A stretch of DNA of 48,647 nt from contig JAZNYU010000163.1 in the NCBI GenBank assembly GCA_045594605.1, positions 1 to 48,647 on the forward strand, given 5' to 3'. Numbering within the stretch: the stretch's first letter is position 1; each line of letters opens with the position of its first letter. The position numbers were made by a program, and so were the translations under genes. The notes beneath the pieces were generated by a model. It was given only the letters and a program-made list of their open reading frames with translations. It was not told the origin of the DNA and made no database searches. Positions 1 through 48,647 of the stretch are shown in pieces. This DNA comes from Eubacteriales bacterium (GTDB taxonomy: Bacteria > Bacillota > Clostridia > Oscillospirales > CAG-272).

Positions 1-429
1 GGTTACTCCCGTCAAAGAATCGCCGAGCAGCTCAACGAGCTGGTTGAGATTCTGGATGCGAGAATTTCCATGGAGCTCATCGCCGACGGCGAATGGAACC
101 CCGAAGAAATTCGTGTTCGTCCCATCGTAACAGAGAATGGCATCATCTTCCAAGGCGATCACGTATGCGAGAGCAAGTGTGACACTTGCGGCAAGTGTCT
201 GGATAAGACCTGCACAATGGACGCATGCAAGGAGAAGTGCCAAGGTCACAAGACCGAGACTCCCAAGGGTGACGAAAACAAGGAATTTGACACTAAGGGC
301 GCTATCATCGTAGCCATCGTTGCAGGCGTTGTTCTCATTGGCACGGGCGTTGCTCTGGCAATCGTCTTTACCAAAAAGAAGAAGCCCCAAGAAAAGAAAG
401 AAACCAAAGAAGAACCCGAACAAAACTAA
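1..429 (+). CDS. 3' end of a CDS entering from the left edge: Cys-rich surface protein fragment with C-terminal transmembrane anchor
   Basis: Frame 1 is open from base 1 (GYSRQRIAEQ...) to TAA 427-429. It has a 7-Cys cassette HVCESKCDTCGKCLDKTCTMDACKEKCQGH (nt 160-249), then a hydrophobic helix AIIVAIVAGVVLIGTGVALAIVF followed by a KKKK / Lys-Glu-rich tail. Confidence 0.65.
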   Translation, partial: GYSRQRIAEQLNELVEILDARISMELIADGEWNPEEIRVRPIVTENGIIFQGDHVCESKCDTCGKCLDKTCTMDACKEKCQGHKTETPKGDENKEFDTKGAIIVAIVAGVVLIGTGVALAIVFTKKKKPQEKKETKEEPEQN

Positions 430-522
430 AAAGACCTTCCCAGATTGACTCACAAAGAAACCAATCGTATTTTTAGATGCGGAGCATCTCGAAATAAATA
501 AAAAAACAGGAGGCACACACAA

Positions 523-3204
523 ATGAAAATGTCAAGACTTTTGGCGATTATCGCAGTTGCTATGGCGCTTGTACTCACCTTTGCAGCATGTGATTTCTTC
601 AAACCGGATGACAATGAAACCACACCCCCCGCAAACAATCAGACGACACCCCCCGCAAACACAGAAACTACTCCTCCCGCAAACACAGAAACCACTCCCG
701 TTATCAGCGTAGTTCCCGAAACCGTTGAGATCCACGCAGGTGACGACATCGAGCTTATGTTCGGTGTAACCGTTACTGACGAGGGTGACGAGGCTCCCAC
801 ACTCATCATCGAAGACGACGACGGATTCGATGCGGACGTTGAAGGAACCTACACCATCACCTACAAGGCAGTTAACAAGTATGGCAAGACCGCTACCGCT
901 ACCCGTACGGTAAAGGTCCTCAAGGCTCTCTCCGCTCTCACTCTCGAGGTTAAGGCAAACAGACTCGGTGAGAACAAGTGGCAGGGCAACCTCCTTTCCT
1001 TTAAGAATAAGGAATTCGTAACCCTTTCCGGCGATTACGTATCTGACGTAGCTATCAGCGGCGTATTCTATAACGCAACCGAGGCTGCTGTTACCATCAA
1101 CATTGCAGGCAGCTACGGCGTAGCAGCTGTAATCGATGCAAACGGCTTTGTAGTTGAGGGCCGTGACGGCGCTAACTCCAAGCTCGTAAACGCTGCAAAC
1201 CCCGACAGAACCGCAAGTGCTGTAACCTCTCTTGAAATTAACGGCGAGACCGTTACCGTTGCAAGCGCATTTGCAAAGAACCTCACCGTTCCTGCAGGCG
1301 GCTATGCAATCGTTGTTCAAAACGGTTACTGCGGAACCACCGTTGACTCCGACGGCCGCGGCTTTATGAACTACAACGTTATTTACCAATACGGTAACAT
1401 TGTTCGCCTCCTTTGGGCTGATACCCAAGAGGTCCTCACTCCTTACGTAGACCAAGCTCCCGCTATCACCGGTCACAACAACAAGGTTCTTGCTAACCTG
1501 ACCGATGCAGAGTTTGATCTTGCTGTTGCAATCCTCGGCGGTCTTACCATCACCGACGATAACGGCACCTTCGATCCCTCCGACGACGTAGCAGTTGAAA
1601 TTACCGTTGCTGACAACGGTGGCTTTGACATCAACACTATCGGCGTTTACACCATCACCCTGACCGCAACCGACGGCACGAACACCACCACCGTTACCCG
1701 TCAGGTAGAGGTTGTTGACACTCTCGTCGAGCTCACCATTAACGGCAATTCCTACAAGACTCTTCCCGAAACCGTTGCAGTAGATACAGATGTTAACCCT
1801 CTGGGCAAATATCTCTTCCTTATCTTTACCCCTGCATACGAGGGCGAAATCACCCTTAGCAACGGCTACGGCGTAGCAATGGTACTCAATCAATATGGTC
1901 AGGTCGTTCGTATTTACGACGGTGCCAGCGGAAAGTACTTTGATGCTGAAAATGACGGCATCACCGGCGGTCCTTGCACAGCAGCAGGCTACCTCAAGGA
2001 AGCATTTGCATCCCTGCAAGACGGCGAGTACCTCATTGTAGCTCCCAACGGAAACGGTAATGTTGCACGTGGATTCTTCTACAGCAACCGTAAAGTAGGC
2101 GCACAAGTAACTCTTCCCGGCATCACTTTCCCCGAGGCTCCTGCTCATAAGTGCGAGCACGTTTGCGACGTATGCGGCAAGTGCCTTGATACAGGATGCG
2201 CAGAAGAAGTTTGCGCAGAAAAGTGCGTATGCGAACCCGACCATACTTGCGAGCACGTTTGCGAGTATTGCGGCAAGTGCGCCGATGCAGAATGTGCACA
2301 TTCCGTTTGCGCTGACAAGTGCGCAGGTCATGAAAACTCTAAGTTCATCTCTGTCAACGGTAAGACCTTTGAGGCAGTTGACGGCAAATGGGCATACAAC
2401 GTTGAGATCACCGACAAGACCGCAGCTAAGTACTCCATGATCATTCTTGACAAGAACTACAACGGCAACCTCTCCACCAACGGTTACGGTGCTGCAATCG
2501 TTCTTGACAGATACGGCAAGCTGATCAAGGTTTACGACGGTGCAAACCTCGGCTTCTACCAAGGTAACGGCAAAGAGACTGCTCACTTCACCACCTCCAA
2601 CTATGCAGTAGTAGCATGGAGTGAGCTTGGCGAAGGCGAGACTCTGATCATTTTCCCCAATGACGGTGGCGCAAACGCAGGCCGTGGCTTCGCTCTCGGT
2701 CTCCGCACCGACGGTTCCATCGGTCAAACCGCAACCCTGACCGGCTTCGAGTTTGAAGTTTACGTTCCCGACGACAAGACCATTGCTGTTAACGGCAAGG
2801 AATTCACTGCACTTGAAGGCAAGTGGGCATACAACGTTGAGATCACCGACAAGACTGCAGCTCAATACTCCATGATCATCCTCGACAAGAACTACACCGG
2901 CGACCTTTCTACCAACGGTTACGGTGCTGCAATCGTTCTGGATGCTTCCGGTAAGCTGATCAAGGTTTACGATGGCGCAAACCTCGGCTTCTACCAAGGC
3001 AACGGCAAAGAGACCGCTCACTTCACCACCGCTAACTATGCAGTAACTGCATGGGGCGAGCTCGGCGAAGGCGAGACCCTGATCATCTTCCCCAATGACG
3101 GCGGTGCAAACGCAGCTCGTGGCTTCGCTCTCGGTCTCCGCACCGACGGCTCCATTGGCCAGACTGCAACCCTCACAGGCTTTGATTTTGCAAAGGCTGA
3201 ATAA
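523..3204 (+). CDS. 893-aa multidomain surface lipoprotein (Ig-like DUF5011-type segments, four copies of an unassigned ~130-145-aa domain, double 7-Cys cassette)
   Basis: AGGAGG at 508-513 lies 9 nt before the ATG. Signal peptide with probable lipobox (LVLTFAA-C). TTPPAN linker. Ig-like segments GTYTITYKAVNKYGKTATATRTVKV and GVYTITLTATDGTNTTTVTRQVEV. Repeated core NGYGxAxVLxxxGxxxxxYDGA occurs four times. Cys cassette at nt 2146-2331. Confidence 0.85.
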   Translation: MKMSRLLAIIAVAMALVLTFAACDFFKPDDNETTPPANNQTTPPANTETTPPANTETTPVISVVPETVEIHAGDDIELMFGVTVTDEGDEAPTLIIEDDDGFDADVEGTYTITYKAVNKYGKTATATRTVKVLKALSALTLEVKANRLGENKWQGNLLSFKNKEFVTLSGDYVSDVAISGVFYNATEAAVTINIAGSYGVAAVIDANGFVVEGRDGANSKLVNAANPDRTASAVTSLEINGETVTVASAFAKNLTVPAGGYAIVVQNGYCGTTVDSDGRGFMNYNVIYQYGNIVRLLWADTQEVLTPYVDQAPAITGHNNKVLANLTDAEFDLAVAILGGLTITDDNGTFDPSDDVAVEITVADNGGFDINTIGVYTITLTATDGTNTTTVTRQVEVVDTLVELTINGNSYKTLPETVAVDTDVNPLGKYLFLIFTPAYEGEITLSNGYGVAMVLNQYGQVVRIYDGASGKYFDAENDGITGGPCTAAGYLKEAFASLQDGEYLIVAPNGNGNVARGFFYSNRKVGAQVTLPGITFPEAPAHKCEHVCDVCGKCLDTGCAEEVCAEKCVCEPDHTCEHVCEYCGKCADAECAHSVCADKCAGHENSKFISVNGKTFEAVDGKWAYNVEITDKTAAKYSMIILDKNYNGNLSTNGYGAAIVLDRYGKLIKVYDGANLGFYQGNGKETAHFTTSNYAVVAWSELGEGETLIIFPNDGGANAGRGFALGLRTDGSIGQTATLTGFEFEVYVPDDKTIAVNGKEFTALEGKWAYNVEITDKTAAQYSMIILDKNYTGDLSTNGYGAAIVLDASGKLIKVYDGANLGFYQGNGKETAHFTTANYAVTAWGELGEGETLIIFPNDGGANAARGFALGLRTDGSIGQTATLTGFDFAKAE
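616..699 (+). repeat. In-frame 24-bp tandem repeat (about 3.4 units) encoding (E/Q)TTPPAN(N/T) linker
   Basis: ETTPPANN QTTPPANT ETTPPANT ETTP is read directly from nt 616-699. It forms a low-complexity Pro/Thr spacer right after the lipobox. Confidence 0.8.
2341..3201 (+). repeat. Tandem in-frame duplication, 2 x ~435 bp (145-aa domain), inside the 893-aa lipoprotein gene
   Basis: Unit 1 (2341-2775) reads KFISVNGKTFEAVDGKWAYNVEITDKTAAKYSMIILDKNY... Unit 2 (2776-3201) reads KTIAVNGKEFTALEGKWAYNVEITDKTAAQYSMIILDKNY... The two are near-identical over most of their length at protein level. Confidence 0.9.
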
Positions 3205-3275
3205 TTCGCGTTACGCAAAAATGATCCAATAGTAGATTGATTTTTGAAGATCGATCTGTGAAAACAAGAAAAAAT

Positions 3276-3302
3276 GCTCCCATCACTTTTTGTGATGGGA
3301 GC
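3276..3302. other. Intercistronic 11-bp-stem hairpin between the 893-aa lipoprotein gene and the glycosidase gene
   Basis: GCTCCCATCAC-TTTTT-GTGATGGGAGC. An A-run precedes it but no T-run follows on the + strand, so it is a possible weak terminator or mRNA-stability element. Confidence 0.4.
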
Positions 3303-3323
3303 CAACGAAAAATGGAGAGCAAT

Positions 3324-4724
3324 ATGAAAAAGGTATTATCTTTCCTCACAATGGCAGTTGCCCTTGTGTTACTGACAGTCAGTTCGGTTTCCGCTTTTTC
3401 TGAGGGCGTGCTTGATACTCCCAATTTCAAGCTTGACAGAGATGGCTTCGTATACATCGAAAAGGAAACCAAAAACAACAATTTAGACCAAAAGATTTTT
3501 TACGGTGAGTACAATACCACCGGCAAGGATGCAAAGTACGAGTGGGTCATCCATAGCATCAGAGAAGGCTCCAATACCACTCTAACGAACGTAATGGATA
3601 TTGCCCGTGACTACGAGGCAAAAACAGGCCGCAAGGTTATGCTTGCAACCAACGGCGACTATTTTTATGCCACCGGCTCCAACGTTGATTCCTACGTTAA
3701 CAACGGCATCGTTATCAGCAAGGGCAACATGGCAAACAAAAACTGTATCGGCTTTGATAACAACGGAAAGGTTGTAGTTGGCAGAATGACAGAGGTAGAG
3801 ACCCGTCTTGTTGTTTCCACAAACAACGGCCAGATGCAACAGTTCGAAATAGATAAATACAATCAGCAACCCGCCGCAGGCGAGATCGCCATCTACAACG
3901 TCCCCGGTACTTACACCGTTACCAACGCAGGCGTTATGATCGTGAAGGCCTCCTCGGCAAACCTCAACCAGTATCCCGTCTGGGGTACCGATTACACTAT
4001 GACCGCCACCGGCGTTCATGCTACCAAGGAGTTTAAGCTCAACAGCGGACAGTACGCAGTCGTTTACACCGAAGAGGACAGTGCAACCTTTGCCAAGCAC
4101 GTCTTTGGCGAGGCAGTTGATCTGGTCGAGATCCCCGCAGGGCAGTATAAGGATTGCACGTGGGTCGTAGGCGGCTATGACGTTATTGTCAACAACTATC
4201 AGGTAAACACCAACTGCCACACCGATAACAGCGGCAACGCAAACGCTCCCCGCACCTTTATCGGCTTTAAAGAGGACGGCACCGGATTCCTTTGCGTAGT
4301 GGACGGACGTCAGCCCGGCTACTCCATCGGCATCACCGTTAACCAAGAGGCAGAGCTTGCAGCCGTTCTTGGCGCAAAGTACGCACTCGAGCTTGACGGC
4401 GGCGGATCCTCTACCGTGATCGTTCGTATCAACGACGAGCTCACCCTGCGCAACCAACCCTCCGACGGCTCTATGCGCCGCGTATCCAACGCGATCCTCC
4501 TTGTAGAAAAGGAAGTGGAAGAGGAAAGCGGCGAGGGCAACGAAGAGAATACCCCCGGCACCGACAACCCCGCAACCAAACCCGAAGAGAACGGCACAAC
4601 AGATTCTCCCGCACCCGACAACACCGAAAACACAAAGAAGCACAGTCCCTTTGTTCAATTCTTCGTTGACATCTGGGAAGCGATCGTGAACTTCTTTAAA
4701 AAGTTATTTTCCCCAAAGTCGTAA
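3324..4724 (+). CDS. Secreted phosphodiester glycosidase family protein (NAGPA / DUF2233-like)
   Basis: Start chosen at ATG 3324 (GGAG at 3315-3318) rather than the track start 3237. Signal peptide MKKVLSFLTMAVALVLLTVSSVSA. Motifs ATNGDYF, RTFIGFKEDGTGFLCVVDGRQPGYSIGIT and ALELDGGGSSTV. Acidic low-complexity tail and amphipathic C-terminus. Confidence 0.8.
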   Translation: MKKVLSFLTMAVALVLLTVSSVSAFSEGVLDTPNFKLDRDGFVYIEKETKNNNLDQKIFYGEYNTTGKDAKYEWVIHSIREGSNTTLTNVMDIARDYEAKTGRKVMLATNGDYFYATGSNVDSYVNNGIVISKGNMANKNCIGFDNNGKVVVGRMTEVETRLVVSTNNGQMQQFEIDKYNQQPAAGEIAIYNVPGTYTVTNAGVMIVKASSANLNQYPVWGTDYTMTATGVHATKEFKLNSGQYAVVYTEEDSATFAKHVFGEAVDLVEIPAGQYKDCTWVVGGYDVIVNNYQVNTNCHTDNSGNANAPRTFIGFKEDGTGFLCVVDGRQPGYSIGITVNQEAELAAVLGAKYALELDGGGSSTVIVRINDELTLRNQPSDGSMRRVSNAILLVEKEVEEESGEGNEENTPGTDNPATKPEENGTTDSPAPDNTENTKKHSPFVQFFVDIWEAIVNFFKKLFSPKS

Positions 4725-4764
4725 TTTAGTTAGCAATAACAATAAATAAAAAAAGGAGAACATC

Positions 4765-6351
4765 ATGAAAAAAATCTTATCTCTCATCCTTTGCATGGCA
4801 ATGCTTTTGAGTGCAGTTTGTGCTTTTGCATCCTGCAAAAACGACAAGAACAAGGGCAAAGAAATCAACTTTGACATCGATCTTTCTCAAAAGCCCAACC
4901 TCAACATTCTGATGCCTAACTCGGGCAAGGATATCAATGCTGTCAACAGCAGCCCCAACGCACTCCTCATCGAGCAGCTCACGGGCTACAAGACAACCTA
5001 CACACAATTGCCTGCTGCAGATGCTGCAAAGGTTTTGAACACCGAGCTGATGGACAAAAAGCCCTATGACGCAATGAAGCTGACAAAGGATCAGTTCAGC
5101 GACCTTGTTAATCGCGGTCTTCTCGTTGACATCACCGACGCGCTCCCCATCTTTGCTCCCGATCTTCTTGCTAACATCTCCGAGGAATCTTGGGACGTTG
5201 TTACGGTTGATGGCAAAATCTACGGTATTCCCGAGCGCGCATCCAGCGACAACATCGAGAACCCCCTTATTTTCAACTATGACCTCCTTCTCACACTCAA
5301 TCTGGACGTTCCCGAAACGTTGGACGAATTGACCAACGTTCTTAAGGAAATGACTGAATATCTTAAAAAGCCCGCGCTTACCTTTGATAGATACACCCCC
5401 CTCGTTCACGCGATCTCCGGTGCATTCGGCATCTACTCCTTCTGGCAGGAGTATGAAGTAAACGGCGAGAAGCAGGTTCTGTTCTACATGAACGCGCCCA
5501 GATACAACGAATACGTTGAATATATGCACAGCCTCTATCAGGCAGGCTACATTGACCAAGAGGTTCCCACGCTGACCGCATCCGATGCAACCACCCGTTT
5601 TGTAAACGGCTTCAACGCATCCGCTCAAGGTGCTAAGGCAGGTGTTGTTGCAGGCTCTCTTTGGAGTGTTTCCGCAATCGTAACCGGTCTGCAATCCAAC
5701 GGCATCATCAGTGCAAACGAAGCAAGCGACACGCTTGATAACCATCTCTGTTACGTTCGTTCCATTAAGGAAAATGCAACTGATCCCGAAAAGGCATACC
5801 GTAGCAGCGGTTATACCTACATCACCGCAATTCCTTACTACATGGCAGAAAACGCAGGCTACGCACTTGACTGGATGAACTCCAAGATTAAGGATACCGA
5901 TACGGCAGATAACTTCCGTCAAATGGTTCTCGGTCAAGAGGGCGTTCACTGGAATTACAGCCCCAGCGAGGGTTATTTCCCGATCGATCCCAAATTCCAG
6001 GAAAAGGACGATGCCAGCTACTACATGACCGGCTCTAACGAAAACAAGTATACCGAATACTGGAAGGCAAGAGTTAGAAAGCAACCCGAGCTCTTCAGAG
6101 CATGGAGCGAGTTGATGGACAATGCCGACGGCGTTGGCGTTTACAACATCGTTGACTTTACACCTCCCATTGAGGAGTACAGCGAAAACCGTCAAAAGAT
6201 GGAAGAGTATGCACAGGATCAATTCTTTATCATGCTCAAAGAGGGAACACCCAAGCTGCAGGAATATCTTTCCAAGCTCAACGGTTTCCAAGGCGGTAAG
6301 GATGCAACCGACGCCATTAACGATTGGTACAAAAACGTTTATACAAAATAA
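4765..6351 (+). CDS. ABC transporter extracellular solute-binding lipoprotein (large CUT1 / LplA-like sugar binder)
   Basis: AAGGAG RBS. Lipobox LSAVCAFAS-C. 528 aa, typical size and position directly upstream of two sugar permease genes. Confidence 0.85.
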   Translation: MKKILSLILCMAMLLSAVCAFASCKNDKNKGKEINFDIDLSQKPNLNILMPNSGKDINAVNSSPNALLIEQLTGYKTTYTQLPAADAAKVLNTELMDKKPYDAMKLTKDQFSDLVNRGLLVDITDALPIFAPDLLANISEESWDVVTVDGKIYGIPERASSDNIENPLIFNYDLLLTLNLDVPETLDELTNVLKEMTEYLKKPALTFDRYTPLVHAISGAFGIYSFWQEYEVNGEKQVLFYMNAPRYNEYVEYMHSLYQAGYIDQEVPTLTASDATTRFVNGFNASAQGAKAGVVAGSLWSVSAIVTGLQSNGIISANEASDTLDNHLCYVRSIKENATDPEKAYRSSGYTYITAIPYYMAENAGYALDWMNSKIKDTDTADNFRQMVLGQEGVHWNYSPSEGYFPIDPKFQEKDDASYYMTGSNENKYTEYWKARVRKQPELFRAWSELMDNADGVGVYNIVDFTPPIEEYSENRQKMEEYAQDQFFIMLKEGTPKLQEYLSKLNGFQGGKDATDAINDWYKNVYTK

Positions 6352-6370
6352 TCCTTTTAAGGAGTAGAAT

Positions 6371-7321
6371 ATGCGAACATTAAGCTTAAAGAAAGAGCGT
6401 ACGCCCTTGCTTTCCAAGGTGAAAAAGCATAAGCACTTGATACCGTTCGTAATTCCCGCGATCATCTTTGCTTTGATCTTTTGTTACCTTCCCATGGCGG
6501 GTATCGTCATTGCTTTTAAGGACAACCCCAACTTTATGTTCTACGAAGTGTTTGAAGCTCTGGAAAAATCCGAGTGGACCATGGAGAACTTTGAAAAGAT
6601 CTTCTCCGACCCCGAGATCCTCAAGTACATCAAAAACACCTTGATCATCTCCCTGATGAAGATCATCATCCTGTTCCCCCTGCCCGTAGTGCTTGCAATC
6701 ATGATCACCGAGCTGCGCCAAAAGCACTTTTCCAAGCTGGTTCAGGGACTTGTATTCCTGCCTCACTTCTTCTCTTGGGTCGTTATCGTTGGTATCTTTA
6801 ACAGTATTTTCGGTATGTACGGCCCTGTAAACAACTTGGCACAGGCACTTGGTGGCGATCCCGTTTACTATATGGGTGAGCCCGGTTGGTTCCGCTGGCT
6901 GGTCGTTATCCTCTCCGGTTGGAAGGAGATCGGTTACAGCTCGATCGTTTATATTTCCGCAATCATGTCCATTGACCCCGCTCTTTACGAGGCGGCAAAG
7001 ATCGACGGTGCCGGTAAGTTCCGACAGATCTGGAGCGTTACCATTCCGTCCATTATGCCCACCATCGTTGTTATGCTGATCATTCGTATCGGTTACCTTA
7101 TGGACGCAGGCTTTGAGCAGGTCTATGCAATGCTCAACTCCCTGACCAGAGAAACGGGTGAAATCATTGGTACATACGTATACAGACTCGGTTTTGGAAG
7201 CGCGTTTGGCGACTACGGCCTCTCCACGGCAGTCGGTCTCTTTAACGGCGTTATCTCCCTGATACTGATTCTGGGTGCTAACTATTTCAGCAAAAAGAAA
7301 ACAGGAAACGGAGTGTGGTAA
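6371..7321 (+). CDS. Sugar ABC transporter permease (LplB-like)
   Basis: AAGGAG RBS. Multi-TM protein with the EAA loop EAAKIDGAGKFRQIWSVTIPSIMP. Confidence 0.9.
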   Translation: MRTLSLKKERTPLLSKVKKHKHLIPFVIPAIIFALIFCYLPMAGIVIAFKDNPNFMFYEVFEALEKSEWTMENFEKIFSDPEILKYIKNTLIISLMKIIILFPLPVVLAIMITELRQKHFSKLVQGLVFLPHFFSWVVIVGIFNSIFGMYGPVNNLAQALGGDPVYYMGEPGWFRWLVVILSGWKEIGYSSIVYISAIMSIDPALYEAAKIDGAGKFRQIWSVTIPSIMPTIVVMLIIRIGYLMDAGFEQVYAMLNSLTRETGEIIGTYVYRLGFGSAFGDYGLSTAVGLFNGVISLILILGANYFSKKKTGNGVW

Positions 7322-8196
7322 TGATGAAAAAATCAGCTGTTAAAAAAGGCGGCAAAATCAGAGAAAATCCGGTATTCCATACCGTTAACGTGATTCTGCT
7401 TGTAATCATCTCTCTTATCTGCTTCCTGCCGTTTTTGAACGTAATATCCTCCGCTCTCTCTACCGCGGGCTTTGATATCAACTTCACCCCCAAGGGATTT
7501 ACGTGGTTCAACTTTACGTACGTATTTCAGGATGCTGCATTCTGGAGAGCGCTTGGCGTTTCCTTCTTCGTTGTTGTGGTTGGAACGGCACTCTCTGTCA
7601 TCACTATGTTCTCTGCAGCATACGCGCTTTCCAAAAAGGATTTCCCCTGTCGCCGTGGCATTATGGTGTTCTTCATCATCACCATGGTATTCTCGGGCGG
7701 TATGATCCCGAACTACATCGTTGTAAGAGAACTCGGTCTGACGGGTACTCCCTGGGCACTGATCTTACCCTCTGTTGTTCAGGTCTACAACCTCATCCTG
7801 ATCAAGAACTATCTTGAGGGACTGCCTCCGGCACTTGAGGAAGCAGCAGGAATCGACGGTGCAAACTCCTTGCAGATCATGTTCAAGGTGCTGCTCCCCG
7901 TATCCATGCCCTGTGTAGCCAGCGTCAGCCTCTTTACGGCGGTCACCTTCTGGAACAACTACACCAGCGCGCTGCTTTACCTTGGAACCAGCGAAAAGTG
8001 GTATCCGCTCTCCCTTTACATCCTCAACTATATTCAAACTCCCGCAGACGTACTTGACACGAGTATGGCGGCTATTCAAAAAGCGAATATCGAATCGGCT
8101 ATGATCATTGTAAGCATTATTCCGATCCTGATCATTTACCCGTTCGTTCTCAAGTATTTCACCAAGGGCGTAACCGTTGGTGCAGTTAAGGGATAA
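7321..8196 (+). CDS. Carbohydrate ABC transporter permease (LplC-like)
   Basis: ATG overlaps the upstream stop (TAATG). ACGGAG at 7308-7313. EAA loop EEAAGIDGANSLQIMFKVLLPVSMP. The track start GTG 7315 is less likely. Confidence 0.9.
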   Translation: MMKKSAVKKGGKIRENPVFHTVNVILLVIISLICFLPFLNVISSALSTAGFDINFTPKGFTWFNFTYVFQDAAFWRALGVSFFVVVVGTALSVITMFSAAYALSKKDFPCRRGIMVFFIITMVFSGGMIPNYIVVRELGLTGTPWALILPSVVQVYNLILIKNYLEGLPPALEEAAGIDGANSLQIMFKVLLPVSMPCVASVSLFTAVTFWNNYTSALLYLGTSEKWYPLSLYILNYIQTPADVLDTSMAAIQKANIESAMIIVSIIPILIIYPFVLKYFTKGVTVGAVKG

Positions 8197-8197
8197 T

Positions 8198-9070
8198 ATG
8201 ACGATATGTGTTGATATGGGCGCAACCGAAATCAAGGTTGCGCCCATGAGAAAAAATGAAGAGGGTATAACCCTTGGCAAGGTGGAAAAATTCCCCACAA
8301 ACGCCTCTCTTGGCAAAGAGGGCATTGTCACGGCATTGGAACGTGCGATCGCGTCTCTCGCCTCGGGTGAGGCAGAGGGCATTGCCATTGCCTCGGCAGG
8401 GGATATTGATACCGCCACCTCGACCATCACCTACGCCACCGAAAATCTGCCCGGTATGATCGGCTTTGATTTTGGAGCGTTCTGTCTGGAAAAATTCCGG
8501 CTGCCCGCAAAAGCGATCAACGATGCGCACGCAGCGCTGATCGGAGAGATGGCGTACGGAGCGGGCAAGAACTATGCCGGCGCGCGCGTTTGCATGCTTA
8601 CACTCGGCTCGGGTGTTGGCGGCGGCTATTTTGCGGACGGTGACATCGTCTCCAACAAGGAAAACGATTATGGCCGTTTTGGCCACGTCTGTCTTGAGAC
8701 AGGCGGCAGACTTTGCACCTGCGGCAGACGCGGATGCGCCGAAATGTATCTTTCGGGCAGAGCCATCCACAAGGATGCGGATGCGATGTGCATTGACGGC
8801 CCGCACATCTTTGACAAATACGCCGAAGGGGAAGAGCGTCACGTCAAATTCGTGAACACCCTTCGTCAAAATCTGCGCCTGACCCTGGATAAGATCATGG
8901 AGATCTCTCCCTTTGACGTTTGCATCATTGGCGGCGGCGTTGCCGATTGGATGGGTGAGCATTTTTCTGCCATTATGGGAGATCTTGGCTACAAGATCAT
9001 CAAAGCCTCTCTTGGCAACAGTGCCGGAATGGCAGGCGCTTACGCGCATTATCAAAAACAACAAAAGTAG
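8198..9070 (+). CDS. ROK family sugar kinase
   Basis: ATG lies 2 nt after the permease stop with AAGGGA upstream. N-terminal ICVDMGATEIK. ROK zinc motif GHVCLETGGRLCTCGRRGCAEMYLSG and LTLGSGVGGG. Confidence 0.85.
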   Translation: MTICVDMGATEIKVAPMRKNEEGITLGKVEKFPTNASLGKEGIVTALERAIASLASGEAEGIAIASAGDIDTATSTITYATENLPGMIGFDFGAFCLEKFRLPAKAINDAHAALIGEMAYGAGKNYAGARVCMLTLGSGVGGGYFADGDIVSNKENDYGRFGHVCLETGGRLCTCGRRGCAEMYLSGRAIHKDADAMCIDGPHIFDKYAEGEERHVKFVNTLRQNLRLTLDKIMEISPFDVCIIGGGVADWMGEHFSAIMGDLGYKIIKASLGNSAGMAGAYAHYQKQQK

Positions 9071-9114
9071 TAAAACACCAAACACGACACAACGATAAGA
9101 ACAAAAGATTTGAA

Positions 9115-10719
9115 ATGAAAAAGATTAAATCACAAGTCATTATTTGCGGTGCCAGTCTTGGCGGCACTCTTGCGGCGTACAGTGCGGCAAGAGAAGGCAA
9201 AAACGTCGTTCTCCTTGAGAGCACGAAATGGATCGGCGGACAATTGACCTCGCAGGCAGTTCCGCCCGATGAGCATCCCTGGATCGAGGATCAGGGTGCT
9301 ACACAAAGCTATCGCGAATACAGAGAAAAGGTGCGCGCCTATTTTTGCAATCTGGAAGGCTTTTCGCAACAGGTCAAGGATTCCAAGCGCTTCTGCCCCG
9401 GCAACTCCGAGGTCAGCTGGCTCGCACACCCCCCAAAGCTCGCGCTTTCCATCCTTGAAGATATGCTGGCGCCTTACGTTGCGGCAGGCAATCTCAAAGT
9501 CTTTACCGAGGCGAAGCTGCTTGACTGCACCACACAAGGTGACGACATTGTAGGCGTGATCTACGAGATCGACGGCGAGGAGGTCCTGCTTGAGGGAGAA
9601 TACTACCTCGACGGAACCGATATTGGCGACCTGATCAAAAAGAGCGGCGCCGAATACCGCGTGGGCGCCGAGAGCCGAGAGGAAACGGGCGAGGTGGATG
9701 CTCCCCTTGTGGGCGACCCCGAAGATATGCAATCCTACATTTACTCGGCTTGCATTGAGAACCGCCGCGAGGGCGACTACACAATGGAAAAGCCAGAGCT
9801 CTACGATTATTTTGCGTCTATGGCAACGCCATACGATCCCGAGCGCAAGCTCTTCTCTATGATCGGTCCCGACTCCTCAAACGGCAAGGCAAAGCAGTTT
9901 GCTATGTTCCCCGGGGAGGTCATGGAAGATGGCACACATCCGTTCCCGCTCTTCCCGTACAGACGCATCGTTTATTCGGGTTATTACACCGACGGCAGCC
10001 AGCCCTATGACGTTACTCTTGTCAACTGGCCGCAAAACGATTTCTTTATGGGCAATCTCTTTGATTGTGAGGATGCGGAGCGCAACGACTATCTTGCAAA
10101 GCAATACACGCTCTCCTTCGTGTATTGGCTGCAAACCGAGGCACCGCGATACGACGGTGGCAAGGGGTATCCCTACTTCCGACTCGCGCCCGAATACGTG
10201 GGCACCGAGGACGGTCTTTCCATGGCTCCCTACATCAGAGAGTCCCGTCGCATCAAGGCAAAGGTCACCATTACCGAAAGTGACGTTTGCGATGCCGAGA
10301 GATGCCGTTTTCCCGATAGCGTAGGCGTAGGCAGCTATCCCATCGATCTGCACGTTACCCACAAAACGCACACGTTTATGTATCGCCCCACTTATCGGTT
10401 CACCATTCCGCTGGGTGCTATGATCCCCGAAAGAATGACAAACCTGATCCCCGCTTGCAAAAACATCGGTTCTACCCACCTCACAAACGGCTGCTACCGT
10501 CTCCACCCCGTGGAGTGGAACATCGGTGAGGTTGCGGGATATCTTGCCTCATTTGCAATCGACCGCGGCGTAACGCCCGCGCGCGTTTGGGAGGACAAGG
10601 AACTGTTTGCTTCCTTTGCAAAGCATATTGAGGAGAGAGGCATTCAAAGATATTGGAACGAAAAGCCCATCGAGGACGGCACATACGTTCGCCCCAATCC
10701 CAAAAAAGTATATTCCTGA
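9115..10719 (+). CDS. FAD-dependent oxidoreductase (FAD_oxidored, PF12831-like)
   Basis: N-terminal dinucleotide-binding fold VIICGASLGGTLAAYSAAREGKNVVLLE. 534 aa. Last gene of the sugar-transport cluster. Confidence 0.7.
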   Translation: MKKIKSQVIICGASLGGTLAAYSAAREGKNVVLLESTKWIGGQLTSQAVPPDEHPWIEDQGATQSYREYREKVRAYFCNLEGFSQQVKDSKRFCPGNSEVSWLAHPPKLALSILEDMLAPYVAAGNLKVFTEAKLLDCTTQGDDIVGVIYEIDGEEVLLEGEYYLDGTDIGDLIKKSGAEYRVGAESREETGEVDAPLVGDPEDMQSYIYSACIENRREGDYTMEKPELYDYFASMATPYDPERKLFSMIGPDSSNGKAKQFAMFPGEVMEDGTHPFPLFPYRRIVYSGYYTDGSQPYDVTLVNWPQNDFFMGNLFDCEDAERNDYLAKQYTLSFVYWLQTEAPRYDGGKGYPYFRLAPEYVGTEDGLSMAPYIRESRRIKAKVTITESDVCDAERCRFPDSVGVGSYPIDLHVTHKTHTFMYRPTYRFTIPLGAMIPERMTNLIPACKNIGSTHLTNGCYRLHPVEWNIGEVAGYLASFAIDRGVTPARVWEDKELFASFAKHIEERGIQRYWNEKPIEDGTYVRPNPKKVYS

Positions 10720-10726
10720 CAAATAA

Positions 10727-10767
10727 ACGAGCAAGGTGATCTTTCCCCTTGCTCGTTTTTGATTTTT
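10727..10767 (+). terminator. Rho-independent terminator after the oxidoreductase gene
   Basis: ACGAGCAAGG-10 nt-CCTTGCTCGT followed by TTTTTGATTTTT. Confidence 0.85.
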
Positions 10768-10769
10768 GC

Positions 10770-10798
10770 TTGACAAATCCCAAAAAATCTGGTATAAT
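10770..10798 (+). promoter_or_regulatory. Consensus sigma-A promoter for the LuxR-type regulator gene
   Basis: TTGACA (10770-10775), 17-nt spacer, TGg-TATAAT (10793-10798, extended -10). Confidence 0.8.
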
Positions 10799-10808
10799 AT
10801 GGTCAAGA

Positions 10809-10897
10809 GTTCGTTTTAGCGAACAAACAAAGCAAAAACAAGTTCGCAAAAGCGAATATTCGCAAAAATCGTTTGTTCGTTTTGGCGAACAAACAAA
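10809..10897 (+). promoter_or_regulatory. Palindrome-rich leader/operator region: 23-bp direct repeat plus four dyads sharing TTCG/CGAA half-sites
   Basis: GTTCGTTTTAGCGAACAAACAAA (10809-10831) and GTTCGTTTTGGCGAACAAACAAA (10875-10897) match at 22/23 positions and lie 66 bp apart. Between them are TTCGC-AAAA-GCGAA (10843-10856) and the overlapping perfect palindrome GCGAATATTCGC (10852-10863). Confidence 0.6.
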
Positions 10898-10948
10898 ATG
10901 ATTTTGCATATAAAAACTGTCATTTCAAAAGGAAGGGTAGAGGAAGGT

Positions 10949-12172
10949 ATGGAATATATCACCGTCAAGCAAGCAGCCGAAAAGTGGGGCGTTACACCTC
11001 GTCGCGTGCAGATCTTGTGCGCCGAGGAGCGGATCAAGGGGGCGTATCGCTTTGGCAGGTCCTGGATGATCCCCGTTCGTGCGGTGCTGCCGAATGCCAG
11101 AAAAAAAGAGGATGAGCCCACACTCCCCATGCCGCGCAAAAGCCCCTTTTTGGATATGACCAATCTTTACAACAGGGCGGGGGGCGCGGATGAGTGTCTG
11201 GAAATGCTTGTCAACAACCCCGAGGCATACGCGCTTTTTGAGGCGTCCATTGCTTATCGGCGCGGCGACATCAATAAGGTATATGACCACGCCCGATACT
11301 TTTTGAGCTCCCGTTCCGGCTTTTATGCCATTCTTGGCGGCGGCATGCTGCTGGCTTTTTGCGCAATGTGGCGCGGTGACATTGGTCTTTGGAACGAAGC
11401 CAAGCGACACATTCTGGAAGCGCCTCACACCACCGAGGAGGAGCGCGAGATCATCTCTCTTTCCTTGGCAATTATAGATAGCTCTGTGTACGATAACAAA
11501 GATTACCCCACGTGGTTCACAATTGGCAATTTTGAAGCACTGCCTGCCGATTCGCACCCCGCGGCAAAGGTTTTTTACGTCAAATACCTCTACATGGGGG
11601 CGTTTGCGCTGGCATCCAAGCAGATGTCCTTGGAGGGGGCTACGGGACTTTCCCTGATGCGTATGATCCCCAACACCATCGAGCCGCTTATCACACAAGC
11701 GGTGGTGGATAAGACCGTTTTGCCCGAGATCCTTTTGCGTATGTCCTGCGCGGTCGCCTACTACAACGGGGGCATGAAGGAGCAGGCGCTCGCGCACATC
11801 GACAAGGCCGTTGCACTGGCACTCAAGGATAGGCTCTACGGAACGCTGACCGAGTACGTCCGTCACTTCCACGGCTTGCTTGAGGAGCGGATCGCGCTGG
11901 TCGATCCCTCTGCCGTTGAGGTCATCAAGGCGTTGTATGCCACCTACAGCGTGGGCTGGTCAACACTTTCGGGCAAGATCCGCAACCGCTATATTGCCAC
12001 AAACCTGACCGAGCGCGAAAGGGAAGTGGCAAAGCTCACCGCCTTTGGCTTCAAGGCGCCCGAGATCGCCGCTATGCTTTACCTTTCCGAGTCCACCATC
12101 AAGCAGACCATCACAAGAGTCCTTAACAAAACGGGGCTGAGTGAAAAACGTGAGCTTTATTGCATCCTTTAA
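10949..12172 (+). CDS. LuxR-family transcriptional regulator with an additional N-terminal excisionase/MerR-type HTH
   Basis: Start chosen at ATG 10949 (GGAAGG just upstream) over the track start 10898, which has no RBS. N-terminus ITVKQAAEKWGVTPRRVQILCAEERIKGAYRFGRSWMIP. C-terminal LuxR/GerE HTH LTEREREVAKLTAFGFKAPEIAAMLYLSESTIKQTITRVLNKTG. Helical middle region. Confidence 0.8.
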   Translation: MEYITVKQAAEKWGVTPRRVQILCAEERIKGAYRFGRSWMIPVRAVLPNARKKEDEPTLPMPRKSPFLDMTNLYNRAGGADECLEMLVNNPEAYALFEASIAYRRGDINKVYDHARYFLSSRSGFYAILGGGMLLAFCAMWRGDIGLWNEAKRHILEAPHTTEEEREIISLSLAIIDSSVYDNKDYPTWFTIGNFEALPADSHPAAKVFYVKYLYMGAFALASKQMSLEGATGLSLMRMIPNTIEPLITQAVVDKTVLPEILLRMSCAVAYYNGGMKEQALAHIDKAVALALKDRLYGTLTEYVRHFHGLLEERIALVDPSAVEVIKALYATYSVGWSTLSGKIRNRYIATNLTEREREVAKLTAFGFKAPEIAAMLYLSESTIKQTITRVLNKTGLSEKRELYCIL

Positions 12173-12242
12173 GGCTTTTAAAATACTCTTTTTTGCTCCC
12201 AAACGGACAAAATTGTTTGCCCGATAAAGTTTTTGGGGGGCG

Positions 12243-12271
12243 TTCACAAAATCAAACAAATCCTGTATACT
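12243..12271 (+). promoter_or_regulatory. Possible promoter for the small-ORF/giant-gene operon, embedded in the left arm of the upstream terminator
   Basis: TTCACA (12243-12248), 17-nt spacer, TATACT (12266-12271). Confidence 0.35.
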
Positions 12272-12312
12272 GTTTATGACACAAAAAACAGTATGCAGGA
12301 TTTTTATTTATT
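12259..12312 (+). terminator. Strong rho-independent terminator downstream of the LuxR gene, ending at the RBS of the next gene
   Basis: A 16-bp stem AATCCTGTATACTGTT / AACAGTATGCAGGATT (one G-U pair), a 12-nt loop, then TTTTTATTTATT. Confidence 0.8.
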
Positions 12313-12321
12313 GGAGGAAAT

Positions 12322-12639
12322 ATGAATAAAATACGCGACGGAGATCTTTATAAGGTCATAACGGTTTTTGGCAAGACCTTCGAGCTGTATTACGGATATT
12401 ACGATGAATCGGAAAAAGAGGGCAAGTATGGGGAGCCCATTCCCATCTATCCCAATTTCATCGAGGATCCGCTCTATACCAATGACGGCTACCCCTTCAC
12501 CACAGCTATGCAGGATGTTTGCTCCTACTTCAGAGGGAGCGAGGGCGAGGACAGTTGCCTTGCCTGCCGCCACTTTGAAGAGGGCGAGGAGCTCATTGGC
12601 AAATGCACCTGCACCAAGCGCAAAAAGGGTAGTCTGTAG
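12322..12639 (+). CDS. 105-aa cytoplasmic hypothetical protein with C-terminal Cys cluster
   Basis: GGAGG at 12313-12317. No signal peptide. C-terminal CSYF-x11-CLAC-x14-CTC then KRKKG. Immediately precedes the giant gene. Confidence 0.65.
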   Translation: MNKIRDGDLYKVITVFGKTFELYYGYYDESEKEGKYGEPIPIYPNFIEDPLYTNDGYPFTTAMQDVCSYFRGSEGEDSCLACRHFEEGEELIGKCTCTKRKKGSL

Positions 12640-12701
12640 CCCACAGAATACAGACGGAAATAGGTTACAAAAAGATTCCACATAAAGAAAGGTAGAAAAT
12701 A

Positions 12702-15700
12702 ATGATGAGAAAAATGAACGTAAAGATGGCTATCCTCTCGCTTCTGATGGCAATGATCATGCTTGTGGGAGTGATTGCGGGAGCATCTAAAATGACAGAG
12801 GCCTCGGCGGCGGAGATTCCTGCTTTGCCCGCAACCGAGTACGTCTCTCCCCAAAGCCCCACACAGCCCGTCCCTTATGACGGCGTGCCCGTAACGCCGG
12901 GCAAGATCAGCTCCTCCAACTATCGCACCTACGGTCTTACCGACGATAATTGGAGTCAGTACAACGGCTACTATGCTATCCGCAACGCAAAAGAACTTTA
13001 CGGCTTTGCAGAGCTCGTCAGAGCAACGCAATCCCCTAAGCAAAACGCGGTGCTCCTTGCAGACATTGTAGTCAATACCGAGGTATCTTTGGAGAACGGT
13101 GCGACCTACACATGGACGCATATGGTCAAGAATCCCGGACATTCCGCATATATAGATGGCTATGGAGGCACCTTTGACGGGAACGGATATTCCATCAGCG
13201 GTATTTATTCTCCCAGCGAAAAAACAAACTGGGGAATTTTCGGTTCCATTTCGGGTACAGGCGTTGTGAAAAACCTCGTGCTGAAGAATTCTCTTTTCAC
13301 AGCATTTGGCTCTGCCGCCCCGATTGCAGGCTACAATTACGGCCTTGTAAGCTCCTGCAGAATCGAGAGCAGCGTTATGATCTATCGTGATAAGACCTCA
13401 GGATCTGGGGCGAGCGGCATTACCGAGATCAGACATACTACCGAAACGGTAGATGCAAGTAACCAGACCTTTACCGGCGGCATTGAAAATTGCTTTTCTA
13501 ACGTAACGTTTAACATCTTTAAAAATAATTACGCTAATTTGAATAACAGCGGTGTTATTACGGCAAAGATGCCAATTCGAACCAAAGTTAACAACAACTA
13601 CGGTATCGAATCCGACGGTTTCAGACTGATCGGAGAGCTTTCCACCGATGTGGAAGGGAAGTGGACCACGCTCAAAACACAAAACGACGCGCACACCTGT
13701 ATTCCCATCACCCACAATCAGGTAAACGGAACCTGTTATTCTTCCGGACTTTCCGCATATACCTTCTGTGCAGTGTGCGAAAAGGTCCTCTCGGGTGAGA
13801 AGACCGTTCTTTACGGTCACACCTCGGACGAATTTTTCTATACGCAAAACAAGAATGACGAGCTCAAGCACGATAAGAGATATCTGTGCTGCACCGAGAT
13901 CGCAGAAACCACAGACCACACCTACAGCAACGAAGCTTGCTCCCTTTGCGGCTACGAGATGTTTGCTCGCATGGGCGACTATGCTTCCACCAAAGCGAAA
14001 AATCTTGTTATCACCTCCGACGTAACGGTTGAGGGAGATGATCACCTCCATGTTTCGTCGGGATATACGCTTACAGTCAATCCCGGTGTCACCCTGACGG
14101 TAAACAGCAATCTGTATAATGCGGGTACCATTATAAACAACGGTGCCATTATTGTAAAAGGGGCTTACTCCGGTGAGGGAACCGTTACCTGTGGGGAAAC
14201 GGCTACCTATCACCCCGCATTTAACGAGAACGGCTTCTGTCAGTTCTGCGGCGATGAGGATCACCCCCAGGTAGCGCCTCTTGTTGACGGTTACTATCAG
14301 ATCGGCAATGCAGGCCAATTGATGTGGTTCTCGAACTTTGTGGGCGAGGGCAACACCTCTGCCAATGCAAAGCTGGTGGCTGACATCGTCTTCAACGAGG
14401 GCGACCTCTCCGGTCTTAACGGCAAGACCGAGGGTTACCGCTTCTGGACGCCCATCGGCATGATCATGAATCATGAAAACGGCGTTGACAGCTTTGTGAC
14501 CTACACCGGCACGTTTGACGGTGACGGACACTTTATCAGCGGTCTTTACCACTTTGATTATTGGTCTTATGACGGTTACGCAGGCCTCTTTTCCAAGCTT
14601 GGAGCAGGCGGCGTTATCAAGAACGTGACCGTTAAAAATTCTTATATTGCAACCAGCCGCTTGGCGGGCGCGATTCTCGGTGAAAACCGTGGCGGTACTG
14701 TTGAGAACTGTCACAACGTAAACACCACCGTCGCATCCGCGGCAAGAGTGGGTGGCATTGTTGGTAGCAACACAAGCGGTATCATTAAATACTGTACCAA
14801 CGACGGCAACGTAAAATTCTTTATGGTAAACCCCGATCTCGCCTTTGGCTTCACCGAGTTTGGCGGCATTGCAGGCAGTACTGCAGGCACAATTGAGTTT
14901 TGCACCAACTATAGTGATATCATCAGCGCTGATGAAATCGGCGACGTTGGTGGTATCAGCGGTCAGGTTTATCATGGCATTGTCAGAAACTGTGTAAACG
15001 AAGGTAACATCAACGTCACCGACGGCACAAACTTTGGCGGTATCACGGGTTATCAATATCACGGTACTCTTACACGCAATATCAACTACGGCACCATCAC
15101 AGGCAGTGGCAATCTTGTGGGCGGCGTTATCGGTAACCCCCTTGGCAACGGCGGCAGATATACGCACAACTATACCGTTGGTGGTAGCGCATGCGGCCCT
15201 GTCAGCCGTGACGGCTGCTACTCGATCACCGCGGCGGAGCTTGCAAACGGACGTCTTGCATTTGAGCTTGGCATCGGTCAGGAGATCGGCGTGGATGCTC
15301 GCCCCACTGTTGGCGGTCCTGCCGTATACGCATACTTTAACGAGAGCGGTGTTGTCAATTACACCAACGATGCAAATTACATCTGCTACCATGCAGGCGG
15401 AACGGCTACCTGTGATGCAAGAGCAGTGTGCGACGGATGCAGAAATCCTTACGGTGACATTCCGGAGGGCGCGCACCAGTTCGAGATCACCGGACGCGAG
15501 GATAAGCCCAACTGTACCGTTTGCGGAGGCAGATGCGGCGTAGTCGCTCCTCACAACACCAACTATACGGACTATTGCGCAGTATGCGGCGATTGGATCG
15601 GTCCCGAGCTCGCTGAAGACGGCTTCTACGAGATCAAGACCTTTGGTAACCTGATGTGGTTTGCAGAAGAGGTCAACGCAGGGAACTATGGACTCAACGC

Positions 15701-18700
15701 AAGACTGATGAAAAACATCGTGGCTACCGTAACCTTCAGAAGCTACGATTGGAAGCCCATCGGCGGCTCTTCCTTCGACGACACGAGCGTTGGCTACGAG
15801 GGTGTGTTTGACGGTCAAGGATACACCATTGCCTTGTTCCCTCAGGCTATGACTCCCGAGCATGACAACGCAGTGCTTGGTCTGTTCGGCACTCTGAAAT
15901 CGGGTGCTGTCGTTAAGAACCTTTCTATTTCTAACCGTCAGGATAATTACCTTTCCAGCAAGGGCACGACCTATTCCTATGACGGTGAGTACACGGTCTA
16001 CTTTGGCCTGATCGCGGGCAGAGTGCTGAGCGGCGCAACCGTTTCCGACTGTCGCGTTGCCAACGGCTCCGTCTCCATCTCCAACGGTACTCTGGGTGCC
16101 ATTGTCGGCATTAACTACGGCACGGTGAAAAACTGCGTTTCCTACGGCATGACGCTCACAGGCCCTGAGGGCAGAGTTGGCGGCATCGTGGGTGACTACA
16201 ACGGCGGAACGGTCGTCAACTGCTTCACCACCTACACAAGCATTGGCTCTACCGCAGAGGGATTCGTTGGTACTTCCACCGGCTCTGAGGCAGGCATCAG
16301 CGAGGCAAGAATGGCATCGGGCGAGATCACGCACAAGATGAATGTTTACGCAGGCGCGGATGTTTGGTACCAAGAGATCGGCATTGGCGGACCCTTGATG
16401 AATAGCGAGAGCGATTACGTTGGAAAGATCGTTTACCTGCACAACTTTGGCGCGATCACCCTCTACTCCAACAAAACAAATGAATTCACCCTTTTGCAAG
16501 ATTTTGAGATCAAGAGCGGAAAGACGCTTACCATTCCCCAAAAGATGACCCTGATCGTTCCCGAGGGCGTTACCTTGACAAACAACGGCACGCTCATCAA
16601 GAACGGTACGCTGAAGGGCGAGGGAACACTAGACGGTCTTGGCAACTTCTACATGACCGAGATCGATCGCGATCTGATTCCCACTATCGGCGACATCGTT
16701 TATGATGGCAACGATCACACCAATGACGTTGATATCGCCGTAAGCGCAGTATTCTCGGCATTGGGCAAGACCTTTACTCCAAAGGGATATACCTTCCATA
16801 AAAACTTTACAAACGTGAAGGATGCAGGATATTACGAGATCGGATACGTTTTGGGAGCCGAAGAATATCTTGTCAGATTTAACGTAACTCCCTTGGCGGT
16901 TTCCAATGACAATGTTTCTTTGGAATACACCGAGGTGTTCTACAATGGCACCGAGCAGCAACCCGTCGCTCTTCTTGCGGGATTTGAGGTCAGCCTTGGC
17001 AAGGACTATTATATAACCTATGAGAACAACAAATCTGCCGGCACGGCAACTGCAACAGTCACCTTCCGCGGCAACTTCTCGGGAGAGTTCACAAAAGAAT
17101 TCACCATCAAGTCTGTTGTCATCGGCACCGAAGCGATTGCCGAGGCACCCGAGAGCATCGTCTTCAGCGGTCTGGAGCTGGATCCTGTAACGATTACCGT
17201 TGATGGCGTTCGACTTGTTCGTGACGTAGACTACACCGTAACCTACGAGAACAACGTTTACCCCGGCACCGCTACGGCAACGGTGGTTGGTATCGGTTCG
17301 GTTTCGGGCGAGGCAAGCTTCACCTTTGAGATCACCAAGCCCGCCTTCACCGTTACCGTGCTCGATCAGATACTCCCCTACAACGAGGATATCAACGTCA
17401 AGCCCTTTGACCACACGATGTACGAGGGGGAGGGTCTTGTTGAAGGACATACCGTAGTACTCGGTGAGCCTTTGATTTCCGGCGATACCGATGAAATGAT
17501 CACTGTTCTGCAAATTCTGGATGCCAACGGCATTGACGTTCTGGAATATTACGACATCACCGTTCTTGCCACCGGCAAGTACCATATGTTCTATGATGCG
17601 TATGTTTGGGACAACGACGGTTATCACTGGCGCAATTGCGCATACAACTGCGACGAAAAGGCAGATTACGAGAAGCACCACGGCGGCGTTGTAAGCTGCT
17701 CCGAGGACGGTAGCTGCATTGACTGCGGTCTGACTTACCTCTTTGCTACGGGCGAGCACAACTACGTCAACGGTGTTTGCGGCTGCGGCTTCGATCCCGA
17801 GTTCGTATTTGTAGTAGATACCGACAACAACGGTCAGCACAGCGGCTCCGAGACCGGTTTTTCGGCAAACGGAATCCACAACATCTTCTACTATCCTGAC
17901 AATCAGTACGTGGTTGTAAAGGACTTTGCAGGCGATTTTTCCGGCGTGGGGCAGAATGACACCACCGTTATCCTTGACTTGCGCGGTCACACCATTGATA
18001 TGACCGATGCACTGTATCCCTTCTCCATGCAGGCACAAAACCTCGTTGTCATCTTTAAGAGCACGACAGAGGAAATGGGCGTTCTGATCGGAGCTACCCA
18101 ACTGGCAGTTGATTCTGTTACCTTTACACTCGATAACATTCGTCACGAGGGCACTCTCTACAATATGGGCACGATCCACGTTATCAACGGCTCGCTCCTG
18201 TATTCTGAGATCACCAACCGCGGCACCATCTATCTCCCCGAGGGATACGATCTTTCTACCTTTGTTTCCTACACGGGTAGCGGAACGCTTTACGTTGGCG
18301 AAAAGGCGTTTGTTTACAACGCCGAGAGCGGCAAGCTCGAGTGCGCATCCGATCACGATTGGGTAGATGCTGACTGCACGAACGCAAAGTATTGCTCCAT
18401 TTGTGAAAAGATCGACGGTGAGCCTCTCGGCCACAGCACAAGCGGCCCTGCAACCTGCGAAGAGGATGAGGTCTGCACAGTTTGCTCCGCTATCGTCAAC
18501 GAAAAGCTCGGTCACACCGAGGAAGAGATTCCCGCAGTTGAGCCCGGATGCGATACCGTCGGCTCTACTGTAGGCAGCAAATGCACAACCTGCGGCGAGT
18601 TTATCATCACTCCCGACGTGCTTCCCGCACGCGGACACACCGAGGCTTCTCCCGTGATCGAAAACGTGGTCAACAACGGTTGTGATGCTCCCGGCAGCTA

Positions 18701-21038
18701 CGAGGTCGTCGTTTACTGTACGGCATGCGATTACGTGTTCTCGAGAGAGACTATTCACACCGACGTGATCGGTCACAACGAGACCACCACAAGATACGAC
18801 TACAAGGACCCCACCTGCCAAGAGGAAGGCTACGTGGTTTACAGATACACCTGCACCGTGTGCGGTGAATACCGTGATAGCGAAAGAATCACCCTCGAGG
18901 CAACCGGTCACACCCCCGGTGAGTCCTATATCTCCAGCAGCATGGATCCTTCCTGCACGTATGAGGGATATGTTACAACCATCACGCCGTGCGCAAATTG
19001 CAGCGAGAACGTGGAAGAGAAGAAGGAGATCATTCCCAAACTTCCGCACACTCCCAACATCGATGCCCCCACTTGCACCCAAGAGCAGTCCTGCACGGTC
19101 TGCTACGCATTGATCGAGACCTTCGCTCCTCATGCCTACGTAGATACCGTAATCGAGGCACAGTGTCTTAACAGCGGTGGCATCCACCACGAATGCAGCC
19201 ATTGCGGCTCCAGCTATTTTGAGGTCACGCAAGAGGCGCTCGGTCACTCCTACAACATCGAGGCAGCTACCTGCGAGGAAGATAAGTATTGCCTGCGTTG
19301 CGACGTCATTGATGAATACGCAACCGGACACGAGGATGTTTGGGCAACCTGCACCACTCCTCACTACTGCGCTACCTGCGAAAAGGTCCTCTCTCCCGCT
19401 ACGGGACACGTCTTTAACGCAGAGGATGCTCCTACCTGCACAACCGAAAAATACTGTATCTCCTGCGGTCATGTAGAAGCAGAGGCACTCGGTCACGATC
19501 CCGATAAGGAAGCGCCCACCTGCGACGAGCCCGTATATTGCACAAGATGTCCTGCACTTCTGGAACATGCAATCGGCCATACCTATAACAATGAGGGCGG
19601 TGTTACCTGTACCGAGGATTACTACTGTACGACCTGTGGCGAAATATTCGGATACGCACGCGGACACGTACCGATGTTCGGTGACGTACAGTGCGAGGTC
19701 GACAACACCTGCATCAATTGCGGATTTGTAGTGGCGGAGGCAGCCGGTCACGCTTATGAGGCTGCAATACTCAGAGAGGTGAGCTGCCAAGCCGATGGTA
19801 TAATCTCTTACACCTGCCAAAGATGCTATTACTCCTACGAGGAATATCAGCCTCAACTGGAGCACGATCTCGTCAAGCAGGATGACGTTCCTTCTACCTG
19901 CACCCAGCAAGGACACACAGGCGCTACGGTCTGCTCTTTGTGCGGCCAGGTATTCGCTGCCGAAACAGTCCTGCCGTTTGCAGAGCACAAAGACCTTGAC
20001 GGCGACGAGCTTTGCGACGTGTGCGGCATTGACTTGAGTGTCGCTCATGATTGCGTGGACGGCGATAACAATCACAAATGCGACGTTTGCGATGCAACGC
20101 TTACCGTTCACGAGGTTACCGATGGCAAGCACACCTGCCTCTATTGCGGCGAGCGTGCAAGCGATTGCGAACAAAACGAATTTGGTTACTGTGACATCTG
20201 TCAGGTCAAGATCATCGGTCAAAGCGTTCACCTTAGCTCCGGCATCTCCATGCGCTACTTCGTTCAGGTGATCGATCCCAGCCTCATCGAAGGCAAGACT
20301 GTGACCATGGAATTCCACTTTATGGGCGACGTAAGAACCGTTGAGGGCGATTTCCTTAGTGAGACCTATATCCTGTTCTGCTTTGAGGGTATTGCTCCCG
20401 AGTATATGGGAGAGAACATCGATGCGTACCTCCTCATCGACGGTCAAAGAGTGGCTTCCAAGCTCTCCTACAGTGTTAAGACGAACCTGACCAATCTTCT
20501 TGCAAAGAATGCAAACGACGCGACATTGGTTCAACTGATCAACGATACCCTTGCTTACGGTGCGGCGGCACAAAAGGCAAAGAATTACAATGCAGATGCT
20601 CCCGTTACCGATGGCGTAGAGGGATTTGCACCTTCGCAAAACGTTCCCACCGAGCAAACGGTTGTTGAAAACAACACCGATGAGACGGCAAAGATCGAGT
20701 CCTATGAGGTCGTTGTAGGCAAGGTTGCTTACTTCCGCTTTGCCATCAAGCTTGCAACCTTTGATGGCATTACCATCCGCGTAAACGGAGAAGAGATCAG
20801 CCTTGACCACCTTGTTGTCAAGGGCGGCGGAGACTACGTGCTTTTGAGTGAGGGACTTATCATGGGTCTGGATTCTCCCGATTTCACCGTTGAGATCCTC
20901 AAGGACGGTGTCAGCGTTTCCAAGGTTGCAACCGGCATTGGCGCATTCGCCAATGAAGCGGCTTCGACCGAACAGAAGGATCTCATGCTTGCTATCTACA
21001 ATCTGCTGGCGTCGGCTCAAGCATATTTGTGGGGATAA
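12702..21038 (+). CDS. 2778-aa secreted giant surface protein: three GLUG-motif beta-helix-like regions, MBG/Ig-like repeats, long His/Cys module array, unassigned C-terminal domain
   Basis: RBS AGAAAGG at 12686-12692. Signal peptide MMRKMNVKMAILSLLMAMIMLVGVIAGASKMTEASA. The pattern Y(Y/F)xIxxxxxLxxF...FDGxG(Y/H)xISG(I/L)Y occurs three times, with GLUG-like GGIVG/GGIAG/GGISG/GGITG turns. YDGN / ITYENN...GTATATV MBG-like repeats. No LPXTG, SLH or C-terminal TM seen. Confidence 0.9.
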   Translation: MMRKMNVKMAILSLLMAMIMLVGVIAGASKMTEASAAEIPALPATEYVSPQSPTQPVPYDGVPVTPGKISSSNYRTYGLTDDNWSQYNGYYAIRNAKELYGFAELVRATQSPKQNAVLLADIVVNTEVSLENGATYTWTHMVKNPGHSAYIDGYGGTFDGNGYSISGIYSPSEKTNWGIFGSISGTGVVKNLVLKNSLFTAFGSAAPIAGYNYGLVSSCRIESSVMIYRDKTSGSGASGITEIRHTTETVDASNQTFTGGIENCFSNVTFNIFKNNYANLNNSGVITAKMPIRTKVNNNYGIESDGFRLIGELSTDVEGKWTTLKTQNDAHTCIPITHNQVNGTCYSSGLSAYTFCAVCEKVLSGEKTVLYGHTSDEFFYTQNKNDELKHDKRYLCCTEIAETTDHTYSNEACSLCGYEMFARMGDYASTKAKNLVITSDVTVEGDDHLHVSSGYTLTVNPGVTLTVNSNLYNAGTIINNGAIIVKGAYSGEGTVTCGETATYHPAFNENGFCQFCGDEDHPQVAPLVDGYYQIGNAGQLMWFSNFVGEGNTSANAKLVADIVFNEGDLSGLNGKTEGYRFWTPIGMIMNHENGVDSFVTYTGTFDGDGHFISGLYHFDYWSYDGYAGLFSKLGAGGVIKNVTVKNSYIATSRLAGAILGENRGGTVENCHNVNTTVASAARVGGIVGSNTSGIIKYCTNDGNVKFFMVNPDLAFGFTEFGGIAGSTAGTIEFCTNYSDIISADEIGDVGGISGQVYHGIVRNCVNEGNINVTDGTNFGGITGYQYHGTLTRNINYGTITGSGNLVGGVIGNPLGNGGRYTHNYTVGGSACGPVSRDGCYSITAAELANGRLAFELGIGQEIGVDARPTVGGPAVYAYFNESGVVNYTNDANYICYHAGGTATCDARAVCDGCRNPYGDIPEGAHQFEITGREDKPNCTVCGGRCGVVAPHNTNYTDYCAVCGDWIGPELAEDGFYEIKTFGNLMWFAEEVNAGNYGLNARLMKNIVATVTFRSYDWKPIGGSSFDDTSVGYEGVFDGQGYTIALFPQAMTPEHDNAVLGLFGTLKSGAVVKNLSISNRQDNYLSSKGTTYSYDGEYTVYFGLIAGRVLSGATVSDCRVANGSVSISNGTLGAIVGINYGTVKNCVSYGMTLTGPEGRVGGIVGDYNGGTVVNCFTTYTSIGSTAEGFVGTSTGSEAGISEARMASGEITHKMNVYAGADVWYQEIGIGGPLMNSESDYVGKIVYLHNFGAITLYSNKTNEFTLLQDFEIKSGKTLTIPQKMTLIVPEGVTLTNNGTLIKNGTLKGEGTLDGLGNFYMTEIDRDLIPTIGDIVYDGNDHTNDVDIAVSAVFSALGKTFTPKGYTFHKNFTNVKDAGYYEIGYVLGAEEYLVRFNVTPLAVSNDNVSLEYTEVFYNGTEQQPVALLAGFEVSLGKDYYITYENNKSAGTATATVTFRGNFSGEFTKEFTIKSVVIGTEAIAEAPESIVFSGLELDPVTITVDGVRLVRDVDYTVTYENNVYPGTATATVVGIGSVSGEASFTFEITKPAFTVTVLDQILPYNEDINVKPFDHTMYEGEGLVEGHTVVLGEPLISGDTDEMITVLQILDANGIDVLEYYDITVLATGKYHMFYDAYVWDNDGYHWRNCAYNCDEKADYEKHHGGVVSCSEDGSCIDCGLTYLFATGEHNYVNGVCGCGFDPEFVFVVDTDNNGQHSGSETGFSANGIHNIFYYPDNQYVVVKDFAGDFSGVGQNDTTVILDLRGHTIDMTDALYPFSMQAQNLVVIFKSTTEEMGVLIGATQLAVDSVTFTLDNIRHEGTLYNMGTIHVINGSLLYSEITNRGTIYLPEGYDLSTFVSYTGSGTLYVGEKAFVYNAESGKLECASDHDWVDADCTNAKYCSICEKIDGEPLGHSTSGPATCEEDEVCTVCSAIVNEKLGHTEEEIPAVEPGCDTVGSTVGSKCTTCGEFIITPDVLPARGHTEASPVIENVVNNGCDAPGSYEVVVYCTACDYVFSRETIHTDVIGHNETTTRYDYKDPTCQEEGYVVYRYTCTVCGEYRDSERITLEATGHTPGESYISSSMDPSCTYEGYVTTITPCANCSENVEEKKEIIPKLPHTPNIDAPTCTQEQSCTVCYALIETFAPHAYVDTVIEAQCLNSGGIHHECSHCGSSYFEVTQEALGHSYNIEAATCEEDKYCLRCDVIDEYATGHEDVWATCTTPHYCATCEKVLSPATGHVFNAEDAPTCTTEKYCISCGHVEAEALGHDPDKEAPTCDEPVYCTRCPALLEHAIGHTYNNEGGVTCTEDYYCTTCGEIFGYARGHVPMFGDVQCEVDNTCINCGFVVAEAAGHAYEAAILREVSCQADGIISYTCQRCYYSYEEYQPQLEHDLVKQDDVPSTCTQQGHTGATVCSLCGQVFAAETVLPFAEHKDLDGDELCDVCGIDLSVAHDCVDGDNNHKCDVCDATLTVHEVTDGKHTCLYCGERASDCEQNEFGYCDICQVKIIGQSVHLSSGISMRYFVQVIDPSLIEGKTVTMEFHFMGDVRTVEGDFLSETYILFCFEGIAPEYMGENIDAYLLIDGQRVASKLSYSVKTNLTNLLAKNANDATLVQLINDTLAYGAAAQKAKNYNADAPVTDGVEGFAPSQNVPTEQTVVENNTDETAKIESYEVVVGKVAYFRFAIKLATFDGITIRVNGEEISLDHLVVKGGGDYVLLSEGLIMGLDSPDFTVEILKDGVSVSKVATGIGAFANEAASTEQKDLMLAIYNLLASAQAYLWG
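18342..20201 (+). repeat. Protein-level array of about 20 His/Cys modules (C-x5-C-x2-C and C-x9-11-C-x2-C, mostly ending in GH) inside the giant gene
   Basis: Hand count of 20 CxxC motifs (CSIC, CTVC, CTTC, CTAC, CTVC, CANC, CTVC, CSHC, CLRC, CATC, CISC, CTRC, CTTC, CINC, CQRC, CSLC, CDVC, CDVC, CLYC, CDIC). Most are preceded by a single Cys at fixed spacing and flanked by (L/T/R)GH. Confidence 0.85.
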
Positions 21039-21050
21039 GAAAGGCTGAAG

Positions 21051-21093
21051 ATAGGCTGTCATTTTGACGGCAACCGTTTTGGTGACAGCCTAT
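21051..21093 (+). other. Intercistronic compound hairpin between the giant gene and the 304-aa lipoprotein gene
   Basis: ATAGGCTGTCA...TGACAGCCTAT with an inner ACGG-CAA-CCGT stem. No U-tract follows. Confidence 0.5.
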
Positions 21094-21131
21094 TCAAACA
21101 ACAAAAATAATAACGAAATAAAGGTGAAAAT

Positions 21132-22046
21132 ATGAAAAAATCAATCTTAATACTTACATTTTCCATATTGATCGTTGCTTTGTGCGCCTTTCTCGGTTCT
21201 TGTAAGAGCGAGTGTGTTCACACGTATGACAACGCTTGCGACACCGCCTGCAACCTGTGTGGTGAAACTCGCGCGGTATCGCACGATATGACAGATGCGA
21301 CCTGCGACACCCCCGCCACCTGCAAGGTGTGCGGCAAAGCAGGGGATGCGGCGCTCGGCCACAAGTGGGCAGAGGCAACCTGCGAAAAGGCTGCAACCTG
21401 CAGAGCCTGCGGCAAAACCAACGGCGAAGCACTCGGTCACAAATGGACAGATGCAACCTGCACCACTCCCAAGACCTGCGGCACTTGCGGCGAGACCGAA
21501 GGCGAAGCACTTGGTCACAAATGGACAGATGCGACCTGCACCACTCCCAAGACCTGCGGTGTTTGTGGTGAGACCGAGGGCGAAGCACTCGGCCACAAGT
21601 GGGATAACGCAAGCTGCACCGCATCCAAGACCTGTGGCGTTTGCGGCGAGACCGAAGGCGCTGCGGCAGGGCACGATTGGGTAGATGCAACCTGTACCGC
21701 TCCCAAGACCTGTGATACTTGCGGCGAGACCGAAGGCGAAGCGCTTGGTCACGAGTGGACAGATGCTACCTGCACTGCTCCCAAGACCTGTGGCGTTTGC
21801 GGTGAGAGCGAGGGTGACGCACTGCCTCACACTCCCGATGCCGATGACGGCGACTGCACAACGGCTGTTCACTGTTCCGCCTGCGGCGACGTTCTGAAGA
21901 ACGCTACCGACGGACACATTGACTCCGATGAGAGCGGACTGTGTGACCGTGAGGGATGCAACCAAACGGTTGAATCCAGTATTGAAGAAGAAACCGAGCC
22001 CGGCAGTGGCGGCGGGTTCGACTTCCCAATGGATGAAAACCCCTAA
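21132..22046 (+). CDS. 304-aa lipoprotein consisting almost entirely of 26-aa His/Trp/Cys repeat modules
   Basis: RBS AAAGGTGAAAATATG. Lipobox CAFLGS-C. The module HKWTDATCTTPKTCGxCGETEGEALG is repeated. Acidic C-terminal tail. Confidence 0.85.
   Translation: MKKSILILTFSILIVALCAFLGSCKSECVHTYDNACDTACNLCGETRAVSHDMTDATCDTPATCKVCGKAGDAALGHKWAEATCEKAATCRACGKTNGEALGHKWTDATCTTPKTCGTCGETEGEALGHKWTDATCTTPKTCGVCGETEGEALGHKWDNASCTASKTCGVCGETEGAAAGHDWVDATCTAPKTCDTCGETEGEALGHEWTDATCTAPKTCGVCGESEGDALPHTPDADDGDCTTAVHCSACGDVLKNATDGHIDSDESGLCDREGCNQTVESSIEEETEPGSGGGFDFPMDENP
21282..21827 (+). repeat. 7 x 78-bp in-frame tandem repeat (26-aa module H-x-W-x3-C-x5-C-x2-C-G-x7-G)
   Basis: Unit starts (CAC His codons) are at 21360, 21438, 21516, 21594, 21672 and 21750, preceded by a more divergent unit at 21282. 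The period is exactly 78 bp. Confidence 0.9.
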
Positions 22047-22058
22047 AGCTATCAATAA

Positions 22059-22095
22059 AAAAGAGGGGCTGCTCGGTTGAGCAGCCCTTCTTTTA
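22059..22095 (+). terminator. Rho-independent terminator ending the giant-gene/lipoprotein operon
   Basis: AAGAGGGGCTGCTC-GGTT-GAGCAGCCCTTCTT followed by TTTT. Confidence 0.85.
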
Positions 22096-22174
22096 TTGGG
22101 TTCTTTGCGGTTGAGAATATTTCTTTGCCACGTTGTCTCTCGACAAAAACAACGCCTTTCCGCTTGATATTTAC

Positions 22175-22203
22175 TTGACATAGAGCAAAAAATATGATAG
22201 AAT
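22175..22203 (+). promoter_or_regulatory. Sigma-A promoter for malQ-glgP
   Basis: TTGACA (22175-22180), 17-nt spacer, TGa-TAGAAT (22198-22203). Confidence 0.7.
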
Positions 22204-22247
22204 ATTAGAGTGACTGTTTAAAATACAATGCAAAGGGGAATTAGAGA

Positions 22248-23777
22248 ATGAAACAGCGTTATGCAGGAATTTTATTGCCAATTACCGCGTTGCCGTCTCC
22301 CTATGGGGTTGGAACACTTGGTGCGCAAGCAAGAAGCTTTGTCGATTTTCTTGTTCGTTCCAAGCAAACGGTTTGGCAAGTACTGCCTCTTGTGCCCACG
22401 GGCTACGGAGATTCTCCGTACGCTTCCTCGTGTGCCATTGCGGGCAGTCCCTACTTAATTGATATAGAAGAACTGATCGCTCGCGGCTTGCTGACAGAAA
22501 AAGAGGCAGAGGAGTATTCCTGTGCTCCCGAGGGAGAGCAGGTAGGACGTGTGAACTATGAGGCACTGTTCTATCGTCGCATTCCGCTTTTAAAGATCGC
22601 GTTTTCGCGCTTCGATTGCAACGATCCCGCCTTTAAGGCGTTCTTAGAAAAGGGCGAGTATGCCGATTTTGCCGCATTTATGGCAATCAAAGAGGCACAT
22701 GGCTGGCGCGCACTTTCCACTTGGGAAGAGAAGTATCGCACACGCGATGCAGCAGCGCTGGATGCCTTCCTTTCCAAAAACGCGGATGCGGTCCTGTTCT
22801 GGCAATTCACGCAATACGAGTTCTTCCGTCAATGGAAGGAGCTCAAGGACTATGCCAACGCACGCGGCGTTGAAATTATGGGTGATATGCCGCTTTACGT
22901 CTCCGAGGACAGTGCCGAGGTTTGGGCACATCCCGAGCTCTTCTTGCTCAACGGTGACGGCGCACCCACCGAGGTGGCAGGCGTTCCGCCCGATTACTTC
23001 AGCGAGGACGGTCAGCTTTGGGGCAACCCCCTCTACGATTGGGAAAAGATGAAAGCCGACGGCTACTCCTGGTGGACGGCAAGACTGCAAAAGGCACTTT
23101 CTATGTACGACATCGTACGCATCGACCACTTCCGCGGCTTCGACCGCTTCTACGCGATCCCCGCAGGCAGCAAGAATGCCAAGGTAGGGCGCTGGTGCGA
23201 CGGTCCCAAGGAATCTCTCTTTGAGGGCAAAAAGGATTGGAAGATCATTGCCGAGGACCTCGGTATTCTTGATGACGGCGTTTACCGCCTGATGCGCAAT
23301 GTGGGATACCCCCGCATGAAGGTTTTGGAGTTTGCATTTGACGGCAACCCCGAGCAGGAATTCAAGCCCTCGAACTATGAGAGCGACAACTGCGTCGTTT
23401 ACACCGGCACACATGACAATGCAACCTTTATTGAATTTTTGCAGGATCTTGATACCGATGCACGCGACGTGTTCTACAAGGATCTCGCATCCGAGTGCAA
23501 AAAGGGAAGAAAGCGCTTTGCTTACTGCTCCTGTCAGGTAAACGATCCCGAAACCATGCAACGTGCCCGCGAGGCAACGGTGCGCTTGGCATACGGTTGT
23601 TGCGCAAAATATGTGATCCTGCCTCTGCAGGATCTCCTTGGAACGGGCTCTGAATCCCGTATGAATACCCCCGGAACGCTCAGCGACCGCAACTGGAGCT
23701 GGCGCTATGAGAAAGAAAATCTTACGGGTGCGTTGGCACGCAAGCTGGCGCGTATGGTAAAAAAAGCAAACAGATAA
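22248..23777 (+). CDS. malQ: 4-alpha-glucanotransferase (amylomaltase, GH77)
   Basis: N-terminus RYAGILLPITALPSPYGVGTLGAQARSFVDFLVRSKQTVWQVLPLVPTGYGDSPY is characteristic of MalQ. ~509 aa. Confidence 0.9.
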   Translation: MKQRYAGILLPITALPSPYGVGTLGAQARSFVDFLVRSKQTVWQVLPLVPTGYGDSPYASSCAIAGSPYLIDIEELIARGLLTEKEAEEYSCAPEGEQVGRVNYEALFYRRIPLLKIAFSRFDCNDPAFKAFLEKGEYADFAAFMAIKEAHGWRALSTWEEKYRTRDAAALDAFLSKNADAVLFWQFTQYEFFRQWKELKDYANARGVEIMGDMPLYVSEDSAEVWAHPELFLLNGDGAPTEVAGVPPDYFSEDGQLWGNPLYDWEKMKADGYSWWTARLQKALSMYDIVRIDHFRGFDRFYAIPAGSKNAKVGRWCDGPKESLFEGKKDWKIIAEDLGILDDGVYRLMRNVGYPRMKVLEFAFDGNPEQEFKPSNYESDNCVVYTGTHDNATFIEFLQDLDTDARDVFYKDLASECKKGRKRFAYCSCQVNDPETMQRAREATVRLAYGCCAKYVILPLQDLLGTGSESRMNTPGTLSDRNWSWRYEKENLTGALARKLARMVKKANR

Positions 23778-23807
23778 TTCATCGCAAAGCAAAGGAACTT
23801 GATAACT

Positions 23808-26117
23808 ATGAACAAATGGATCAAACAGGTTGAAAATCTGCTCAAGGCAAACGACGGTGTCAATATTCAAACCGCATCCACCCCCGAACTCTACCGCGCG
23901 GTCAGCCGCGCCACCATGGCAGAAATCGCCGACAAGTGGCAGGAATGCAAAGAAAAATCCACCAAACGGGTTGGCTATCTTTCGGCAGAGTTTTTGGTAG
24001 GACGTGCGATCTTTGCAAACCTTTACAACCTTGGCAAGCTTGACGAGGTAAAGGCAATTCTTGCAGAGCGTGGCGTGGATATTACCGCATTTGAGGATAT
24101 TGAGGATGCTGCACTCGGTAACGGCGGTCTTGGCCGTCTTGCTGCTTGCTATCTGGAGTCGGGTGCCACCGTTGGTATTCCGCTCGACGGCTACGGTATT
24201 CGTTACCGCTACGGCTTGTTCCGTCAAAGCTTTGAGAACGGCTTCCAAAGAGAGAACGCAGACGACTGGCAAAAGCACGGCGACCCTTGGAGCTACCGTA
24301 AAGAAGAGGAGAGCGTGCTTGTAAAGTTCTCGGACTTCACCACCAAGGCGGTTCCTTACGATATGCCCATCGTCGGCTACGGCGGCAAGACCATCAACAC
24401 GCTCCGTCTGTGGCAGAGTGAGCAGCCCGGCAGCTTTGACTTTGCGGCGTTTGACAGTATGCAGATCGATAAGATCGCAAAGGACAACGTGCGTTGCGAA
24501 AGCATCAGCTACGCCCTCTATCCCAATGACTCCACAGAGAAGGGCAGACTCCTCCGTTTGCGTCAGGAATACTTCTTTGCATCGGCCTCGGTGCAGGATC
24601 TCATCCGCAAGCATAAAGCAAAGGGACTCCCGATCGAAAAGATCAACGAGTACGTTTCTCTCCAGCTCAACGATACGCACCCCGTATTCGCCATTCCCGA
24701 GTTCATCCGCCTTGTTATGAAGGAAGGCTTGAAGTTTGAAAAAGCATTCCTTCTGGCGCGCTCGGTATTCAACTTTACCAACCACACCATCCTCGGTGAG
24801 GCACTTGAACGCTTGGATATGAACCGCGTGCGCAAGCTGCTCCCCGAAATTGCAAGGATCCTGAACAAGATGCAAGCACGTATCGAAAAGGAATTCCCGG
24901 ACGGCAAGCTCTTCCTCATCAGAGATAACACCGTACATATGGCAAACGTAGCTATTTACGCGGGCAACAAGATCAACGGCGTTGCCGCACTGCACACCAA
25001 GATCCTCAAGGAGAGCACCTTCCGCGATTGGTACGAAGCCTATCCCGAGCGCTTCCTCAACGTTACAAACGGCGTAACGCCTCGCCGCTGGCTCGCACTC
25101 TGCAACCCCGAGCTCTCCGCTCTGATCACCGAAAAAATCGGCGACGGCTGGCAGGCAGATCTGGAGCGCCTCAAGGAGCTTGAAAAATACGCCGACGATC
25201 CCGAGGTTCGCCGCGCATTCGCAGAGATCAAGTATATCAAAAAGAAACAGCTTTCTGAGTATGTTCTCAAAAAAGAGGGCGTTGAGCTGCCCCCTCATTT
25301 CATCTTTGACGTGCAGGCAAAGCGACTCCACGAGTACAAGCGCCAGCTGATGAACGCATTCTCCATCCTTTATTATTACTTCCGCATTAAAGAAGGCAAG
25401 GAGCCGAACTTTAAGCCCACCGCATTCATCTTTGGTGCAAAGGCAGCTCCCGCTTACTACAACGCAAAGGGCATTATCAAGTTCACCAATGCCATTGCCG
25501 ATAAGGTCAACAACGATCCCAATGTCAACGATAAGTTGCGCGTTGTCTTTGTTACCGACTACAACGTTTCCTACGCCGAAAAGATCATGCCGGCAGCTGA
25601 TATCTCCGAGCAGATCTCTATGGCGGGCATGGAAGCCAGCGGCACGGGTAACATGAAGTTCATGCTCAACGGCACGGTAACCCTTGGCACAATGGACGGC
25701 GCAAACGTTGAAATTTGCGAAGAAGCCGGACGTGAAAATGAATATATCTTTGGAGCAACTGTTGAAGAAGTAAAAGAGATCAAACGCGACTACCGTCCCT
25801 GGGACATTTACAACAGCGATCCCGAGCTCAAGAGAATCGTTGATACCCTGGACGACGGCACCTTTGACGATGCGGGAAGCGGCATGCTTCGCTCGGTCAA
25901 GGAATCGCTCTTTGGCGGCTGGAGCGCCGACCACTACCTCGTGCTCAAGGACTTCCGCGATTACGTGCGTGTTAAGAGCGAATTGAACCGCGACTACGGC
26001 AGCGAGGAGTTCCTTGCAAAGTGCATTCGCAACACGGCAAACGGCGGCAAATTCTCGTCCGACCGCTCCATCCTCGACTACGCGAAAAACGTTTGGAACG
26101 TAACCCCTAAAAAATAA
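23808..26117 (+). CDS. glgP: Glycogen/maltodextrin phosphorylase (GT35)
   Basis: PLP-site motif EASGTGNMKFMLNG. GNGGLGRLAACYLES. ~769 aa. ATG 23808 preferred over the track TTG 23799. Confidence 0.9.
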   Translation: MNKWIKQVENLLKANDGVNIQTASTPELYRAVSRATMAEIADKWQECKEKSTKRVGYLSAEFLVGRAIFANLYNLGKLDEVKAILAERGVDITAFEDIEDAALGNGGLGRLAACYLESGATVGIPLDGYGIRYRYGLFRQSFENGFQRENADDWQKHGDPWSYRKEEESVLVKFSDFTTKAVPYDMPIVGYGGKTINTLRLWQSEQPGSFDFAAFDSMQIDKIAKDNVRCESISYALYPNDSTEKGRLLRLRQEYFFASASVQDLIRKHKAKGLPIEKINEYVSLQLNDTHPVFAIPEFIRLVMKEGLKFEKAFLLARSVFNFTNHTILGEALERLDMNRVRKLLPEIARILNKMQARIEKEFPDGKLFLIRDNTVHMANVAIYAGNKINGVAALHTKILKESTFRDWYEAYPERFLNVTNGVTPRRWLALCNPELSALITEKIGDGWQADLERLKELEKYADDPEVRRAFAEIKYIKKKQLSEYVLKKEGVELPPHFIFDVQAKRLHEYKRQLMNAFSILYYYFRIKEGKEPNFKPTAFIFGAKAAPAYYNAKGIIKFTNAIADKVNNDPNVNDKLRVVFVTDYNVSYAEKIMPAADISEQISMAGMEASGTGNMKFMLNGTVTLGTMDGANVEICEEAGRENEYIFGATVEEVKEIKRDYRPWDIYNSDPELKRIVDTLDDGTFDDAGSGMLRSVKESLFGGWSADHYLVLKDFRDYVRVKSELNRDYGSEEFLAKCIRNTANGGKFSSDRSILDYAKNVWNVTPKK

Positions 26118-26133
26118 AAAAAGAACCGCAAAA

Positions 26134-26164
26134 AGCGCCCATCCACCGATGGGCGCTCTTTTTG
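26134..26164 (+). terminator. Rho-independent terminator after glgP
   Basis: AGCGCCCATC-CACC-GATGGGCGCT followed by CTTTTT. Confidence 0.85.
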
Positions 26165-26194
26165 CGTGCAATAACAAAATAGGGAAGAGAAACA

Positions 26195-26229
26195 AACAAA
26201 AAAGGAACCACACCCGAGGGTGTGGTTCC
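26195..26229 (-). terminator. Rho-independent terminator for the minus-strand 1007-aa lipoprotein gene
   Basis: On the minus strand, GGAACCACAC..GTGTGGTTCC is followed by TTTTTTGTTTG. Confidence 0.8.
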
Positions 26230-26298
26230 TGAAATTAACCGGGATTATAGCAATATGCAAGTTGCTTTTGCGTTGTTAATTTTAATCAGTGTTTAAAA

Positions 26299-29200
26299 TC
26301 AAGCGACGGGTTGGTAAACAACCTCGATAGCCATAACACGAACCTGCTTGCCGTTAGAACCATTCTTCACGGAGTTAAGAACTACGGAAGAACCGGAAAC
26401 AGTAATGGAGGTATTGCAGATATCGGTAGTAGTGCCATCAACATAGAGGAAAGCATAGGTGCCGGTTGCGGTAGTAATCTTAATGGAAACCAGCTCATAA
26501 CCATCTGCAACACTAATCGTAATGGTTCCTGCAGGAGAGTCGGTAGCATAAATACGAATATGGTCGCCATTGTATGCCTTACCGGTGTTGGAGCCGCCAT
26601 TGATCTTAACACTTACGTTTTCATCAAGATTGAATGTTTGCTTTGTGGTGGAGGATGTCCAACCATATTCGGTAATCAGATCTGCAACAGTCTTGCTTGC
26701 AGTAATGGTCTCTACGCCTTGAATTGCGCCGCAAGAGCAAACGCCGTTAACATAGGTATGATCAATGGGTTCGCCAACTACTGCGCCGCAAACTTTGCAT
26801 GTAGCTGCCTCGGTGCAGGTTGCTTCGGTGAAGTTCGAGCAGGTGTGTGTGCCGGTGATTTCAGCAGTTGCGCCTGCTGCAATTTGGCGAGCACCACTAT
26901 AAGTGTCCATCGAACCTACAACGGTGATAACATCGTTCAAGCTAACCTTAGTGGAAAGTCTGAAGAGGTAAAGAGAAGTGCCGTTTTCATCGGTGATGGT
27001 AACAGAGATGTTATTGTATTGATCACTCCAAGCGGTGTTGATCTTGGTGACGGTACCTGTTACACGAACCATTGTGCCATCTTCAGCTTCGAGTGCTTCA
27101 GAAATCGTGTAGTCGTAAATAACATCATAGCTTGCATCGTGACCGGTAACGGTAGCGGTTGCACCTTGTGCAATTTGTCTGTTGCCATTGTAGGTAGCCA
27201 TAGTACCTTCAATGGTAACGATATCACCAAGGGCAACGTTAGTTGCAAGTCTGTAGATGTAAAGCTCGTCGCCGTTTTCATCGATGACGGTAACAGTAAT
27301 GTTCTTGTAGGTGGTATTCCAAGCGGTGTTGATTTCGGAAACGGTACCGCTGATGGAAACCTTTTTGCCATCCACAGCTTCGAGAGCTTCGGAAATAGTC
27401 ATTTCAAAGTAGTGGTTGGGATCGTCCTTGCCGCAGGTTTCGCAAACGTAATCAACGTAACTGTGGCCGAGAGCAGCGATTTCTTCTTGCTCTACAAGGG
27501 TTTGTTCACAAACGGAGCAGTAAGAACCGTCGGTAAGACCGTCTTCGGTGCAGGTAGCTGCCTTGCCGGGAACAACAACTGTGGTGTGTCCGAAAGCAGG
27601 GATCTCAACATAGGTGGTGTAGTTGCAACGGGTGCAAGCTTCGTATGCTTCGTGACCAGCCTCGGTGCAGGTAGGAGCCTTTGCTTCGTATGTTACTTTA
27701 TCGTGGCCGAGAGCGGGAACTACTTCTTGAGCGGTAAGGATATCGCCGCAAACAGAGCACTTAACACCAGCGGTAAGACCGGTTTCGGTGCAAGTGGGAG
27801 CAACTGCGGGAATTTCTTCTTCGGTGTGACCAAGAGCGGGGATTTCTTGATAGGTGGAGAAATCGCAACGAGTGCACTTTACGTACATATTGTGGCCTGC
27901 TTCTGTGCAAGTAGGATCCTTCTTAGGATGGATCGTAGAAGTATCATGGCCGAGAGCGAGGACGATTTCCTGTTCTACGAAGATCTTGCCACAAACGGAG
28001 CAGTGCTCGCCGGCAGTAAGACCTGTCGTTGTACAAGTAGGCTCTACAGCTGCAAGAGGTGCGTGAGTGTGGTCAATAACGGGAGTTTCTTGTTGTGCTA
28101 CGAGAACTTCGCCGCAAACGGAGCAGTGCTTACCTTCGGTAAGACCTGTCTTGGTGCAGGTAGCGGGAACTGCTGCGTCAATAGCCTCTGTATGTCCGGT
28201 AGCAGGAACGGTTTGTTGTGCTACTTTACCTACGGAGCAACGAGTGCAGTGTCTACCCTCTGTAAGACCGGTTTCGGTACAGGTAGGAGCAACAGCCTCA
28301 TCAATTACGAAATCGTGACCGAGCGGGAGGATCATCTCTTTCTTTACGATGACTTCACCACAAACGGAGCAGTAGGAATGCTTGTTATAACCGGGAGTAG
28401 TACAGGTAGCAAGCTTCATCTTTACTTCAACAACGGTGTGACCAAGAGCCTCAACGGTTTCTTGTGCTACGAAAACTTCGCCACAAGCGGAGCAGTGAGA
28501 GCCTTCGGTAAGACCGGTTTCGGTACAAGTGGGAGCTACAGCTGCATCAACAACGGTGGTGTGACCGAGAGCTGCAACAACTTCCTGTTCCTTGGTGGTT
28601 ACGCCACAAACGGAGCAGTAAGCGCCTTCGGTAAGACCGGCTTCGGTGCAGGTGGGAGCTACGGCGTCAACAACAACGTTGGTGTGGCCGTTTGCAGGAA
28701 TGGTTTGGGGAGCTGCAAGAACCTTGCCACAGTCAAGGCAGTATTCGCCTGCGGTAACACCTTCGGTGGTGCAGGTGGGTTCTACTGCTACAACGGTGTA
28801 GGTAGTGTGGCCGTGAGCCTTAACGGGGGTTTGTGCGATGATAACAGTCTCGCAAACAGAGCAGTGAACGCCTTCGCTGAGACCGTCTTCGGTGCAGGTG
28901 GGCTCTACGGGAGCGTCAACAACGACGGTGTGGCCGAGAGCGGGAACCTTTTCTTGTGCAAGCAGAGTCTTGTTGCAAACCGAGCAGTGAACGCCTGCAG
29001 TCAGGCCCTTTTCGGTGCAAGTGGGAGCTACAGCTGCATCAACAGCCTCGGTGTGGCCGAGTGCTTCGATTACTTCTTGTGCTACGAGAACTTCTTTGCA
29101 CCTGGAGCAATGTTGGCCTTCGGTACGACCGGATTTTGTACAAGTGGGAGCAATTGCTTCATCAACCACAGGAATGTGGCTGCATTTCAGCGGGTTGTTT

Positions 29201-29322
29201 CCTTCGGGACCCCAGATGCTGACGGGGGGGATATCTTCAAAGAGGATATCGCACGATGCCAGTGTCAGCAGAATCAGTGCCGTAAGGGATGCCAAAACGA
29301 GTAATTTGAGAATCTTTTTCAT
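26299..29322 (-). CDS. 1007-aa surface lipoprotein: 14 x 41-aa His/Cys modules, two OB-fold-like domains, one short Cys module, unassigned C-terminal domain
   Basis: RBS GGAGGG. Lipobox LLTLAS-C. Modules such as HTEAVDAAVAPTCTEKGLTAGVHCSVCNKTLLAQEKVPALG. Duplicated segment TISEALEA.DG..V...GTV..INTAW...Y.NI.VT..DENG..LY..RL.T.V.L.D..T..G.M.TY.G.RQIA.GATA. Confidence 0.85.
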   Translation of the reverse strand: MKKILKLLVLASLTALILLTLASCDILFEDIPPVSIWGPEGNNPLKCSHIPVVDEAIAPTCTKSGRTEGQHCSRCKEVLVAQEVIEALGHTEAVDAAVAPTCTEKGLTAGVHCSVCNKTLLAQEKVPALGHTVVVDAPVEPTCTEDGLSEGVHCSVCETVIIAQTPVKAHGHTTYTVVAVEPTCTTEGVTAGEYCLDCGKVLAAPQTIPANGHTNVVVDAVAPTCTEAGLTEGAYCSVCGVTTKEQEVVAALGHTTVVDAAVAPTCTETGLTEGSHCSACGEVFVAQETVEALGHTVVEVKMKLATCTTPGYNKHSYCSVCGEVIVKKEMILPLGHDFVIDEAVAPTCTETGLTEGRHCTRCSVGKVAQQTVPATGHTEAIDAAVPATCTKTGLTEGKHCSVCGEVLVAQQETPVIDHTHAPLAAVEPTCTTTGLTAGEHCSVCGKIFVEQEIVLALGHDTSTIHPKKDPTCTEAGHNMYVKCTRCDFSTYQEIPALGHTEEEIPAVAPTCTETGLTAGVKCSVCGDILTAQEVVPALGHDKVTYEAKAPTCTEAGHEAYEACTRCNYTTYVEIPAFGHTTVVVPGKAATCTEDGLTDGSYCSVCEQTLVEQEEIAALGHSYVDYVCETCGKDDPNHYFEMTISEALEAVDGKKVSISGTVSEINTAWNTTYKNITVTVIDENGDELYIYRLATNVALGDIVTIEGTMATYNGNRQIAQGATATVTGHDASYDVIYDYTISEALEAEDGTMVRVTGTVTKINTAWSDQYNNISVTITDENGTSLYLFRLSTKVSLNDVITVVGSMDTYSGARQIAAGATAEITGTHTCSNFTEATCTEAATCKVCGAVVGEPIDHTYVNGVCSCGAIQGVETITASKTVADLITEYGWTSSTTKQTFNLDENVSVKINGGSNTGKAYNGDHIRIYATDSPAGTITISVADGYELVSIKITTATGTYAFLYVDGTTTDICNTSITVSGSSVVLNSVKNGSNGKQVRVMAIEVVYQPVA
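27463..29178 (-). repeat. 14 tandem His/Cys modules (12 of exactly 41 aa / 123 bp, one of 40 and one of 39 aa)
   Basis: Module residues are H1, C13, C24, C27 and G41, counted by hand from His49 to His620. The boundary codons CAC at 29176-29178 and 27463-27465 were verified on the sequence. Confidence 0.85.
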
Positions 29323-29392
29323 TTTTCACCCTCCAGAAAATGAATATGTTATTTCCGAATATTCCCTCGATAGGTTTTATTCGACAATTACA

Positions 29393-29421
29393 AGTATACC
29401 ACTTTTTTCCCCTTTTGTAAA
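29393..29421 (-). promoter_or_regulatory. Probable promoter of the 1007-aa lipoprotein gene
   Basis: On the minus strand: TTTACA, 17-nt spacer, TGg-TATACT. The -35 overlaps the small palindrome CCCCTTTTGTAAAGGGG. Confidence 0.55.
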
Positions 29422-29538
29422 GGGGTTTTTAGACATTTTTTAGATATTTTTAATTAATGGGGTATATCCAATGAATTATTTAATATATAAAATGACCAAA
29501 AACTGTAAAAAACAGGGGTTTTTATGTAAGAAATCCCC

Positions 29539-29567
29539 TTGACTCGCGTGTGCGGGTGTGGTAAAAT
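29539..29567 (+). promoter_or_regulatory. Probable promoter of the amidohydrolase gene
   Basis: TTGACT (29539-29544), 17-nt spacer, TAAAAT (29562-29567). Confidence 0.6.
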
Positions 29568-29605
29568 AAGGATAAGATCAAGTCTTGGAAAGGCGGAAGA
29601 AGCGT

Positions 29606-30757
29606 ATGTTACTGATCAAAAACGGAAAAATCAAAACCATGGTATCTCCCGATCTGGAGAATGGATGCGTCCTGATTGGAGATGACGGAAAGATCCTGTC
29701 GGTTGCCCAAAGCATTGAAGAGAATGAGAATATGACCGTGATAGATGCGGGCGGACGTCTTGTTACTCCCGGCTGCGTTGAGGCGCACTGTCACATTGGT
29801 GTGCACAATTCGGCTATGCGTTGGGAGGGTATGGATTACAATGAACGTTCTGATCCCATCACGCCACATATGCGTGCCATCGATGGCATCAACCCCATGG
29901 ACGAGACCTTTGGTCTTGCCGTCAAGCACGGTGTCACCTCTGCCTGCACGGGTCCCGGCAGTGCAAACGTGGTTGGTGGAACCTTTGCCGCCATCAAGCT
30001 GGTGGGCAAGCGCGTGGACGATATGATCATCAAAAACCCCGTTGCTATGAAATGCGCGTTTGGTGAAAACCCCAAGGGCGCGTTTGGTCAGATGGGCGGC
30101 AAAGCACCCGTCACGCGTATGGCGACTGCCGCAATGCTGCGCGAGCTTTTGATGAAATCCCGCAACTATCTCGCCGCAAAAGAGGAGGGAAAAGAGCCTC
30201 CGTTTGATATGAAGCTTGAGGCGATGATCCCCGTTATCAAAAAAGAGATCCCGCTCAAGGCGCATGCGCACCGCGCCGACGATATTTTTACATCCATTCG
30301 CATTGCAAAGGAATTTGACGTTGCTCTCACCCTTGACCACTGCACCGACGGCGCCCTGATCGCCGACGAGCTTGCCAAAGAGGGATACCCTGCATTTGTT
30401 GGTCCGTCCTTTGGCAATAAGAGCAAGATCGAATTGATGAATAAGGATTTTACCACCCCTGCCGCACTGCACGCCGCAGGCGTACCCGTCAGCATCATCA
30501 CCGATGCTCCCGTTATTCCTCTTGAGCACCTGCCTATGTGCGCAGGCTTTGCCATGAGTGCGGGATTGCCATATGAGGAGGCTTGGCGCGCGATCACCGT
30601 CAACCCCGCTACGCAAACGGGAATTGGCGACCGCGTGGGTAGTCTTGAGGTTGGCAAGGATGGCGACGTCGTGATCTGGAACAGCGATCCCTTGGTGGAG
30701 ATCGGCACGACGGCATACGTCACGGTTGTGGACGGCAAAATCGTTTACCAAGCGTAA
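29606..30757 (+). CDS. Metal-dependent amidohydrolase family protein
   Basis: ATG 29606 preferred over the track TTG 29585. HxH motif GCVEAHCHIG. C-terminal GSLEVGKDGDVVIW is typical of the amidohydrolase superfamily. Confidence 0.75.
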   Translation: MLLIKNGKIKTMVSPDLENGCVLIGDDGKILSVAQSIEENENMTVIDAGGRLVTPGCVEAHCHIGVHNSAMRWEGMDYNERSDPITPHMRAIDGINPMDETFGLAVKHGVTSACTGPGSANVVGGTFAAIKLVGKRVDDMIIKNPVAMKCAFGENPKGAFGQMGGKAPVTRMATAAMLRELLMKSRNYLAAKEEGKEPPFDMKLEAMIPVIKKEIPLKAHAHRADDIFTSIRIAKEFDVALTLDHCTDGALIADELAKEGYPAFVGPSFGNKSKIELMNKDFTTPAALHAAGVPVSIITDAPVIPLEHLPMCAGFAMSAGLPYEEAWRAITVNPATQTGIGDRVGSLEVGKDGDVVIWNSDPLVEIGTTAYVTVVDGKIVYQA

Positions 30758-30786
30758 AGAGAAGAATTTTCATCACGTGTTCAAAA

Positions 30787-30827
30787 AAGAACCGCTCGTT
30801 TTTGAGCGGTTCTTTTGTCTTTTTTTC
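30787..30827 (+). terminator. Rho-independent terminator
   Basis: AAGAACCGCTC-GTTTTT-GAGCGGTTCTT followed by TTGTCTTTTTTT. Confidence 0.85.
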
Positions 30828-30875
30828 TAAAAACGCGTTTTTGATGTGAAATTCGTGGCGGAACGCATTTTGTTC

Positions 30876-30904
30876 TTGACATTTTATCAATAGTATGGTA
30901 AAAT
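30876..30904 (+). promoter_or_regulatory. Sigma-A promoter for the MATE transporter gene
   Basis: TTGACA (30876-30881), 17-nt spacer, TGg-TAAAAT (30899-30904). Confidence 0.7.
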
Positions 30905-30976
30905 GGTGTTCGGCCGTTTGACCAAACGGCAAAATGACGTAAAAATAAATTGTTTGAAAATAGAAAAGGCAGATTC

Positions 30977-32377
30977 ATGAACAACAAAAAAGAAACACTT
31001 TCGCTCGGCGAGGGGAACATCAACCGACTGATGCTGCGGTTCTCCATCCCGTGCATTATGTCCCAGCTGATCAGCTCGCTTTACAACATCGTTGACCAGA
31101 TCTTTATCGGCAACAGTGAGCTCAGCACACTCGGAAACGCAGCAACGGGTGTCGTTTTTCCCGTTTTTATCATTGCACAAGCATTCGCTTGGTGCTTTGG
31201 TGACGGCAGCGCAGCGTATTTGAATATCGTGCAGGGTAGAAAGGATGACGGAGAAGCGCACAAGGCGCTTGGCGGCAGCATTACCGCGGCATTCCTTTCG
31301 GGACTGTTGATGATGGCGATCATCTATCCCATCAAGGTGCCGCTTTTGACCTTGTTCGGCGCGACCGAGAACACGCTGGCGTATTCCATCGAATACCTTG
31401 ACATCATTCTTGCTATGATCCCCATTTATATTCTGTGCAACATGATGAACTCGATCATTCGTGCCGACGGCAGCCCCACGTGGGCAATGCTTTCCATGCT
31501 TTTGGGAGCAGTGACGAACATTATCCTTGACCCCGTATTCATTTTTGGCTTGGATATGGGTATGACGGGTGCGGCTCTTGCCACCGTGATCGGTCAGGGG
31601 CTTACCTTTGTAACAACCGTTATTTATTTCTTTAGAACAAAGACCTTTAAGCTCACCCTGAAAAGCTTTATCCCCCGTCCCCGTTCGGTCGGCATCATCG
31701 CAGGCCTCGGTGTTTCCACCTTTATCACACAGCTGGCGATCGTTCTTGTGGCAATTCTTTGCAATATGCAGTTTGCCAGATACGGTGGACTTTCGGAGTA
31801 CGGTGTGGATATTCCCATTGCTATTATCGGCATCCAGAGCAAAATTTTTACACTGGTGCTCAATCTGGTGGTTGGCGTGGTGCTTGGCTGTCAGCCCATC
31901 ATCAGCTACAATATGGGAGCGAGAAACTACGACAGAGTGCGCGAGCTTTACAAAAAGATCATGGTCTTCACCCTATCGGTCGGTGTTCTGTTTACCTTGC
32001 TCTTTGAGCTTTTCCCCAATTTCCTCATCGGGCTTTTTGGCGTGCCCAGCAACATCCCCAACCCCGAGTCTTATTGGAAGTTTGGCGAAAAGACGATGCG
32101 CATCTTCCTCTCTCTTGTCAGCATCAGCTGCGTGATCAAGATGAACTCCATCTTCTTTCAAGCGGTGGGCAAGCCTGCCTACGCGGTGGTGTCCTCGACT
32201 GTGCGCGACGTCTTCTGCTTTGCGCCCCTGATGTTGATCTTGCCGCTTATTTCTCCCAACGTGGAGCTGCTTTTGTACGCAGCCCCCATCTCCGATGTGA
32301 TCGCTATGATCATTACGGCAGGGATGTCGATCGCATTCTTGCGCTCCCTGAGAAGAGCCGAAAACAACCTGAAATGA
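30977..32377 (+). CDS. MATE family efflux transporter
   Basis: ATG 30977 (AAAAGG upstream) preferred over TTG 30950. N-terminus RLMLRFSIPCIMSQLISSLYNIVDQIFIG is typical of MATE. About 12 hydrophobic segments. Confidence 0.85.
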   Translation: MNNKKETLSLGEGNINRLMLRFSIPCIMSQLISSLYNIVDQIFIGNSELSTLGNAATGVVFPVFIIAQAFAWCFGDGSAAYLNIVQGRKDDGEAHKALGGSITAAFLSGLLMMAIIYPIKVPLLTLFGATENTLAYSIEYLDIILAMIPIYILCNMMNSIIRADGSPTWAMLSMLLGAVTNIILDPVFIFGLDMGMTGAALATVIGQGLTFVTTVIYFFRTKTFKLTLKSFIPRPRSVGIIAGLGVSTFITQLAIVLVAILCNMQFARYGGLSEYGVDIPIAIIGIQSKIFTLVLNLVVGVVLGCQPIISYNMGARNYDRVRELYKKIMVFTLSVGVLFTLLFELFPNFLIGLFGVPSNIPNPESYWKFGEKTMRIFLSLVSISCVIKMNSIFFQAVGKPAYAVVSSTVRDVFCFAPLMLILPLISPNVELLLYAAPISDVIAMIITAGMSIAFLRSLRRAENNLK

Positions 32378-32380
32378 CCA

Positions 32381-32414
32381 AAAGGAACCTATCCCGATAG
32401 GTTCCTTTTCTGTT
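32381..32414 (+). terminator. Rho-independent terminator
   Basis: GGAACCTAT-CCCG-ATAGGTTCC followed by TTTTCTGTT. Confidence 0.8.
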
Positions 32415-32492
32415 GCCGTTCTATTGACACGTCGCTTTGTTTGTGCTATAATAATGTCATCAAAAATCCTGTGGAGTTTGGAGGAATAAAAT

Positions 32493-33263
32493 ATGAAGAC
32501 CTTGTTGATATTGGTTGACGGTATGCGCCCCGATGCGCTGGCAAACTGCCAAGCGGCGCAAGAGGTCATGGCAAATGCTGTTTACACCCTTAACGCCAAA
32601 ACGGTTATGCCATCGGTGACGCTTCCTTGTCATATGTCGCTCTTTTTTAGCATGATGCCCGAGCACCATGGTACACAAAGCAATACCTACACACAACCAA
32701 AGCATCCTCTTTTGAGTCTTTTTGATGTGCTTGCCATTGAGAAAAAGAAGACCGCATCCTTTTATAGCTGGGGTCAGCTGCGCGACCTTTGTCACCCCGC
32801 GTCTCTGGATTACTCCTTGCTCATCAAGGGCGGCAATTACGGATATGACGTAGCAAACGATCGTCTGACCGATGCCGCCATTGCATACATCAACGAAAAC
32901 GATCCCGACCTCACCTTCCTCTATCTCGGTTACACCGACGAGGCAGGGCACGCACACGGCTGGATGAGCGAGGAATATATGCAATCGCTTGACAACAGCT
33001 GGAAAAACATTGCGCGCGCTATGGAAGCCATTCCAAAGGATTACGCCGTCATCATTACCGCCGACCACGGCGGACACGATCACACGCACGGAACGGAAAT
33101 GCCCGAGGATATGACCATCCCGCTCGTTTTTGCGGGTGCGGAGCGCGAGCTTGTCGGCGAGCTTGAGGAAGTCAGCATTATGGATATCGCTCCCACGATT
33201 GCGGCTCTTGCAGGAAGCGCCCCCAATGCCGATTGGGAAGGAAAGAGCCTTTTGAAAAAATAA
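32493..33263 (+). CDS. Alkaline phosphatase-superfamily phosphodiesterase / nucleotide pyrophosphatase-like protein
   Basis: ILVDGMRPDAL, YLGYTDEAGHAHGW and IITADHGGHDHTHG metal-ligand motifs. Confidence 0.7.
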   Translation: MKTLLILVDGMRPDALANCQAAQEVMANAVYTLNAKTVMPSVTLPCHMSLFFSMMPEHHGTQSNTYTQPKHPLLSLFDVLAIEKKKTASFYSWGQLRDLCHPASLDYSLLIKGGNYGYDVANDRLTDAAIAYINENDPDLTFLYLGYTDEAGHAHGWMSEEYMQSLDNSWKNIARAMEAIPKDYAVIITADHGGHDHTHGTEMPEDMTIPLVFAGAERELVGELEEVSIMDIAPTIAALAGSAPNADWEGKSLLKK

Positions 33264-33274
33264 GGATAGAATAA

Positions 33275-33308
33275 GGGGACAGAGCCAAGCGGTTCTGTCC
33301 CTTTTTTG
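33275..33308 (+). terminator. Rho-independent terminator
   Basis: GGGACAGA-10 nt-TCTGTCCC followed by TTTTTTG. Confidence 0.8.
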
Positions 33309-33345
33309 TCATTGTTTTTCTCCTTCCAAATTTTTTATCAGAGCC

Positions 33346-33374
33346 TTGACAAATAGATTTTGATATGATACAAT
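33346..33374 (+). promoter_or_regulatory. Sigma-A promoter for the small membrane protein gene
   Basis: TTGACA (33346-33351), 17-nt spacer, TACAAT (33369-33374). This places the track start ATG 33373 inside the -10 element. Confidence 0.65.
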
Positions 33375-33423
33375 GATTGTGTACGCCCTTGCGTGCATTA
33401 TTTTTGGAAAGGGGATTTTGGGT

Positions 33424-33720
33424 ATGTCGAGATTTACAGGCGGTTTTTGGGGGTACCTTGGCAGATGCATTCTGTTCTCTCTTTTGAGTGCAATCACTTT
33501 GGGTATCGCTGCTCCCTTCTGCGCTTGCAGAATGCTGAAGTGGCAAAAGAGACACACCTACATCAACGGTTACAGACTGGCATTTGATGGCAACGGATTC
33601 CAGCTTTGGGGTCGCATCCTGCTTTGGCTTCTGTTGACGGTTGTTACGGTTGGTCTTTACTCCTTCTATCTTCCCATCGCATGGGAAAAGTGGGTTACCA
33701 AGCACACCTACATTGGCTGA
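33424..33720 (+). CDS. Small two-TM membrane protein, DUF898/YjgN-like
   Basis: AAGGGGA RBS 8 nt before ATG 33424. Two hydrophobic helices flank KWQKRHTYINGYRLAFDGNG. The family call is from memory only. Confidence 0.5.
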   Translation: MSRFTGGFWGYLGRCILFSLLSAITLGIAAPFCACRMLKWQKRHTYINGYRLAFDGNGFQLWGRILLWLLLTVVTVGLYSFYLPIAWEKWVTKHTYIG

Positions 33721-33737
33721 TTCATAAAGTGCAAAAG

Positions 33738-33779
33738 CACACCGACGCATCTGTTTTGCAGGGCGTCGGTGTGTTTTTT
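33738..33779. terminator. Bidirectional terminator between convergent genes
   Basis: CACACCGACGC-14 nt-GCGTCGGTGTG followed by TTTTTT on the + strand. It overlaps the AraC stop codon. Confidence 0.75.
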
Positions 33780-34662
33780 ACTGTTTTTCCTGCCTGCTTA
33801 CAGTTTGCTGCAGGCTTTGATAAGGCGTTTTGCCTGTGATGCTTTTATAAACGCTGATAAAGTAGGAAATGCTGTTATATCCACAACGGGTCGCTGCCTC
33901 GCTGACCGATATGCCGCCGCGGCAGAGCAGCTTTTCTGCCTGATTGACGCGCATACGGTTGAGATATTGCTTAAAGGTCATGCCCGTTACGCGGCGAAAG
34001 CTGCGCGAAAAATAACTGTAGCTCATTCCAAGACTGCGCGCCAGCTCACGCTCATCCATATCCTCGGCGTAGTGATTGCGCACAAAGACCATCGTATTAT
34101 AAATGAGGGCTGCCGTTTGGTTGTGCGGCGTTTTTTCGTCAGCAGGGGAGTCACTGCGCAAGATCTCGACCAAAAGCTCCATGATTTTGAGCTTTGTTGC
34201 CACGCCCGAGGCGTACTTTTTCCCCTCGTGCTCCCCAATCAGGGATTGCAGGGCAGAGAAGAGAGGCGTGCCCTCCAGCTCCTCTTTTGTCCAGATGCAC
34301 TTGCTTCCCTTGCGGTTGACGGCAAAGCGCATCACGTACTCCGCGCCCTCCTCCTGGGTGGAGAACTGCAAGAAGAACGCGGGGGAGATCTTAATAACGT
34401 AATATTCATTCCGGGGCAAATTTTTTGTGAAAACGTGGTGAATGGCATTGGAGCAAAAAAGCACCAGATCCCCCTCGCCGATCTCGTATTCCACACCGTC
34501 CAAAAGCAGGGAATAGGAGCCGCTTTTGACGTATAACAGCTCAACGGCTTTGTGGACGTGTGCCGCGCAGGCGATATTTTCGGGCGGCGTTGCTTGCAAA
34601 AAGAATTCGGTTCCGTCGCCAACGATCTGCGGCAACTCTACGTGAAAATCGTTTATTTGCAT
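33778..34662 (-). CDS. AraC family transcriptional regulator (cupin sensor + AraC HTH)
   Basis: Start at ATG 34662 (GAGGA RBS) preferred over 34731. HTH segment ELARSLGMSYSYFSRSFRRVTGMTFKQYLNRMRVNQAEKLL...GYNSISYFISVYKSITGKTP. Confidence 0.85.
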   Translation of the reverse strand: MQINDFHVELPQIVGDGTEFFLQATPPENIACAAHVHKAVELLYVKSGSYSLLLDGVEYEIGEGDLVLFCSNAIHHVFTKNLPRNEYYVIKISPAFFLQFSTQEEGAEYVMRFAVNRKGSKCIWTKEELEGTPLFSALQSLIGEHEGKKYASGVATKLKIMELLVEILRSDSPADEKTPHNQTAALIYNTMVFVRNHYAEDMDERELARSLGMSYSYFSRSFRRVTGMTFKQYLNRMRVNQAEKLLCRGGISVSEAATRCGYNSISYFISVYKSITGKTPYQSLQQTVSRQEKQ

Positions 34663-34830
34663 ACTGTGTTTTCCTCGCAGGACAAATTTGTTATATTTTT
34701 TGGCAATTCTATTATAGCATTCTTTTTTCAAAAAGTCTATAATAAAATCAGAAATTGTGAGATTTTTTTGTATAAACGCCCCACGCGCGTGCGGCGTGAC
34801 CTAAAAAACAGAAAAAAAGGAGAAAAAATC

Positions 34831-35916
34831 ATGGACAGAATTGTAAAAATCGGTATTATCGGATGCGGCGGTATTGCAAACGGCAAGCATATGCCCGCAC
34901 TTTCCCGTATTCCCAACGCAAAAATGGTTGCATTTTGTGACATCATTCCCGAAAGAGCCGAAAAGGCTTGCGCAAAATACGGCACTCCCGATGCAAAGGT
35001 GTACGTAGATTACAAGGAGCTGCTCAAGGACGAGGAGATCGAGGTCGTTCACGTTCTGACTCCCAACCGCGAGCACGCACAAATCACCGTTGATGCTCTT
35101 TATGCAGGCAAGCACGTTATGTGCGAAAAGCCCATGGCAAAGACCGCAGCCGACGCTCGCAGAATGTACGAAGCAGCAGTGGCTACCGGCAAAAAGCTGA
35201 CCATTGGTTACCAACACCGTCAAAAGGCTCAAAGCATTTACGCTAAGAGATACATCGAATCCGGTGCGCTCGGCGAGATCTACTATGCAAACTGCTATGC
35301 TATCCGTCGTCGCGGCACTCCAAACTGGGGCGTATTTCTGGATGCCGAAGCACAAGGCGGCGGCCCCATCATCGACATTGCTACCCACTCCCTTGACCTG
35401 ACTCTCTACCTGATGAATAACTACGAGCCCGAAATGGTTGTTGGTAAGACCCACAAGAAGCTCGAGCATCCCGAGGCAGGCAACATCTGGGGTGACAACG
35501 GCGTCAGCACCACACCTCTTGAAGAGGCAGCTTGCGCATTCATCCGCATGAAGAACGGCGCTACCATTATGCTCGAAACGAGTTTGGCGCTCAACACCTC
35601 CGAGCCCATCGAAGAGGGTAGCTGCACCCTTTGCGGCAGCAAGGAAGGCTTGCAGATCAAGAACAACGTTCTCAAGATCAACAAGATCGAATTTGACCGT
35701 CAGACCGAGACCAAGGTCGACACCTCCGCCGGTGGCGTAGCATTCTACAGCGGCGCATCCTCCAACGCAATCGACGTTGAGGCTGCAAACTGGATCCGTT
35801 CCATCATCGACGACACCGAGCCTGTGGTTCTTCCCAAGCAAGCTCTGGTCGTTTCCGAAATTCTCGAGGCGATTTACGAGTCCTCCAAGACCGGTAAGCC
35901 GGTTTACTTCGCATGA
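34831..35916 (+). CDS. Gfo/Idh/MocA family NAD(P)-dependent oxidoreductase
   Basis: AAAGGAG RBS. Rossmann N-terminus KIGIIGCGGIANGKHMPAL. EKPMA motif. The track ORF start 34552 lies far upstream with no RBS. Confidence 0.85.
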   Translation: MDRIVKIGIIGCGGIANGKHMPALSRIPNAKMVAFCDIIPERAEKACAKYGTPDAKVYVDYKELLKDEEIEVVHVLTPNREHAQITVDALYAGKHVMCEKPMAKTAADARRMYEAAVATGKKLTIGYQHRQKAQSIYAKRYIESGALGEIYYANCYAIRRRGTPNWGVFLDAEAQGGGPIIDIATHSLDLTLYLMNNYEPEMVVGKTHKKLEHPEAGNIWGDNGVSTTPLEEAACAFIRMKNGATIMLETSLALNTSEPIEEGSCTLCGSKEGLQIKNNVLKINKIEFDRQTETKVDTSAGGVAFYSGASSNAIDVEAANWIRSIIDDTEPVVLPKQALVVSEILEAIYESSKTGKPVYFA

Positions 35917-36869
35917 AGGTAGCAGTACTGGGCGTATGGCACGTCCACGCCCCCGATTACACGCGTCAAGCACTGGCACACGGTGAGGTGGTCGGCTTTT
36001 ATGAAAGAGACGACGCACTTGCTGCCGAGTACCAAAAGGAATTCGGACTGCCGCGCTTTGCAACGGTAGAGGAGCTTTTGGCAAGTGATGCCGAGGGCGT
36101 TATCGTTTGCTCCGCATCCTGCCATCACGCCGAGGATATGATCCGTATTGCAAACGCCAAAAAGCACATCTTTACCGAAAAGGTGCTGACTCTGACCGAC
36201 GAGGATGCCATTCGCGTTCGCGATGCGGTAGAGGCAAACGGCGTTACGCTGACGATCTCTCTCTTCCAAAAATACGTTGGCTCTCGCATTGCCGTCAAGC
36301 AGATTGTGGATAGCGGCGAGCTTGGCAAGATCAACTACGTGCGCTTCCGCAACTGCCATTCCGGCAGTATTGGCGACTGGCTCCCCCCGCACTTCTACAA
36401 CGCAAAAGAGTGTGGCGGCGGTGCTATGATCGACCTTGGCGCTCACGGTATGTATATCATTCATTGGATCCTTGGTATGCCCGTGTCGGCATCCTCTGCC
36501 TTCACACACGCTTGCGAGAATCCTTCTGCCAATGGAAAGAACGCCGACGGTGTTGAGGACAACGCCGTTACGGTGATGTCCTTTGAGAACGGTGCAATCG
36601 CCGTCAACGAGACGGGCTTCTGCTCCAACTGCTCTCCCATCGTTTTTGAAGTGCATGGCGAAAAGGGCTACGTACGCATGGAGGATGACTATGCGGTTGC
36701 CCACGTTGTCAAACGCACGCAGGCGACTCGCGGCAAGGTTGTTGAGGTTCCCTTGGCAGAGTCCGAGGACCTTCCCATCCTGCAGTTCGTCAAAGGCAAC
36801 ATCCTGCCCGGCTGTGGTATGGACGATGCAATCGCCCTGACACACATGATGGTTATGGCTTATAAGTAA
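35913..36869 (+). CDS. Gfo/Idh/MocA-like oxidoreductase (second subunit/paralog)
   Basis: ATGA start/stop overlap with the upstream gene. MKVAVLGVWHVHAPDYTRQA N-terminus and FTEKVLT motif. Confidence 0.7.
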   Translation: MKVAVLGVWHVHAPDYTRQALAHGEVVGFYERDDALAAEYQKEFGLPRFATVEELLASDAEGVIVCSASCHHAEDMIRIANAKKHIFTEKVLTLTDEDAIRVRDAVEANGVTLTISLFQKYVGSRIAVKQIVDSGELGKINYVRFRNCHSGSIGDWLPPHFYNAKECGGGAMIDLGAHGMYIIHWILGMPVSASSAFTHACENPSANGKNADGVEDNAVTVMSFENGAIAVNETGFCSNCSPIVFEVHGEKGYVRMEDDYAVAHVVKRTQATRGKVVEVPLAESEDLPILQFVKGNILPGCGMDDAIALTHMMVMAYK

Positions 36870-36883
36870 GAATGTGATTGATT

Positions 36884-36925
36884 GCGGGGAAACCTTTTTC
36901 GCGAAAAAGGTTTCCCCGCACCCCT
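36884..36925. repeat. REP/MITE-like palindromic element, copy 1 (perfect 36-bp palindrome + ACCCCT flank)
   Basis: GCGGGGAAACCTTTTTCGCGAAAAAGGTTTCCCCGC (36884-36919) is self-complementary over its whole length. Related copies lie at 46410-46466 and 46635-46693. Confidence 0.85.
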
Positions 36926-36930
36926 GTTAA

Positions 36931-36958
36931 AGAGTGCAGAGTGAAGAGTGAAGAGTTT
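36931..36958 (+). repeat. 4 x 7-bp microsatellite (AGAGTGN)
   Basis: AGAGTGC AGAGTGA AGAGTGA AGAGTTT. Confidence 0.7.
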
Positions 36959-36963
36959 AAAAG

Positions 36964-37001
36964 AAAAAGGCTTTCGCCTCGGCGAAAGCCTTTTTGGTTT
37001 T
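36964..37001. terminator. Bidirectional terminator between the oxidoreductase operon and the convergent CDF gene
   Basis: AAAAA-GGCTTTCGC-CTCG-GCGAAAGCC-TTTTTGGTTTT. Confidence 0.85.
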
Positions 37002-37003
37002 CA

Positions 37004-38173
37004 TTAGGTTCTGTCCACGTTGAGGACCACGAAATAGGTGGGATCGATCTCCTTGACCTTTTCGGCAACTGCTGTCTTGACCTCCTCCTCACTCATTTTG
37101 ACCTCAAAGGGCACGACCACGTCAAAAATGAGGTTGGTATGCGTAGCGCCTGCCACAAAGCGGAAGTCGTGAATTTGCATCAACGGGTGTATTTTTTTCA
37201 CCGCTTCTGCGGTTTTTGCGCGCAACTCGTTGACCTGTTCGTCATCAGTCACGATGGGGTCCATGTGAATGGTTGCCTCAATGCCGCAATTCTGGCGCAG
37301 ATCCTTTTCAATGGTGTCGATCATATCGTGTGTTTCAAAAACGTCCACCGAGCCGTCCACCTCAATGTGGAGAGAGGCGATAATGCGACCGGGTCCGTAA
37401 TTGTGCACCACCATATCGTGAATACCGAGCGCGCCCTCATAGCGGTCAACGGTCTCGGTAATTTGTTTGATGATCTCCTCCGAGGGGGCTTCGCCGAGGA
37501 TGGCGTTTTTGGCTTCGTTGAGGATGCGAACGCCTGCCACCATAATGAGCACGGCAACGATCACGCCCATATAGGCATCGGGGTTCCATTTCATTTCGGT
37601 AAAGATCATGGGCAGCACGGTTGCGATCAGGACAGCACCCGTTGCAAACACGTCGGAGAGACTGTCGGCGGCGGTTGCGCGCATCACCGAGGAGTCGATC
37701 CGCTTGCCGATGGTGCGATTGAACAGTCCGAGCCACAGCTTGAAGATCATAGAACCGATCAGCACAAAAATGGCAACGGGAGAGCTATCGGGGCGTTCGG
37801 GGGAGAAGATCTGCTCAACGGAGCTTTTGAGAAGCTCAAAGCCCACAAGCATGACAAGAAAAGAAACGATCATGGAGGTGACGTATTCGATTCTTGCGTG
37901 CCCAAAGGGATGCTCGCGGTCTGCGGGCTTGGCGGCAATGCGGAAGGAGATCAGCGAGATGATCTGCGTTCCCGCATCCGAAAGGTTGTTCACCGCATCA
38001 CCCACAATGGAGATGGCGCCAAACAGAGTGCCCACCACAAATTTTGCGGCAAAGAGCAGGATGTTGACGATGATACCCGTAATGCTGACCATCGTTCCGT
38101 AGGCGGTGCGCACCGTCGGATTTTGCGCATCCTTATAGTTTTTTACAAACAAGCGCGATAAAAGTTCGGTCAT
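37004..38173 (-). CDS. Cation diffusion facilitator (CDF) family metal efflux transporter
   Basis: GDAVNNLSDAGT...ADREHPFGHARIEY motif, six TM segments and a C-terminal cytoplasmic domain. Confidence 0.85.
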   Translation of the reverse strand: MTELLSRLFVKNYKDAQNPTVRTAYGTMVSITGIIVNILLFAAKFVVGTLFGAISIVGDAVNNLSDAGTQIISLISFRIAAKPADREHPFGHARIEYVTSMIVSFLVMLVGFELLKSSVEQIFSPERPDSSPVAIFVLIGSMIFKLWLGLFNRTIGKRIDSSVMRATAADSLSDVFATGAVLIATVLPMIFTEMKWNPDAYMGVIVAVLIMVAGVRILNEAKNAILGEAPSEEIIKQITETVDRYEGALGIHDMVVHNYGPGRIIASLHIEVDGSVDVFETHDMIDTIEKDLRQNCGIEATIHMDPIVTDDEQVNELRAKTAEAVKKIHPLMQIHDFRFVAGATHTNLIFDVVVPFEVKMSEEEVKTAVAEKVKEIDPTYFVVLNVDRT

Positions 38174-38207
38174 AAAGGTTCCTTTCTTAACAGTAAGGGT
38201 GTATTTA

Positions 38208-39749
38208 TTATCCCCAATATTTGCGGTCCAGGCTGCGCAGCTGAATCGCCTCTGCTACGTGCGGTGCACGAATGGTCTCGCTGGCGTCAAGGTCGGCAAT
38301 GGTGCGTGCTACGCGCAAAATGCGGTCATAGCCGCGTGCACTCAGCCCCATGCGGTCATAAGCCGCTGCCAAAAGGGCAGAGGCATCCGCGTCCAACGTG
38401 CAATAGCGTTGAATGCCGCGCGCATCGAGCTGTGCGTTGCAAAATACGGTTGCATCCTCGCCCATGCGCTTGCGTGCAAATTCACGTGCGGCAGTCACGC
38501 GCTCGCGAATGGTCGCTGAGGCATCGGCGTGGGGATCGGGAGCAGAGATCTCGTCATAGGAAAGAGAGGGGAGCTCTATTTGAATGTCCATACGGTCAAG
38601 CATCGGTCCGCTGATGCGGGAGATGTAGCGCTTGACGTCGTCGGGACGGCAGGTGCAGGGATGTGTGGGGTGACCGAAGTATCCGCAACGGCAGGGGTTC
38701 ATCGCACCCACCAGCATAAAGGAGCAGGGGAAGGTAACGCGTCCGTTTGCGCGGGTAATGGTCACGCGGCGGTCCTCAAGGGGCTGGCGCAAAGCGTCGG
38801 TCACCTGCTTTGGGAACTCGGGCAGCTCGTCAAGAAAGAGCACGCCGTTGTTGGCAAGCGAGATCTCGCCGGGCATGGGATTGATGCCGCCGCCCACAAG
38901 ACTGACGGGGCTCATGGTGTGGTGAGGGGAACGGAACGGGCGCGCCGACAAGAGGGAGACACCCTCGGGGAGCGTTCCCGAAACCGAATGGACCTTGGTC
39001 GTTTCGATCGCCTCGGAAAAGGTCAGGGGAGGCAGAATGGTGGGAAGGCGCTTGGCAAGCATGGATTTGCCCGTCCCGGGAGGGCCGATGAGCAGGATGT
39101 TGTGTCCGCCTGCGGCGGCGATCTCCATGGCTCTTTTTGCCATGGTCTGTCCGCGCACGTCCATAAAATCCAAGGCGTGCTTGGTAACGGCATCCGAAAA
39201 AGCCTTTCGGTCGTATTCCATGGGGGAGAGGAGCTCCTCGCCGTTGAGGTGCATCACAAGCGAGCGGATGTTGGGAACGGCATAGACCGTAATGCCCTCT
39301 ACCGCGGCAGCCTCTTTGGCGTTTTCCACGGGGGCGTAAAACTCGGTAAAGCCGTGCTCCTTTGCCGCCACGCACATGCACAAAATGCCGCGCACGCCGC
39401 GCAGTTCACCCGAGAGAGAAAGCTCACCCACAATGCACTTGCCGCGCATATCCACGCTGCGGCGAATGATGCCGCTGCTGTGAAAAATGGCGCAAAGAAT
39501 TGCCGCATCAAAAGCGGAACCCTCTTTTTTGCGGTCGGCGGGGGCAAGATTGACGGTGATGCGCGCATAGGGGAAACTGAAGCCGCTATTGTAGCAAGCG
39601 GTTTTGACGCGCTCCTTTGCCTCGCGCACTGCCATGTCGGGGAGTCCGACAAGGTCAAAGCCCTCCAAATTATTCTTTTGGTTACACTCTACCGTTACGG
39701 GAAAGCCGTCAATGCCGCACAGCCCCGCACTAAATGTTGAAGATAACAT
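38208..39749 (-). CDS. comM: YifB/ComM family Mg-chelatase-like AAA+ ATPase
   Basis: Start at ATG 39749 (GGGAGG RBS). MLSSTFSAGLCGIDGFPVTVEC N-terminus. Walker A GPPGTGKSMLAKR. LFLDELPEF. C-terminal RGYDRILRVARTIADL. Confidence 0.9.
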   Translation of the reverse strand: MLSSTFSAGLCGIDGFPVTVECNQKNNLEGFDLVGLPDMAVREAKERVKTACYNSGFSFPYARITVNLAPADRKKEGSAFDAAILCAIFHSSGIIRRSVDMRGKCIVGELSLSGELRGVRGILCMCVAAKEHGFTEFYAPVENAKEAAAVEGITVYAVPNIRSLVMHLNGEELLSPMEYDRKAFSDAVTKHALDFMDVRGQTMAKRAMEIAAAGGHNILLIGPPGTGKSMLAKRLPTILPPLTFSEAIETTKVHSVSGTLPEGVSLLSARPFRSPHHTMSPVSLVGGGINPMPGEISLANNGVLFLDELPEFPKQVTDALRQPLEDRRVTITRANGRVTFPCSFMLVGAMNPCRCGYFGHPTHPCTCRPDDVKRYISRISGPMLDRMDIQIELPSLSYDEISAPDPHADASATIRERVTAAREFARKRMGEDATVFCNAQLDARGIQRYCTLDADASALLAAAYDRMGLSARGYDRILRVARTIADLDASETIRAPHVAEAIQLRSLDRKYWG

Positions 39750-39782
39750 CCGAGTCCTCCCACGTTTTTTATTTCCTCTAAT

Positions 39783-39811
39783 ATTATACAACAGACGGCC
39801 GGGATTGTCAA
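39783..39811 (-). promoter_or_regulatory. Consensus sigma-A promoter for comM-CDF
   Basis: On the minus strand: TTGACA, 17-nt spacer, TATAAT. Confidence 0.75.
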
Positions 39812-39921
39812 TAGAGAGAAAACAAATTGCGAGGCGTCGGTGGGCAAAAGAGGGCTGTTGTTTTGCGGTGGCAGGGAGAGGATATATCACAAAATATTTA
39901 CAAAGAATCGGTAAAAATCTA

Positions 39922-39950
39922 TTGACTTTTTGCTCTATATCTTGTATAAT
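39922..39950 (+). promoter_or_regulatory. Consensus sigma-A promoter for the LRR lipoprotein gene
   Basis: TTGACT (39922-39927), 17-nt spacer, TATAAT (39945-39950). Confidence 0.7.
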
Positions 39951-39982
39951 CTTTATATATGTATTTTGGCAGGAGGAAGATT

Positions 39983-40861
39983 ATGAAAAAACTTCTCGCA
40001 ATTTTGCTGGCGGCACTGATGGTATTCTCCTTTGCTGCGTGTAATGACAAAGATGACAAAAATAACAACGACGACGAACAGTACAGAGACAAAACGGTTA
40101 TCATCGACCATGAATCTCTCAACGGCGTAGATACCTTCTACTACGAGAACGTAGACAGTGAAACGGTCATCATCGTTGCTTTTTCTACCACCAACGATAA
40201 AATGCACCCCGTTCACATCCCCGCATACTTTGTAAACAACGGCGGCGAGAAGCCCTTGCGCGTTGTTGGTATTGGCAAAGAGGCGTTCAACTGCAGCTCC
40301 AGCGTTGAGACCTTGGTATTCCCCACCGAGGAGGACTACCTCAAGCAGGATGCCAAGTTTGATATGAGCGAGCATTCCTTCATCATTGCAGATTATGCGC
40401 TCAGAGAGTGCGTATCGCTCAAGTCTCTCACCCTCCCCGCATACGTTACCGAAATCGGTGCACGCGCATTCTACGGCTGCATCTCTTTGGAGACCGTTAC
40501 CTTTGAGGCAGGCTCCAGACTTGCCAATATTGCAGGCGGTGCTTTTATGCTGTGCAGCGCTCTGACGGCTATTGAGCTCCCCGCATCCCTGCAAACCATT
40601 GGCGCAGGCGCATTCTTTGAGTGCAGCGCGCTCACATCCGTTATCATCAACGAGGGCACGCTTTCCATTGCAAACCAGGCGTTCCAAAACTGTGTAGCAC
40701 TGGCAGAGGTCAAGCTGCCCACCACGCTTGAGAGTGTTGGAACCTACGCCTTCCACGGCAGCAAGCAGCTCTACAAGGACGGATTTGAATACACGGGTGA
40801 TACGGCAGCGGTTAAGGCTTACATCACAAGTCTTGCACTCACCGACCGCCCCGCAGACTAA
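39983..40861 (+). CDS. BspA-type leucine-rich-repeat (LRR_5) lipoprotein
   Basis: AGGAGG at 39971-39976. Lipobox MVFSFAA-C. Repeats such as IGxxAFxxCxSLxxVxxP occur about five times. Confidence 0.8.
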   Translation: MKKLLAILLAALMVFSFAACNDKDDKNNNDDEQYRDKTVIIDHESLNGVDTFYYENVDSETVIIVAFSTTNDKMHPVHIPAYFVNNGGEKPLRVVGIGKEAFNCSSSVETLVFPTEEDYLKQDAKFDMSEHSFIIADYALRECVSLKSLTLPAYVTEIGARAFYGCISLETVTFEAGSRLANIAGGAFMLCSALTAIELPASLQTIGAGAFFECSALTSVIINEGTLSIANQAFQNCVALAEVKLPTTLESVGTYAFHGSKQLYKDGFEYTGDTAAVKAYITSLALTDRPAD

Positions 40862-40881
40862 AATCGAAACATAAAAAAATT

Positions 40882-40911
40882 GGGGATGGCCCGCAAACGC
40901 GAACCATCCCC
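40882..40911. terminator. Terminator hairpin between convergent genes (T-run on the minus strand)
   Basis: GGGGATGG-14 nt-CCATCCCC, with AAAAAAATT on its left (a T-run for the minus-strand SleB-like gene). Confidence 0.65.
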
Positions 40912-40931
40912 ATTATGCTCCTTACCAAGGG

Positions 40932-41813
40932 TCAGTTATAAAAATCGTGGTTGCCAATGGTAAAAGCATAGGGTCTGTTCTTTGAGATCCAGTTGGTCGT
41001 AGCAATACGAGGGTTCATAAAGAACAGAGCAGTATTGGAAATAGAGTATCCTTCCAAACAAATTTTAGCGGCAATGATCGCCGATTCCGTAGGCTTGTTG
41101 TAGATCGTGCCAAAGGAAACGGGCGAGAACTGTGTGCCGTGCTTACGGTCAAAAATAACGCCGTAAATGGTGTTGGGGTAGGACTTGTGGCGCACGCGGT
41201 TGAGAACCACGTTGCCAACGGCGATCTGTCCCTTCAGGGGTTCCCCCTTCGACTCGGCAGAAATGATGCGCGCGAGCCAATAAAGGTCGTCCTCGTTATA
41301 GCTTGCCCAAGCCACCATAGGCTTACCTGCGGCAGATTGCAGCTCTACCGCACGCAAGGAATTGTTCCACGCAAGGGTGGCATTGAAGGCACGCGCCAGA
41401 GGGCGAATGGGGACGTAAAGGCTACCGCCCCAATTCTGCACCGCCTCAACGGTGTAGAAGTAGTGCCCGTTTGCCCAGATGTAAAGAGCGCCCGACTGAA
41501 TGATGAGCGTCATACCGCTTGCGGTCTTTACCGTTGCGGTGTTGGTTTTGGAATCCCAGGAAAAGCTGCATCCGTCAAACAGATTGCAAAACTTACGCAG
41601 AGGAACGAACGTGGTGTCGCGCCAAATCACGCAGTCGCCGTCCAAAATTTCAATACCGTCAAGGTAAACGTCGGTCTCTACCGATTCTTTTGGATGCGCG
41701 GGGGAGGCGGCAAAAGCGCCCACCGTCATCACACTTGCAAGCATCAGGGCGGCAATCAAAGCACAGAGCCATCGGCGAGAAGCATGCCGAGGCAGGTTGG
41801 TTGTCGTGACCAT
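40932..41813 (-). CDS. SleB-type cell wall (spore cortex) hydrolase with N-terminal copper-amine-oxidase-like stalk domain
   Basis: Start at ATG 41813 (AAGGAG RBS). Signal peptide. TFVPLRKFCNLF..WDSKTNTATV. Hydrolase_2 region LARIISAESKGEPLKGQIAVGNVVLNRV...YPNTIYGVIF...QFSPV. Confidence 0.8.
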   Translation of the reverse strand: MVTTTNLPRHASRRWLCALIAALMLASVMTVGAFAASPAHPKESVETDVYLDGIEILDGDCVIWRDTTFVPLRKFCNLFDGCSFSWDSKTNTATVKTASGMTLIIQSGALYIWANGHYFYTVEAVQNWGGSLYVPIRPLARAFNATLAWNNSLRAVELQSAAGKPMVAWASYNEDDLYWLARIISAESKGEPLKGQIAVGNVVLNRVRHKSYPNTIYGVIFDRKHGTQFSPVSFGTIYNKPTESAIIAAKICLEGYSISNTALFFMNPRIATTNWISKNRPYAFTIGNHDFYN

Positions 41814-42039
41814 ATCAATCACTCCTTTCCTGTAAATTTGCGGCGGCAAATCCACCGCATGGTACTATTATACAGGAAAAGGGAGCAAGATGCAACCCAC
41901 GCTTTTTGGCAAAAGAGGGTGGCTCTGCCACCTTGGGATAGGCGTGGCAGCAAAGGAAATCTTTCAACCCGTTTTAAGGGGATCGAGAGGCTTTTTTACC
42001 AACCATTTCCGCCCATGGGCGAAGAAAAGAGAGGACAGC

Positions 42040-42687
42040 ATGAACAAACCCTACACACACATCATTTGGGATTTTAACGGAACCATCTACGACGACGTGG
42101 ATGCCTGCATCAAAAGTGCCAACCGTCTGCTTGGCGCGCACGACCTGCCGCCCGTTACCTCCGTAAAGGATTACCGCGCGCTCTTTGGCTTTCCCATTCA
42201 GGATTACTACGTGCGCATGGGCTTCGATTTTGAAAAGACACCCTATGCCGAGCTTGCCCCCGAGTGGATGGGTTACTATTTTGAATACTCCAAGGATTCC
42301 ACCGTCTATCCCGACATCCCCGAGGTGCTGGATGCGCTTCATCAAAAGGGGATGGAGCAATGGATCCTGTCCGCCACCGAAGTCAATATGCTGCGCGGAC
42401 AGCTGGAAGGCTTGGGGATCCTCTCGCGCTTTGACGGCATCCTCGGTCTTGATAACATCCACGCGCATAGCAAAAAGGAGATCGGCGTGGCGTGGAAGAA
42501 CGCCAACCCCGACGTGTGCGCCCTGATGATCGGTGACACCGACCACGACGCCGAGGTCGCAAAGGCTATGGGCATTGACTGCGTCCTTGTTGCCGCAGGA
42601 CACCAAAACCGCGAAAAGCTTGAGACCTGCAACTGCATCGCCGTGGTGGATAGCGTAAAGGATGTATTGGGGCTGTTGCAGTTATAA
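42040..42687 (+). CDS. HAD-superfamily hydrolase (phosphoglycolate-phosphatase-like)
   Basis: Start at ATG 42040 (GAGAGGA RBS). Motif I IIWDFNGTIYDD. Motif IV MIGDTDHDAEVAKAMG. Confidence 0.75.
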   Translation: MNKPYTHIIWDFNGTIYDDVDACIKSANRLLGAHDLPPVTSVKDYRALFGFPIQDYYVRMGFDFEKTPYAELAPEWMGYYFEYSKDSTVYPDIPEVLDALHQKGMEQWILSATEVNMLRGQLEGLGILSRFDGILGLDNIHAHSKKEIGVAWKNANPDVCALMIGDTDHDAEVAKAMGIDCVLVAAGHQNREKLETCNCIAVVDSVKDVLGLLQL

Positions 42688-42798
42688 AAGCCTCCCTTTA
42701 CACAAGGGAGCCTGTGGAAAAATGTACCCGATCCTTTAGCACGGGGAGTTCCTTTTGATTTTTGAAAACAAGCGAGATTTTTGGAACGAGGTTTATAA

Positions 42799-43245
42799 AT
42801 GATTGTTTTAAGAAATTTTACGAATGCCGATGCATTCGCTTTACAAAGAATAAATCATCCAAATCTGTCAATTGAGCAGATAGAAGCTTTAATTTATGAA
42901 TGGAATCTAAAACAAGTAAACAGTAAGTATTTTGAAATGTTTGCAATATTGTTGGATGAAAATATTGTTGGAACGATCTCTCTATATCAGCACTCGGCAG
43001 AAGTCATATCAATAGGACCGGAGATTTTCAAACCATACCGACAAAAAGGGCTTGCAAAAGAAGCTATGATATGCGCTTGCACAAAAGCAAAAGAAAAAGG
43101 ATATAAGATCGTATTCCAGCAAATCAGAACAAATAATGTAGCAAGCATTGCACTGCATTCTTCTCTTGGATTTGAAACAAACGGATTGACTTATACCAAT
43201 GCAAAGGGAAATCAAGTGGCAATTTACTTAAAATCGTTAATATGA
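42799..43245 (+). CDS. GNAT family N-acetyltransferase (low-GC, probably foreign)
   Basis: Acetyl-CoA motif YRQKGLAKEAM. NNVASIALHSSLGFE. GC was 28-30% in the two 60-nt blocks I counted. Confidence 0.8.
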   Translation: MIVLRNFTNADAFALQRINHPNLSIEQIEALIYEWNLKQVNSKYFEMFAILLDENIVGTISLYQHSAEVISIGPEIFKPYRQKGLAKEAMICACTKAKEKGYKIVFQQIRTNNVASIALHSSLGFETNGLTYTNAKGNQVAIYLKSLI

Positions 43246-43246
43246 T

Positions 43247-43280
43247 AAAAAAGCCGCGCAAACGCGCGGCTTTTTTCTTT
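43247..43280 (+). terminator. Rho-independent terminator
   Basis: AAAAAA-GCCGCGC-AAAC-GCGCGGC-TTTTTTCTTTT. Confidence 0.85.
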
Positions 43281-43352
43281 TGTCACCGTTCTCCTCTTTT
43301 TCATATACTGTCATTGATATCCATCAAATCTCATGCAAAAGGAGACACGGTT

Positions 43353-43586
43353 ATGCAAATAGATGAAAGAATGTTGAAAAAGCTGTTGGCTATGGATGAC
43401 GCGCAGCTGGGTCTGATGATCCAAAAGATCGCCGCCGAAACGGGCATTGATCCTGCCGAGCTTGGCATCAACCCGCAAAGCATCGAGAGCGTGCGCTCGG
43501 CGCTCGGCTCTATTGGTGAGGATGAGCTCGAGGGCATCAACCGCCTTTATGAGGACTACCGTCGCAACAAGCGCAACCAGCACTGA
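43353..43586 (+). CDS. 77-aa acidic helical hypothetical protein
   Basis: AAAGGAGA RBS at 43338-43345. The track start 43242 overlaps the GNAT stop and the terminator, so it is unlikely. Confidence 0.6.
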   Translation: MQIDERMLKKLLAMDDAQLGLMIQKIAAETGIDPAELGINPQSIESVRSALGSIGEDELEGINRLYEDYRRNKRNQH

Positions 43587-43603
43587 TTGGGGGAGATGAC
43601 TTT

Positions 43604-44080
43604 ATGAGTGAGATCGAATCAAGCTCGCCGCCCGCGGCGGATGCAGGGGCGCTTCTTGGCAAGCTGCTATCCAACCCCGACCTGCTTCGCAACATTTCCT
43701 CGGCGATCGGCTCATCGGCAGCGGCAGGGGCAGGGGAGACGACACCTGTACCGACACCCGAAACTCCCCCGGCCGCTCCGCAAGAGGGGGCGGTGGCAGA
43801 CGGCATTTCTCGTGTGTTGAACAATCCCGAAATGATGGCAAAGCTCCCTGACGTGATGCGAATGCTCGCCCCCATAATGCAAAATTCCGCGCCCGCGCAA
43901 GAGGCATCCATCCCTGCCTCTGCCGCTCCCATCCACAATAGCGGTGGAAAAGACCGCCGCGGATGCCGCAACGATCTTTTGTTGGCGCTCAAGCCCTTTC
44001 TCTCTCCCGAGCGGTGCCGCGCCATCGATACGCTCCTGGGGCTTTCGCGCTTGGGCGACGCTTTGCAAAAAATGATATAA
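43604..44080 (+). CDS. 158-aa hypothetical protein, Ala/Pro-rich with repeated LL.NP(D/E)(L/M)(L/M) helices
   Basis: GGGGGAG RBS. Internal repeat LLGKLLSNPDLLRNI / ISRVLNNPEMMAKLPDVM. C-terminal LLLALKPFLSPERCRAIDTLL. Confidence 0.6.
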   Translation: MSEIESSSPPAADAGALLGKLLSNPDLLRNISSAIGSSAAAGAGETTPVPTPETPPAAPQEGAVADGISRVLNNPEMMAKLPDVMRMLAPIMQNSAPAQEASIPASAAPIHNSGGKDRRGCRNDLLLALKPFLSPERCRAIDTLLGLSRLGDALQKMI

Positions 44081-44092
44081 GGAGGGCGCGAT

Positions 44093-44551
44093 ATGTATTC
44101 AAGATATCAGGATAGCGGCAAACGCCCCGTCCGTTTGCCCGAGCACTACAGCGGCTCGACCTTTTCGCAAAAGCCGACCGAGCCCATCACCGTTTCCAAG
44201 CGAGAGATGTCAAGGCCTTATCCGCGCGAGGGGATCGGTGAGAAGGCTTCTCCCGTAGCCGACCGTATGCTGCGCGCCGAGGCGGTCGAGGATGAGGTGT
44301 TGGACGTTCCCGCCGAGCCGTCTCCTCCCGAGGAAGAGGAGATCGAAAAGGAAGAAAAGCCCGACCTTCCACCCCCAAAGGCAGCCCCATCCTCGCCCAT
44401 CAATTTTGGGGCACTTTCCCGTCTGTTCAGCGGTGGGGGAGATGGAGATCAGGATCGGCTTTTGCTTTTGGGACTGATCCTGTTGCTCTCGCGCACGCAA
44501 GGGGAGTCGGATATTCTTTTGTGGCTTTCTTTGCTGCTTTTGTGCGGGTGA
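44093..44551 (+). CDS. 152-aa hypothetical protein, Pro/Glu-rich with Leu-rich hydrophobic C-terminus
   Basis: AAGGAGG RBS. C-terminal DRLLLLGLILLLSRTQGESDILLWLSLLLLCG suggests a membrane hairpin. Confidence 0.6.
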   Translation: MYSRYQDSGKRPVRLPEHYSGSTFSQKPTEPITVSKREMSRPYPREGIGEKASPVADRMLRAEAVEDEVLDVPAEPSPPEEEEIEKEEKPDLPPPKAAPSSPINFGALSRLFSGGGDGDQDRLLLLGLILLLSRTQGESDILLWLSLLLLCG

Positions 44552-44649
44552 GATTTTTTTCTGCATTGCGTGCAAAAACACTTGCTTTTTGGTTAAACCT
44601 ATGATATGATAAAGGGGAAAGAAGAAGCAATAAAAAGGATAAACATAGA

Positions 44650-46065
44650 ATGAAGAAAAAAAACAAGCGGGTGCTCTTCTGGCGCATTTTGCTGGCGGTT
44701 CTGATCGTTTGCAACATGGCGGTTATTTTTCTGTTTTCTTCGCAAAACGGTGCAAAATCGGCAGACGTGAGCAAACGGTTTGTCATTTCGTTCGTAGAAA
44801 TGATCTCTAAATGGATAGAGAGCAAACCCGAAACGCCCGAAACCACCCCCGAGGAAACGGTAACACCGCCCGAAGGATCGGACGCGACTACCCCCGTAGA
44901 GCCTCCCGAAGGAACAACACCCCCCGAGGAGACGACACCCAAAGAAGAAATCACAACGCCCGAAGAAACCAAACCCAAAGACCCCATGGAGCACTTGACC
45001 GAGGAGCAAAAGGAAATGGTGAACAAGGCGCACAAGCCTGTCCGCAAGCTGGCGCACATGCTGGAGTTTGGCTCGCTTGCCGCGCTTTCACTCTTGCTTT
45101 TGTTGACCTGGCCGGGCAAGCTGCTGTGGCGCTATGCCGCCTCTCTCGGCTTTACGTTGCTCTATGCGGCAACCGACGAATTGCATCAGCTCTTTAGTCA
45201 AGGTCGTGGTGCGCGTCTTTCTGACGTTGCCATCGACTTTGCAGGCGCATTCATCACCAGCACCTTGCTTTTGGCTATCGTTGTGGCAATCCGCCATAGC
45301 AAGCGATTGGTCACCACGCATTATGAGCTCTCCATCATGCCCGAGGGAAGGAGCCTTCGCATCGGTCTTGTCACCGATCTGCACGCCTGCCCCCACGAGG
45401 GCTTGACCGAGCGCTTGCGCGCCGAGTCCCCCGACCTCATCCTGCTTGCAGGTGACGTCATGGAGGATGCGGAACTTTTGGACCAATCCTCATCAGGGTA
45501 CGCGTTTCTGCGCGACTGCGCCGACATTGCGCCCACGTATTATTCCTTTGGCAATCACGAGACGGTAGGGTCGGGCAAAAACGGCTCGCGGTGTGCCACC
45601 GGCGTTCCGGAGGATATTCGTCAAAATATTGCTCAAACGGGTGTGACGTTGCTTCACAATGAGAGCACTCTTTGGGATGGCATCCGCATCTGCGGTCTTG
45701 CATCGGGACTTACCAAAACCGAAAACCGCCCGAACGAGGCAGTTCTCTTGGAATTTGCAAATGCCGAGGAGTTCCGCATTCTGCTTTGCCACCACCCCGA
45801 ATATTACGAGCCCTACATCCGTCAAACAAGCATTGAACTGACCGTTTGCGGTCACGCCCACGGTGGGCAATGGCGCTTCTTCGGTCGCGGCGTTTACGCG
45901 CCGGGGCAGGGGCTCTTCCCCAAATACACCGCAGGCGTTGTCGACGGTCGATGTGTCATCAGCCGCGGAGCGGGTGACCATACCCCCATTCCGCGCCTTT
46001 CCAATCCACGCGAGTTTGTCATCATTCAATGCAATCCCAAAAACGAAAACCAATCATCCACATAA
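44650..46065 (+). CDS. VanZ-like membrane domain fused to a calcineurin-type metallophosphoesterase
   Basis: VanZ signatures VRKLAHMLEFGSLAA and YAATDELHQLFSQGRGARLSDVAIDFAG. MPE motifs GLVTDLH, LAGDVMED, GNHE, LCHHP and GHAHGG. A Pro/Glu/Thr-rich ~55-aa insert lies after TM1. Confidence 0.8.
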   Translation: MKKKNKRVLFWRILLAVLIVCNMAVIFLFSSQNGAKSADVSKRFVISFVEMISKWIESKPETPETTPEETVTPPEGSDATTPVEPPEGTTPPEETTPKEEITTPEETKPKDPMEHLTEEQKEMVNKAHKPVRKLAHMLEFGSLAALSLLLLLTWPGKLLWRYAASLGFTLLYAATDELHQLFSQGRGARLSDVAIDFAGAFITSTLLLAIVVAIRHSKRLVTTHYELSIMPEGRSLRIGLVTDLHACPHEGLTERLRAESPDLILLAGDVMEDAELLDQSSSGYAFLRDCADIAPTYYSFGNHETVGSGKNGSRCATGVPEDIRQNIAQTGVTLLHNESTLWDGIRICGLASGLTKTENRPNEAVLLEFANAEEFRILLCHHPEYYEPYIRQTSIELTVCGHAHGGQWRFFGRGVYAPGQGLFPKYTAGVVDGRCVISRGAGDHTPIPRLSNPREFVIIQCNPKNENQSST

Positions 46066-46086
46066 AAAAGACAAGGAGAAACAAAC

Positions 46087-46395
46087 ATGGCAGTTATCAA
46101 CATCACTCTTGAAAATTTTGAAGCAGAAGTTATCAAATCCGAAAAAACCGTCCTCGTGGACTTTTGGGCACCTTGGTGCGGCCCTTGCCGCATGCTCTCT
46201 CCCGTTGTTGACGAGATCGGTGAAGAAAGAACCGATATCAAGGTCGGTAAGGTCAACGTCGATGAGCAAGAGGAGCTCGCTATGCGCTTTGGCATTATGA
46301 GCATCCCTACCCTGATCGTCTTTAAGAACGGCGAGCCCGTAAAAAAGACCATGGGTGTTCAACCCAAGGCAGCGATTTTGGGATTGTTTGAATAA
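46087..46395 (+). CDS. trxA: Thioredoxin
   Basis: Active site FWAPWCGPCRM. 102 aa. AAGGAGA RBS. Confidence 0.95.
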   Translation: MAVINITLENFEAEVIKSEKTVLVDFWAPWCGPCRMLSPVVDEIGEERTDIKVGKVNVDEQEELAMRFGIMSIPTLIVFKNGEPVKKTMGVQPKAAILGLFE

Positions 46396-46409
46396 GATAG
46401 GAATTTTTT

Positions 46410-46466
46410 GTGGGAGAACCTTTTTGGGAAAAAGGGTTCTCCCACACCCTCTCCAAAAACTCTCTA
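46410..46466 (+). repeat. REP/MITE-like palindromic element, copy 2
   Basis: GTGGGAGAACCTTTTT-GGG-AAAAAGGGTTCTCCCAC plus the flank ACCCTCTCCAAAAACTCTC. Confidence 0.8.
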
Positions 46467-46589
46467 ACAAGAATTACAAAAGTGAAATCCAAAGCCACGG
46501 ATAGACAGTCGGCGCGAGGGGAACCCTCGCTTTGGCTGCCGCGAGCGGCTAGGGACCACCAACCCTATCCGCTCAGAGAGTTGAAAGAG

Positions 46590-46632
46590 AAAAAGACAGC
46601 AAGTGCGCTGTCTTTATCTGCTTTTCTTTTTT
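46590..46632. terminator. Bidirectional terminator between convergent trxA and nagB
   Basis: AAAA-AGACAGC-AAGTGC-GCTGTCT, followed by TTATCTGCTTTTCTTTTTT on + and by TTTTTCTCTTTC on -. Confidence 0.7.
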
Positions 46633-46634
46633 GT

Positions 46635-46693
46635 GAGAGTGCTTTTTGGAAGGGGTGCGGGGGAACCCTTTTTCGCGAAAAAGGTTCCCCCGC
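46635..46693 (-). repeat. REP/MITE-like palindromic element, copy 3 (inverted relative to copy 2)
   Basis: The reverse complement reads GCGGGGGAACCTTTTTCGCGAAAAAGGGTTCCCCCGC-ACCCCTTCCAAAAAGCACTCTC, which is collinear with copy 2 including the flank. Confidence 0.8.
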
Positions 46694-46706
46694 AATCTTC
46701 TAAAAA

Positions 46707-47417
46707 TCATTCCTCACTAAACACAACGGTCAGGTCGGGATGGAGTTGAAGGATAGAAGCGGGCACTTCGGGGGTGATAGGACCGAAGAATGCGCGCTGA
46801 ACGATATCCTTTTTGGCTTTGCCGTTGGCAATGAGCAGGACCTTTTTTGCCTGCATGATAGCGCCCATACCCATGGTGATGGCTTGGCGCGGAACGTCGC
46901 TTTCTTTTTCAAAGAAGCGGGCGTTTGCCTTGATGGTGGACTCGTGAAGATCGACCACGTGCGTTGCCTTTTCAAAGATGGGAGCGGGCTCGTTAAAGCC
47001 GATATGACCGTCCAGACCAATGCCGAGCAGTTGGAGGTCGATGCCGCCGAGGGACTCGATGCGAGCGTCGTAGTCGGCGCCCTCTTTTGCAAGGTCGTCG
47101 GCGCAGCCGTTGGGAACAAAGGTGTTCTCGCGGCGAATGTTGATGTGGTCAAAGAAGTTGGTCTGCATAAAGTAGCGGTAGCTTTGGTCGTGCTCTCCGT
47201 CAAGACCGATGTACTCGTCAAGGTTTACAGAAGTAACGGCAGAAAAATCGAGGTCGCCCTTCTTGTACCACTCAATAAGCTGGCGGTAGGTGCCCAGAGG
47301 AGAGGAACCGGTTGCAAGGCCGAGCACGCTTTGCGGCTTCATAATGACCTGTGCAGAAATGATATTGGCAGCCTGACGGCTCAGCTGGTCGTAGTTTTGA
47401 ACGGTAATGAATTTCAT
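46707..47417 (-). CDS. nagB: Glucosamine-6-phosphate deaminase
   Basis: MKFITVQNYDQLS...LGLATGSSP...NLDEYIGL...GIGLDGHIGFNEP motifs. AAAGGAA lies 10-11 nt upstream of ATG 47417. The reading frame is continuous with the upstream AraC ORF (no stop). Confidence 0.85.
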   Translation of the reverse strand: MKFITVQNYDQLSRQAANIISAQVIMKPQSVLGLATGSSPLGTYRQLIEWYKKGDLDFSAVTSVNLDEYIGLDGEHDQSYRYFMQTNFFDHINIRRENTFVPNGCADDLAKEGADYDARIESLGGIDLQLLGIGLDGHIGFNEPAPIFEKATHVVDLHESTIKANARFFEKESDVPRQAITMGMGAIMQAKKVLLIANGKAKKDIVQRAFFGPITPEVPASILQLHPDLTVVFSEE

Positions 47418-48326
47418 TTTGGTATTTTCCTTTCTTTCTATTCGTGTATCAAGCTTCTTTTCACTGCCGCGATAGGTCCCGGGAGGGGAGCCCATTACAC
47501 GGCGAAAGACGGTACTAAAATAATTTTGGTCGAAGTACCCCAAAAGGGCGGCGACCTCACCCACGCGCATGCCTGCTTGGAGCTGCTCGGCGGCGTAGCG
47601 CATCTTCATCTCGGTGAAGTAGCGCGAGACACCCATGCCCGCATAACGGGTAAAGATCTTTTTGAGAGCAGATAGGCTGATATTGCACAGTTGTGCGATC
47701 TCGCCTGCCGAGAGCTGCTTGTGCAAATTGGCGTTCAGAATGCCAACGATCTCGGCGTATCGCAGAGCGGAGGGTAGGAGCGGTGTTTCTTCGGCGGTGT
47801 CGTTTTCCTTTTTGGCGACCTGCAAGAACCACAGCTCCAAACGCACGCGTGCTTCATTCAGGAGCGCGCGGTCGCCGGTGCGGATCCCTTGTGCCACGGC
47901 ATCGCAAACGGTTGTCAGCTCGGCTTGCTCGGCGTCATTCAGTTGTACCACGCGTGAGCCCAAAGAGGGAATGGCAGCGGCAAAAAAGGAAAGATTGCGC
48001 ACGTGCGGCGAGCTTCCAAACTCCGACCAGATGCGGTGGAACTCATCGGGGCTGTGCAAAAGGATCTGCCCACCCGAAAGGGTATGCACTTCCTCGCCTG
48101 CGGTGATCCCAACCGTTCCTTCGGCAACGAATACCAATTCATAAAACGGGTGACGCTCTCCGCTAAAGTTGTGGTCGCGGTCAAATTGACGGTCAAGCGA
48201 GCAATGAAACGCCAAAATATCGGCGCTGCGCGCAATGCCGCAATCGTTGAGCGGTGCGGCGTGATTTTCGTGAGAGTTTTTGGCTGTTTTCAAAGGTTTT
48301 ATGTCCATTTCCATATATCTATTCAT
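47418..48326 (-). CDS. AraC family regulator (cupin-like N-domain + AraC HTH) lacking its own stop codon; reads straight into nagB
   Basis: HTH LSAGEIAQLCNISLSALKKIFTRYAGMGVSRYFTEMKMRYAAEQLQAG.RVGEVAALLGYFDQNYFSTVFRRVMGSPPGTYR. The start is uncertain (ATG 48326, 48314 or 48308). The promoter position excludes the track start 48398. Confidence 0.7.
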
Positions 48327-48347
48327 ATTTGGATATATTATAATATA

Positions 48348-48376
48348 ATCATAGCACAACACACGGGCAAAGTCAA
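48348..48376 (-). promoter_or_regulatory. Probable promoter of the AraC-nagB unit
   Basis: On the minus strand: TTGACT, 17-nt spacer, TATGAT. Confidence 0.55.
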
Positions 48377-48441
48377 TAGGTTTTGTTCCATTTTTCATAT
48401 ATTTTCACACAAAAAATGAAATGAGAAAGGATGCAGAGAGA

Positions 48442-48647
48442 ATGAATCCAATCATAAACGTACTTGAGCAATTTGGCATTGATGCCGCGGCGCTTCCGCA
48501 CGGCAACGGCCACATCAACAACACCTTTTTGGTGGATAGCAAGCCACGCGTCATTTTGCAACGCATCAACACAAACGTTTTCAAAAACCCCGCCGAGGTG
48601 ATGGGCAACATCATGGCGGTCACCGCGTATTTGCGCAAAAAGATCGT
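48442..48647 (+). CDS. 5' part of an N-acetylhexosamine 1-kinase-like (NahK/APH-fold) phosphotransferase, running off the right edge
   Basis: My own translation gives MNPIINVLEQFGIDAAALPHGNGHINNTFLVDSKPRVILQRINTNVFKNPAEVMGNIMAVTAYLRKKI. The GNGHIN.TFLV...ILQ.IN..VF pattern resembles NahK-type kinases. It is divergent from AraC-nagB. Confidence 0.55.
   Translation, partial: MNPIINVLEQFGIDAAALPHGNGHINNTFLVDSKPRVILQRINTNVFKNPAEVMGNIMAVTAYLRKKI

Follow-up and report, generated by a model that had tools for sequence, protein, structure and literature searches.

A widespread cysteine-rich module of exported clostridial proteins and its putative role as a metal-stapled stalk

The C1 domain, a phorbol-ester/DAG-binding domain, holds two Cys3His zinc sites whose ligands are interleaved and non-contiguous in sequence, and C-x2-C-G is a typical metal-knuckle signature. 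Among surface proteins, tandem stalk repeats such as Big_2, DUF11 and G5/E have been described in fibrillar adhesins and 'periscope' proteins (PMC9210967). Here, we analysed a 48,647-nucleotide stretch of DNA from an uncultured gut bacterium of the Clostridia (the window). The explanation we favour, and consider reasonably probable, is that five of its exported proteins share a widespread, uncurated module of Clostridia, whose Cys3His metal sites staple neighbouring modules into a stalk rod.

Five carriers and their modules

The five exported proteins, A to E, lie within positions 1 to 29322 (Table 1), and their translations together hold about 49 Cys-rich modules (22 short-type, 23 long-type and 4 other). 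The initial annotation had described the same five ORFs and modules, with a slightly low estimate of some 45, and was also right that the rest of the window has no comparable Cys density: there are 58 CxxC motifs in proteins A to E versus 3 in the 22 other ORFs. A minus-strand ORF at 39953 to 40756 is 6% Cys with zero CxxC motifs, and is probably spurious.

Table 1. Carrier proteins in the window and the positions of their module arrays, isolated modules and cassettes
Feature	Positions	Strand	Description	Basis
Protein A	1..429	+	Partial ORF, 3' end of a gene entering from the left edge; extracellular region, 7-Cys cassette, C-terminal TM anchor, Lys-rich tail	Translation
Protein A, 7-Cys cassette	160..249	+	aa 54-83, H-x-C-x3-C-x2-C-G-K-C-x4-C-x4-C-x3-C-x-G-H, adjoining the membrane	
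Protein B	523..3204	+	893-aa lipoprotein, lipobox ...TFAAC; Thr/Pro linker, Ig-like domains (PF16403), ~140-aa repeated domains without family, two 7-Cys cassettes	Translation, domain search
Protein B, cassettes	2146..2331	+	aa 542-603, two tandem 7/8-Cys cassettes	
Protein C	12702..21038	+	2778-aa secreted giant protein with signal peptide; N-terminal blocks (weak GLUG motif), then main array, then C-terminal region	Translation, domain search
Protein C, isolated element	13713..13817	+	aa 338-372, module-like	
Protein C, irregular elements	15393..15587	+	aa 898-962, two, module-like	
Protein C, isolated short module	17676..17789	+	aa 1659-1696, then cap H-x6-C-x-C-G	
Protein C, main array	18342..20231	+	aa 1881-2510, ~19 modules, short and long interleaved, opening C1881-x3-H1885	
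Protein D	21132..22046	+	304-aa lipoprotein, lipobox LGSC, nearly all module array	Translation
Protein D, array	21213..21959	+	aa 28-276: N-cap C28-x-H30, 9 short modules, C-cap H262-x8-C271-x4-C276	
Protein E	26299..29322	-	1007-aa lipoprotein, lipobox LASC; array directly after lipobox, two OB-fold-like domains, isolated module, C-terminal domain	Translation, domain search
Protein E, isolated short module	26728..26847	-	aa 826-865, both caps: H826-x-C828...C836, C842, C845...H855-x6-C862-x-C864-G	
Protein E, array	27433..29184	-	aa 47-630: N-cap C47-x-H49, 14 long modules, C-cap H621-x5-C627-x2-C630-G	

Export, as had been proposed, is indicated by direct reading of the sequences, which have a lipobox in B, D and E, a signal peptide in C and a C-terminal TM segment in A; AlphaFold2 also places an N-terminal helix at residues 2-22 of protein D and 2-26 of protein E. 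The carrier signals are of the Sec or lipoprotein type, with no twin-arginine motif. The GLUG match in protein C reaches 18.6 bits, short of the 20.5-bit cut-off. Relatives 98% identical to protein E occupy the same gene neighbourhood, and one of them, P0121, is of essentially equal length (1008 versus 1007 aa).

The short unit spans 26 aa and the long unit 41 aa, each with three invariant Cys (C1, C2 and C3 in order) and one invariant His. The spacings first given for the modules were correct, including the 26-aa short unit, except that the short module starts H-x-W-x4-C rather than H-x-W-x3-C. The pattern is far beyond chance, since the same modules occur about 2400 times in 240 homologues at fixed spacing. 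Across these homologues the spacer triplet (6,5,9) occurs 784 times and (11,10,14) 903 times, so that all three inter-ligand spacers shift together by exactly 5 residues between formats. The flanking C1-C2 loops predict linker length in 92% of cases for (5,5) and 87% for (10,10), with mixed junctions of 9+11. When modules were detected by Cys alone, the boundary His was present in 1617 of 1618 short linkers and 589 of 590 long linkers; the boundary His is thus as invariant as the Cys, as the fixed pattern originally described implied.

Short and long modules are mixed within a single array and align in register by hhalign, with a modest P = 0.0045, which supports their assignment to one family. 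The initial annotation had read them as one fold with a variable hairpin insertion; the single family stands, whereas the length difference is spread over three segments, each longer by five residues, and is not one insertion. The array of protein D holds 30 Cys and 10 boundary His, and all 30 mature non-lipobox Cys, together with 10 of its 11 His, account for 10 Cys3His sites. With 45 Cys and 15 boundary His, the array of protein E matches the composition of 15 such sites, and the isolated short module of this protein holds 6 Cys and 2 His.

The 7-Cys cassettes of proteins A and B found no homologue or family in Pfam and further homologue searches, and a link between the cassette and the short/long module family was sought without success.

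Distribution and relation to known families

A search with the protein D array returned 9048 cluster representatives from gut and rumen Clostridia, where the module occurs in thousands of proteins. It is fused to many enzymatic and binding domains, including deacetylase, SleB, LRR, cohesin, dockerin, CAP and Big_2, and an N-terminal hydrophobic segment is present in 328 of the 361 homologues that start with Met. The modules are very widespread and are not special to this locus. The idea that five clustered paralogues represent a dedicated, expanding local family is not supported: the five proteins share only a promiscuous module, their other domains differ, unrelated sugar-metabolism genes lie between them, and neighbouring carrier genes were seen at just 2 of 31 loci elsewhere (within short flanks).

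A stalk role, by comparison, is supported by the architectures. The carriers are exported and anchored, and the array lies between the anchor and distal domains both in protein E and in lipobox homologues, in 120 of 145 of which it begins within 100 aa; the stretch beyond the array has a median length of 198 aa. The extracellular stalk originally suggested fits this arrangement, with rigidity as its putative component.

The module family has no curated family or solved structure. The initial view that the modules belong to no known family agrees with searches of Pfam-A (2025) and NCBIfam (2026), which gave no match, and of the PDB, which gave no relative by sequence, profile or Foldseek; nor did we find a published account in the literature. 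Foldseek returned only elongated all-beta repeat proteins with TM below 0.1. Nearly all of the weak local matches were to proteins that bind zinc (C1, the A24 N-terminal domain, RBR/IBR domains, TFIIB and rubredoxin), with zinc ribbon and rubredoxin-type proteins giving weak local matches in both sequence and Foldseek comparisons.

Precomputed Pfam labels on many homologues suggest that the modules might be divergent members of a known zinc domain, for example C1 (PF00130) or the A24 N-terminal zinc ribbon (PF06750), and whole-protein scores do exceed the sequence cut-off for C1_1 in 22 of 41 homologues (best E = 4e-14) and for A24_N_bact in 9 of 48 (best 3.8e-25). However, these scores are sums over many repeats, and no stretch passes alone. 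Of the five short-module homologues examined, four align with C1_1 only over profile positions 1-19 to 1-21 of 53; the fifth, P0014, spans positions 1-51 and reaches 29.6 bits against a cut-off of 26.5, but again with no single passing stretch. The A24_N_bact matches cover positions 25-47/50 of 84, and the window proteins themselves fall below the cut-offs (protein D scores 21.2 bits against 26.5 for C1). We regard membership of either domain as extremely improbable. The complete C1 motif, H-x12-C-x2-C-x13/14-C-x2-C-x4-H-x2-C-x7-C over a profile of about 50 aa, is absent, with only its first third aligning in four of the five homologues. Likewise, A24_N_bact would call for two CxxC knuckles in a Cys4 site; the module has one CxxC, its HMM matches are fragmentary, and the other ligands that it conserves are a His and a lone Cys.

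A putative metal-stapled rod

The invariance of three Cys and one His, and of the spacing between them, makes the modules candidate members of the structural Cys3His class. In the model that we favour, each module would be a small beta-meander of three strands. Segment a would link the boundary His with C1, segment b would link C1 with C2, and segment c would lead from C3 up to the following boundary His; where strands b and c meet in a hairpin, C2-x2-C3-G would form a knuckle. Most likely, a single structural metal ion is bound at each junction by the three Cys and one His, with Zn2+ the obvious candidate for a Sec- or lipoprotein-exported protein. The topology would be interlocked: His, C2 and C3 of module i+1 would make up a site that C1 of module i completes, and the metal sites would in this way act as staples between one module and the next along a continuous rod. 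Serving as a stalk or spacer, the rod would begin immediately behind the lipid anchor of lipoproteins D and E and carry the distal domains outward; judged very roughly from strand lengths, each short module would add 1.5 nm and each long module 3 nm. Metal binding, metal identity and rigidity are all putative.

The AlphaFold2 models gave 10-residue block means of 89-98, mostly 95-98, over aa 81-230 of the short array of protein D, and module pLDDT mostly of 71-87 in the long array of protein E, with a dip to 51-68 over aa 291-370. The pTM values for D and E were low (0.49 and 0.26), so the overall rod shape and rigidity of the arrays are features that we infer. By DSSP, each of the three segments of the long module splits into two strand runs, the lower of 3-4 residues and the upper of 1-2 (4/4/3 lower and 1/2/2 upper). 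This predicted pattern fits a kinked antiparallel sheet of three strands, in which His, C2 and C3 would lie at one end and C1 and the next His at the opposite end, and is compatible with convergence of the Cys and His ligands.

The simplest reading of the motif is that the modules are beads on a string, each a self-contained Cys3His knuckle that uses its own or the following His and shares no ligands, the long form arising by a beta-hairpin excursion between C1 and C2; the DSSP string EE--EEEE in that interval of the long modules can indeed be read as a hairpin. A hairpin insertion, however, needs no matching 5-residue growth in the other two segments, whereas the coupled lengthening of all three fits three strands that span the same two sites. 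The predicted strand runs better suit a three-stranded meander, in which the strand ending at C2 would already have partners on both flanks, through the knuckle hairpin and through strand a.

The array ends also bear on this question. Close to the first His, no more than a few residues away, 118 of 318 arrays carry an additional Cys, compared with 15 of 1974 internal boundaries, an enrichment of about 45-fold that self-contained modules would leave without a role. Modules that lack C1 alone are nearly confined to the last position, with 104 there (73 short-type and 31 long-type) against 10 elsewhere (1 + 7 internal and 0 + 2 first). Together with the length-matched strands, these asymmetric ends suggest that each Cys3His site bridges two neighbouring modules. 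Terminal repeats do degenerate in many repeat families for unrelated reasons, and a recognisable N-cap or C-cap is found in only about 37-38% of arrays. The roughly 60% of arrays without recognisable caps sit more comfortably with independent beads, as do those that keep C1 yet end at a non-His boundary residue; some arrays end with Phe replacing the final His, or pass straight into another domain. Under the interlocked model such ends would leave orphan ligands, unless the neighbouring domain supplies the missing ones. On balance, we consider independent beads unlikely, and the junction-bridging topology would be the best-supported ligand arrangement, judging from DSSP strings and sequence statistics.

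The initial annotation had left the choice between zinc knuckles and disulfide staples open, and serial Cys3-His metal knuckles fit much better. Exported Cys-rich repeats of other organisms are usually disulfide-bonded, and intra- or inter-module disulfides could rigidify a metal-free stalk of beta-hairpins in which the His is structural only. The long-module profile has a weak resemblance to Kazal inhibitors among PDB profiles (best E = 0.06), and some homologues carry EGF or Kazal Pfam fragments. These and similar matches are nevertheless fragmentary and below threshold, and the window proteins have no Pfam hit for the modules, whose three Cys per unit depart from the even count of disulfide-rich repeats such as Kazal and EGF/laminin-EGF. 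The odd count of 45 Cys in the array of protein E makes an all-disulfide structure impossible there, the His is as invariant as the Cys, and the gut and rumen lineages that supply the carriers are strict anaerobes. We find the disulfide reading improbable.

We give equally little credence to sites that are functional rather than structural, whether for surface storage or sequestration of Zn, Cu, Ni or Fe, for a redox relay, or as the adhesive, ligand-binding portion itself. The very high site density invites this reading, with 10 putative sites in about 250 aa of protein D and no other recognisable domain, and the streptococcal Pht proteins offer a precedent for Zn-binding surface proteins. 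Against it, the modules sit spacer-like between anchor and head and are fused to many unrelated heads, and a Cys3His site in which protein supplies all four ligands is typically structural and exchange-inert. Export signals without a twin-arginine motif speak against exported Fe-S clusters, a site spacing estimated at about 1.5-3 nm would probably be too long for efficient electron hopping, and no metal-transport genes adjoin the carriers among the neighbouring genes examined.

Beyond the stapled rod itself, we tentatively entertain, as possible but somewhat short of an even chance, a previously undescribed extracellular fold in which mini-modules would be chained by Cys3His zinc sites each shared by two neighbours, with rod length tuned in five-residue quanta on all three strands. 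Since such a fold would be used by surface proteins numbering in the thousands among gut and rumen Clostridia, the display of their surface enzymes and adhesins would then depend on extracellular zinc.

Comparison with described systems

The C1 domain and the modules share Cys3His ligand sets, and the C1 opening H-x12-C-x2-C is identical to the stretch from His to C2-x2-C3 of the short module, which is the source of the recurrent match to profile positions 1-19. However, C1 is a closed, 50-residue, two-zinc, intracellular, lipid-binding domain of eukaryotes, whereas the modules are units of 26 or 41 aa that are open-ended, tandem, extracellular and bacterial. Zinc ribbons and rubredoxin knuckles (the PilD/A24 N-terminal domain PF06750, the TFIIB ribbon and rubredoxin) resemble the predicted module in combining a small antiparallel sheet of three strands with a C-x2-C-G knuckle at the hairpin turn. 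A ribbon, though, brings two CxxC knuckles into one Cys4 site within one domain, while the module has one knuckle, a His and a distant single Cys; its knuckles are 22 or 37 residues apart, and its site probably spans two modules.

The streptococcal Pht/HTP (polyhistidine-triad) proteins are likewise lipoproteins exposed on the surface of Gram-positive bacteria, and their repeated motifs bind zinc, a property that is putative for the modules. They differ in having HxxHxH His triads within larger domains, about 5 copies, no Cys and a proposed role in metal homeostasis, and we saw no sequence relation between Pht proteins and the modules.

The stalks of fibrillar adhesins and periscope proteins provide the architectural parallel, as tandem arrays in exported, anchored proteins, located between the anchor and distal functional domains and highly variable in copy number (from 1 to about 100 modules per protein here). 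Unlike the periscope type, the DNA repeats of the modules, with periods of 78 bp in the array of protein D (78% identity) and 123 bp in that of protein E, are just 74-78% identical overall and are not the near-identical repeats that permit rapid length variation. Known stalk domains adopt Ig-like or similar folds of 70-100 aa with no metal sites, whereas the modules described here are built on 26 or 41 aa around a Cys3His ligand set.

Carrier proteins and their surroundings

The Cys-rich modules of the window most likely belong to a stalk repeat that is widespread in Clostridia and is organized around structural Cys3His metal sites, each probably shared by neighbouring modules. The module is a tandem repeat that runs from a boundary His through C1 and a C2-x2-C3-G element to the next His, in a short (26 aa) and a long (41 aa) format. 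Translation bore out the five module-bearing ORFs of the initial annotation, here called proteins A to E, in which a regular-expression census counted 22 short-type modules, 23 long-type modules and four others. The reported contrast in Cys content with the rest of the window also stands, with 58 CxxC motifs in the five proteins against three in the other 22 ORFs. The module formats had been described correctly overall, the sole slip being that the short module reads H-x-W-x4-C and not H-x-W-x3-C.

Positions of the carrier proteins, their parts and other features of the window
Feature	Window position (nt)	Strand	Size or residues	Description	Basis
Protein A	1-429		partial	7-Cys cassette, then transmembrane segment, then Lys-rich tail at the end	ORF translation
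Protein B	523-3204		893 aa	Lipobox, Ig-like domains (PF16403), two cassettes (aa 542-603)	Translation and Pfam-A
B, Thr/Pro-rich linker	611-699	+		24-bp tandem repeat, 3.7 copies (TTPPAN...), just past the lipobox	
B, ~140-aa domain, one copy	2338-2766	+	aa 606-748	Near-identical to the other copy	
B, ~140-aa domain, other copy	2776-3195	+	aa 752-891		
NAGPA-type phosphodiester glycosidase gene	3237-4724			Directly downstream of B	
Protein C	12702-21038		2778 aa	Signal peptide; main array (aa 1881-2510) mixing short and long modules	Translation
C, N-terminal blocks	12702-16500	+	aa 1-1270	Three repeated blocks opening '...DG(Y/F)Y(E/Q)I...GNLMWF...'	
C, Cys-knuckle elements			aa 345-358, 513-516, 904-961	Before or between the N-terminal blocks	
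C, 'YDG...' repeats			aa ~1280-1500	MBG-domain-like on reading	
Protein D	21132-22046		304 aa	Lipoprotein, nearly all of it nine 26-aa modules	Translation
Protein E	26299-29322	-	1007 aa	Lipoprotein; fourteen 41-aa modules straight after the lipobox; one isolated short module	
E, OB-fold-like domains	~26850-27400	-	aa 640-830	Two in tandem, ~95 aa each	
Separate ORF	39953-40756	-	267 aa	6% Cys, no CxxC, no Pfam match, GTG start	

Five carriers within 29 kb is a notable number. The initial annotation had suggested a dedicated, expanding cluster of paralogues, a reading that is not supported short of a genome-wide count: A to E have only the module in common. Their other parts differ, with Ig-like and unassigned ~140-aa domains in B, weak-GLUG blocks in C and OB-like domains in E. 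The genes between the carriers (the NAGPA-type phosphodiester glycosidase, ABC sugar permeases, a ROK kinase, an FAD oxidoreductase, a LuxR-type regulator, GH77 and glycogen phosphorylase) are all unrelated to them, and a second module-bearing ORF occurs in two of 31 related loci, the flanks of which span just 3-6 kb.

Several features of the individual carriers can be described beside their modules. The ~140-aa domain of protein B, with the motif NGYGAAIVLD...GKLIKVYDGANLGFY...IIFPNDGGANA.RGFALG, recurs in weaker, more divergent copies around aa 130-330 and 400-530; none of the copies has a Pfam match, and the product of the downstream glycosidase gene has a similar 'GYG...DGA' flavour on reading. 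The Thr/Pro-rich linker of B is of a kind typical of flexible tethers. In protein C, the second N-terminal block contains one GLUG motif match, below threshold, and no profile match supports the MBG resemblance of the 'YDG...' repeats, MBG being named for a homologue. The OB-like domains of protein E weakly resemble BOF/YgiW OB folds and the N-terminal part of the extracellular nucleases ExeM/NucH (E = 6e-5 to 1e-2); they may be the functional head that the array displays. The separate 267-aa ORF looks spurious or unusual, and is unrelated to the module family.

Module anatomy and putative metal sites

The anatomy of the module was defined from 2407 modules in 240 homologues. Spacers (His-C1, C1-C2, C3-next His) of 6, 5 and 9 residues characterize the short format (n=784) and spacers of 11, 10 and 14 the long format (n=903), minor long variants including 12, 9 and 12; each of the three segments differs by exactly five residues between the formats. 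The single variable hairpin insertion first proposed for the long module is, thus, replaced by a change of five residues in all three segments together. When the inter-module linker was measured without using the His, its length followed the flanking C1-C2 loops, at 16 residues in 92% of (5,5) pairs, 26 in 87% of (10,10) pairs and 21 in mixed (5,10) pairs, where the His lies at 9+11. As linker length can be predicted from the flanking loops, the module, from His to His, consists of three length-matched segments. The boundary His is kept in 1617 of 1618 short linkers and 589 of 590 long linkers when modules are detected by Cys alone. Alignment of 767 unique short with 667 unique long modules by hhalign placed C1, C2 and C3 in register (38% identity, P = 0.0045) and the extra residues in three 5-residue blocks. 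This register, together with the interleaving of both formats in protein C, supports at the sequence level the earlier view that they form one family.

AlphaFold2 models were built for D, with a 41-sequence alignment, and for E aa 1-641, with 48 sequences. Mean pLDDT in 10-residue blocks was 89-98, mostly 95-98, over aa 81-230 of D, and mostly 71-87 on the modules of E, falling to 51-68 over aa 291-370; pTM is too low, at 0.49 and 0.26, to define the overall shape. In the D model, the strands of the short module lie just past the His, up to C2, and three residues past C3, and therefore C2-x2-C3-G is predicted to form a knuckle at a hairpin turn, with C1 in a loop at the opposite end. Every segment of the long module, in the E model, has strand residues in two runs, a lower one of three to four and an upper one of one to two (His+2 to +5 and His+8; C1+4 to +5 and C2-3 to C2; C3+3 to +5 and C3+9 to +10). 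Run lengths of 4/4/3 (lower) and 1/2/2 (upper) suit an antiparallel meander of three strands with a kink, and the modelled short module matches just the lower part of it. From the DSSP strings, we infer that His(i), C2(i) and C3(i) sit at one end of the meander and C1(i) at the other, beside His(i+1).

This inferred geometry and three sequence-level observations underlie our proposal of an interlocked topology, in which each site would be made of C1 of module i and the His, C2 and C3 of module i+1. A five-residue change in all three segments would then be required, because all of them connect the same two sites; if C1-C2 were instead an independent excursion within the module, the coordinated change of all segments would go unexplained. 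The array ends are also consistent with the interlocked topology. Arrays open with an extra Cys in D (C28-x-H30), E (C47-x-H49) and C (C1881-x3-H1885), and such a Cys stands beside the first His in 118 of 318 arrays against 15 of 1974 internal boundaries. Arrays close with a unit that lacks C1 in E (H621-x5-C627-x2-C630) and D (H262-x8-C271-x4-C276), and many homologues finish on a short module that is perfect but for C1, which is T, D, P, S, V, Y or F instead. Of the C1-less modules, 73 short-type and 31 long-type ones end their array, one and seven, respectively, are internal, and none and two are first. With these caps included, the 30 Cys and 10 boundary His of D make exactly ten putative sites with zero orphan ligands, the E array makes 15 putative Cys3His sites, and the isolated E module (aa 826-865), with both caps, makes two from six Cys and two His. 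Degenerate terminal repeats are common in repeat families of every sort, recognizable caps are found in only ~37-38% of arrays, and some arrays stop at a residue other than His or continue into another domain that could, but need not, provide ligands. Provided that the sites bind metal, we consider the interlocked topology moderately probable.

Metal binding itself appears likely. The initial annotation had left the choice between zinc knuckles and disulfide staples; the metal knuckle is favoured, and a role of the Cys in disulfides, without any Cys3His site, is argued against by the three Cys in each module, the odd Cys total of the E array (45), a His as invariant as the Cys, a knuckle of C-x2-C-G form and the strictly anaerobic source of the carriers. 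Zn2+ would be the natural candidate, because the protein crosses the membrane unfolded, behind Sec or lipoprotein signals without a twin-arginine motif. Other chemistries were considered and set aside. The motif is C-x2-C-G and not the C-x2-C-H of c-type haem binding; exported Fe-S clusters or an electron relay are unlikely given the Sec or lipoprotein signals and the wide spacing of the sites; and the carriers are large lipoproteins with no maturase nearby, unlike RiPP precursors.

Distribution and relation to known families

Relatives of the modules are abundant. A word-indexed search, in which 8000 candidates at most are scored, gave more than 5100 relatives of D and at least 7915 of the E array, with named sources in MAGs of Clostridia, Oscillospiraceae, Ruminococcus and Ruminococcaceae. 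Exhaustive phmmer comparison of the D array with 1.84 billion cluster representatives gave 9048 matches at E 1e-3, 5485 at 1e-10 and 1283 at 1e-30, the longest matched protein having 6716 aa. Among species-representative genomes, scanning located 29 loci, in MAGs from gut and rumen assigned to Christensenellales, Oscillospiraceae, Ruminococcus, Lachnospiraceae, Acutalibacteraceae, Anaeromassilibacillus and Clostridiaceae, as well as one Erysipelotrichaceae MAG and one labelled 'Mollicutes'. Homologues carry from one to about 100 modules, with 39 matched stretches in a 5478-aa protein and 102 regex-detected modules in one protein of the examined set. A single ORF with at least 38 modules runs through both ends of a 7.4-kb stretch from a roe-deer caecum Clostridia MAG (L004, 1-7365). 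From these counts, array length varies ~100-fold in the family. Relatives of E with 98% identity keep the amidohydrolase, MatE and type I phosphodiesterase neighbours in two metagenome contigs (L030, 1-8067; L031, 1-4795), and the locus is therefore stable across samples.

The description of the family as unassigned holds against current curated libraries, Pfam-A and NCBIfam having no family for the modules. Comparison of D and the E array with all PDB sequences by phmmer gave nothing at E <= 1, and profile searches of the PDB recovered nothing beyond weak matches, to C2H2-finger arrays, rubredoxin and Kazal inhibitors. The best Foldseek match to the D model had E = 1.8, the weak local matches being enriched in RBR/IBR domains, TFIIB and ribosomal zinc ribbons. 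The E model gave 54 Foldseek matches at E <= 0.001, to elongated all-beta repeat proteins only; among the matches listed, TM was 0.04-0.09 and rmsd 47-96 Å, and we discount them as long all-beta repeats that align non-specifically. Phage genomes gave no tblastn match, and a full-text literature search, in which coverage is incomplete and absence is not proof, found no description of the module. The 7-Cys cassettes of A and B had no relatives in the word-index search, no match in Pfam or PDB and no counterpart in the 240 module homologues; they have local H-x-C and C-x3-C-x2-C-G patterns in common with the first module of D and with the caps.

Public annotation pipelines leave the module blank or mislabel it, for example as a C1 domain or an A24 N-terminal domain, by summing fragments. 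The C1_1, A24_N_bact, DUF4907 and GDH_HM2 labels on homologues were rejected for this reason: on rescanning, they exceeded the cut-off only as whole-protein sums, only profile fragments aligned and no single stretch passed alone. For C1_1, only profile positions 1-19 to 1-21 of 53 align in four of five homologues examined, and this fragment, H-x12-C-x2-C, has a spacing identical to that of His...C2-x2-C3 in the short module; the A24_N_bact matches cover profile positions 25-47/50 of 84. At the sequence level, both are a local zinc-knuckle resemblance and not family membership. Mislabelled homologues include P0003, P0004, P0007, P0046, P0122, P0127, P0130 and P0150, further false-positive Pfam labels on module proteins include COQ7 and zf-Vps39_C, and a 180-aa fragment in the protein cluster of E is annotated 'hypothetical protein'.

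Probable stalk role and significance

The arrays are joined to a wide range of partners, including polysaccharide deacetylase, SleB-type hydrolase, BspA leucine-rich repeats, cohesin, dockerin, SLH, CAP, Big_2, DUF11, Listeria-Bacteroides repeats and pullulanase X25. Protein E runs from lipid anchor to array to the two OB-fold-like domains; among lipobox homologues, the array begins within the first 100 residues in 120 of 145, and a median of 198 residues lies past the last array. The range in module number and the diversity of heads are consistent with a role as spacer or stalk, by which functional domains would be held clear of the membrane. Rough estimates from predicted strand lengths, ~1.5 nm per short and ~3 nm per long module, would make D ~12-15 nm and the E array ~40 nm long, comparable with the Gram-positive envelope.

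In gut and rumen Clostridia, the module is carried by 9,000 protein clusters or more; no curated family, structure or literature was found for it, and a family definition would help to annotate many of the 'hypothetical' surface proteins in important uncultured anaerobes. Should the junction-bridging metal sites prove real, the array would have the unusual architecture of a metal-stapled rod, the integrity of which depends on extracellular zinc. Such a rod would bear on how enzymes, cohesin/dockerin components and adhesins are projected through the wall, and may matter for gut zinc ecology and for the engineering of rigid spacers of tunable length. The family is large, uncharacterized and structurally unusual enough to merit both definition and experiment. 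The DNA repeats of the arrays are just 74-78% identical, so the arrays are not rapidly length-switching, and in this they differ from 'periscope' arrays. The modules are not a new biological system; they vary on known kinds, namely zinc knuckles and the stalk repeats of surface proteins.

Follow-up and report, generated by a model that had tools for sequence, protein, structure and literature searches.

What does a long run of cysteine motifs do inside a giant secreted protein of a Eubacteriales bacterium? The window, i.e. the whole 48,647-nucleotide stretch of DNA that was analysed, encodes this protein in one open reading frame that reads through without a break (Table 1), so that the uninterrupted gene assumed in an earlier note, which had been made from the sequence alone, is borne out. 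The sole TM-like segment of the protein is its N-terminal signal peptide. The same note had seen no surface anchor, and we likewise found neither an LPXTG motif nor a TM segment beyond the signal peptide, and no match to SLH or CWB; readings with a sortase signal (LPXTG) or a C-terminal TM helix were dropped, as neither feature is in the sequence. An exact look-up of the giant protein in public assemblies returned no record. Orthologues with 61%–74% identity occur in three Eubacteriales/Clostridia MAGs; they are 2713, at least 2738 and 2992 residues long, and these loci (L002, L003 and L004) served for comparison. In all three, the HTH_17 and GerE/LuxR-type regulator keeps its position beside the giant gene and is 80%–94% identical.

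Table 1. Features of the giant gene and its neighbours (window coordinates; residue numbers refer to the giant protein)
Feature	Position	Strand	Details
Regulator, HTH_17 + GerE/LuxR-type	10898..12172	+	Pfam; upstream of giant gene
Giant-protein gene	12702..21038	+	Intact ORF, 2778 aa, secreted; signal peptide aa 4-30
Isolated long module, H-x6-C-x10-C-x2-C-x13-H	13713..13820	+	aa 338-373; long-module HMM 7.3 bits
GLUG-containing beta-helix-like unit 2	14292..15401	+	aa 531-900; Pfam Glug E 2.6e-7, 31 bits, cutoff 20.5
Isolated short module, H-x6-C-x5-C-x2-C-x11-H	15390..15476	+	aa 897-925
GLUG-like unit 3	15597..16691	+	aa 966-1330; Pfam Glug E 0.011, 16.5 bits, sub-threshold
Repeat region called MBG-like by the earlier note	16692..17621	+	aa 1331-1640
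Isolated short module, HH-x4-C-x5-C-x2-C-x10-H	17679..17759	+	aa 1660-1686
Regular array, 16 modules	18342..19976	+	aa 1881-2425
Four irregular Asp-rich CxxC cap units	19977..20216	+	aa 2426-2505; junction to C-terminal domain
C-terminal domain	20217..21035	+	aa 2506-2778
304-aa lipoprotein, LGSC lipobox	21132..22046	+	8 short modules + cap + acidic D-x-PMDEN tail; adjoins giant gene
1007-aa lipoprotein, LASC lipobox	26299..29322	-	15 long modules, two OB-fold-like repeats, unknown C-terminal domain

Nucleotides 18342–20201 encode residues 1881–2500 and contain exactly 20 CxxC motifs, the number previously counted by hand. Cys accounts for 59 of these 620 residues (9.5%), versus 1.8% in the remainder of the protein. 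Sixteen of the 20 motifs belong to complete modules usually closed by GH, again as claimed: a third Cys lies upstream of the CxxC by 5 residues (nine modules) or 9–11 residues (seven modules), and a His, mostly in a GH pair, follows 9–15 residues downstream. The short module reads H-x6-12-C-x5-C-x2-C-x9-(G)H and the long one C-x9-11-C-x2-C-x12-15-(G)H, which combine to H-x6-12-C-x5/9-11-C-x2-C-x9-15-(G)H. Along the regular array, the C1–C2 spacings run 5, 5, 10, 11, 11, 11, 5, 9, 5, 5, 5, 5, 5, 5, 9, 10. The last four CxxC motifs (residues 2438–2500) are irregular, Asp-rich and cap-like, of the type H-x-D-x-D/N-x-D-x2-C-D-x-C. This cap motif also terminates the arrays of P0001, P0003, L002 and L003, and those of both lipoproteins.

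Such a pattern might be a compositional accident, or belong to a decaying gene. We compared it with 5000 shuffles of the segment's own residues, in which the Cys content is preserved. The counts observed were 20 for CxxC versus 5.5 ± 2.1 in the shuffles, 9 for C-x5-C-x2-C versus 0.5, 10 for CxxC-x9-10-H versus 0.5, and 14 for GH versus 2.1; for each of the four, 0 of 5000 shuffles reached the observed count. Independent module HMMs, built from homologues only with the window left out, recover nine short and seven long modules at the same positions. Six short modules lie in residues 2182–2350 and four long ones in residues 1938–2114; of the latter, three score strongly on the long-module HMM and one (residues 1994–2016) weakly. 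Together with the intact reading frame, three intact orthologues and the conserved order of modules, these results leave accident or decay a practically negligible probability.

The order of spacings in the regular array is identical in L002 and L003, which also retain 49 of 49 array Cys and 18 of 24 His. The identity of the array as a whole is 59% to L002 and 51% to L003, versus 73%–98% for the head units. Judging by these alignments, it is chiefly the Cys ligands of the array that are under purifying selection. The short and long formats had been described as interchangeable, and indeed their profiles align with each other (hhalign probability 94.8%, E 5.5e-8) and the two occur together in half of the 149 top-ranking family proteins; at the level of sequence profiles, the two formats are versions of one module.

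Pfam, searched at E≤10 with the giant protein in full and in nine segments, returned only Glug and a sub-threshold match to L32p (E 0.13, below the cutoff), and NCBIfam gave no match to the giant protein. The blank that the earlier note had predicted over 18342–20201 is found with Pfam and NCBIfam as well as in a PDB search with the single sequence. A search of public proteins with the array profile, clustered at 50% identity, yielded at least 75,613 protein clusters at E≤1e-3 and 15,448 at E≤1e-30. Most members are giant proteins with a signal peptide, a signal-like N-terminus being present in 84% of the top family proteins, and carry up to 83 modules among the hits examined; the window array has 16–20 modules versus a median of 28 among the best family hits. 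In the module alignments, H1, the three Cys and the final His are invariant. Gly precedes the His in 1154 of about 1600 modules from 120 homologues, and the spacings are sharply quantised. The arrays are combined with cohesin, dockerin, SLH, BspA-LRR, CAP, Big_2 and other heads or anchors. Within what is a very large family of repeats in gut Clostridia, the window array is ordinary, and the domain combination once taken as unusual is not so, given the size of the family, its many heads and anchors and a predicted counterpart in ZBD1/ZBD2 of an IgA protease (IgAse). Pfam and NCBIfam hold no curated model of this family, and the sole mention of the repeat that we found in the literature is the IgAse paper (PMC12237041). 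Of the repeat families that curated databases lack, the H-C-CxxC-GH module may be one of the largest. As one ordinary copy, the window array by itself changes little; what emerges is an annotation gap at the family level, which comprises no fewer than 15,000 clusters at E≤1e-30 and as many as some 75,000 at E≤1e-3, mostly giant secreted proteins. With a curated model, a considerable share of the "hypothetical" surface proteome in gut and rumen Clostridia would be annotated.

Structure prediction by segment, a check suggested in the earlier note, worked for the array and failed for the C-terminal domain. The AF2 model of residues 2030–2240 (211 residues) is all-beta with a mean pLDDT of 94.9 and a pTM of 0.54, and every 10-residue block scores at least 89, junctions included, save the final single residue. 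Its strands sit around C1 and the CxxC turn. In the DSSP string, the long module has three strands (for example, query residues 47–52, 60–68 and 74–82) and the short module two, with boundaries at GH. Foldseek found no match of this model to the PDB at E≤0.001 (best E 0.17, TM <0.25). At noise level it returned the Aap G5 rods 4fum, 4fuo and 5tu7 (E 0.36–1.4, TM 0.09–0.23), and a G5 fold for the array was rejected on these non-significant values. For the C-terminal domain, AF2 with a three-sequence alignment gave an unusable model (pLDDT 51), which was therefore left out of the fold search.

Profile searches revealed a counterpart of the module in 9qa6_A, the IgAse of Thomasclavelia ramosa (igalysin, UniProt Q9AES2, PDB 9qa6). 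The A2 profile matches three modules at residues 849–981 with an E-value of 1.9e-7, and the A4 module profile matches the chain with an E-value of 1.2e-5. The match scores 34.4 bits, whereas none of 2000 composition-matched shuffles exceeded 10.1. On this profile evidence, the module is homologous to IgAse ZBD1/ZBD2. These are described as AI-predicted "putative zinc-binding domains" that are experimentally unresolved (PLoS Pathog 2025; PMC12237041), so that the reference is itself a prediction. According to the same work, the ZBD is predicted to be elongated (110 Å for 129 residues), with three-stranded up-and-down subdomains bounded at G934/H935 and H968 and tetrahedral Zn sites of 2His+2Cys or 3Cys+1His predicted at the subdomain interfaces; in the authors' view, subdomain I distantly resembles the TFIIS zinc domain (PMC12237041). 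The window array shares with the IgAse ZBDs the H...C...CxxC...GH grammar, the G-H boundaries and the predicted up-and-down beta-sheets, and a single IgAse site has the predicted 3Cys+1His make-up. In both proteins the modules are extracellular and C-terminal to functional domains, those of IgAse being N-terminal to the anchor, and the extracellular monoderm (Bacillota) context agrees, with a signal peptide in the giant protein and its orthologues in Eubacteriales/Clostridia. The two differ in arrangement: IgAse has 3+2 degenerate modules, mostly 2His+2Cys with the first Cys replaced, which are interrupted by a beta-barrel domain, with a sortase signal downstream, whereas the window protein has 16 modules of Cys3His pattern in one run, in two formats, with four caps and without a sortase signal.

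We propose that residues 1881–2425 probably form a rigid stalk of 16 Cys3His modules stapled by zinc. Each long module would be a three-stranded up-and-down beta-sheet and each short module a two-stranded hairpin. The CxxC would occupy the last turn as a zinc knuckle and the first Cys the loop before it, with G-H at the border to the next module. In each module, the three Cys and one boundary His would bind a single structural Zn2+, located at the interface between modules or close to it. Both flanking His, either of which may complete the site, are kept even in isolated modules (78%), and also at the ends of the array. Stapled by these Zn2+ sites, the chain would become a stiff rod some 40–60 nm long, a length given as an estimate because it is extrapolated from the predicted 110 Å per 129 residues of IgAse ZBD1; the overall rigidity is made uncertain by the pTM of only 0.54 and by the flexible linkers seen by SAXS between IgAse ZBD1, BB8 and ZBD2 (PMC12237041). 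On the surface of a strictly anaerobic Eubacteriales gut bacterium, this rod would serve as stalk or spacer, keeping the N-terminal GLUG/beta-helix heads off the cell envelope, the metal doing the job that hydrophobic cores, isopeptide bonds and disulfides do in Ig, FN3 and EGF stalks.

The placement of the arrays is consistent with such a stalk. A Pro/Thr/Glu linker and then a C-terminal TM helix come after the array in L002, L003 and P0001. Among the family proteins with a lipobox (51), the median distance from the N-terminus to the first module is 76 residues, and among those with a C-terminal TM helix (56), the median distance from the last module to the C-terminus is 110 residues; the arrays of both groups are anchor-proximal. 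In the giant members, the modules are scattered along the entire chain, so that an anchor-proximal stalk is not the sole arrangement. The recurrence of the same arrays with many heads and anchors is as expected of a generic spacer. Should zinc binding hold true, the metal-stapled stalk would be a common surface-display design in anaerobes, and a notable extracellular zinc demand would be implied.

Instead of forming a passive stalk, the modules might themselves bind ligands, such as host or dietary glycans, proteins or captured metal, or pair cells via Zn, which we consider rather unlikely. Zn-dependent cell–cell pairing is known from the "zinc zipper" of Aap G5-E, and the G5-E rods, which bind Zn, are elongated beta-sheets of a single layer. 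Up to 83 copies per protein, and the presence of three genes with modules on 17 kb of the window (those of the giant protein and of two lipoproteins), could mean avidity or pairing, a module-only lipoprotein adjoins the anchorless giant protein in the window and in L004, and the Zn-dependent Aap rods are among the Foldseek matches mentioned above. Those matches are not significant, however; moreover, the module surfaces outside the ligands drift between orthologues (37%–59% identity), which is atypical of a specific binding surface, unrelated heads carry the same arrays, and the IgAse ZBDs are dispensable for both catalysis and substrate recognition (PMC12237041). Like the stalks of Aap/SasG G5-E, Rib, Big/FN3 and EGF-like type, the window array places small beta modules in tandem between head and anchor; unlike them, it would be stabilised by an intramodule Cys3His metal site rather than by a hydrophobic core, isopeptide bonds or disulfides, and it resembles them neither in sequence nor, at a significant level, in structure (Foldseek E≥0.17, TM <0.25).

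EGF-like and other disulfide-rich repeats have an even number of Cys, typically six, paired as disulfides. A similar use of the Cys here, in disulfides or other covalent cross-links instead of metal sites, would suit a Cys-rich region in a secreted protein; besides, IgAse constructs need reducing agents and are polydisperse without them, so their thiols are reactive (PMC12237041). Yet each module has an odd number of Cys (three) with co-conserved His, the CxxC lies in a beta-turn of the AF2 model at the classical zinc-knuckle position, the hosts are strict gut anaerobes, and disulfides are absent from the experimental and predicted IgAse structures (PMC12237041), which together make this reading very unlikely. 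Still less probable is a redox or electron-transfer wire with rubredoxin-like Fe or haem sites, a reading we would hardly entertain. Weak matches to rubredoxins (E 0.08–0.8) and to nitrite reductase CxxCH regions (E 0.4–4) point that way, but they are not significant and cover the knuckle only. One CxxC per module leaves no Cys4 site, and the neighbourhood of the giant gene has no cytochrome maturation or redox genes. The 2778-residue protein contains no CxxCH, which rules out a multihaem c-type cytochrome. With zinc ribbons and rubredoxin knuckles (TFIIS, L32/L37ae, Zn_Ribbon_1, zf-BED), the modules share a CxxC knuckle at a beta-hairpin turn, and their homologues match the zf-BED and zinc-ribbon models of Pfam in part, below threshold or cumulatively. 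A classical zinc ribbon, however, has two CxxC/CxxH knuckles per domain, whereas the window module offers one CxxC, a lone Cys and a His as candidate ligands. Zinc ribbons are single intracellular nucleic-acid-binding fingers, whereas the family modules are extracellular and in tandem of up to 83. A classical zinc ribbon was rejected given the one CxxC per module, the L32p score and the PDB profile matches to rubredoxin and L32/L37ae (E≥0.08).

The stalk reading leaves the attachment of the window protein to be considered, where the C-terminal domain and the neighbouring lipoproteins come in. The domain is about 273 residues long rather than the 360 given before, and no Pfam or NCBIfam family covers residues 2506–2778, as had been foreseen. 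It has only two close homologues among 5.8e9 proteins. In the giant protein of L004, the domain is 52% identical, and distant copies (33%–36%) end the module-free secreted proteins L005 and L006. The nearest match, P0121, seems to be a chimera produced by assembly, and we drew no conclusion on architecture from it. An orthologue of the 304-aa lipoprotein is found only in L004, which is the sole orthologous locus with the C-terminal domain on its giant protein. In the 1007-aa lipoprotein, the module array begins directly after the lipobox (long-module HMM E 7e-159, 15 domains), and the PF01336 match is weak. A bolder proposal, which we regard as doubtful at best, is that the array represents a new metal-stapled extracellular fold, an anaerobe's substitute for disulfide or isopeptide stalks, and that the module-only lipoprotein tethers the anchorless giant protein. 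The tether could consist of the orphan C-terminal domain recognising the conserved D-x-PMDEN tail, or of Zn-bridged pairing between modules; in the orthologues, a built-in TM helix may replace this two-part anchor. Docking of the C-terminal domain on the lipoprotein is weakened because the L005 and L006 copies end module-free proteins without such a neighbour.

The N-terminal part of the giant protein agrees only partly with the initial description. Of three supposed GLUG regions, unit 2 exceeds the Pfam cutoff, unit 3 stays below it and unit 1 has no match. Unit 2 is 77%–89% identical to its orthologues; single-sequence PDB searches gave no useful match for this unit or for residues 1331–1880. 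The MBG-type repeats did not stand up, since residues 1331–1640 match no Pfam family at E≤10 and the resemblance is by eye only. The array was said to lie between these repeats and the C-terminal domain; the latter does follow the caps, but an isolated module and a 180-aa region intervene on the other side (residues 1641–1880). The isolated modules themselves exist as reported, and all three keep their positions in 3 of 3 orthologues, the long one with unchanged spacing. The first of the two short ones is followed by irregular CxxC motifs that reach residue 962.

The giant gene encodes 2778 residues without interruption, and the Cys-rich array, residues 1881–2500, contains 59 of the 98 Cys residues of the protein, with a Cys content of 9.5% against 1.8% in the remainder. 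It harbors exactly 20 CxxC motifs, compared with 5.5 ± 2.1 expected by chance; none of 5000 shuffles of the segment's own residues reached 20, and the three-Cys pattern, CxxC-x9-10-H and GH likewise never became as frequent as in the real sequence. Taking each CxxC as an anchor, we identified 16 complete modules, namely nine short ones (C-x5-C-x2-C-x9-(G)H, period ~28 residues) and seven long ones (C-x9-11-C-x2-C-x12-15-(G)H, period ~35–46 residues). HMMs made solely from homologues' modules recovered the same nine and seven at the same positions. Motif counts, shuffles and homologue HMMs thus agree in confirming the array described in the earlier note, and the isolated modules it had seen outside the array were also located (see table). 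The array ends with a cap motif, H-x-D-x-(D/N)-x-D-x2-C-D-x-C, which resembles a calcium-loop Asp cluster fused to CxxC and also closes the arrays in the database homologues P0001 and P0003, the orthologous loci L002 and L003, and both lipoproteins of the window.

Table. Positions of the features of the locus, its orthologues and the distant copies of the C-terminal domain
Feature	Sequence	Position (strand)	Residues or length	Remarks
HTH_17 + GerE/LuxR-type regulator	window	10898–12172 (+)
Same regulator	L002	8247–9473
Same regulator	L003	5525–6760
Same regulator	L004	8239–9462
Giant gene	window	12702–21038 (+)	2778 aa
Isolated modules	window		aa 338–373, 897–925, 1660–1686
Array	window	18342–20201	aa 1881–2500
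Last four CxxC motifs of array	window		aa 2438–2500	irregular, Asp-rich
Four consecutive cap units	window	19977–20216		ahead of C-terminal domain
C-terminal domain	window		aa 2506–2778
Inverted repeat	window	~21053–21091
Short-module lipoprotein	window	21132–22046 (+)	304 aa	directly downstream of giant gene; LGSC lipobox
Long-module lipoprotein	window	26299–29322 (-)	1007 aa	LASC lipobox
Flanks	window	523–10719; 22248–26117
Giant protein orthologue	L002		2713 aa	Eubacteriales MAG, faecal; 74% identity
Giant protein orthologue	L003		at least 2738 aa	Clostridia MAG, yak colon; 62% identity
Giant protein orthologue	L004		2992 aa	Eubacteriales MAG; 61% identity
Distant domain copy	L005	57–2204	716 aa	no CxxC modules
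Distant domain copy	L006	502–6849	2116 aa	no CxxC modules

Single-sequence search of PDB sequences with the array gave no match. Profile search matched 9qa6_A ('IgA protease', termed IgAse), with E-values of 1.9e-7 for the profile of a 211-aa array piece (A2) and 1.2e-5 for the long-module profile (A4). The match covers three consecutive modules, with a score of 34.4 bits for the matched stretch; 2000 composition-preserving shuffles reached 10.1 bits at most. In IgAse of Thomasclavelia ramosa, residues 879–1008 (ZBD1) and 1101–1171 (ZBD2) are described as 'putative zinc-binding domains', known solely from AlphaFold3 models and not needed for catalysis (PMC12237041). They are elongated (~110 Å per 129 residues), with three-stranded up-and-down sheets as subdomains (boundaries at G934/H935 and H968) and predicted tetrahedral sites of two His and two Cys, in one case three Cys and one His, at the subdomain interfaces (PMC12237041). 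Judged by sequence, the modules of the giant protein would represent a canonical Cys3His version of this unit, and the predicted IgAse domains are the sole published relatives of the module family.

We modeled residues 2030–2240, spanning two long, one intermediate and three short modules, with AlphaFold2 from a 41-row alignment. The mean pLDDT is 94.9, with 200 of the 211 residues at 90 or above; the pTM is 0.54, as expected because the chain is elongated. DSSP assigned beta structure exclusively. In the model, the long module has three strands (before C1, between C1 and C2, and after C3), and the short module is a two-stranded hairpin with CxxC at the turn. Foldseek retrieved no PDB structure at E ≤ 0.001 for the array model (best E 0.17, TM <0.25).

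Both flanking His residues are present in 78%–85% of the first, last and isolated modules, against a chance level of ~7%, indicating that the complete unit is H-C-C-C-H; as both are retained, sequence does not distinguish whether the preceding or the following His closes the site. In L002, L003 and P0001, the closest metagenomic homologue, the array is followed by a Pro/Thr/Glu-rich linker and a C-terminal TM helix. Among 269 family proteins, the first module begins a median of 76 residues from the N-terminus in those with a lipobox, and the last stops a median of 110 residues from the C-terminus in those with a C-terminal TM helix. Whether the membrane anchor is N- or C-terminal, arrays thus tend to lie beside it, and the functional domains at the opposite end vary; this placement supports a spacer or stalk role. 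Most likely, the array serves as a stalk stapled by Zn(Cys3His) sites within a giant, secreted, adhesin-like protein of an uncultured gut Eubacteriales bacterium; we infer zinc as the metal. Extrapolated from the IgAse model at about 0.85 Å per residue, residues 1881–2425 would be roughly 40–60 nm long.

The module Cys residues might instead form disulfides. This reading is disfavored, since the number of Cys residues is odd, a His is conserved along with them, the hosts are anaerobes, and IgAse has disulfides nowhere in the protein and required a reducing agent for monodispersity (PMC12237041). A haem or Fe–S wire was rejected, given that the CxxCH motif is absent, each module has one CxxC, and rubredoxin matches were non-significant. 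It is conceivable that the modules are directly adhesive or engage in Zn-bridged pairing, for which we found no significant support.

Glug was the only Pfam family matched by the giant protein. Of the three GLUG-type regions proposed earlier, unit 2 passed the cutoff, unit 3 fell below it, and unit 1 had no match. Segment-by-segment Pfam searches at E ≤ 10 gave no match over the array, the C-terminal 273 residues or the region supposed to hold MBG-type repeats, an assignment that thus found no backing. NCBIfam gave no match on the giant protein, and the predicted empty hmmscan over 18342–20201 and 20220–21035 was borne out in both databases.

At least 2519 proteins match the array at E ≤ 1e-3 in a word-indexed search, most of them 'hypothetical proteins' of 26%–36% identity from uncultured Clostridia, Oscillospiraceae and Erysipelotrichaceae. 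Partner domains of the repeats include cohesin, dockerin, SLH, BspA-type LRR, Flg_new, Big_2, CAP and transglutaminase. The best 120 homologues contain 1756 CxxC motifs with spacings quantized as in the array (348 of x5 and 1204 of x9-11), and Gly directly precedes His in 1154 modules. Scored against 1.84 billion cluster representatives, the A2 profile, built from an alignment of the 211-aa piece, yielded 75,613 matches at E ≤ 1e-3, 45,432 at E ≤ 1e-10 and 15,448 at E ≤ 1e-30, the best being proteins of 1.3–7.6 thousand residues. Among the top 149 family proteins, 84% have a signal-like N-terminus, and strict modules number a median of 28 and a maximum of 83 per protein; within the family, the array of the giant protein is modest in size. 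Half of these 149 mix short and long modules, and the profiles of the two formats align with a probability of 94.8%. The two formats are therefore interchangeable as the earlier note held, yet this is general to the family, and the 75,613 matches show that the array is not unusual, contrary to how the note saw the domain combination. Taken singly, the locus adds one more ordinary member to a repeat family that is very large and uncurated; the broader interest lies in so large a family lacking a curated model or metal and structural validation.

Scanning species-representative genomes revealed three orthologous loci, all with intact giant genes, which rules out a pseudogene. The module formats follow one another in the same order (5,5,10,11,11,11,5,9,5,5,5,5,5,5,9,10) in the window, L002 and L003, and the three isolated N-terminal modules are kept at all loci. 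Conservation of the array is low (59%, 51% and 37% identity in L002, L003 and L004, respectively), exceeding that of the divergent cap and C-terminal tail only; GLUG units 2 and 3 with the intervening module region are 70%–98% identical. All 49 Cys residues of the regular array are kept in L002 and L003. Low identity combined with complete Cys retention is the signature of a scaffold probably constrained little beyond its putative metal ligands. In all four loci, the gene immediately preceding the giant gene encodes an HTH_17 + GerE/LuxR-type regulator, which is 80%–94% identical across loci versus 61%–74% for the giant protein, and is a candidate dedicated regulator.

Besides the giant gene, the window has two further module-bearing genes, both encoding lipoproteins. 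Eight short modules of 26 residues each, a cap unit and an acidic tail with the terminal sequence FDFPMDENP make up nearly the whole of the 304-aa protein. Between its gene and the stop codon of the giant gene lies a 9-bp perfect inverted repeat, AGGCTGTCA ... TGACAGCCT, with a 21-nt loop and no clear T-run, which may be an attenuating hairpin or processing site. In the 1007-aa protein, the lipid anchor is immediately followed by 15 long Cys3His modules (module HMM E 7e-159), then by two tandem OB-fold-like domains (weak PF01336 match), one short module and a C-terminal domain without assignment; its function may be nucleic-acid or glycan binding at the cell surface, with the modules as its stalk.

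Among 5.8 billion proteins, just two are closely related to the C-terminal domain of the giant protein, and the AlphaFold2 model of the domain (pLDDT 51) was unusable. One of the two, the closest match P0121 (JGI, 427 aa), is 89% identical over ~195 residues. Its N-terminal half is unrelated, and the whole resembles a chimera produced by assembly or gene calling. L004 is the sole orthologous locus with this domain (52% identity) and the only one with an orthologue of the 304-aa lipoprotein, which shares the LGSC lipobox and the D-x-PMDEN tail (DLPMDEND). L002 has a TM anchor instead of the domain, and no lipoprotein orthologue adjoins its giant gene; a TM anchor is likewise present in L003, whose contig stops at the giant gene. 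This pattern points to two alternative ways of anchoring, in one of which the 304-aa lipoprotein may act as a tether. Such tethering is speculative, and a metagenome scan counts against it: distant copies of the domain (33%–36% identity), sharing the motif L-x-D-[TI]-L-A-Y-G-A-[EA]-A-Q-K, form the C-termini of two module-free secreted proteins on contigs L005 and L006, neither with a module-lipoprotein neighbor. These copies indicate that the domain is a mobile C-terminal unit. The flanks of the locus hold ordinary chromosomal genes, including those for a Bact_surface_Ig-like protein, an NAGPA phosphodiester glycosidase, two ABC permeases, an FAD oxidoreductase, a GH77 4-alpha-glucanotransferase and a glycogen phosphorylase; thus, the locus is chromosomal, neither phage nor plasmid.

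Follow-up and report, generated by a model that had tools for sequence, protein, structure and literature searches.

Three kinds of described system resemble the locus reported here. Tandem C2H2 arrays, such as those of CTCF and ZBTB7A, are head-to-tail chains of modules of about 26-28 aa, each with four Cys/His ligands. Zinc ribbons and cross-braced domains, including the TFIIB ribbon, IBR/RING domains and the C1 domain (PF00130), are built on a beta-hairpin with a CxxC knuckle at its tip. Rib domains and the G5-E repeats of SasG/Aap are length-variable stalk repeats of Gram-positive surface proteins, consisting of 70-130-aa metal-independent beta domains in LPXTG-anchored proteins. The protein described below, a predicted lipoprotein of 304 aa, is encoded in a stretch of 48,647 nt, here called the window; all coordinates are positions in the whole window.

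The 26-aa module repeated in this lipoprotein shares with the C2H2 arrays its approximate length, its set of four Cys/His ligands and its CxxC knuckle, before which stands a T-x-x-P-x-x linker. Searches of PDB sequences by phmmer and by profile returned no relative; C2H2 arrays were the best sequence-profile matches, with E values of 2e-4 to 1e-2. The ligands of the module, however, are Cys3His with a different spacing, its predicted structure has strands only, and its sites are seemingly interleaved between units, in a protein predicted to be extracellular and lipid-anchored rather than DNA-binding. Homology to C2H2 proteins was rejected because the profile match is limited to linker and knuckle, and the match is best read as convergence. 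With the ribbons and cross-braced domains, the module would share the hairpin and its knuckle, and the proposed sharing of ligands by adjacent units has a parallel in C1 and RING domains, whose sites are interleaved; unlike them, it has one knuckle per unit and would form an open-ended chain rather than a closed two-site domain, and Foldseek E values exceed 1. The Rib and G5-E repeats likewise project a functional tip, vary by whole units and keep their peptide under purifying selection, but no kinship in sequence or fold is seen, and here 26-aa Cys/His modules stand directly after an N-terminal lipid anchor.

A further likeness is to a family of membrane-anchored proteins of Clostridia with the pattern H-x6-C-x5-C-x2-C (e.g. 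P0046, from a Ruminococcus flavefaciens metagenome-assembled genome), which show the same module, the same 26-aa period, the same rules at both ends of the array and the same position after the lipobox. Most members of this family carry a C-terminal enzyme or binding domain, whereas the window protein and its orthologues have only a short conserved tail.

The lipoprotein and its module family

The features of the lipoprotein gene are as follows, the three module cysteines being numbered C1 to C3.

21132..22046, + strand: lipoprotein gene, 304 aa plus stop, from the ORF listing and translation
21132..21203, + strand: signal peptide MKKSILILTFSILIVALCAFLGS with lipobox Cys24 (L-G-S-C)
21213..21281, + strand: N-terminal cap unit C28-x-H30-TYDNAC-DTAC-NLC, subtype HxYDNxCDxxCNxCG, invariant in orthologues
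21282..21827, + strand: seven canonical 78-bp / 26-aa units, H-x6-C-x5-C-x2-C-x9, exact period
21828..21914, + strand: 29-aa unit beginning HTPDADDGDCTTAVHCSACG, second subtype H-x8-C-x5-C-x2-C, kept in orthologues
21915..21959, + strand: terminal unit H262-IDSDESGL-C271-DREG-C276, lacking C1
21960..22043, + strand: acidic tail, its final 11 residues GGFDFPMDENP at 22011-22043
22066..22087, no strand assigned: GC-rich hairpin (9 pairs, 7 of them G-C) followed by a T-run, a terminator after the lipoprotein gene

A Shine-Dalgarno sequence, AAGGTG, lies 6 nt 5' of the start codon. Lipoprotein signals combine a basic n-region, a hydrophobic h-region and a lipobox [LVI][ASTVIG][GAS]C with its Cys at position 15-35. 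The N-terminus, MKK-SILILTFSILIVALCAF-LGS-C24, has these features as judged by eye, and so fits the PROSITE PS51257-type rule in this by-eye reading. The signal peptide is near-identical in orthologues P0008, P0020 and P0070. The protein is predicted to be a substrate of Lgt and Lsp, anchored by an N-terminal lipid and extracellular.

The cap unit (aa 28-50, pattern C-x-H-x5-C-x3-C-x2-C) belongs to a subtype that other metagenome proteins repeat in tandem at a length of 22 aa (e.g. in L040), and the subtype of the 29-aa unit (aa 233-261) occurs in many tandem copies in a 651-aa relative encoded in L007. The terminal unit (aa 262-276, H-x8-C-x4-C) holds an acidic D-x-D-x-x-x-G-x-C-D loop, and arrays in homologues close with the same kind of last unit lacking C1. 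The tail, about 28 aa long, ends in a conserved motif, summarised as G-[FI]-D-[FL]-P-[ML], that reads GGFDFPMDENP, GGIDLPMDENP or GGFDFPMDPNL in orthologues and EGIDLPLVPNN in the distant relatives of L007 and L018-L022. Together, the seven canonical units and three flanking related units make ten mini-domains, with totals of 10 His and 30 Cys. The original prediction described the 304-aa protein as essentially a 7 x 78-bp array of a Cys3 module. The array is exact, but it covers 182 of the 304 residues and is flanked by the three related units; the three cysteines are present, but the His is as invariant as they are, so the module is better termed His+Cys3.

At the DNA level, His codons at 21282, 21360, 21438, 21516, 21594, 21672, 21750 and 21828 are spaced by exactly 78 bp, and Tandem Repeats Finder reports a period of 78 with 5.5 copies, 78% matches and a score of 441 at 21396-21823, which bears out the seven predicted tandem units. 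The count made earlier by hand for units 21438-21515 and 21516-21593 was reproduced exactly: nine nucleotide differences, of which seven are synonymous and two fall within one codon, ACT to GTT (Thr to Val). Seven or more synonymous changes among nine have a binomial probability of 9e-4 under neutrality. Over all 21 pairs of units, pS is 0.54 and pN 0.23, dN/dS (a check that had been proposed) ranges from 0.06 to 0.47, and differences at the three codon positions number 133, 111 and 251. Nucleotide identity between units is 53-88%, with a longest identical in-register run of 26 nt, so that both assembly collapse and fresh slippage are excluded as its origin. As had been predicted, purifying selection acts on the module peptide.

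The array was also proposed to be a length-variable spacer, and the repeat number in related genomes agrees. Orthologues have 7, 5, 4 or 3 canonical units, and their length gaps are exact multiples of 26 aa; the orthologue with three units (in L005) comes from a 1.4-kb metagenome contig and may reflect mis-assembly. More distant relatives are 317 to 651 aa long. Units u5, u6 and u7 of the window protein have positional orthologues in other assemblies, and unit 1 in L005 resembles an in-register fusion of window units u1 and u5. Copy number is steady within a lineage (L001 equals L002, and L003 equals L004) and differs between lineages by gain or loss of whole 26-aa units.

Homologues of the module number more than 5,100 at E<=1e-3, the best at 1e-112, and come from metagenome-assembled genomes of Clostridia, Oscillospiraceae and Ruminococcaceae. 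Among the best 120, arrays contain 3-11 units with a near-constant period of 26 aa and mostly begin no more than about 30 aa from a lipobox or signal anchor. The cargo that follows the array varies: polysaccharide deacetylase (PF01522), SleB-type hydrolase (PF07486), LRR_5, dockerin, FMN_bind and MBG domains were found, and some carry the name of SH3 or DUF11 proteins in their source records. This architecture shows the array to serve as a stalk between membrane anchor and cargo domain. The logo of 811 units reads H-[STD]-W-x-[DE]-A-T-C-T-x-P-K-T-C-x-x-C-G-x-T-E-G-E-A-L-G, with the proposed ligand positions and a Trp/Ala/Pro/Gly framework invariant across units. The window lipoprotein fits the family pattern in its seven units of exact 26-aa period, in its C28-x-H30 cap and in its last unit, H262-x8-C271-x4-C276, without C1. 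Three proteins of the 48-kb window carry the module.

Scans of the lipoprotein, its giant neighbor, the small protein of the same locus and relatives against Pfam and NCBIfam gave only sub-threshold or spurious matches to GDH_HM2, C1_1 and GLUG, and Rfam gave none for the lipoprotein gene. A literature search that included literal peptide strings found no mention of the module, nor is it mentioned in a review of polymorphic toxins. The module is very common, yet absent from Pfam-A and NCBIfam.

Predicted fold and proposed metal sites

AlphaFold2 (AF2) models the whole lipoprotein with a mean pLDDT of 82, and block means reach 92-98 over aa 71-230, most blocks lying at 97-98; a fragment of three units scores 96.7. 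Each unit is modeled as three short strands, with no helix. Confidence is poor at both ends: the cap (aa 33-48) falls below 50, and aa 262-304, with the last unit and the tail, also score low. The arguments from cap and tail rest on these very parts. Because its pLDDT is about 50, the acidic tail is probably disordered.

The ends of the arrays suggest how the ligands may be paired. Every one of the 767 internal units in family arrays has a C1, while the last unit lacks it in 104 of 121 arrays; the remaining 17, the window protein among them, run on into oddly spaced units that the script left out, and the true last unit of the window protein lacks C1. A Cys precedes the first His by no more than four residues in 86 of 98 N-terminal arrays, most commonly at position -2, where some arrays have His instead (e.g. 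CGHTH, VHKH). Internal variant units differ in loop length and never lose a ligand, and both other module arrays of the window follow the same rule for cap and end. Beyond Cys24, the predicted site of lipid modification, the window protein has 30 Cys, three for each of its ten His sites, and a remainder of zero results only if sites are interleaved. From the Cys or His of the cap, the universal internal C1, the last unit without C1 and the 3:1 ratio of Cys to His, we infer that a metal site most likely consists of C1 of one unit with the His, C2 and C3 of the next, an assignment based on end-of-array statistics and stoichiometry. Two other pairings were rejected: a site within the unit (H, C1, C2, C3) would give the cap Cys no role and leave the last unit lacking one ligand, and a finger-like site (C2, C3, next H, next C1) would leave three incomplete sites in the window protein.

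The metal is probably Zn2+. Cys3His with a CxxC knuckle is a standard ligand set for structural zinc, and the invariant Cys3His, the exchange of Cys and His at the cap and the exact 3:1 stoichiometry lend it indirect support. Foldseek found no PDB match below E=1 for the whole model or the three-unit model, but the weak, non-significant matches of structure and profile are nearly all zinc proteins: TFIIB/Brf1 ribbons, eL43, RPA12, the IBR domains of Parkin and RNF216, a DGK C1 domain and tandem C2H2 fingers. Against BFVD, Foldseek returned one true homologue, a fragment with an SLH domain, which does not inform the fold class. A classical zinc ribbon has two CxxC knuckles on two beta-hairpins; a unit here has just one knuckle, and ribbons dominate the weak Foldseek matches, all at E>1. 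A C2H2 zinc finger, which would show C-x2-4-C-x12-H-x3-5-H ligands and a beta-beta-alpha fold, was rejected on the ligands seen here, which read C-x2-C-x9-H-x6-C or H-x6-C-x5-C-x2-C, and on the lack of a helix in the AF2 model. Pfam C1_1 (PF00130), a phorbol-ester/DAG-type zinc domain of roughly 50 aa with the motif H-x12-C-x2-C..C-x2-C-x4-H-x2-C-x7-C, reaches 21.2 bits against a cut-off of 26.5 and aligns over profile positions 1-19 only. A Cys-rich RiPP precursor of the SCIFF/ranthipeptide type, which would be a short peptide of the cytoplasm encoded beside a radical-SAM maturase, was likewise set aside, the protein having 304 aa, a signal peptide and a lipobox, and no radical-SAM domain being found among the neighboring ORFs scanned.

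The four-gene cassette and the giant secreted protein

Upstream of the lipoprotein gene are the following features.

10898..12172, + strand: LuxR/GerE-type regulator with N-terminal HTH_17, 424 aa, cassette gene 1
12322..12639, + strand: small Cys-rich protein, 105 aa, without signal peptide, cassette gene 2
12702..21038, + strand: giant secreted protein, 2778 aa, from translation
18342..20207, + strand: module array in the giant protein, about 20 units H..C..CxxC of 26-46 aa each, starting ECASDH
20208..21035, + strand: C-terminal 276-aa domain of the giant protein, the window sequence ending in LAIYNLLASAQAY
21051..21093, + strand: conserved hairpin with arms ATAGGCTGTCA / TGACAGCCTAT, in the 93-nt spacer between giant and lipoprotein genes

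The regulator matches GerE (1.5e-9) and HTH_17 (1.5e-6) in Pfam. It is 68% identical to its counterpart in L076 and 47-48% identical to regulators found beside related stalk lipoproteins in L006, L009, L018, L020 and L023. The small Cys-rich protein, which matches no Pfam family, is 48-51% identical to the product of the small ORF after the regulator in L006, L007, L009, L018-L021, L023 and L076. In all four lineages found, the lipoprotein gene follows the giant orthologue at a distance of about 95 bp, and the outer flanks are not alike. Over five loci, the spacer has 81% identity, against only 55-87% for the flanking proteins; its hairpin comes from RNAalifold with zero compensatory changes, and it has no Rfam match. 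More distantly, L007 and L018-L022 have the same gene types in rearranged order, encoding the regulator, the small protein, a stalk lipoprotein with the tail, and a large protein that shares the terminal domain of the giant one. The suggested link between lipoprotein and giant gene is borne out by this retention of four gene types and by adjacency in all four lineages. In the conserved cassette, the large surface protein and the stalk lipoprotein are accompanied by a LuxR-type regulator and the small Cys-rich protein.

The giant protein has an N-terminal signal or anchor segment, GLUG-like regions, an MBG-like region, the His-Cys3 array and its C-terminal domain; a weak match to GLUG is its only one in Pfam. 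The orthologue in L001 is 55% identical, and L002 also has an orthologue of 2778 aa. The module had been claimed for this protein too, and about 20 copies are indeed present at aa 1881-2500, the first canonical (HDWVDADCTNAKYCSIC) and the final ones without C1. The 276-aa domain has 1,181 matches at E<=1e-3 and 390 at E<=1e-10 (phmmer, 1.84 billion representatives), most of them forming the very C-terminal end of large secreted proteins; a word-index search with the same domain had given two proteins, and the 1,181 were obtained by an index-free search. It has no Pfam family and no relative in the PDB. A scan of the genome collection with the C-terminus of the giant protein gave no match, and one with a two-sequence alignment gave a single locus.

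The giant protein was originally said to lack a recognisable wall or membrane anchor. No LPXTG-like motif, C-terminal hydrophobic segment or SLH or cell-wall-binding Pfam domain was found in it, and anchoring by sortase or SLH domains was rejected accordingly, but the terminal 276-aa domain is a candidate anchoring or docking domain. Its only hydrophobic stretch is N-terminal, and this long segment could be an uncleaved anchor, in which case a separate tether would be unnecessary.

The stalk and its possible role

We consider it reasonably probable that the lipoprotein is a length-variable stalk, likely zinc-stapled, presenting a conserved C-terminal peptide that tethers or positions the giant protein. 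Its body would be a rod of ten consecutive mini-domains with one His and three Cys apiece, each site holding one structural metal ion, probably Zn2+, shared between neighboring units; the ions would staple adjacent beta-hairpins tip-to-base and stiffen the chain. In thousands of proteins of Clostridia, the array acts as the stalk between membrane anchor and cargo. The window lipoprotein has no cargo domain, and its stalk may instead hold the tail at a set distance from the membrane, where the tail would tether or position the co-encoded giant surface protein, possibly by docking to the 276-aa terminal domain. Because cargo is absent and the gene belongs to a conserved cassette, display of the tail for this purpose appears the most likely use of the stalk. 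The fuller proposal, in which a daisy chain of shared Cys3His zinc sites forms a stiff rod and the cargo-less subclass is a dedicated membrane tether for giant adhesin-like proteins, is offered tentatively, as somewhat doubtful.

The original prediction had the lipoprotein anchor the giant protein through contacts between the modules of both. The presence of the module in both proteins, the adjacency of their genes in all four lineages found and the want of a classical anchor in the giant protein would suit such contacts, but we regard them as unlikely. More than 5,100 proteins with unrelated cargo, plus a third protein of the window, share the module, which therefore carries no partner specificity; AF2 gives a self-contained single-chain rod at pLDDT 97-98; and canonical units range from three to seven, yet the giant protein shows no obvious parallel change, having 2778 aa in the window and in L001/L002. 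The feature conserved in a lineage-specific manner is the C-terminal tail, not the units. Anchoring by module-to-module contact is unsupported.

The array might alternatively be a metallothionein-like extracellular store or chaperone for zinc or another thiophilic metal, with repeats setting capacity. Ten Cys3His sites in 250 residues of a protein without cargo domain would suit such a store, but this too is improbable: the same array is a linker before enzymes and binding domains in thousands of proteins, its invariant ligands and Trp/Ala/Pro/Gly framework and its confidently predicted fold are typical of structural sites, no metal transporter or metal regulator occurs in the window or cassette, and the conserved neighbors are a surface protein and a LuxR-type regulator. 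About as small a chance is given to a metal-free rod, with the Cys in disulfide or other covalent cross-links and a different role for the His. Disulfide bonds are found in many Cys-rich modules of extracellular proteins, EGF and disintegrin domains among them, the protein is itself a predicted extracellular Cys-rich repeat, and ADAM disintegrin regions are among the weak Foldseek matches. Against such a rod, units have three Cys each, with one more in the cap and two in the last unit, the His never varies, the cap position can be taken by either Cys or His, the ligand set is that of structural zinc, and the relatives belong to gut Clostridia, Oscillospiraceae and Ruminococcaceae, which are anaerobes. 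Finally, a tandem repeat in probably metagenome-derived sequence, with no identical protein on record, invites suspicion of assembly error or meaningless replication slippage, but the divergence between units and their short identical runs, their dN/dS and their positional orthologues in other assemblies refute this, leaving it practically no probability.

If the stalk does present a tethering peptide as favored here, cargo-less rods would be membrane tethers for giant adhesin-like proteins that have neither sortase nor SLH anchors, encoded with their own regulator in a mobile four-gene cassette. The conserved cassette supplies a concrete hypothesis, open to test, of how giant surface proteins that lack LPXTG and SLH signals stay on these bacteria. 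The Cys3His daisy chain would be previously undescribed, with stalk length set in 26-aa steps that suggest a possible use as a rigid protein spacer. Should its sites be interleaved and hold zinc, the array would represent a poly-zinc rod outside the cell, and none of the solved structures compared has such an architecture. Each such protein would then hold 5-20 metal ions extracellularly, which bears on zinc use by strict anaerobes of the gut. More broadly, the module is shared by more than 5,000 proteins predicted to lie on the surface of Clostridia from gut and rumen, no Pfam or NCBIfam model, solved structure or literature was found for it, and its definition would allow annotation of a large block of microbiome proteins now without description.

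Repeat structure of the lipoprotein and selection on its units

ORF listing and translation give the following anatomy, in which the three Cys of a unit are called C1, C2 and C3 in order, the last two forming a CxxC knuckle.

21132-22046, + strand: lipoprotein gene, 304-aa ORF
21282-21827, + strand: canonical array, seven units of exactly 26 aa (78 bp) each, the first starting at His51
C28-x-H30-x5-C-x3-C-x2-C: N-terminal cap unit
H233-x8-C-x5-C-x2-C: 29-aa unit
H262-x8-C271-x4-C276: last unit, without C1

The protein begins with MKKSILILTFSILIVALCAFLGS and then C24, constituting a signal peptide and lipobox. All seven canonical units show the pattern H-x6-C-x5-C-x2-C-x9, three related units flank them, and an acidic tail with final residues GGFDFPMDENP follows the last unit. 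Downstream of the lipid-modified Cys24 there are exactly 30 Cys and 10 unit-starting His. The seven 78-bp units of the original prediction were confirmed by His spacing and by Tandem Repeats Finder, which recovered the period of 78 independently. Within the last unit (21915-21959), an acidic loop of the type D-x-D-x-D-G-x-C-D (HIDSDESGLCD) lies right before the Cys pair; such loops also precede Cys pairs in the giant protein, at about aa 2430-2450 (HKDLDGDELCDVCG), and in the tail region of metagenome locus L018 (DTDHDYICDNGDC). In last units this loop resembles a calcium loop of EF-hand or thrombospondin type joined to the knuckle.

The hand comparison of units 21438 and 21516 in the original prediction proves exact: nine nucleotides differ, seven synonymously and two within a single Thr-to-Val codon, and at least seven synonymous changes of nine would have a probability of 9e-4 under neutrality. 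Over all 21 pairs of canonical units, pS is 0.54 and pN 0.23, dN/dS ranges from 0.06 to 0.47, and differences at the three codon positions number 133/111/251, which bears out the proposed purifying selection on the peptide module. Nucleotide identity in these pairs is only 53-88%, with a longest identical in-register run of 26 nt, so the array is, as had been argued, no fresh slippage product. Given unit divergence and positional orthology, neither misassembly nor slippage can have produced the array, which is genuine, old and held under purifying selection.

Signal peptide, cap units and tail are common to four orthologous lineages, whose lengths differ throughout by whole 26-aa units.

Canonical units and protein length in the four lineages (L numbers are metagenome loci)
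Window lineage: 7 units, 304 aa
L003 / L004 lineage: 5 units, 255 aa
L001 / L002 lineage: 4 units, 227 aa
L005 lineage: 3 units, 200 aa

Positional orthologues of the fifth, sixth and seventh window units (u5, u6, u7) have 82-87% nucleotide identity. Among window units u3, u4 and u6, pairwise identity is 78-88%, with u3 nearest to both u4 (88%) and u6 (87%), a similarity that suggests lineage-specific duplication, and unit 1 of L005 looks like an in-register fusion of u1 and u5. Copy number is equal in independent assemblies of one lineage (L001 and L002; L003 and L004). Whole-unit differences between lineages (3, 4, 5 and 7 units), together with copy number fixed within a lineage, support the earlier suggestion of a length-variable spacer, the variation lying between lineages rather than being slippage-prone. 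Distant relatives with the same tail type, 317-651 aa long, have expanded the 29-aa subtype instead.

The module family and its probable metal sites

At E<=1e-3 the module has more than 5,100 homologous proteins, and those with named sources come from metagenome-assembled genomes of Clostridia, Oscillospiraceae and Ruminococcaceae. Among the best 120 of these, arrays have 3-11 units at a near-constant 26-aa period, and most start no more than about 30 residues from a lipobox or signal anchor. The cargo C-terminal to the arrays is varied (polysaccharide deacetylase, SleB-type hydrolase, LRR_5, dockerin, FMN_bind, MBG), and SH3 or DUF11 appears in the source names of some array proteins; the lipoprotein is a cargo-less member of this very large family of lipid-anchored proteins. 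The logo of 811 units reads H-[STD]-W-x-[DE]-A-T-C-T-x-P-K-T-C-x-x-C-G-x-T-E-G-E-A-L-G. Profile scans found no model for the module in Pfam-A or NCBIfam, Pfam C1_1 scoring 21.2 bits on the lipoprotein, under its 26.5 cut-off; no relative was found among PDB sequences, and literature searches on the module gave no description of it.

AlphaFold2 models the array at very high confidence, with block-mean pLDDT of 92-98 over aa 71-230 of the whole lipoprotein, and a three-unit fragment at 96.7; the predicted unit fold has three short strands and no helix. Foldseek returned no significant match to the array model among PDB structures. The weak matches there are almost all zinc ribbons, IBR/RING or C1 domains, and a profile of the unit aligns weakly with tandem C2H2 fingers at their linker and knuckle; we read both as analogy, not homology. 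BFVD yielded the sole true structural match, a fragment of an SLH-domain protein whose array is homologous.

Two variants of the module were observed besides. The cap-unit type, HxYDNxCDxxCNxCGxxR (lipoprotein aa 30-50), recurs widely elsewhere as a tandem repeat with a period of about 22 aa and forms a third subtype of the His-Cys3 superfamily, found in loci L029, L032, L039, L040 (which repeats HVYDNACDTTCNICGYVRTVPD many times) and others; a C-terminal TM anchor often ends such proteins. A second lipoprotein in the window (26299-29322, - strand, 1007 aa, lipobox LASC) has a stalk in which a 41-aa long variant, GHT..VDAAVAPTCTE.GLTEG.HCSVCG.., is repeated about 16 times. This accounts for the 123-bp tandem repeats at 28400-29082, and the stalk is followed by two OB-like repeats, a single canonical 26-aa unit and a C-terminal domain. 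Its stalk starts with KCSH, and its last unit, HSYVDYVCETC, lacks C1.

Among homologue arrays, all 767 internal units carry C1, and the last unit lacks it in 104 of 121 arrays; the remaining 17, the window lipoprotein among them, run on with oddly spaced units that the counting script did not follow, and the true last unit of the lipoprotein lacks C1 as well. At the other end, an extra Cys lies no more than four residues before the first His in 86 of 98 N-terminal arrays, usually at -2, and in some it is replaced by His. Internal variant units differ in loop length and never lose ligands. One assignment alone gives four ligands per site with none left over, namely C1 of unit i-1 with His, C2 and C3 of unit i; it yields 10 complete sites in the lipoprotein, and the cap/end rule also holds for the other two arrays in the window. 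With sites formed within units, C28 would belong to no site and the last unit would lack one ligand, and a finger-like assignment leaves three sites incomplete. The ligands are probably interleaved between consecutive units, with a plausible geometry, judged by the predicted strand positions, in which C1 and the next His would flank the base of the strand 2-3 hairpin and the knuckle would sit at its tip.

Judging from sequence, these sites would hold a structural metal, probably zinc, rather than disulfides: Cys and His can replace each other at the cap, each unit has an odd number of Cys and an unvarying His, and the bacteria, as Clostridia-type taxa, are probably anaerobes. A disulfide-bonded rod is disfavoured by the same exchange and by the ligand arithmetic. 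Metal buffering by the lipoprotein is unlikely, since thousands of enzymes use the array as a linker and the neighbourhood has no metal-handling genes. A RiPP precursor is ruled out by the signal peptide and the lack of a radical-SAM domain in the neighbouring ORFs scanned.

The giant protein and a proposed docking element

10898-12172: LuxR/GerE+HTH_17 regulator, recurring at 47-68% identity beside related tail-bearing stalk lipoproteins
12322-12639: 105-aa Cys-rich cytoplasmic protein, recurring beside tail-bearing stalk lipoproteins at 48-51% identity
20208-21035: 276-aa terminal domain of the giant protein (aa 2503-2778), ending LAIYNLLASAQAY in the window
21039-21131: 93-nt spacer from giant gene to lipoprotein gene, 81% identical over five loci, above the flanking proteins
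21051-21093: spacer hairpin with invariant GGCTGTC/GACAGCC arms

In four of four lineages the giant-gene orthologue is followed, after about 95 bp, by the lipoprotein gene, the outer flanking genes differing, and a metagenome scan shows the pair to belong to a larger conserved gene set. At nine or more metagenome loci (L006, L007, L009, L018-L021, L023 and L076), related stalk lipoproteins have the regulator and the small protein (C-terminus C-x12-C-x2-C-x13-C-x-C, no Pfam family) as neighbours, and these two seem to form the regulatory half of a cassette of four genes. Gene order in L007 and L018-L022 is regulator, small protein, lipoprotein, big protein, the N-terminus of the last (in L022) being the domain that closes the window giant protein. 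In the 4-unit lineage (L002 181-1893 and the start of L001), a 570-aa stalk lipoprotein with a cap unit, two canonical units and a YD/RHS-repeat domain stands just upstream of the giant gene, where the window has the regulator and small protein. At 611-699, inside ORF 523-3204 (an 893-aa protein with a Bact_surface_Ig-like domain), the window also has a 24-bp tandem repeat of 3.7 copies that, judged by its consensus, probably encodes a Pro/Thr-rich linker.

GGCTG occurs twice upstream of the spacer hairpin, making alternative pairings possible; no T-run follows the hairpin and Rfam gave no match. A possible role for the spacer is to set how much of one product is made relative to the other, as an element of processing, stability or attenuation.

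LPXTG motif, SLH domain and C-terminal hydrophobic segment are all absent from the giant protein. Its terminal domain has homologues in 1,181 representative secreted proteins, where they usually stand at the very C-terminal end, in most ending ..LA.ALYRYG.SA.AY, along with CBM9, CBM26, metallophosphatase and other domains. The domain has no Pfam family and no PDB relative, and is a candidate for anchoring or docking. Adjacency in all four lineages and the conserved cassette support the suggested functional partnership of lipoprotein and giant protein. The module-to-module contact offered as its mechanism is unsupported, because the module is generic. Specific to the subclass is a conserved C-terminal peptide of the lipoprotein, G-[FI]-D-[FL]-P-[ML], and for that reason the tail is proposed as a putative docking element for the giant protein, with the stalk array as a putative spacer between membrane and tail.

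Stalks in this lipoprotein family are made of a His-Cys3 mini-domain, and the family probably combines a repeat stalk with structural zinc modules. The value of the finding lies partly in this unannotated family, partly in the unusual metal topology that we infer for it, and partly in a testable model for the anchoring of giant surface proteins.

Follow-up and report, generated by a model that had tools for sequence, protein, structure and literature searches.

The closest described relatives of the protein treated here are found in the IgA protease of Thomasclavelia ramosa (UniProt Q9AES2; PDB 9QA6). In two papers, two of its regions are described as ZBD1 and ZBD2 (Ramirez-Larrota et al., PLoS Pathog 2025, PMC12237041) or, equivalently, as CTD2 and CTD4, the 'metal-associated periscope domains' (PNAS 2025, PMC12415215). 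On the basis of predictions and SAXS, the ZBD regions are considered to be an extended rod of small beta-sheets with putative Zn(Cys/His) joints, possibly representing a new fold (PMC12237041, PMC12415215). The zinc sites are predicted to be tetrahedral Cys/His sites at subdomain interfaces that 'reduce inter-domain flexibility' (PMC12237041). They are AI-derived and 'pending experimental validation' (PMC12237041, PMC12415215), and the literature on the ZBD fold reports no observed metal. No disulfides are reported in the protease either, and a reducing agent kept the protein monodisperse (PMC12237041). By SAXS, CTD2 is a fully extended rod (PMC12415215), and the flexible linkers seen with this method lie between ZBD1, BB8 and ZBD2, the inside of a ZBD not being concerned. 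The ZBD model measures about 110 Å per 129 residues, and the ZBDs are dispensable for catalysis and for substrate binding (PMC12237041). Long tandem arrays, family size and copy-number variation do not occur in the accessible text of either paper.

A second point of comparison is given by the Periscope Proteins, comprising the SasG/Aap G5-E repeats and the Rib and SHIRT domains (Whelan et al., PNAS 2021, PMC8201768). Here too, tandem folded mini-domains make up a rod that sets the projection of a head from the Gram-positive surface (PMC8201768). The G5-E repeats of SasG/Aap also consist of single-layer beta-sheets without a core, and they are among the insignificant top Foldseek matches of our module; the fold is nevertheless unrelated (TM <= 0.21 in Foldseek). 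While Aap is stabilised by zinc sites between protomers that are made of acidic residues and histidine, the protein described below would be stabilised by predicted internal Cys/His metal sites.

The window, that is, the whole stretch of 48,647 nucleotides that was analysed, carries on its reverse strand a gene for a lipoprotein of 1007 amino acids (26299..29322). Fourteen tandem mini-domains of this protein probably form a stalk, a zinc-stapled rod that bears a C-terminal head; we infer the identity and occupancy of the metal, the rigidity and length of the rod and the ligand of the cargo. The protein is a member of a recently recognised and still unvalidated kind, and the idea of a stalk has already been proposed in the two 2025 papers. 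What is new here is the size of the family, the location of the arrays on the side of the cell anchor and the whole-module differences between near-identical orthologues.

All features of the gene lie on the reverse strand. A ribosome-binding site, GGAGGG (29329..29334), precedes the start codon, the ATG at 29322, by 6 nt, and the first 24 residues (29251..29322), MKKILKLLVLASLTALILLTLAS-C, constitute a typical signal peptide with the lipobox LTLAS-C24, in which L-A-S-C fits the pattern [LVI][ASTVI][GAS]C. The lipid-modified N-terminus is predicted to be Cys24, and the same N-terminus is present in the homologues P0001, P0005, P0006, P0027 and P0037. As read from the sequence, the protein is therefore a bacterial lipoprotein by the criterion of signal peptide plus lipobox, as the preliminary description had it. 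A short tether (aa 25-48; 29179..29250) leads from the lipid anchor to the first module. The ribosome-binding site, the lipobox and thousands of homologues identify this reading frame as the real gene. A forward-strand frame of 997 aa (26311..29304) was rejected, being the repeat's shadow with neither a signal peptide nor homologues. The neighbouring genes code for glycogen phosphorylase, an amidohydrolase and a MatE protein. SCIFF or ranthipeptide cysteine repeats are short precursor peptides encoded beside radical-SAM enzymes; a relation to them was likewise rejected, adjoining enzymes of this type being absent.

The array itself covers aa 49-619 (27466..29178). A regular expression, completed by splitting by hand, places the module starts at aa 49, 90, 131, 172, 213, 254, 295, 336, 377, 418, 459, 499, 540 and 579, and the next histidine after the fourteenth module is aa 620. 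This reproduces the count claimed earlier: twelve modules are 41 aa long, while module 11 has 40 aa and module 13 has 39. An HMM made from 89 modules also finds 14 full-length domains, scoring 43-68 bits apiece. The interval originally assigned to the array, 27463-29178, corresponds to the span from H49 to H620, but the 14 modules proper occupy 27466-29178. As claimed, H1, C13, C24 and C27 are invariant throughout the array; in the twelve modules of 41 aa this also holds for T12, T14 and G17, and G41 is present in 11 of them. The proposed consensus agrees with the column consensus of the modules. Its ending, (L/T/N)G at positions 40-41, does not apply throughout, being replaced by HG in module 3 and by ID in module 9. 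The periodicity is pronounced, with a self-identity at lag 41 of 0.40 versus 0.081 +/- 0.012 in 1000 shuffles, and 42 of the 53 cysteines of the protein lie within the array, each module having three cysteines and one histidine. The units are indeed diverged at the DNA level: the mean pairwise identity of modules is 61% in nucleotides and 52% in amino acids (48-52% when a further comparison is included), TRF reports a period of 123 in two short stretches only (74-75% matches), and a DNA repeat search finds 11 copies with 60-75% identity. The array is closed by a cap (aa 620-637; 27412..27465), HSYVDYVCETCGKDDPNH, a truncated module of the form H-x6-C-x2-C...H that stays below significance for the module HMM; the end motif GH-x5-6-C-x1-2-C-G-x2-DP also closes the arrays of P0006, P0007, P0008 and P0026.

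The module belongs to a very large family, with 62,980 clusters at 50% identity and up to 75 modules per protein. Its partner domains vary greatly and include cohesin, dockerin, LRR, Big_2, FN3 and glycosidases. When genome contigs were searched with the whole protein, the relatives that came up, from MAGs of Faecousia, Clostridia and Eubacteriales, matched in part only. Across 89 diverse modules with a mean column identity of 39%, invariance is limited to H1, C13, C24 and C27, and one glycine is conserved, so that the conservation of the His and Cys positions in homologues, on which the spacer proposal depended, is borne out. The identical unit length that had been emphasised is retained as a near-constancy within this array, but it is a feature of the dominant subtype and not of the whole family: in approximately 2,140 modules of the 120 best homologues, the spacing from one CxxC to the next is 41 (1249), 39 (250), 40 (157), 42 (66) or 45 (42). 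The first module of an array has its own upstream histidine in 265 of 275 arrays, while a histidine follows the last module in 220 of 275, which points to H1 as the fourth ligand. By a crude regular expression, arrays of N-terminal lipoproteins start after 4-7% of the protein length, and those of C-terminally anchored proteins end at 83-95%; on this sequence measure, the arrays adjoin the cell anchor throughout the family.

Domain collections are of little help with this module. Pfam, NCBIfam and PHROGs, searched with the whole protein and with single modules, contain no model for it and give only spurious zinc-knuckle sums, and no description was found in literature on zinc-ribbon repeats, cysteine-rich repeats or the literal motif strings. 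For Pfam, the array of our protein has no match at E <= 1, and of the 89 modules taken singly, 85 are without any match at E <= 0.01. In homologues, weak partial matches over the arrays concern Auto_anti-p27, zf-Vps39_C, Zn_ribbon_Nudix, A24_N_bact and HMBD, with no significant stretch in any array-wide match. A certain likeness to zinc ribbons and rubredoxins does exist, namely a CxxC knuckle at the turn of a beta-hairpin and four Cys/His ligands, and ZBD1 subdomain I is said in the PLoS Pathog paper to resemble the TFIIS zinc ribbon distantly (PMC12237041). However, zinc ribbons have two CxxC (or CxxH) knuckles on two hairpins, whereas the module has a single CxxC, its other two ligands being a lone cysteine in P-T-C-T and a histidine 12 residues further upstream. 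Furthermore, the modules are extracellular and arranged in tandem, while zinc ribbons occur singly and inside the cell.

The AF2 model of modules 1-4, calculated as the preliminary description had suggested, is ordered and repetitive (pLDDT 96.1). It consists of strands only, with the same strand pattern every 41 residues and no linker, and its pTM of 0.57 leaves the relative orientation of the modules somewhat uncertain. Foldseek gives no significant fold match in the PDB for this model; the module is therefore not a disguised Ig or FN3 domain. The homologous protease escaped this search because its ZBDs are unresolved in 9QA6. At the sequence level it was found: with the profile of 89 modules, 9qa6_A is matched among the PDB sequences at E = 1e-10, in three stretches (iE = 4.7e-5, 0.067 and 0.034) that correspond, with an offset of +30, to subdomains I and III of ZBD1 and subdomain III of ZBD2. 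Only the module profile reached the IgA protease; phmmer of the whole protein against the PDB sequences found nothing.

The likeness to these ZBDs extends to several levels. According to the models, both are built of units of about 40 residues with short antiparallel strands and no helices, and the published description of the ZBDs gives them up-and-down beta-sheets without a hydrophobic core, predicted tetrahedral Cys/His sites, including one Cys3His, an extended rod shape and the proposed role of pushing a functional domain away from the cell, all of which would fit our array as well. The ZBDs are placed between the functional domain and the cell anchor. Correspondingly, the array of our protein lies between the cell anchor (Cys24 plus a 24-residue tether) and a functional head. 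There are also clear differences. The protease has only 3 + 2 degenerate subdomains, mostly of a His2Cys2 type, with an Ig-like barrel in between, and it is sortase-anchored at its C-terminus. In our protein, by contrast, 14 canonical His-Cys3 modules of almost constant length follow each other without interruption, the lipid anchor is N-terminal and the head is made of OB folds.

Taken with the models, this homology suggests the following arrangement. The 41-residue module would be a tiny all-beta unit almost devoid of a hydrophobic core. A single structural metal site, with Zn(II) as the most likely metal, would hold the module together and also lock it to its neighbour; the ligands of this site would be His1, Cys13 and the Cys24-x-x-Cys27 knuckle. 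Because the modules adjoin without linkers, the array may be an extended and fairly stiff rod. Extrapolated from the approximately 110 Å per 129 residues of the protease model, its 571 residues would measure about 49 nm. The lipid at the N-terminus presumably fixes the protein in the membrane of a monoderm Clostridia cell, and the rod would then take the C-terminal head across the wall and the S-layer and out past them. The earlier proposal of a spacer on a lipid anchor is thus supported as far as computation goes, the metal binding and the stiffness remaining inferred. That the rod is repetitive agrees with the periodic AF2 model and with the full extension in SAXS of the homologous T. ramosa modules (PMC12415215).

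The head comprises, according to the model, a pair of OB folds, followed by a small Cys/His connector and a beta domain; the OB-like pair and an additional domain had already been noticed from the sequence, and AF2 and Foldseek confirm them. The AF2 model of this cargo has a pLDDT of 94.9 and shows the five-stranded OB barrel in tandem, as OB domain 1 (aa 638-729; 27136..27411) and OB domain 2 (aa 735-825; 26848..27120). Two OB barrels with a short linker are likewise found in tandem-OB binders such as the HIN-200 domains of AIM2, IFI16 and p202, Teb1 AB, POT1, TEBP-alpha and RPA. Foldseek matches the pair to Teb1, HIN-200, POT1, TEBP and RPA at probability 1.00 and E values down to 1e-7, with 8-16% sequence identity and a TM of 0.35-0.39, which is low because the inter-domain orientation differs. 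At the sequence level, there is a weak match to Pfam tRNA_anti-codon at aa 752-814 (E = 8e-4), and OB domain 2 matches the N-terminal region of ExeM/NucH (E = 6e-5). On our protein, PF01336 scores 19.7 bits, under its curated cut-off of 27, and NF033681 matches partially with 22.1 bits against a cut-off of 300; in precomputed annotation, some homologues do exceed the PF01336 cut-off. Homologues carry the labels YhcR-OB or BOF in source annotations, and the sequence hints concern the OB folds of two sorts of extracellular nucleases, ExeM/NucH and the YhcR type; the protein itself lacks a nuclease domain and any other catalytic domain. The head most likely binds an extracellular polymer, and from generic fold similarity and sub-threshold sequence matches nucleic acid would be the best guess.

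Between OB domain 2 and the last domain, a degenerate short Cys/His module with cap (aa 826-866; 26725..26847) contains H826, C828, C836, C842, C845, H855, C862 and C864; it is modelled by AF2 with a pLDDT of 83-91 and matches the module HMM weakly (iE = 0.3). The C-terminal domain (aa 870-1007; 26302..26715) is all-beta in the AF2 model (pLDDT about 96). It has no sequence match in Pfam, NCBIfam or the PDB, and it is kept at 60-85% identity in many Clostridia proteins.

With respect to its evolution, the array is diverged, positionally stable and free of a length polymorphism of its own. Fourteen modules are likewise present in P0001, an orthologue with 98% identity, and the order of the modules is kept in P0005 and P0027 and in homologues down to 53% identity, a sign that the array is under purifying selection. 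The rest of the family behaves differently. Some homologues, for example P0008 and P0023/P0024, bear this cargo on another number of modules, as the spacer proposal had anticipated. Forty-four cohesin-dockerin orthologues with flanks that are at least 90-95% identical have 12-23 modules, differing in steps of 41 aa, and one cluster at 90% identity contains proteins of 5543, 5505 and 5467 aa. In some other members of the module family the copies are 76-94% identical in amino acids and therefore the result of recent duplications. The fixed distance from the membrane postulated at first is accordingly plausible for this lineage, but module number is clearly variable in the rest of the family. The same contrast bears on the relation to the Periscope Proteins. 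Tandem folded domains are present in the model, with a rod shape deduced from the SAXS of CTD2 (PMC12415215), and whole-module length variation among near-identical orthologues is a likeness of the family. The high repeat identity is seen elsewhere in the family and not in this protein, and the same applies to variation in repeat number; with 60-75% DNA identity and the same count in its orthologue, our protein stands outside the defining high-identity, length-variable property.

It could be imagined that the modules are not a passive spacer but ligand-binding units of a multivalent adhesin, which would recognise host glycans, mucin, cells or a polymer and gain avidity from the array. In fibrillar adhesins, a stalk domain cannot always be told apart from an adhesive one (PMC9210967), the InlB B-repeat, cited in PMC12415215, is a precedent, and further functions are left open in both 2025 papers (PMC12237041, PMC12415215). 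Moreover, the arrays are mosaics of subtypes of 39, 40, 41 and 45 aa, which could mean different specificities. We nevertheless consider this unlikely, since only the four metal ligands and one glycine are conserved among the 89 modules, leaving the surface free to vary, and since the module pairs with almost any cargo, always on the anchor side, with a copy number that varies freely among near-identical orthologues; the dispensability of the protease ZBDs argues in the same direction.

A very improbable explanation is that the cysteines form cross-links (disulfide, thioether or other enzymatic ones) or rubredoxin-like iron centres, the array then acting in extracellular redox reactions or electron transfer. 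The hosts of the module are strict anaerobes rich in radical-SAM chemistry. Single modules match Desulfoferrodoxin_N and the rubredoxin-like domain of rubrerythrin (one module each), and rubredoxins are among the weak PDB matches of the profile. However, with three cysteines in each module, an odd number, one would be left without a partner, the fourth invariant position is occupied by a histidine, as commonly found in structural Zn(Cys3His) sites, and the spacing of the centres, about 3.5 nm as deduced from the published model length, is too wide for electron hopping. Besides, no modifying enzyme is encoded beside the gene, 85 of 89 modules are without a match to any Pfam metal family, and disulfides were neither seen nor predicted in the protease, which a reducing agent kept monodisperse. 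Least probable of all is that the array is an evolutionary leftover, a selfish duplicable mini-domain that pads secreted proteins and whose 41-aa constancy reflects recent ancestry only: the module is extremely abundant and promiscuous and has recently duplicated in some families, but the copies of our protein are old and yet exactly 41 residues long in 12 of 14 cases with all ligands kept, their order is conserved, and the anchor-proximal placement is systematic.

The stalk thus remains the preferred explanation, and one may speculate, with little confidence, that it is no passive spacer but a mechanical element whose state depends on conditions, coupling the height of display to redox and zinc status. 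Every joint would be held by an extracellular Zn(Cys3His) staple; such staples need reducing, zinc-replete surroundings, so that oxygen or oxidants at the mucosa, or the sequestration of zinc by the host, would unlock the joints, and the stalk may then collapse or soften. If true, this would be a major unrecognised principle of environmental sensing at the surface of anaerobic gut Firmicutes, involving some 63,000 clusters.

Whatever its mechanics, the module appears to be among the commonest surface building blocks in Clostridia of the gut and rumen, where it is joined to cohesins, dockerins, LRR adhesins, glycosidases and an IgA protease. Pfam and NCBIfam have no model for it, and thousands of large proteins look 'unannotated' on account of its presence. 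For studying the fold, the Zn(Cys3His) site, the rise and the stiffness, a long and regular canonical array is much more suitable than the protease with its 2-3 degenerate units, and a curated domain model could be based on it. More generally, strict anaerobes may be special in having structural thiolate-zinc sites on the outside of the cell. The protein itself suggests a surface device in which a tandem-OB head, possibly DNA-binding, is held about 50 nm from the membrane.

Some minor observations may be added. In BFVD, Foldseek finds two matches to the four-module model, an 'S-layer homology domain' fragment (33% identity) and an 'LRR protein' (14%), both from metagenomic phage bins; they probably represent this module too, in surface proteins that are carried by prophages or were mis-binned. 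Upstream of the gene, a consensus scan detects a promoter-like site (29393..29421) with TTTACA, a 17-nt spacer, TATACT and an extended -10 TG; it agrees with 10 of 12 consensus positions, and such sites are no commoner in the region than in shuffles. About 70 nt past the stop codon, the same type of scan finds a terminator-like hairpin of 12 pairs, 7 of them G-C, followed by a T-run (26203..26230).

The ORF 26299..29322 (- strand) encodes the 1007-aa protein that holds the repeat region, and its N-terminus carries a classical lipoprotein signal, MKKILKLLVLASLTALILLTLAS|C24. Between His49 and His620, 14 modules can be counted head-to-tail, with starts at aa 49, 90, 131, 172, 213, 254, 295, 336, 377, 418, 459, 499, 540 and 579. 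Twelve of them measure 41 aa, module 11 measures 40 aa and module 13 measures 39 aa. This anatomy, proposed in the preliminary description, is borne out by the count and by a module HMM, which detects 14 full-length domains of 43-68 bits apiece. The self-identity of the protein at lag 41 is 0.40, as against 0.081 +/- 0.012 in shuffled sequence. Column analysis of the twelve 41-aa modules yields the same consensus as that proposed earlier, with H1, T12, C13, T14, G17, C24 and C27 invariant; only the (L/T/N)G placed at positions 40-41 was trivially imprecise, all other particulars being correct. Modules 11 and 13 belong to a distinct subtype, HD...CTRC(D/N)(F/Y), which is present in many proteins.

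The module has no match to any Pfam, NCBIfam or PHROG model, and 85 of 89 modules scanned singly match nothing. Pfam-type "hits" to arrays in homologues contain no individually significant stretch; they add up partial matches to zinc-knuckle families. When the 89 modules, drawn from every length class, are aligned, just four columns are invariant: H1, C13, C24 and C27, the positions whose conservation in homologues had been put forward as a check. G17 is conserved in more than 90% of the modules, and indels occur at three loop positions only. In 265 of 275 arrays the first module has an upstream His of its own, versus 220 of 275 in which a His follows the last module, so that, judging from these sequences, the fourth ligand of a module is likely to be its own H1. 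Structure prediction of modules 1-4, likewise suggested beforehand, gives a repetitive AlphaFold2 model (pLDDT 96.1; alignment of 45 four-module windows) made up of short beta-strands only, in a pattern that recurs every 41 residues without linker. Foldseek found nothing significant in the PDB for this model (TM <= 0.21), and within that noise the G5-E rods of SasG/Aap are the sole thematically related entries.

The module profile did match one chain among PDB sequences, 9qa6_A, the Thomasclavelia ramosa IgA protease (E = 1e-10, three stretches). With a numbering offset of +30, these stretches coincide with subdomains of ZBD1/ZBD2 (PMC12237041), or CTD2/CTD4 (PMC12415215). The fold search missed the protease because cryo-EM entry 9QA6 resolves four N-terminal domains only; the ZBD models are AI predictions (PMC12237041). 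According to passages of that paper on these domains, ZBD1 has 129 residues in three ~40-residue subdomains, each a three-stranded up-and-down sheet, and its model is ~110 A long (PLoS Pathog 2025, PMC12237041). Putative tetrahedral zinc sites at the subdomain interfaces, mostly His2Cys2 and one Cys3His, are said there to "reduce inter-domain flexibility". For isolated CTD2 (residues 880-1008), a passage of the second paper describes SAXS compatible with a fully extended rod alone (PNAS 2025, PMC12415215). The kind of element in question has therefore been recognised since 2025, from a single protein. That protease has 2-3 degenerate units with predicted zinc sites, whereas the present lipoprotein has 14 modules in one array. 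While stalk and Periscope domains and the IgA protease ZBDs are already known, it is an unusually clean new member of a fold flagged only in 2025, still predicted and still uncurated.

The family is very large. With clusters counted as representatives at 50% identity, the profile matches 62,980 at E <= 1e-3, of which 13,836 pass E <= 1e-30, and a word-indexed homologue search was saturated (7,984 of 8,000 candidates passed). Members reach 7,211 aa and 75 matched stretches per protein. Those with names come from Lachnospiraceae, Oscillospiraceae, Clostridiales and Clostridia MAGs, and through the IgA protease the module extends to Erysipelotrichia. The 41-aa spacing dominates (1249 of ~1,860 intervals in the 120 best matches; 1313 times in 137 top representatives), 39, 40, 42 and 45-46 aa being other frequent spacings. 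In a crude regex census, arrays start at 4-7% of the length of N-terminal lipoproteins and, where the protein has a C-terminal sortase signal or TM anchor, finish at 83-95% of its length; very diverse domains occupy the end away from the anchor. Two proteins from metagenomic phage bins in BFVD, A0A8S5QLF9 and A0A8S5SUG5, match the four-module model; one is labelled as a fragment with "S-layer homology domain" (33% identity, E = 3e-10), the other as "leucine rich repeat protein". Prophages may thus encode the module too, or these may be mis-binned surface proteins.

Module number varies within the family. Among homologues P0002-P0118, from ENA metagenomes, 44 near-identical scaffoldin-like orthologues (flanks at least 90% and at least 95% identical) consist of two or three cohesins, the array and a dockerin, and differ solely in having 12-23 modules, forming a ladder from 1155 to 1602 aa with 41-aa rungs. 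Their modules are 76-94% mutually identical. This is textbook Periscope-type polymorphism within a cellulosome-like component, and the same behaviour is seen in one 90%-identity cluster with proteins of 5543, 5505 and 5467 aa. The array studied here differs in its stable count and in its modules, which are 48% mutually identical. The copies were correctly described as diverged in DNA: their identity is 60-75% (mean 61%), and TRF detects a period of 123 in two short stretches only. P0001, a 98% identical orthologue, has the same module count; modules 1-8 pair one-to-one with those of homologue P0005, while in P0027 (53% identical) many keep their index. Identity to orthologues exceeds that to the best paralogue within the array (0.95 vs 0.49 for module 4). 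The divergence and the kept order agree with the age first proposed: by these comparisons the array is old, has kept its order and is under purifying selection.

After module 14, the array is closed by a truncated cap, H620-x6-C-x2-C...H637 (27412-27465, - strand; aa 620-637), which also closes arrays in several homologues and could form a small metal site of its own at the end of the rod. A recurrent motif, GH-x5-6-C-x1-2-C-G-x2-DP-x-(H/Y), ends arrays as well as isolated modules (27412-27465; 26725-26847). The remainder, aa 638-1007, was modelled by AlphaFold2 with 48 sequences (pLDDT 94.9) as two OB barrels, a small Cys/His connector (26725-26847, - strand; aa 826-866) and a C-terminal all-beta domain (26302-26715, - strand; aa 870-1007). 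With Foldseek the OB pair matches tandem-OB nucleic-acid binders (probability 1.00, E down to 1e-7): Teb1 AB, HIN-200 domains (AIM2/IFI16/p202/p204), POT1, TEBP-alpha and RPA. Sequence comparison hints at the same class: PF01336 matches with E = 8e-4 and, from the extracellular nucleases ExeM/NucH, the N-terminal OB region with E = 6e-5; source records label homologues "YhcR" or "BOF/YdeI". The last domain, for which neither Pfam, NCBIfam nor PDB sequences gave a match, is 60-85% identical in dozens of Clostridia proteins and sometimes duplicated (P0023, P0059). The cargo is common to ~200 mostly shorter Clostridia proteins; in P0008, P0023, P0024 and P0059 it goes with different numbers of modules, as had been sought.

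The proposal that the array is a molecular spacer is supported by its periodic, confident model, the homology to a rod characterised by SAXS and the anchor-proximal placement. Most likely, it would be a lipid-anchored, zinc-stapled beta-rod, with metal identity and stiffness both presumed; at 110 A per 129 residues, the published value, it would by extrapolation be ~49 nm long. The rod would carry a probable polymer-binding head through the thick cell wall of this monoderm anaerobe; the best guess for the ligand is extracellular nucleic acid. A multivalent adhesin is less well supported, as are covalent cross-links or redox centres in place of zinc. The array as functionless padding also has less support. 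Besides family size, two points are worth recording: that anaerobes would have Cys3His sites outside the cell, and that the array is well suited as a model system.

The gene has a ribosome-binding site, GGAGGG, 6 nt 5' of its ATG (- strand), and is preceded by a promoter-like site and followed by a hairpin with T-run. Its neighbours are all on the opposite strand: a GH77 4-alpha-glucanotransferase and a glycogen phosphorylase flank it at one end, an amidohydrolase and a MatE transporter at the other. The gene is therefore monocistronic, and the neighbourhood is uninformative as to function. In two metagenome contigs the gene for P0001 also adjoins this amidohydrolase, and a search of genome contigs places MAGs of uncultured Faecousia (Oscillospiraceae), Clostridia and Eubacteriales closest. 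A 997-aa ORF antisense to the whole gene (26311-29304, + strand) and a 1189-aa ORF antisense to the phosphorylase gene were rejected as shadow ORFs, without signal peptide or homologues; gene callers could mis-annotate both. The window encodes a second module protein (12702-21038, + strand), secreted, of 2778 aa and with no Pfam match at 1e-5, which matches the module with a full-sequence E of 3.4e-17; its clearest copies lie at aa 1940-1980, 2027-2063 and 2390-2427, besides many degenerate ones of irregular length.
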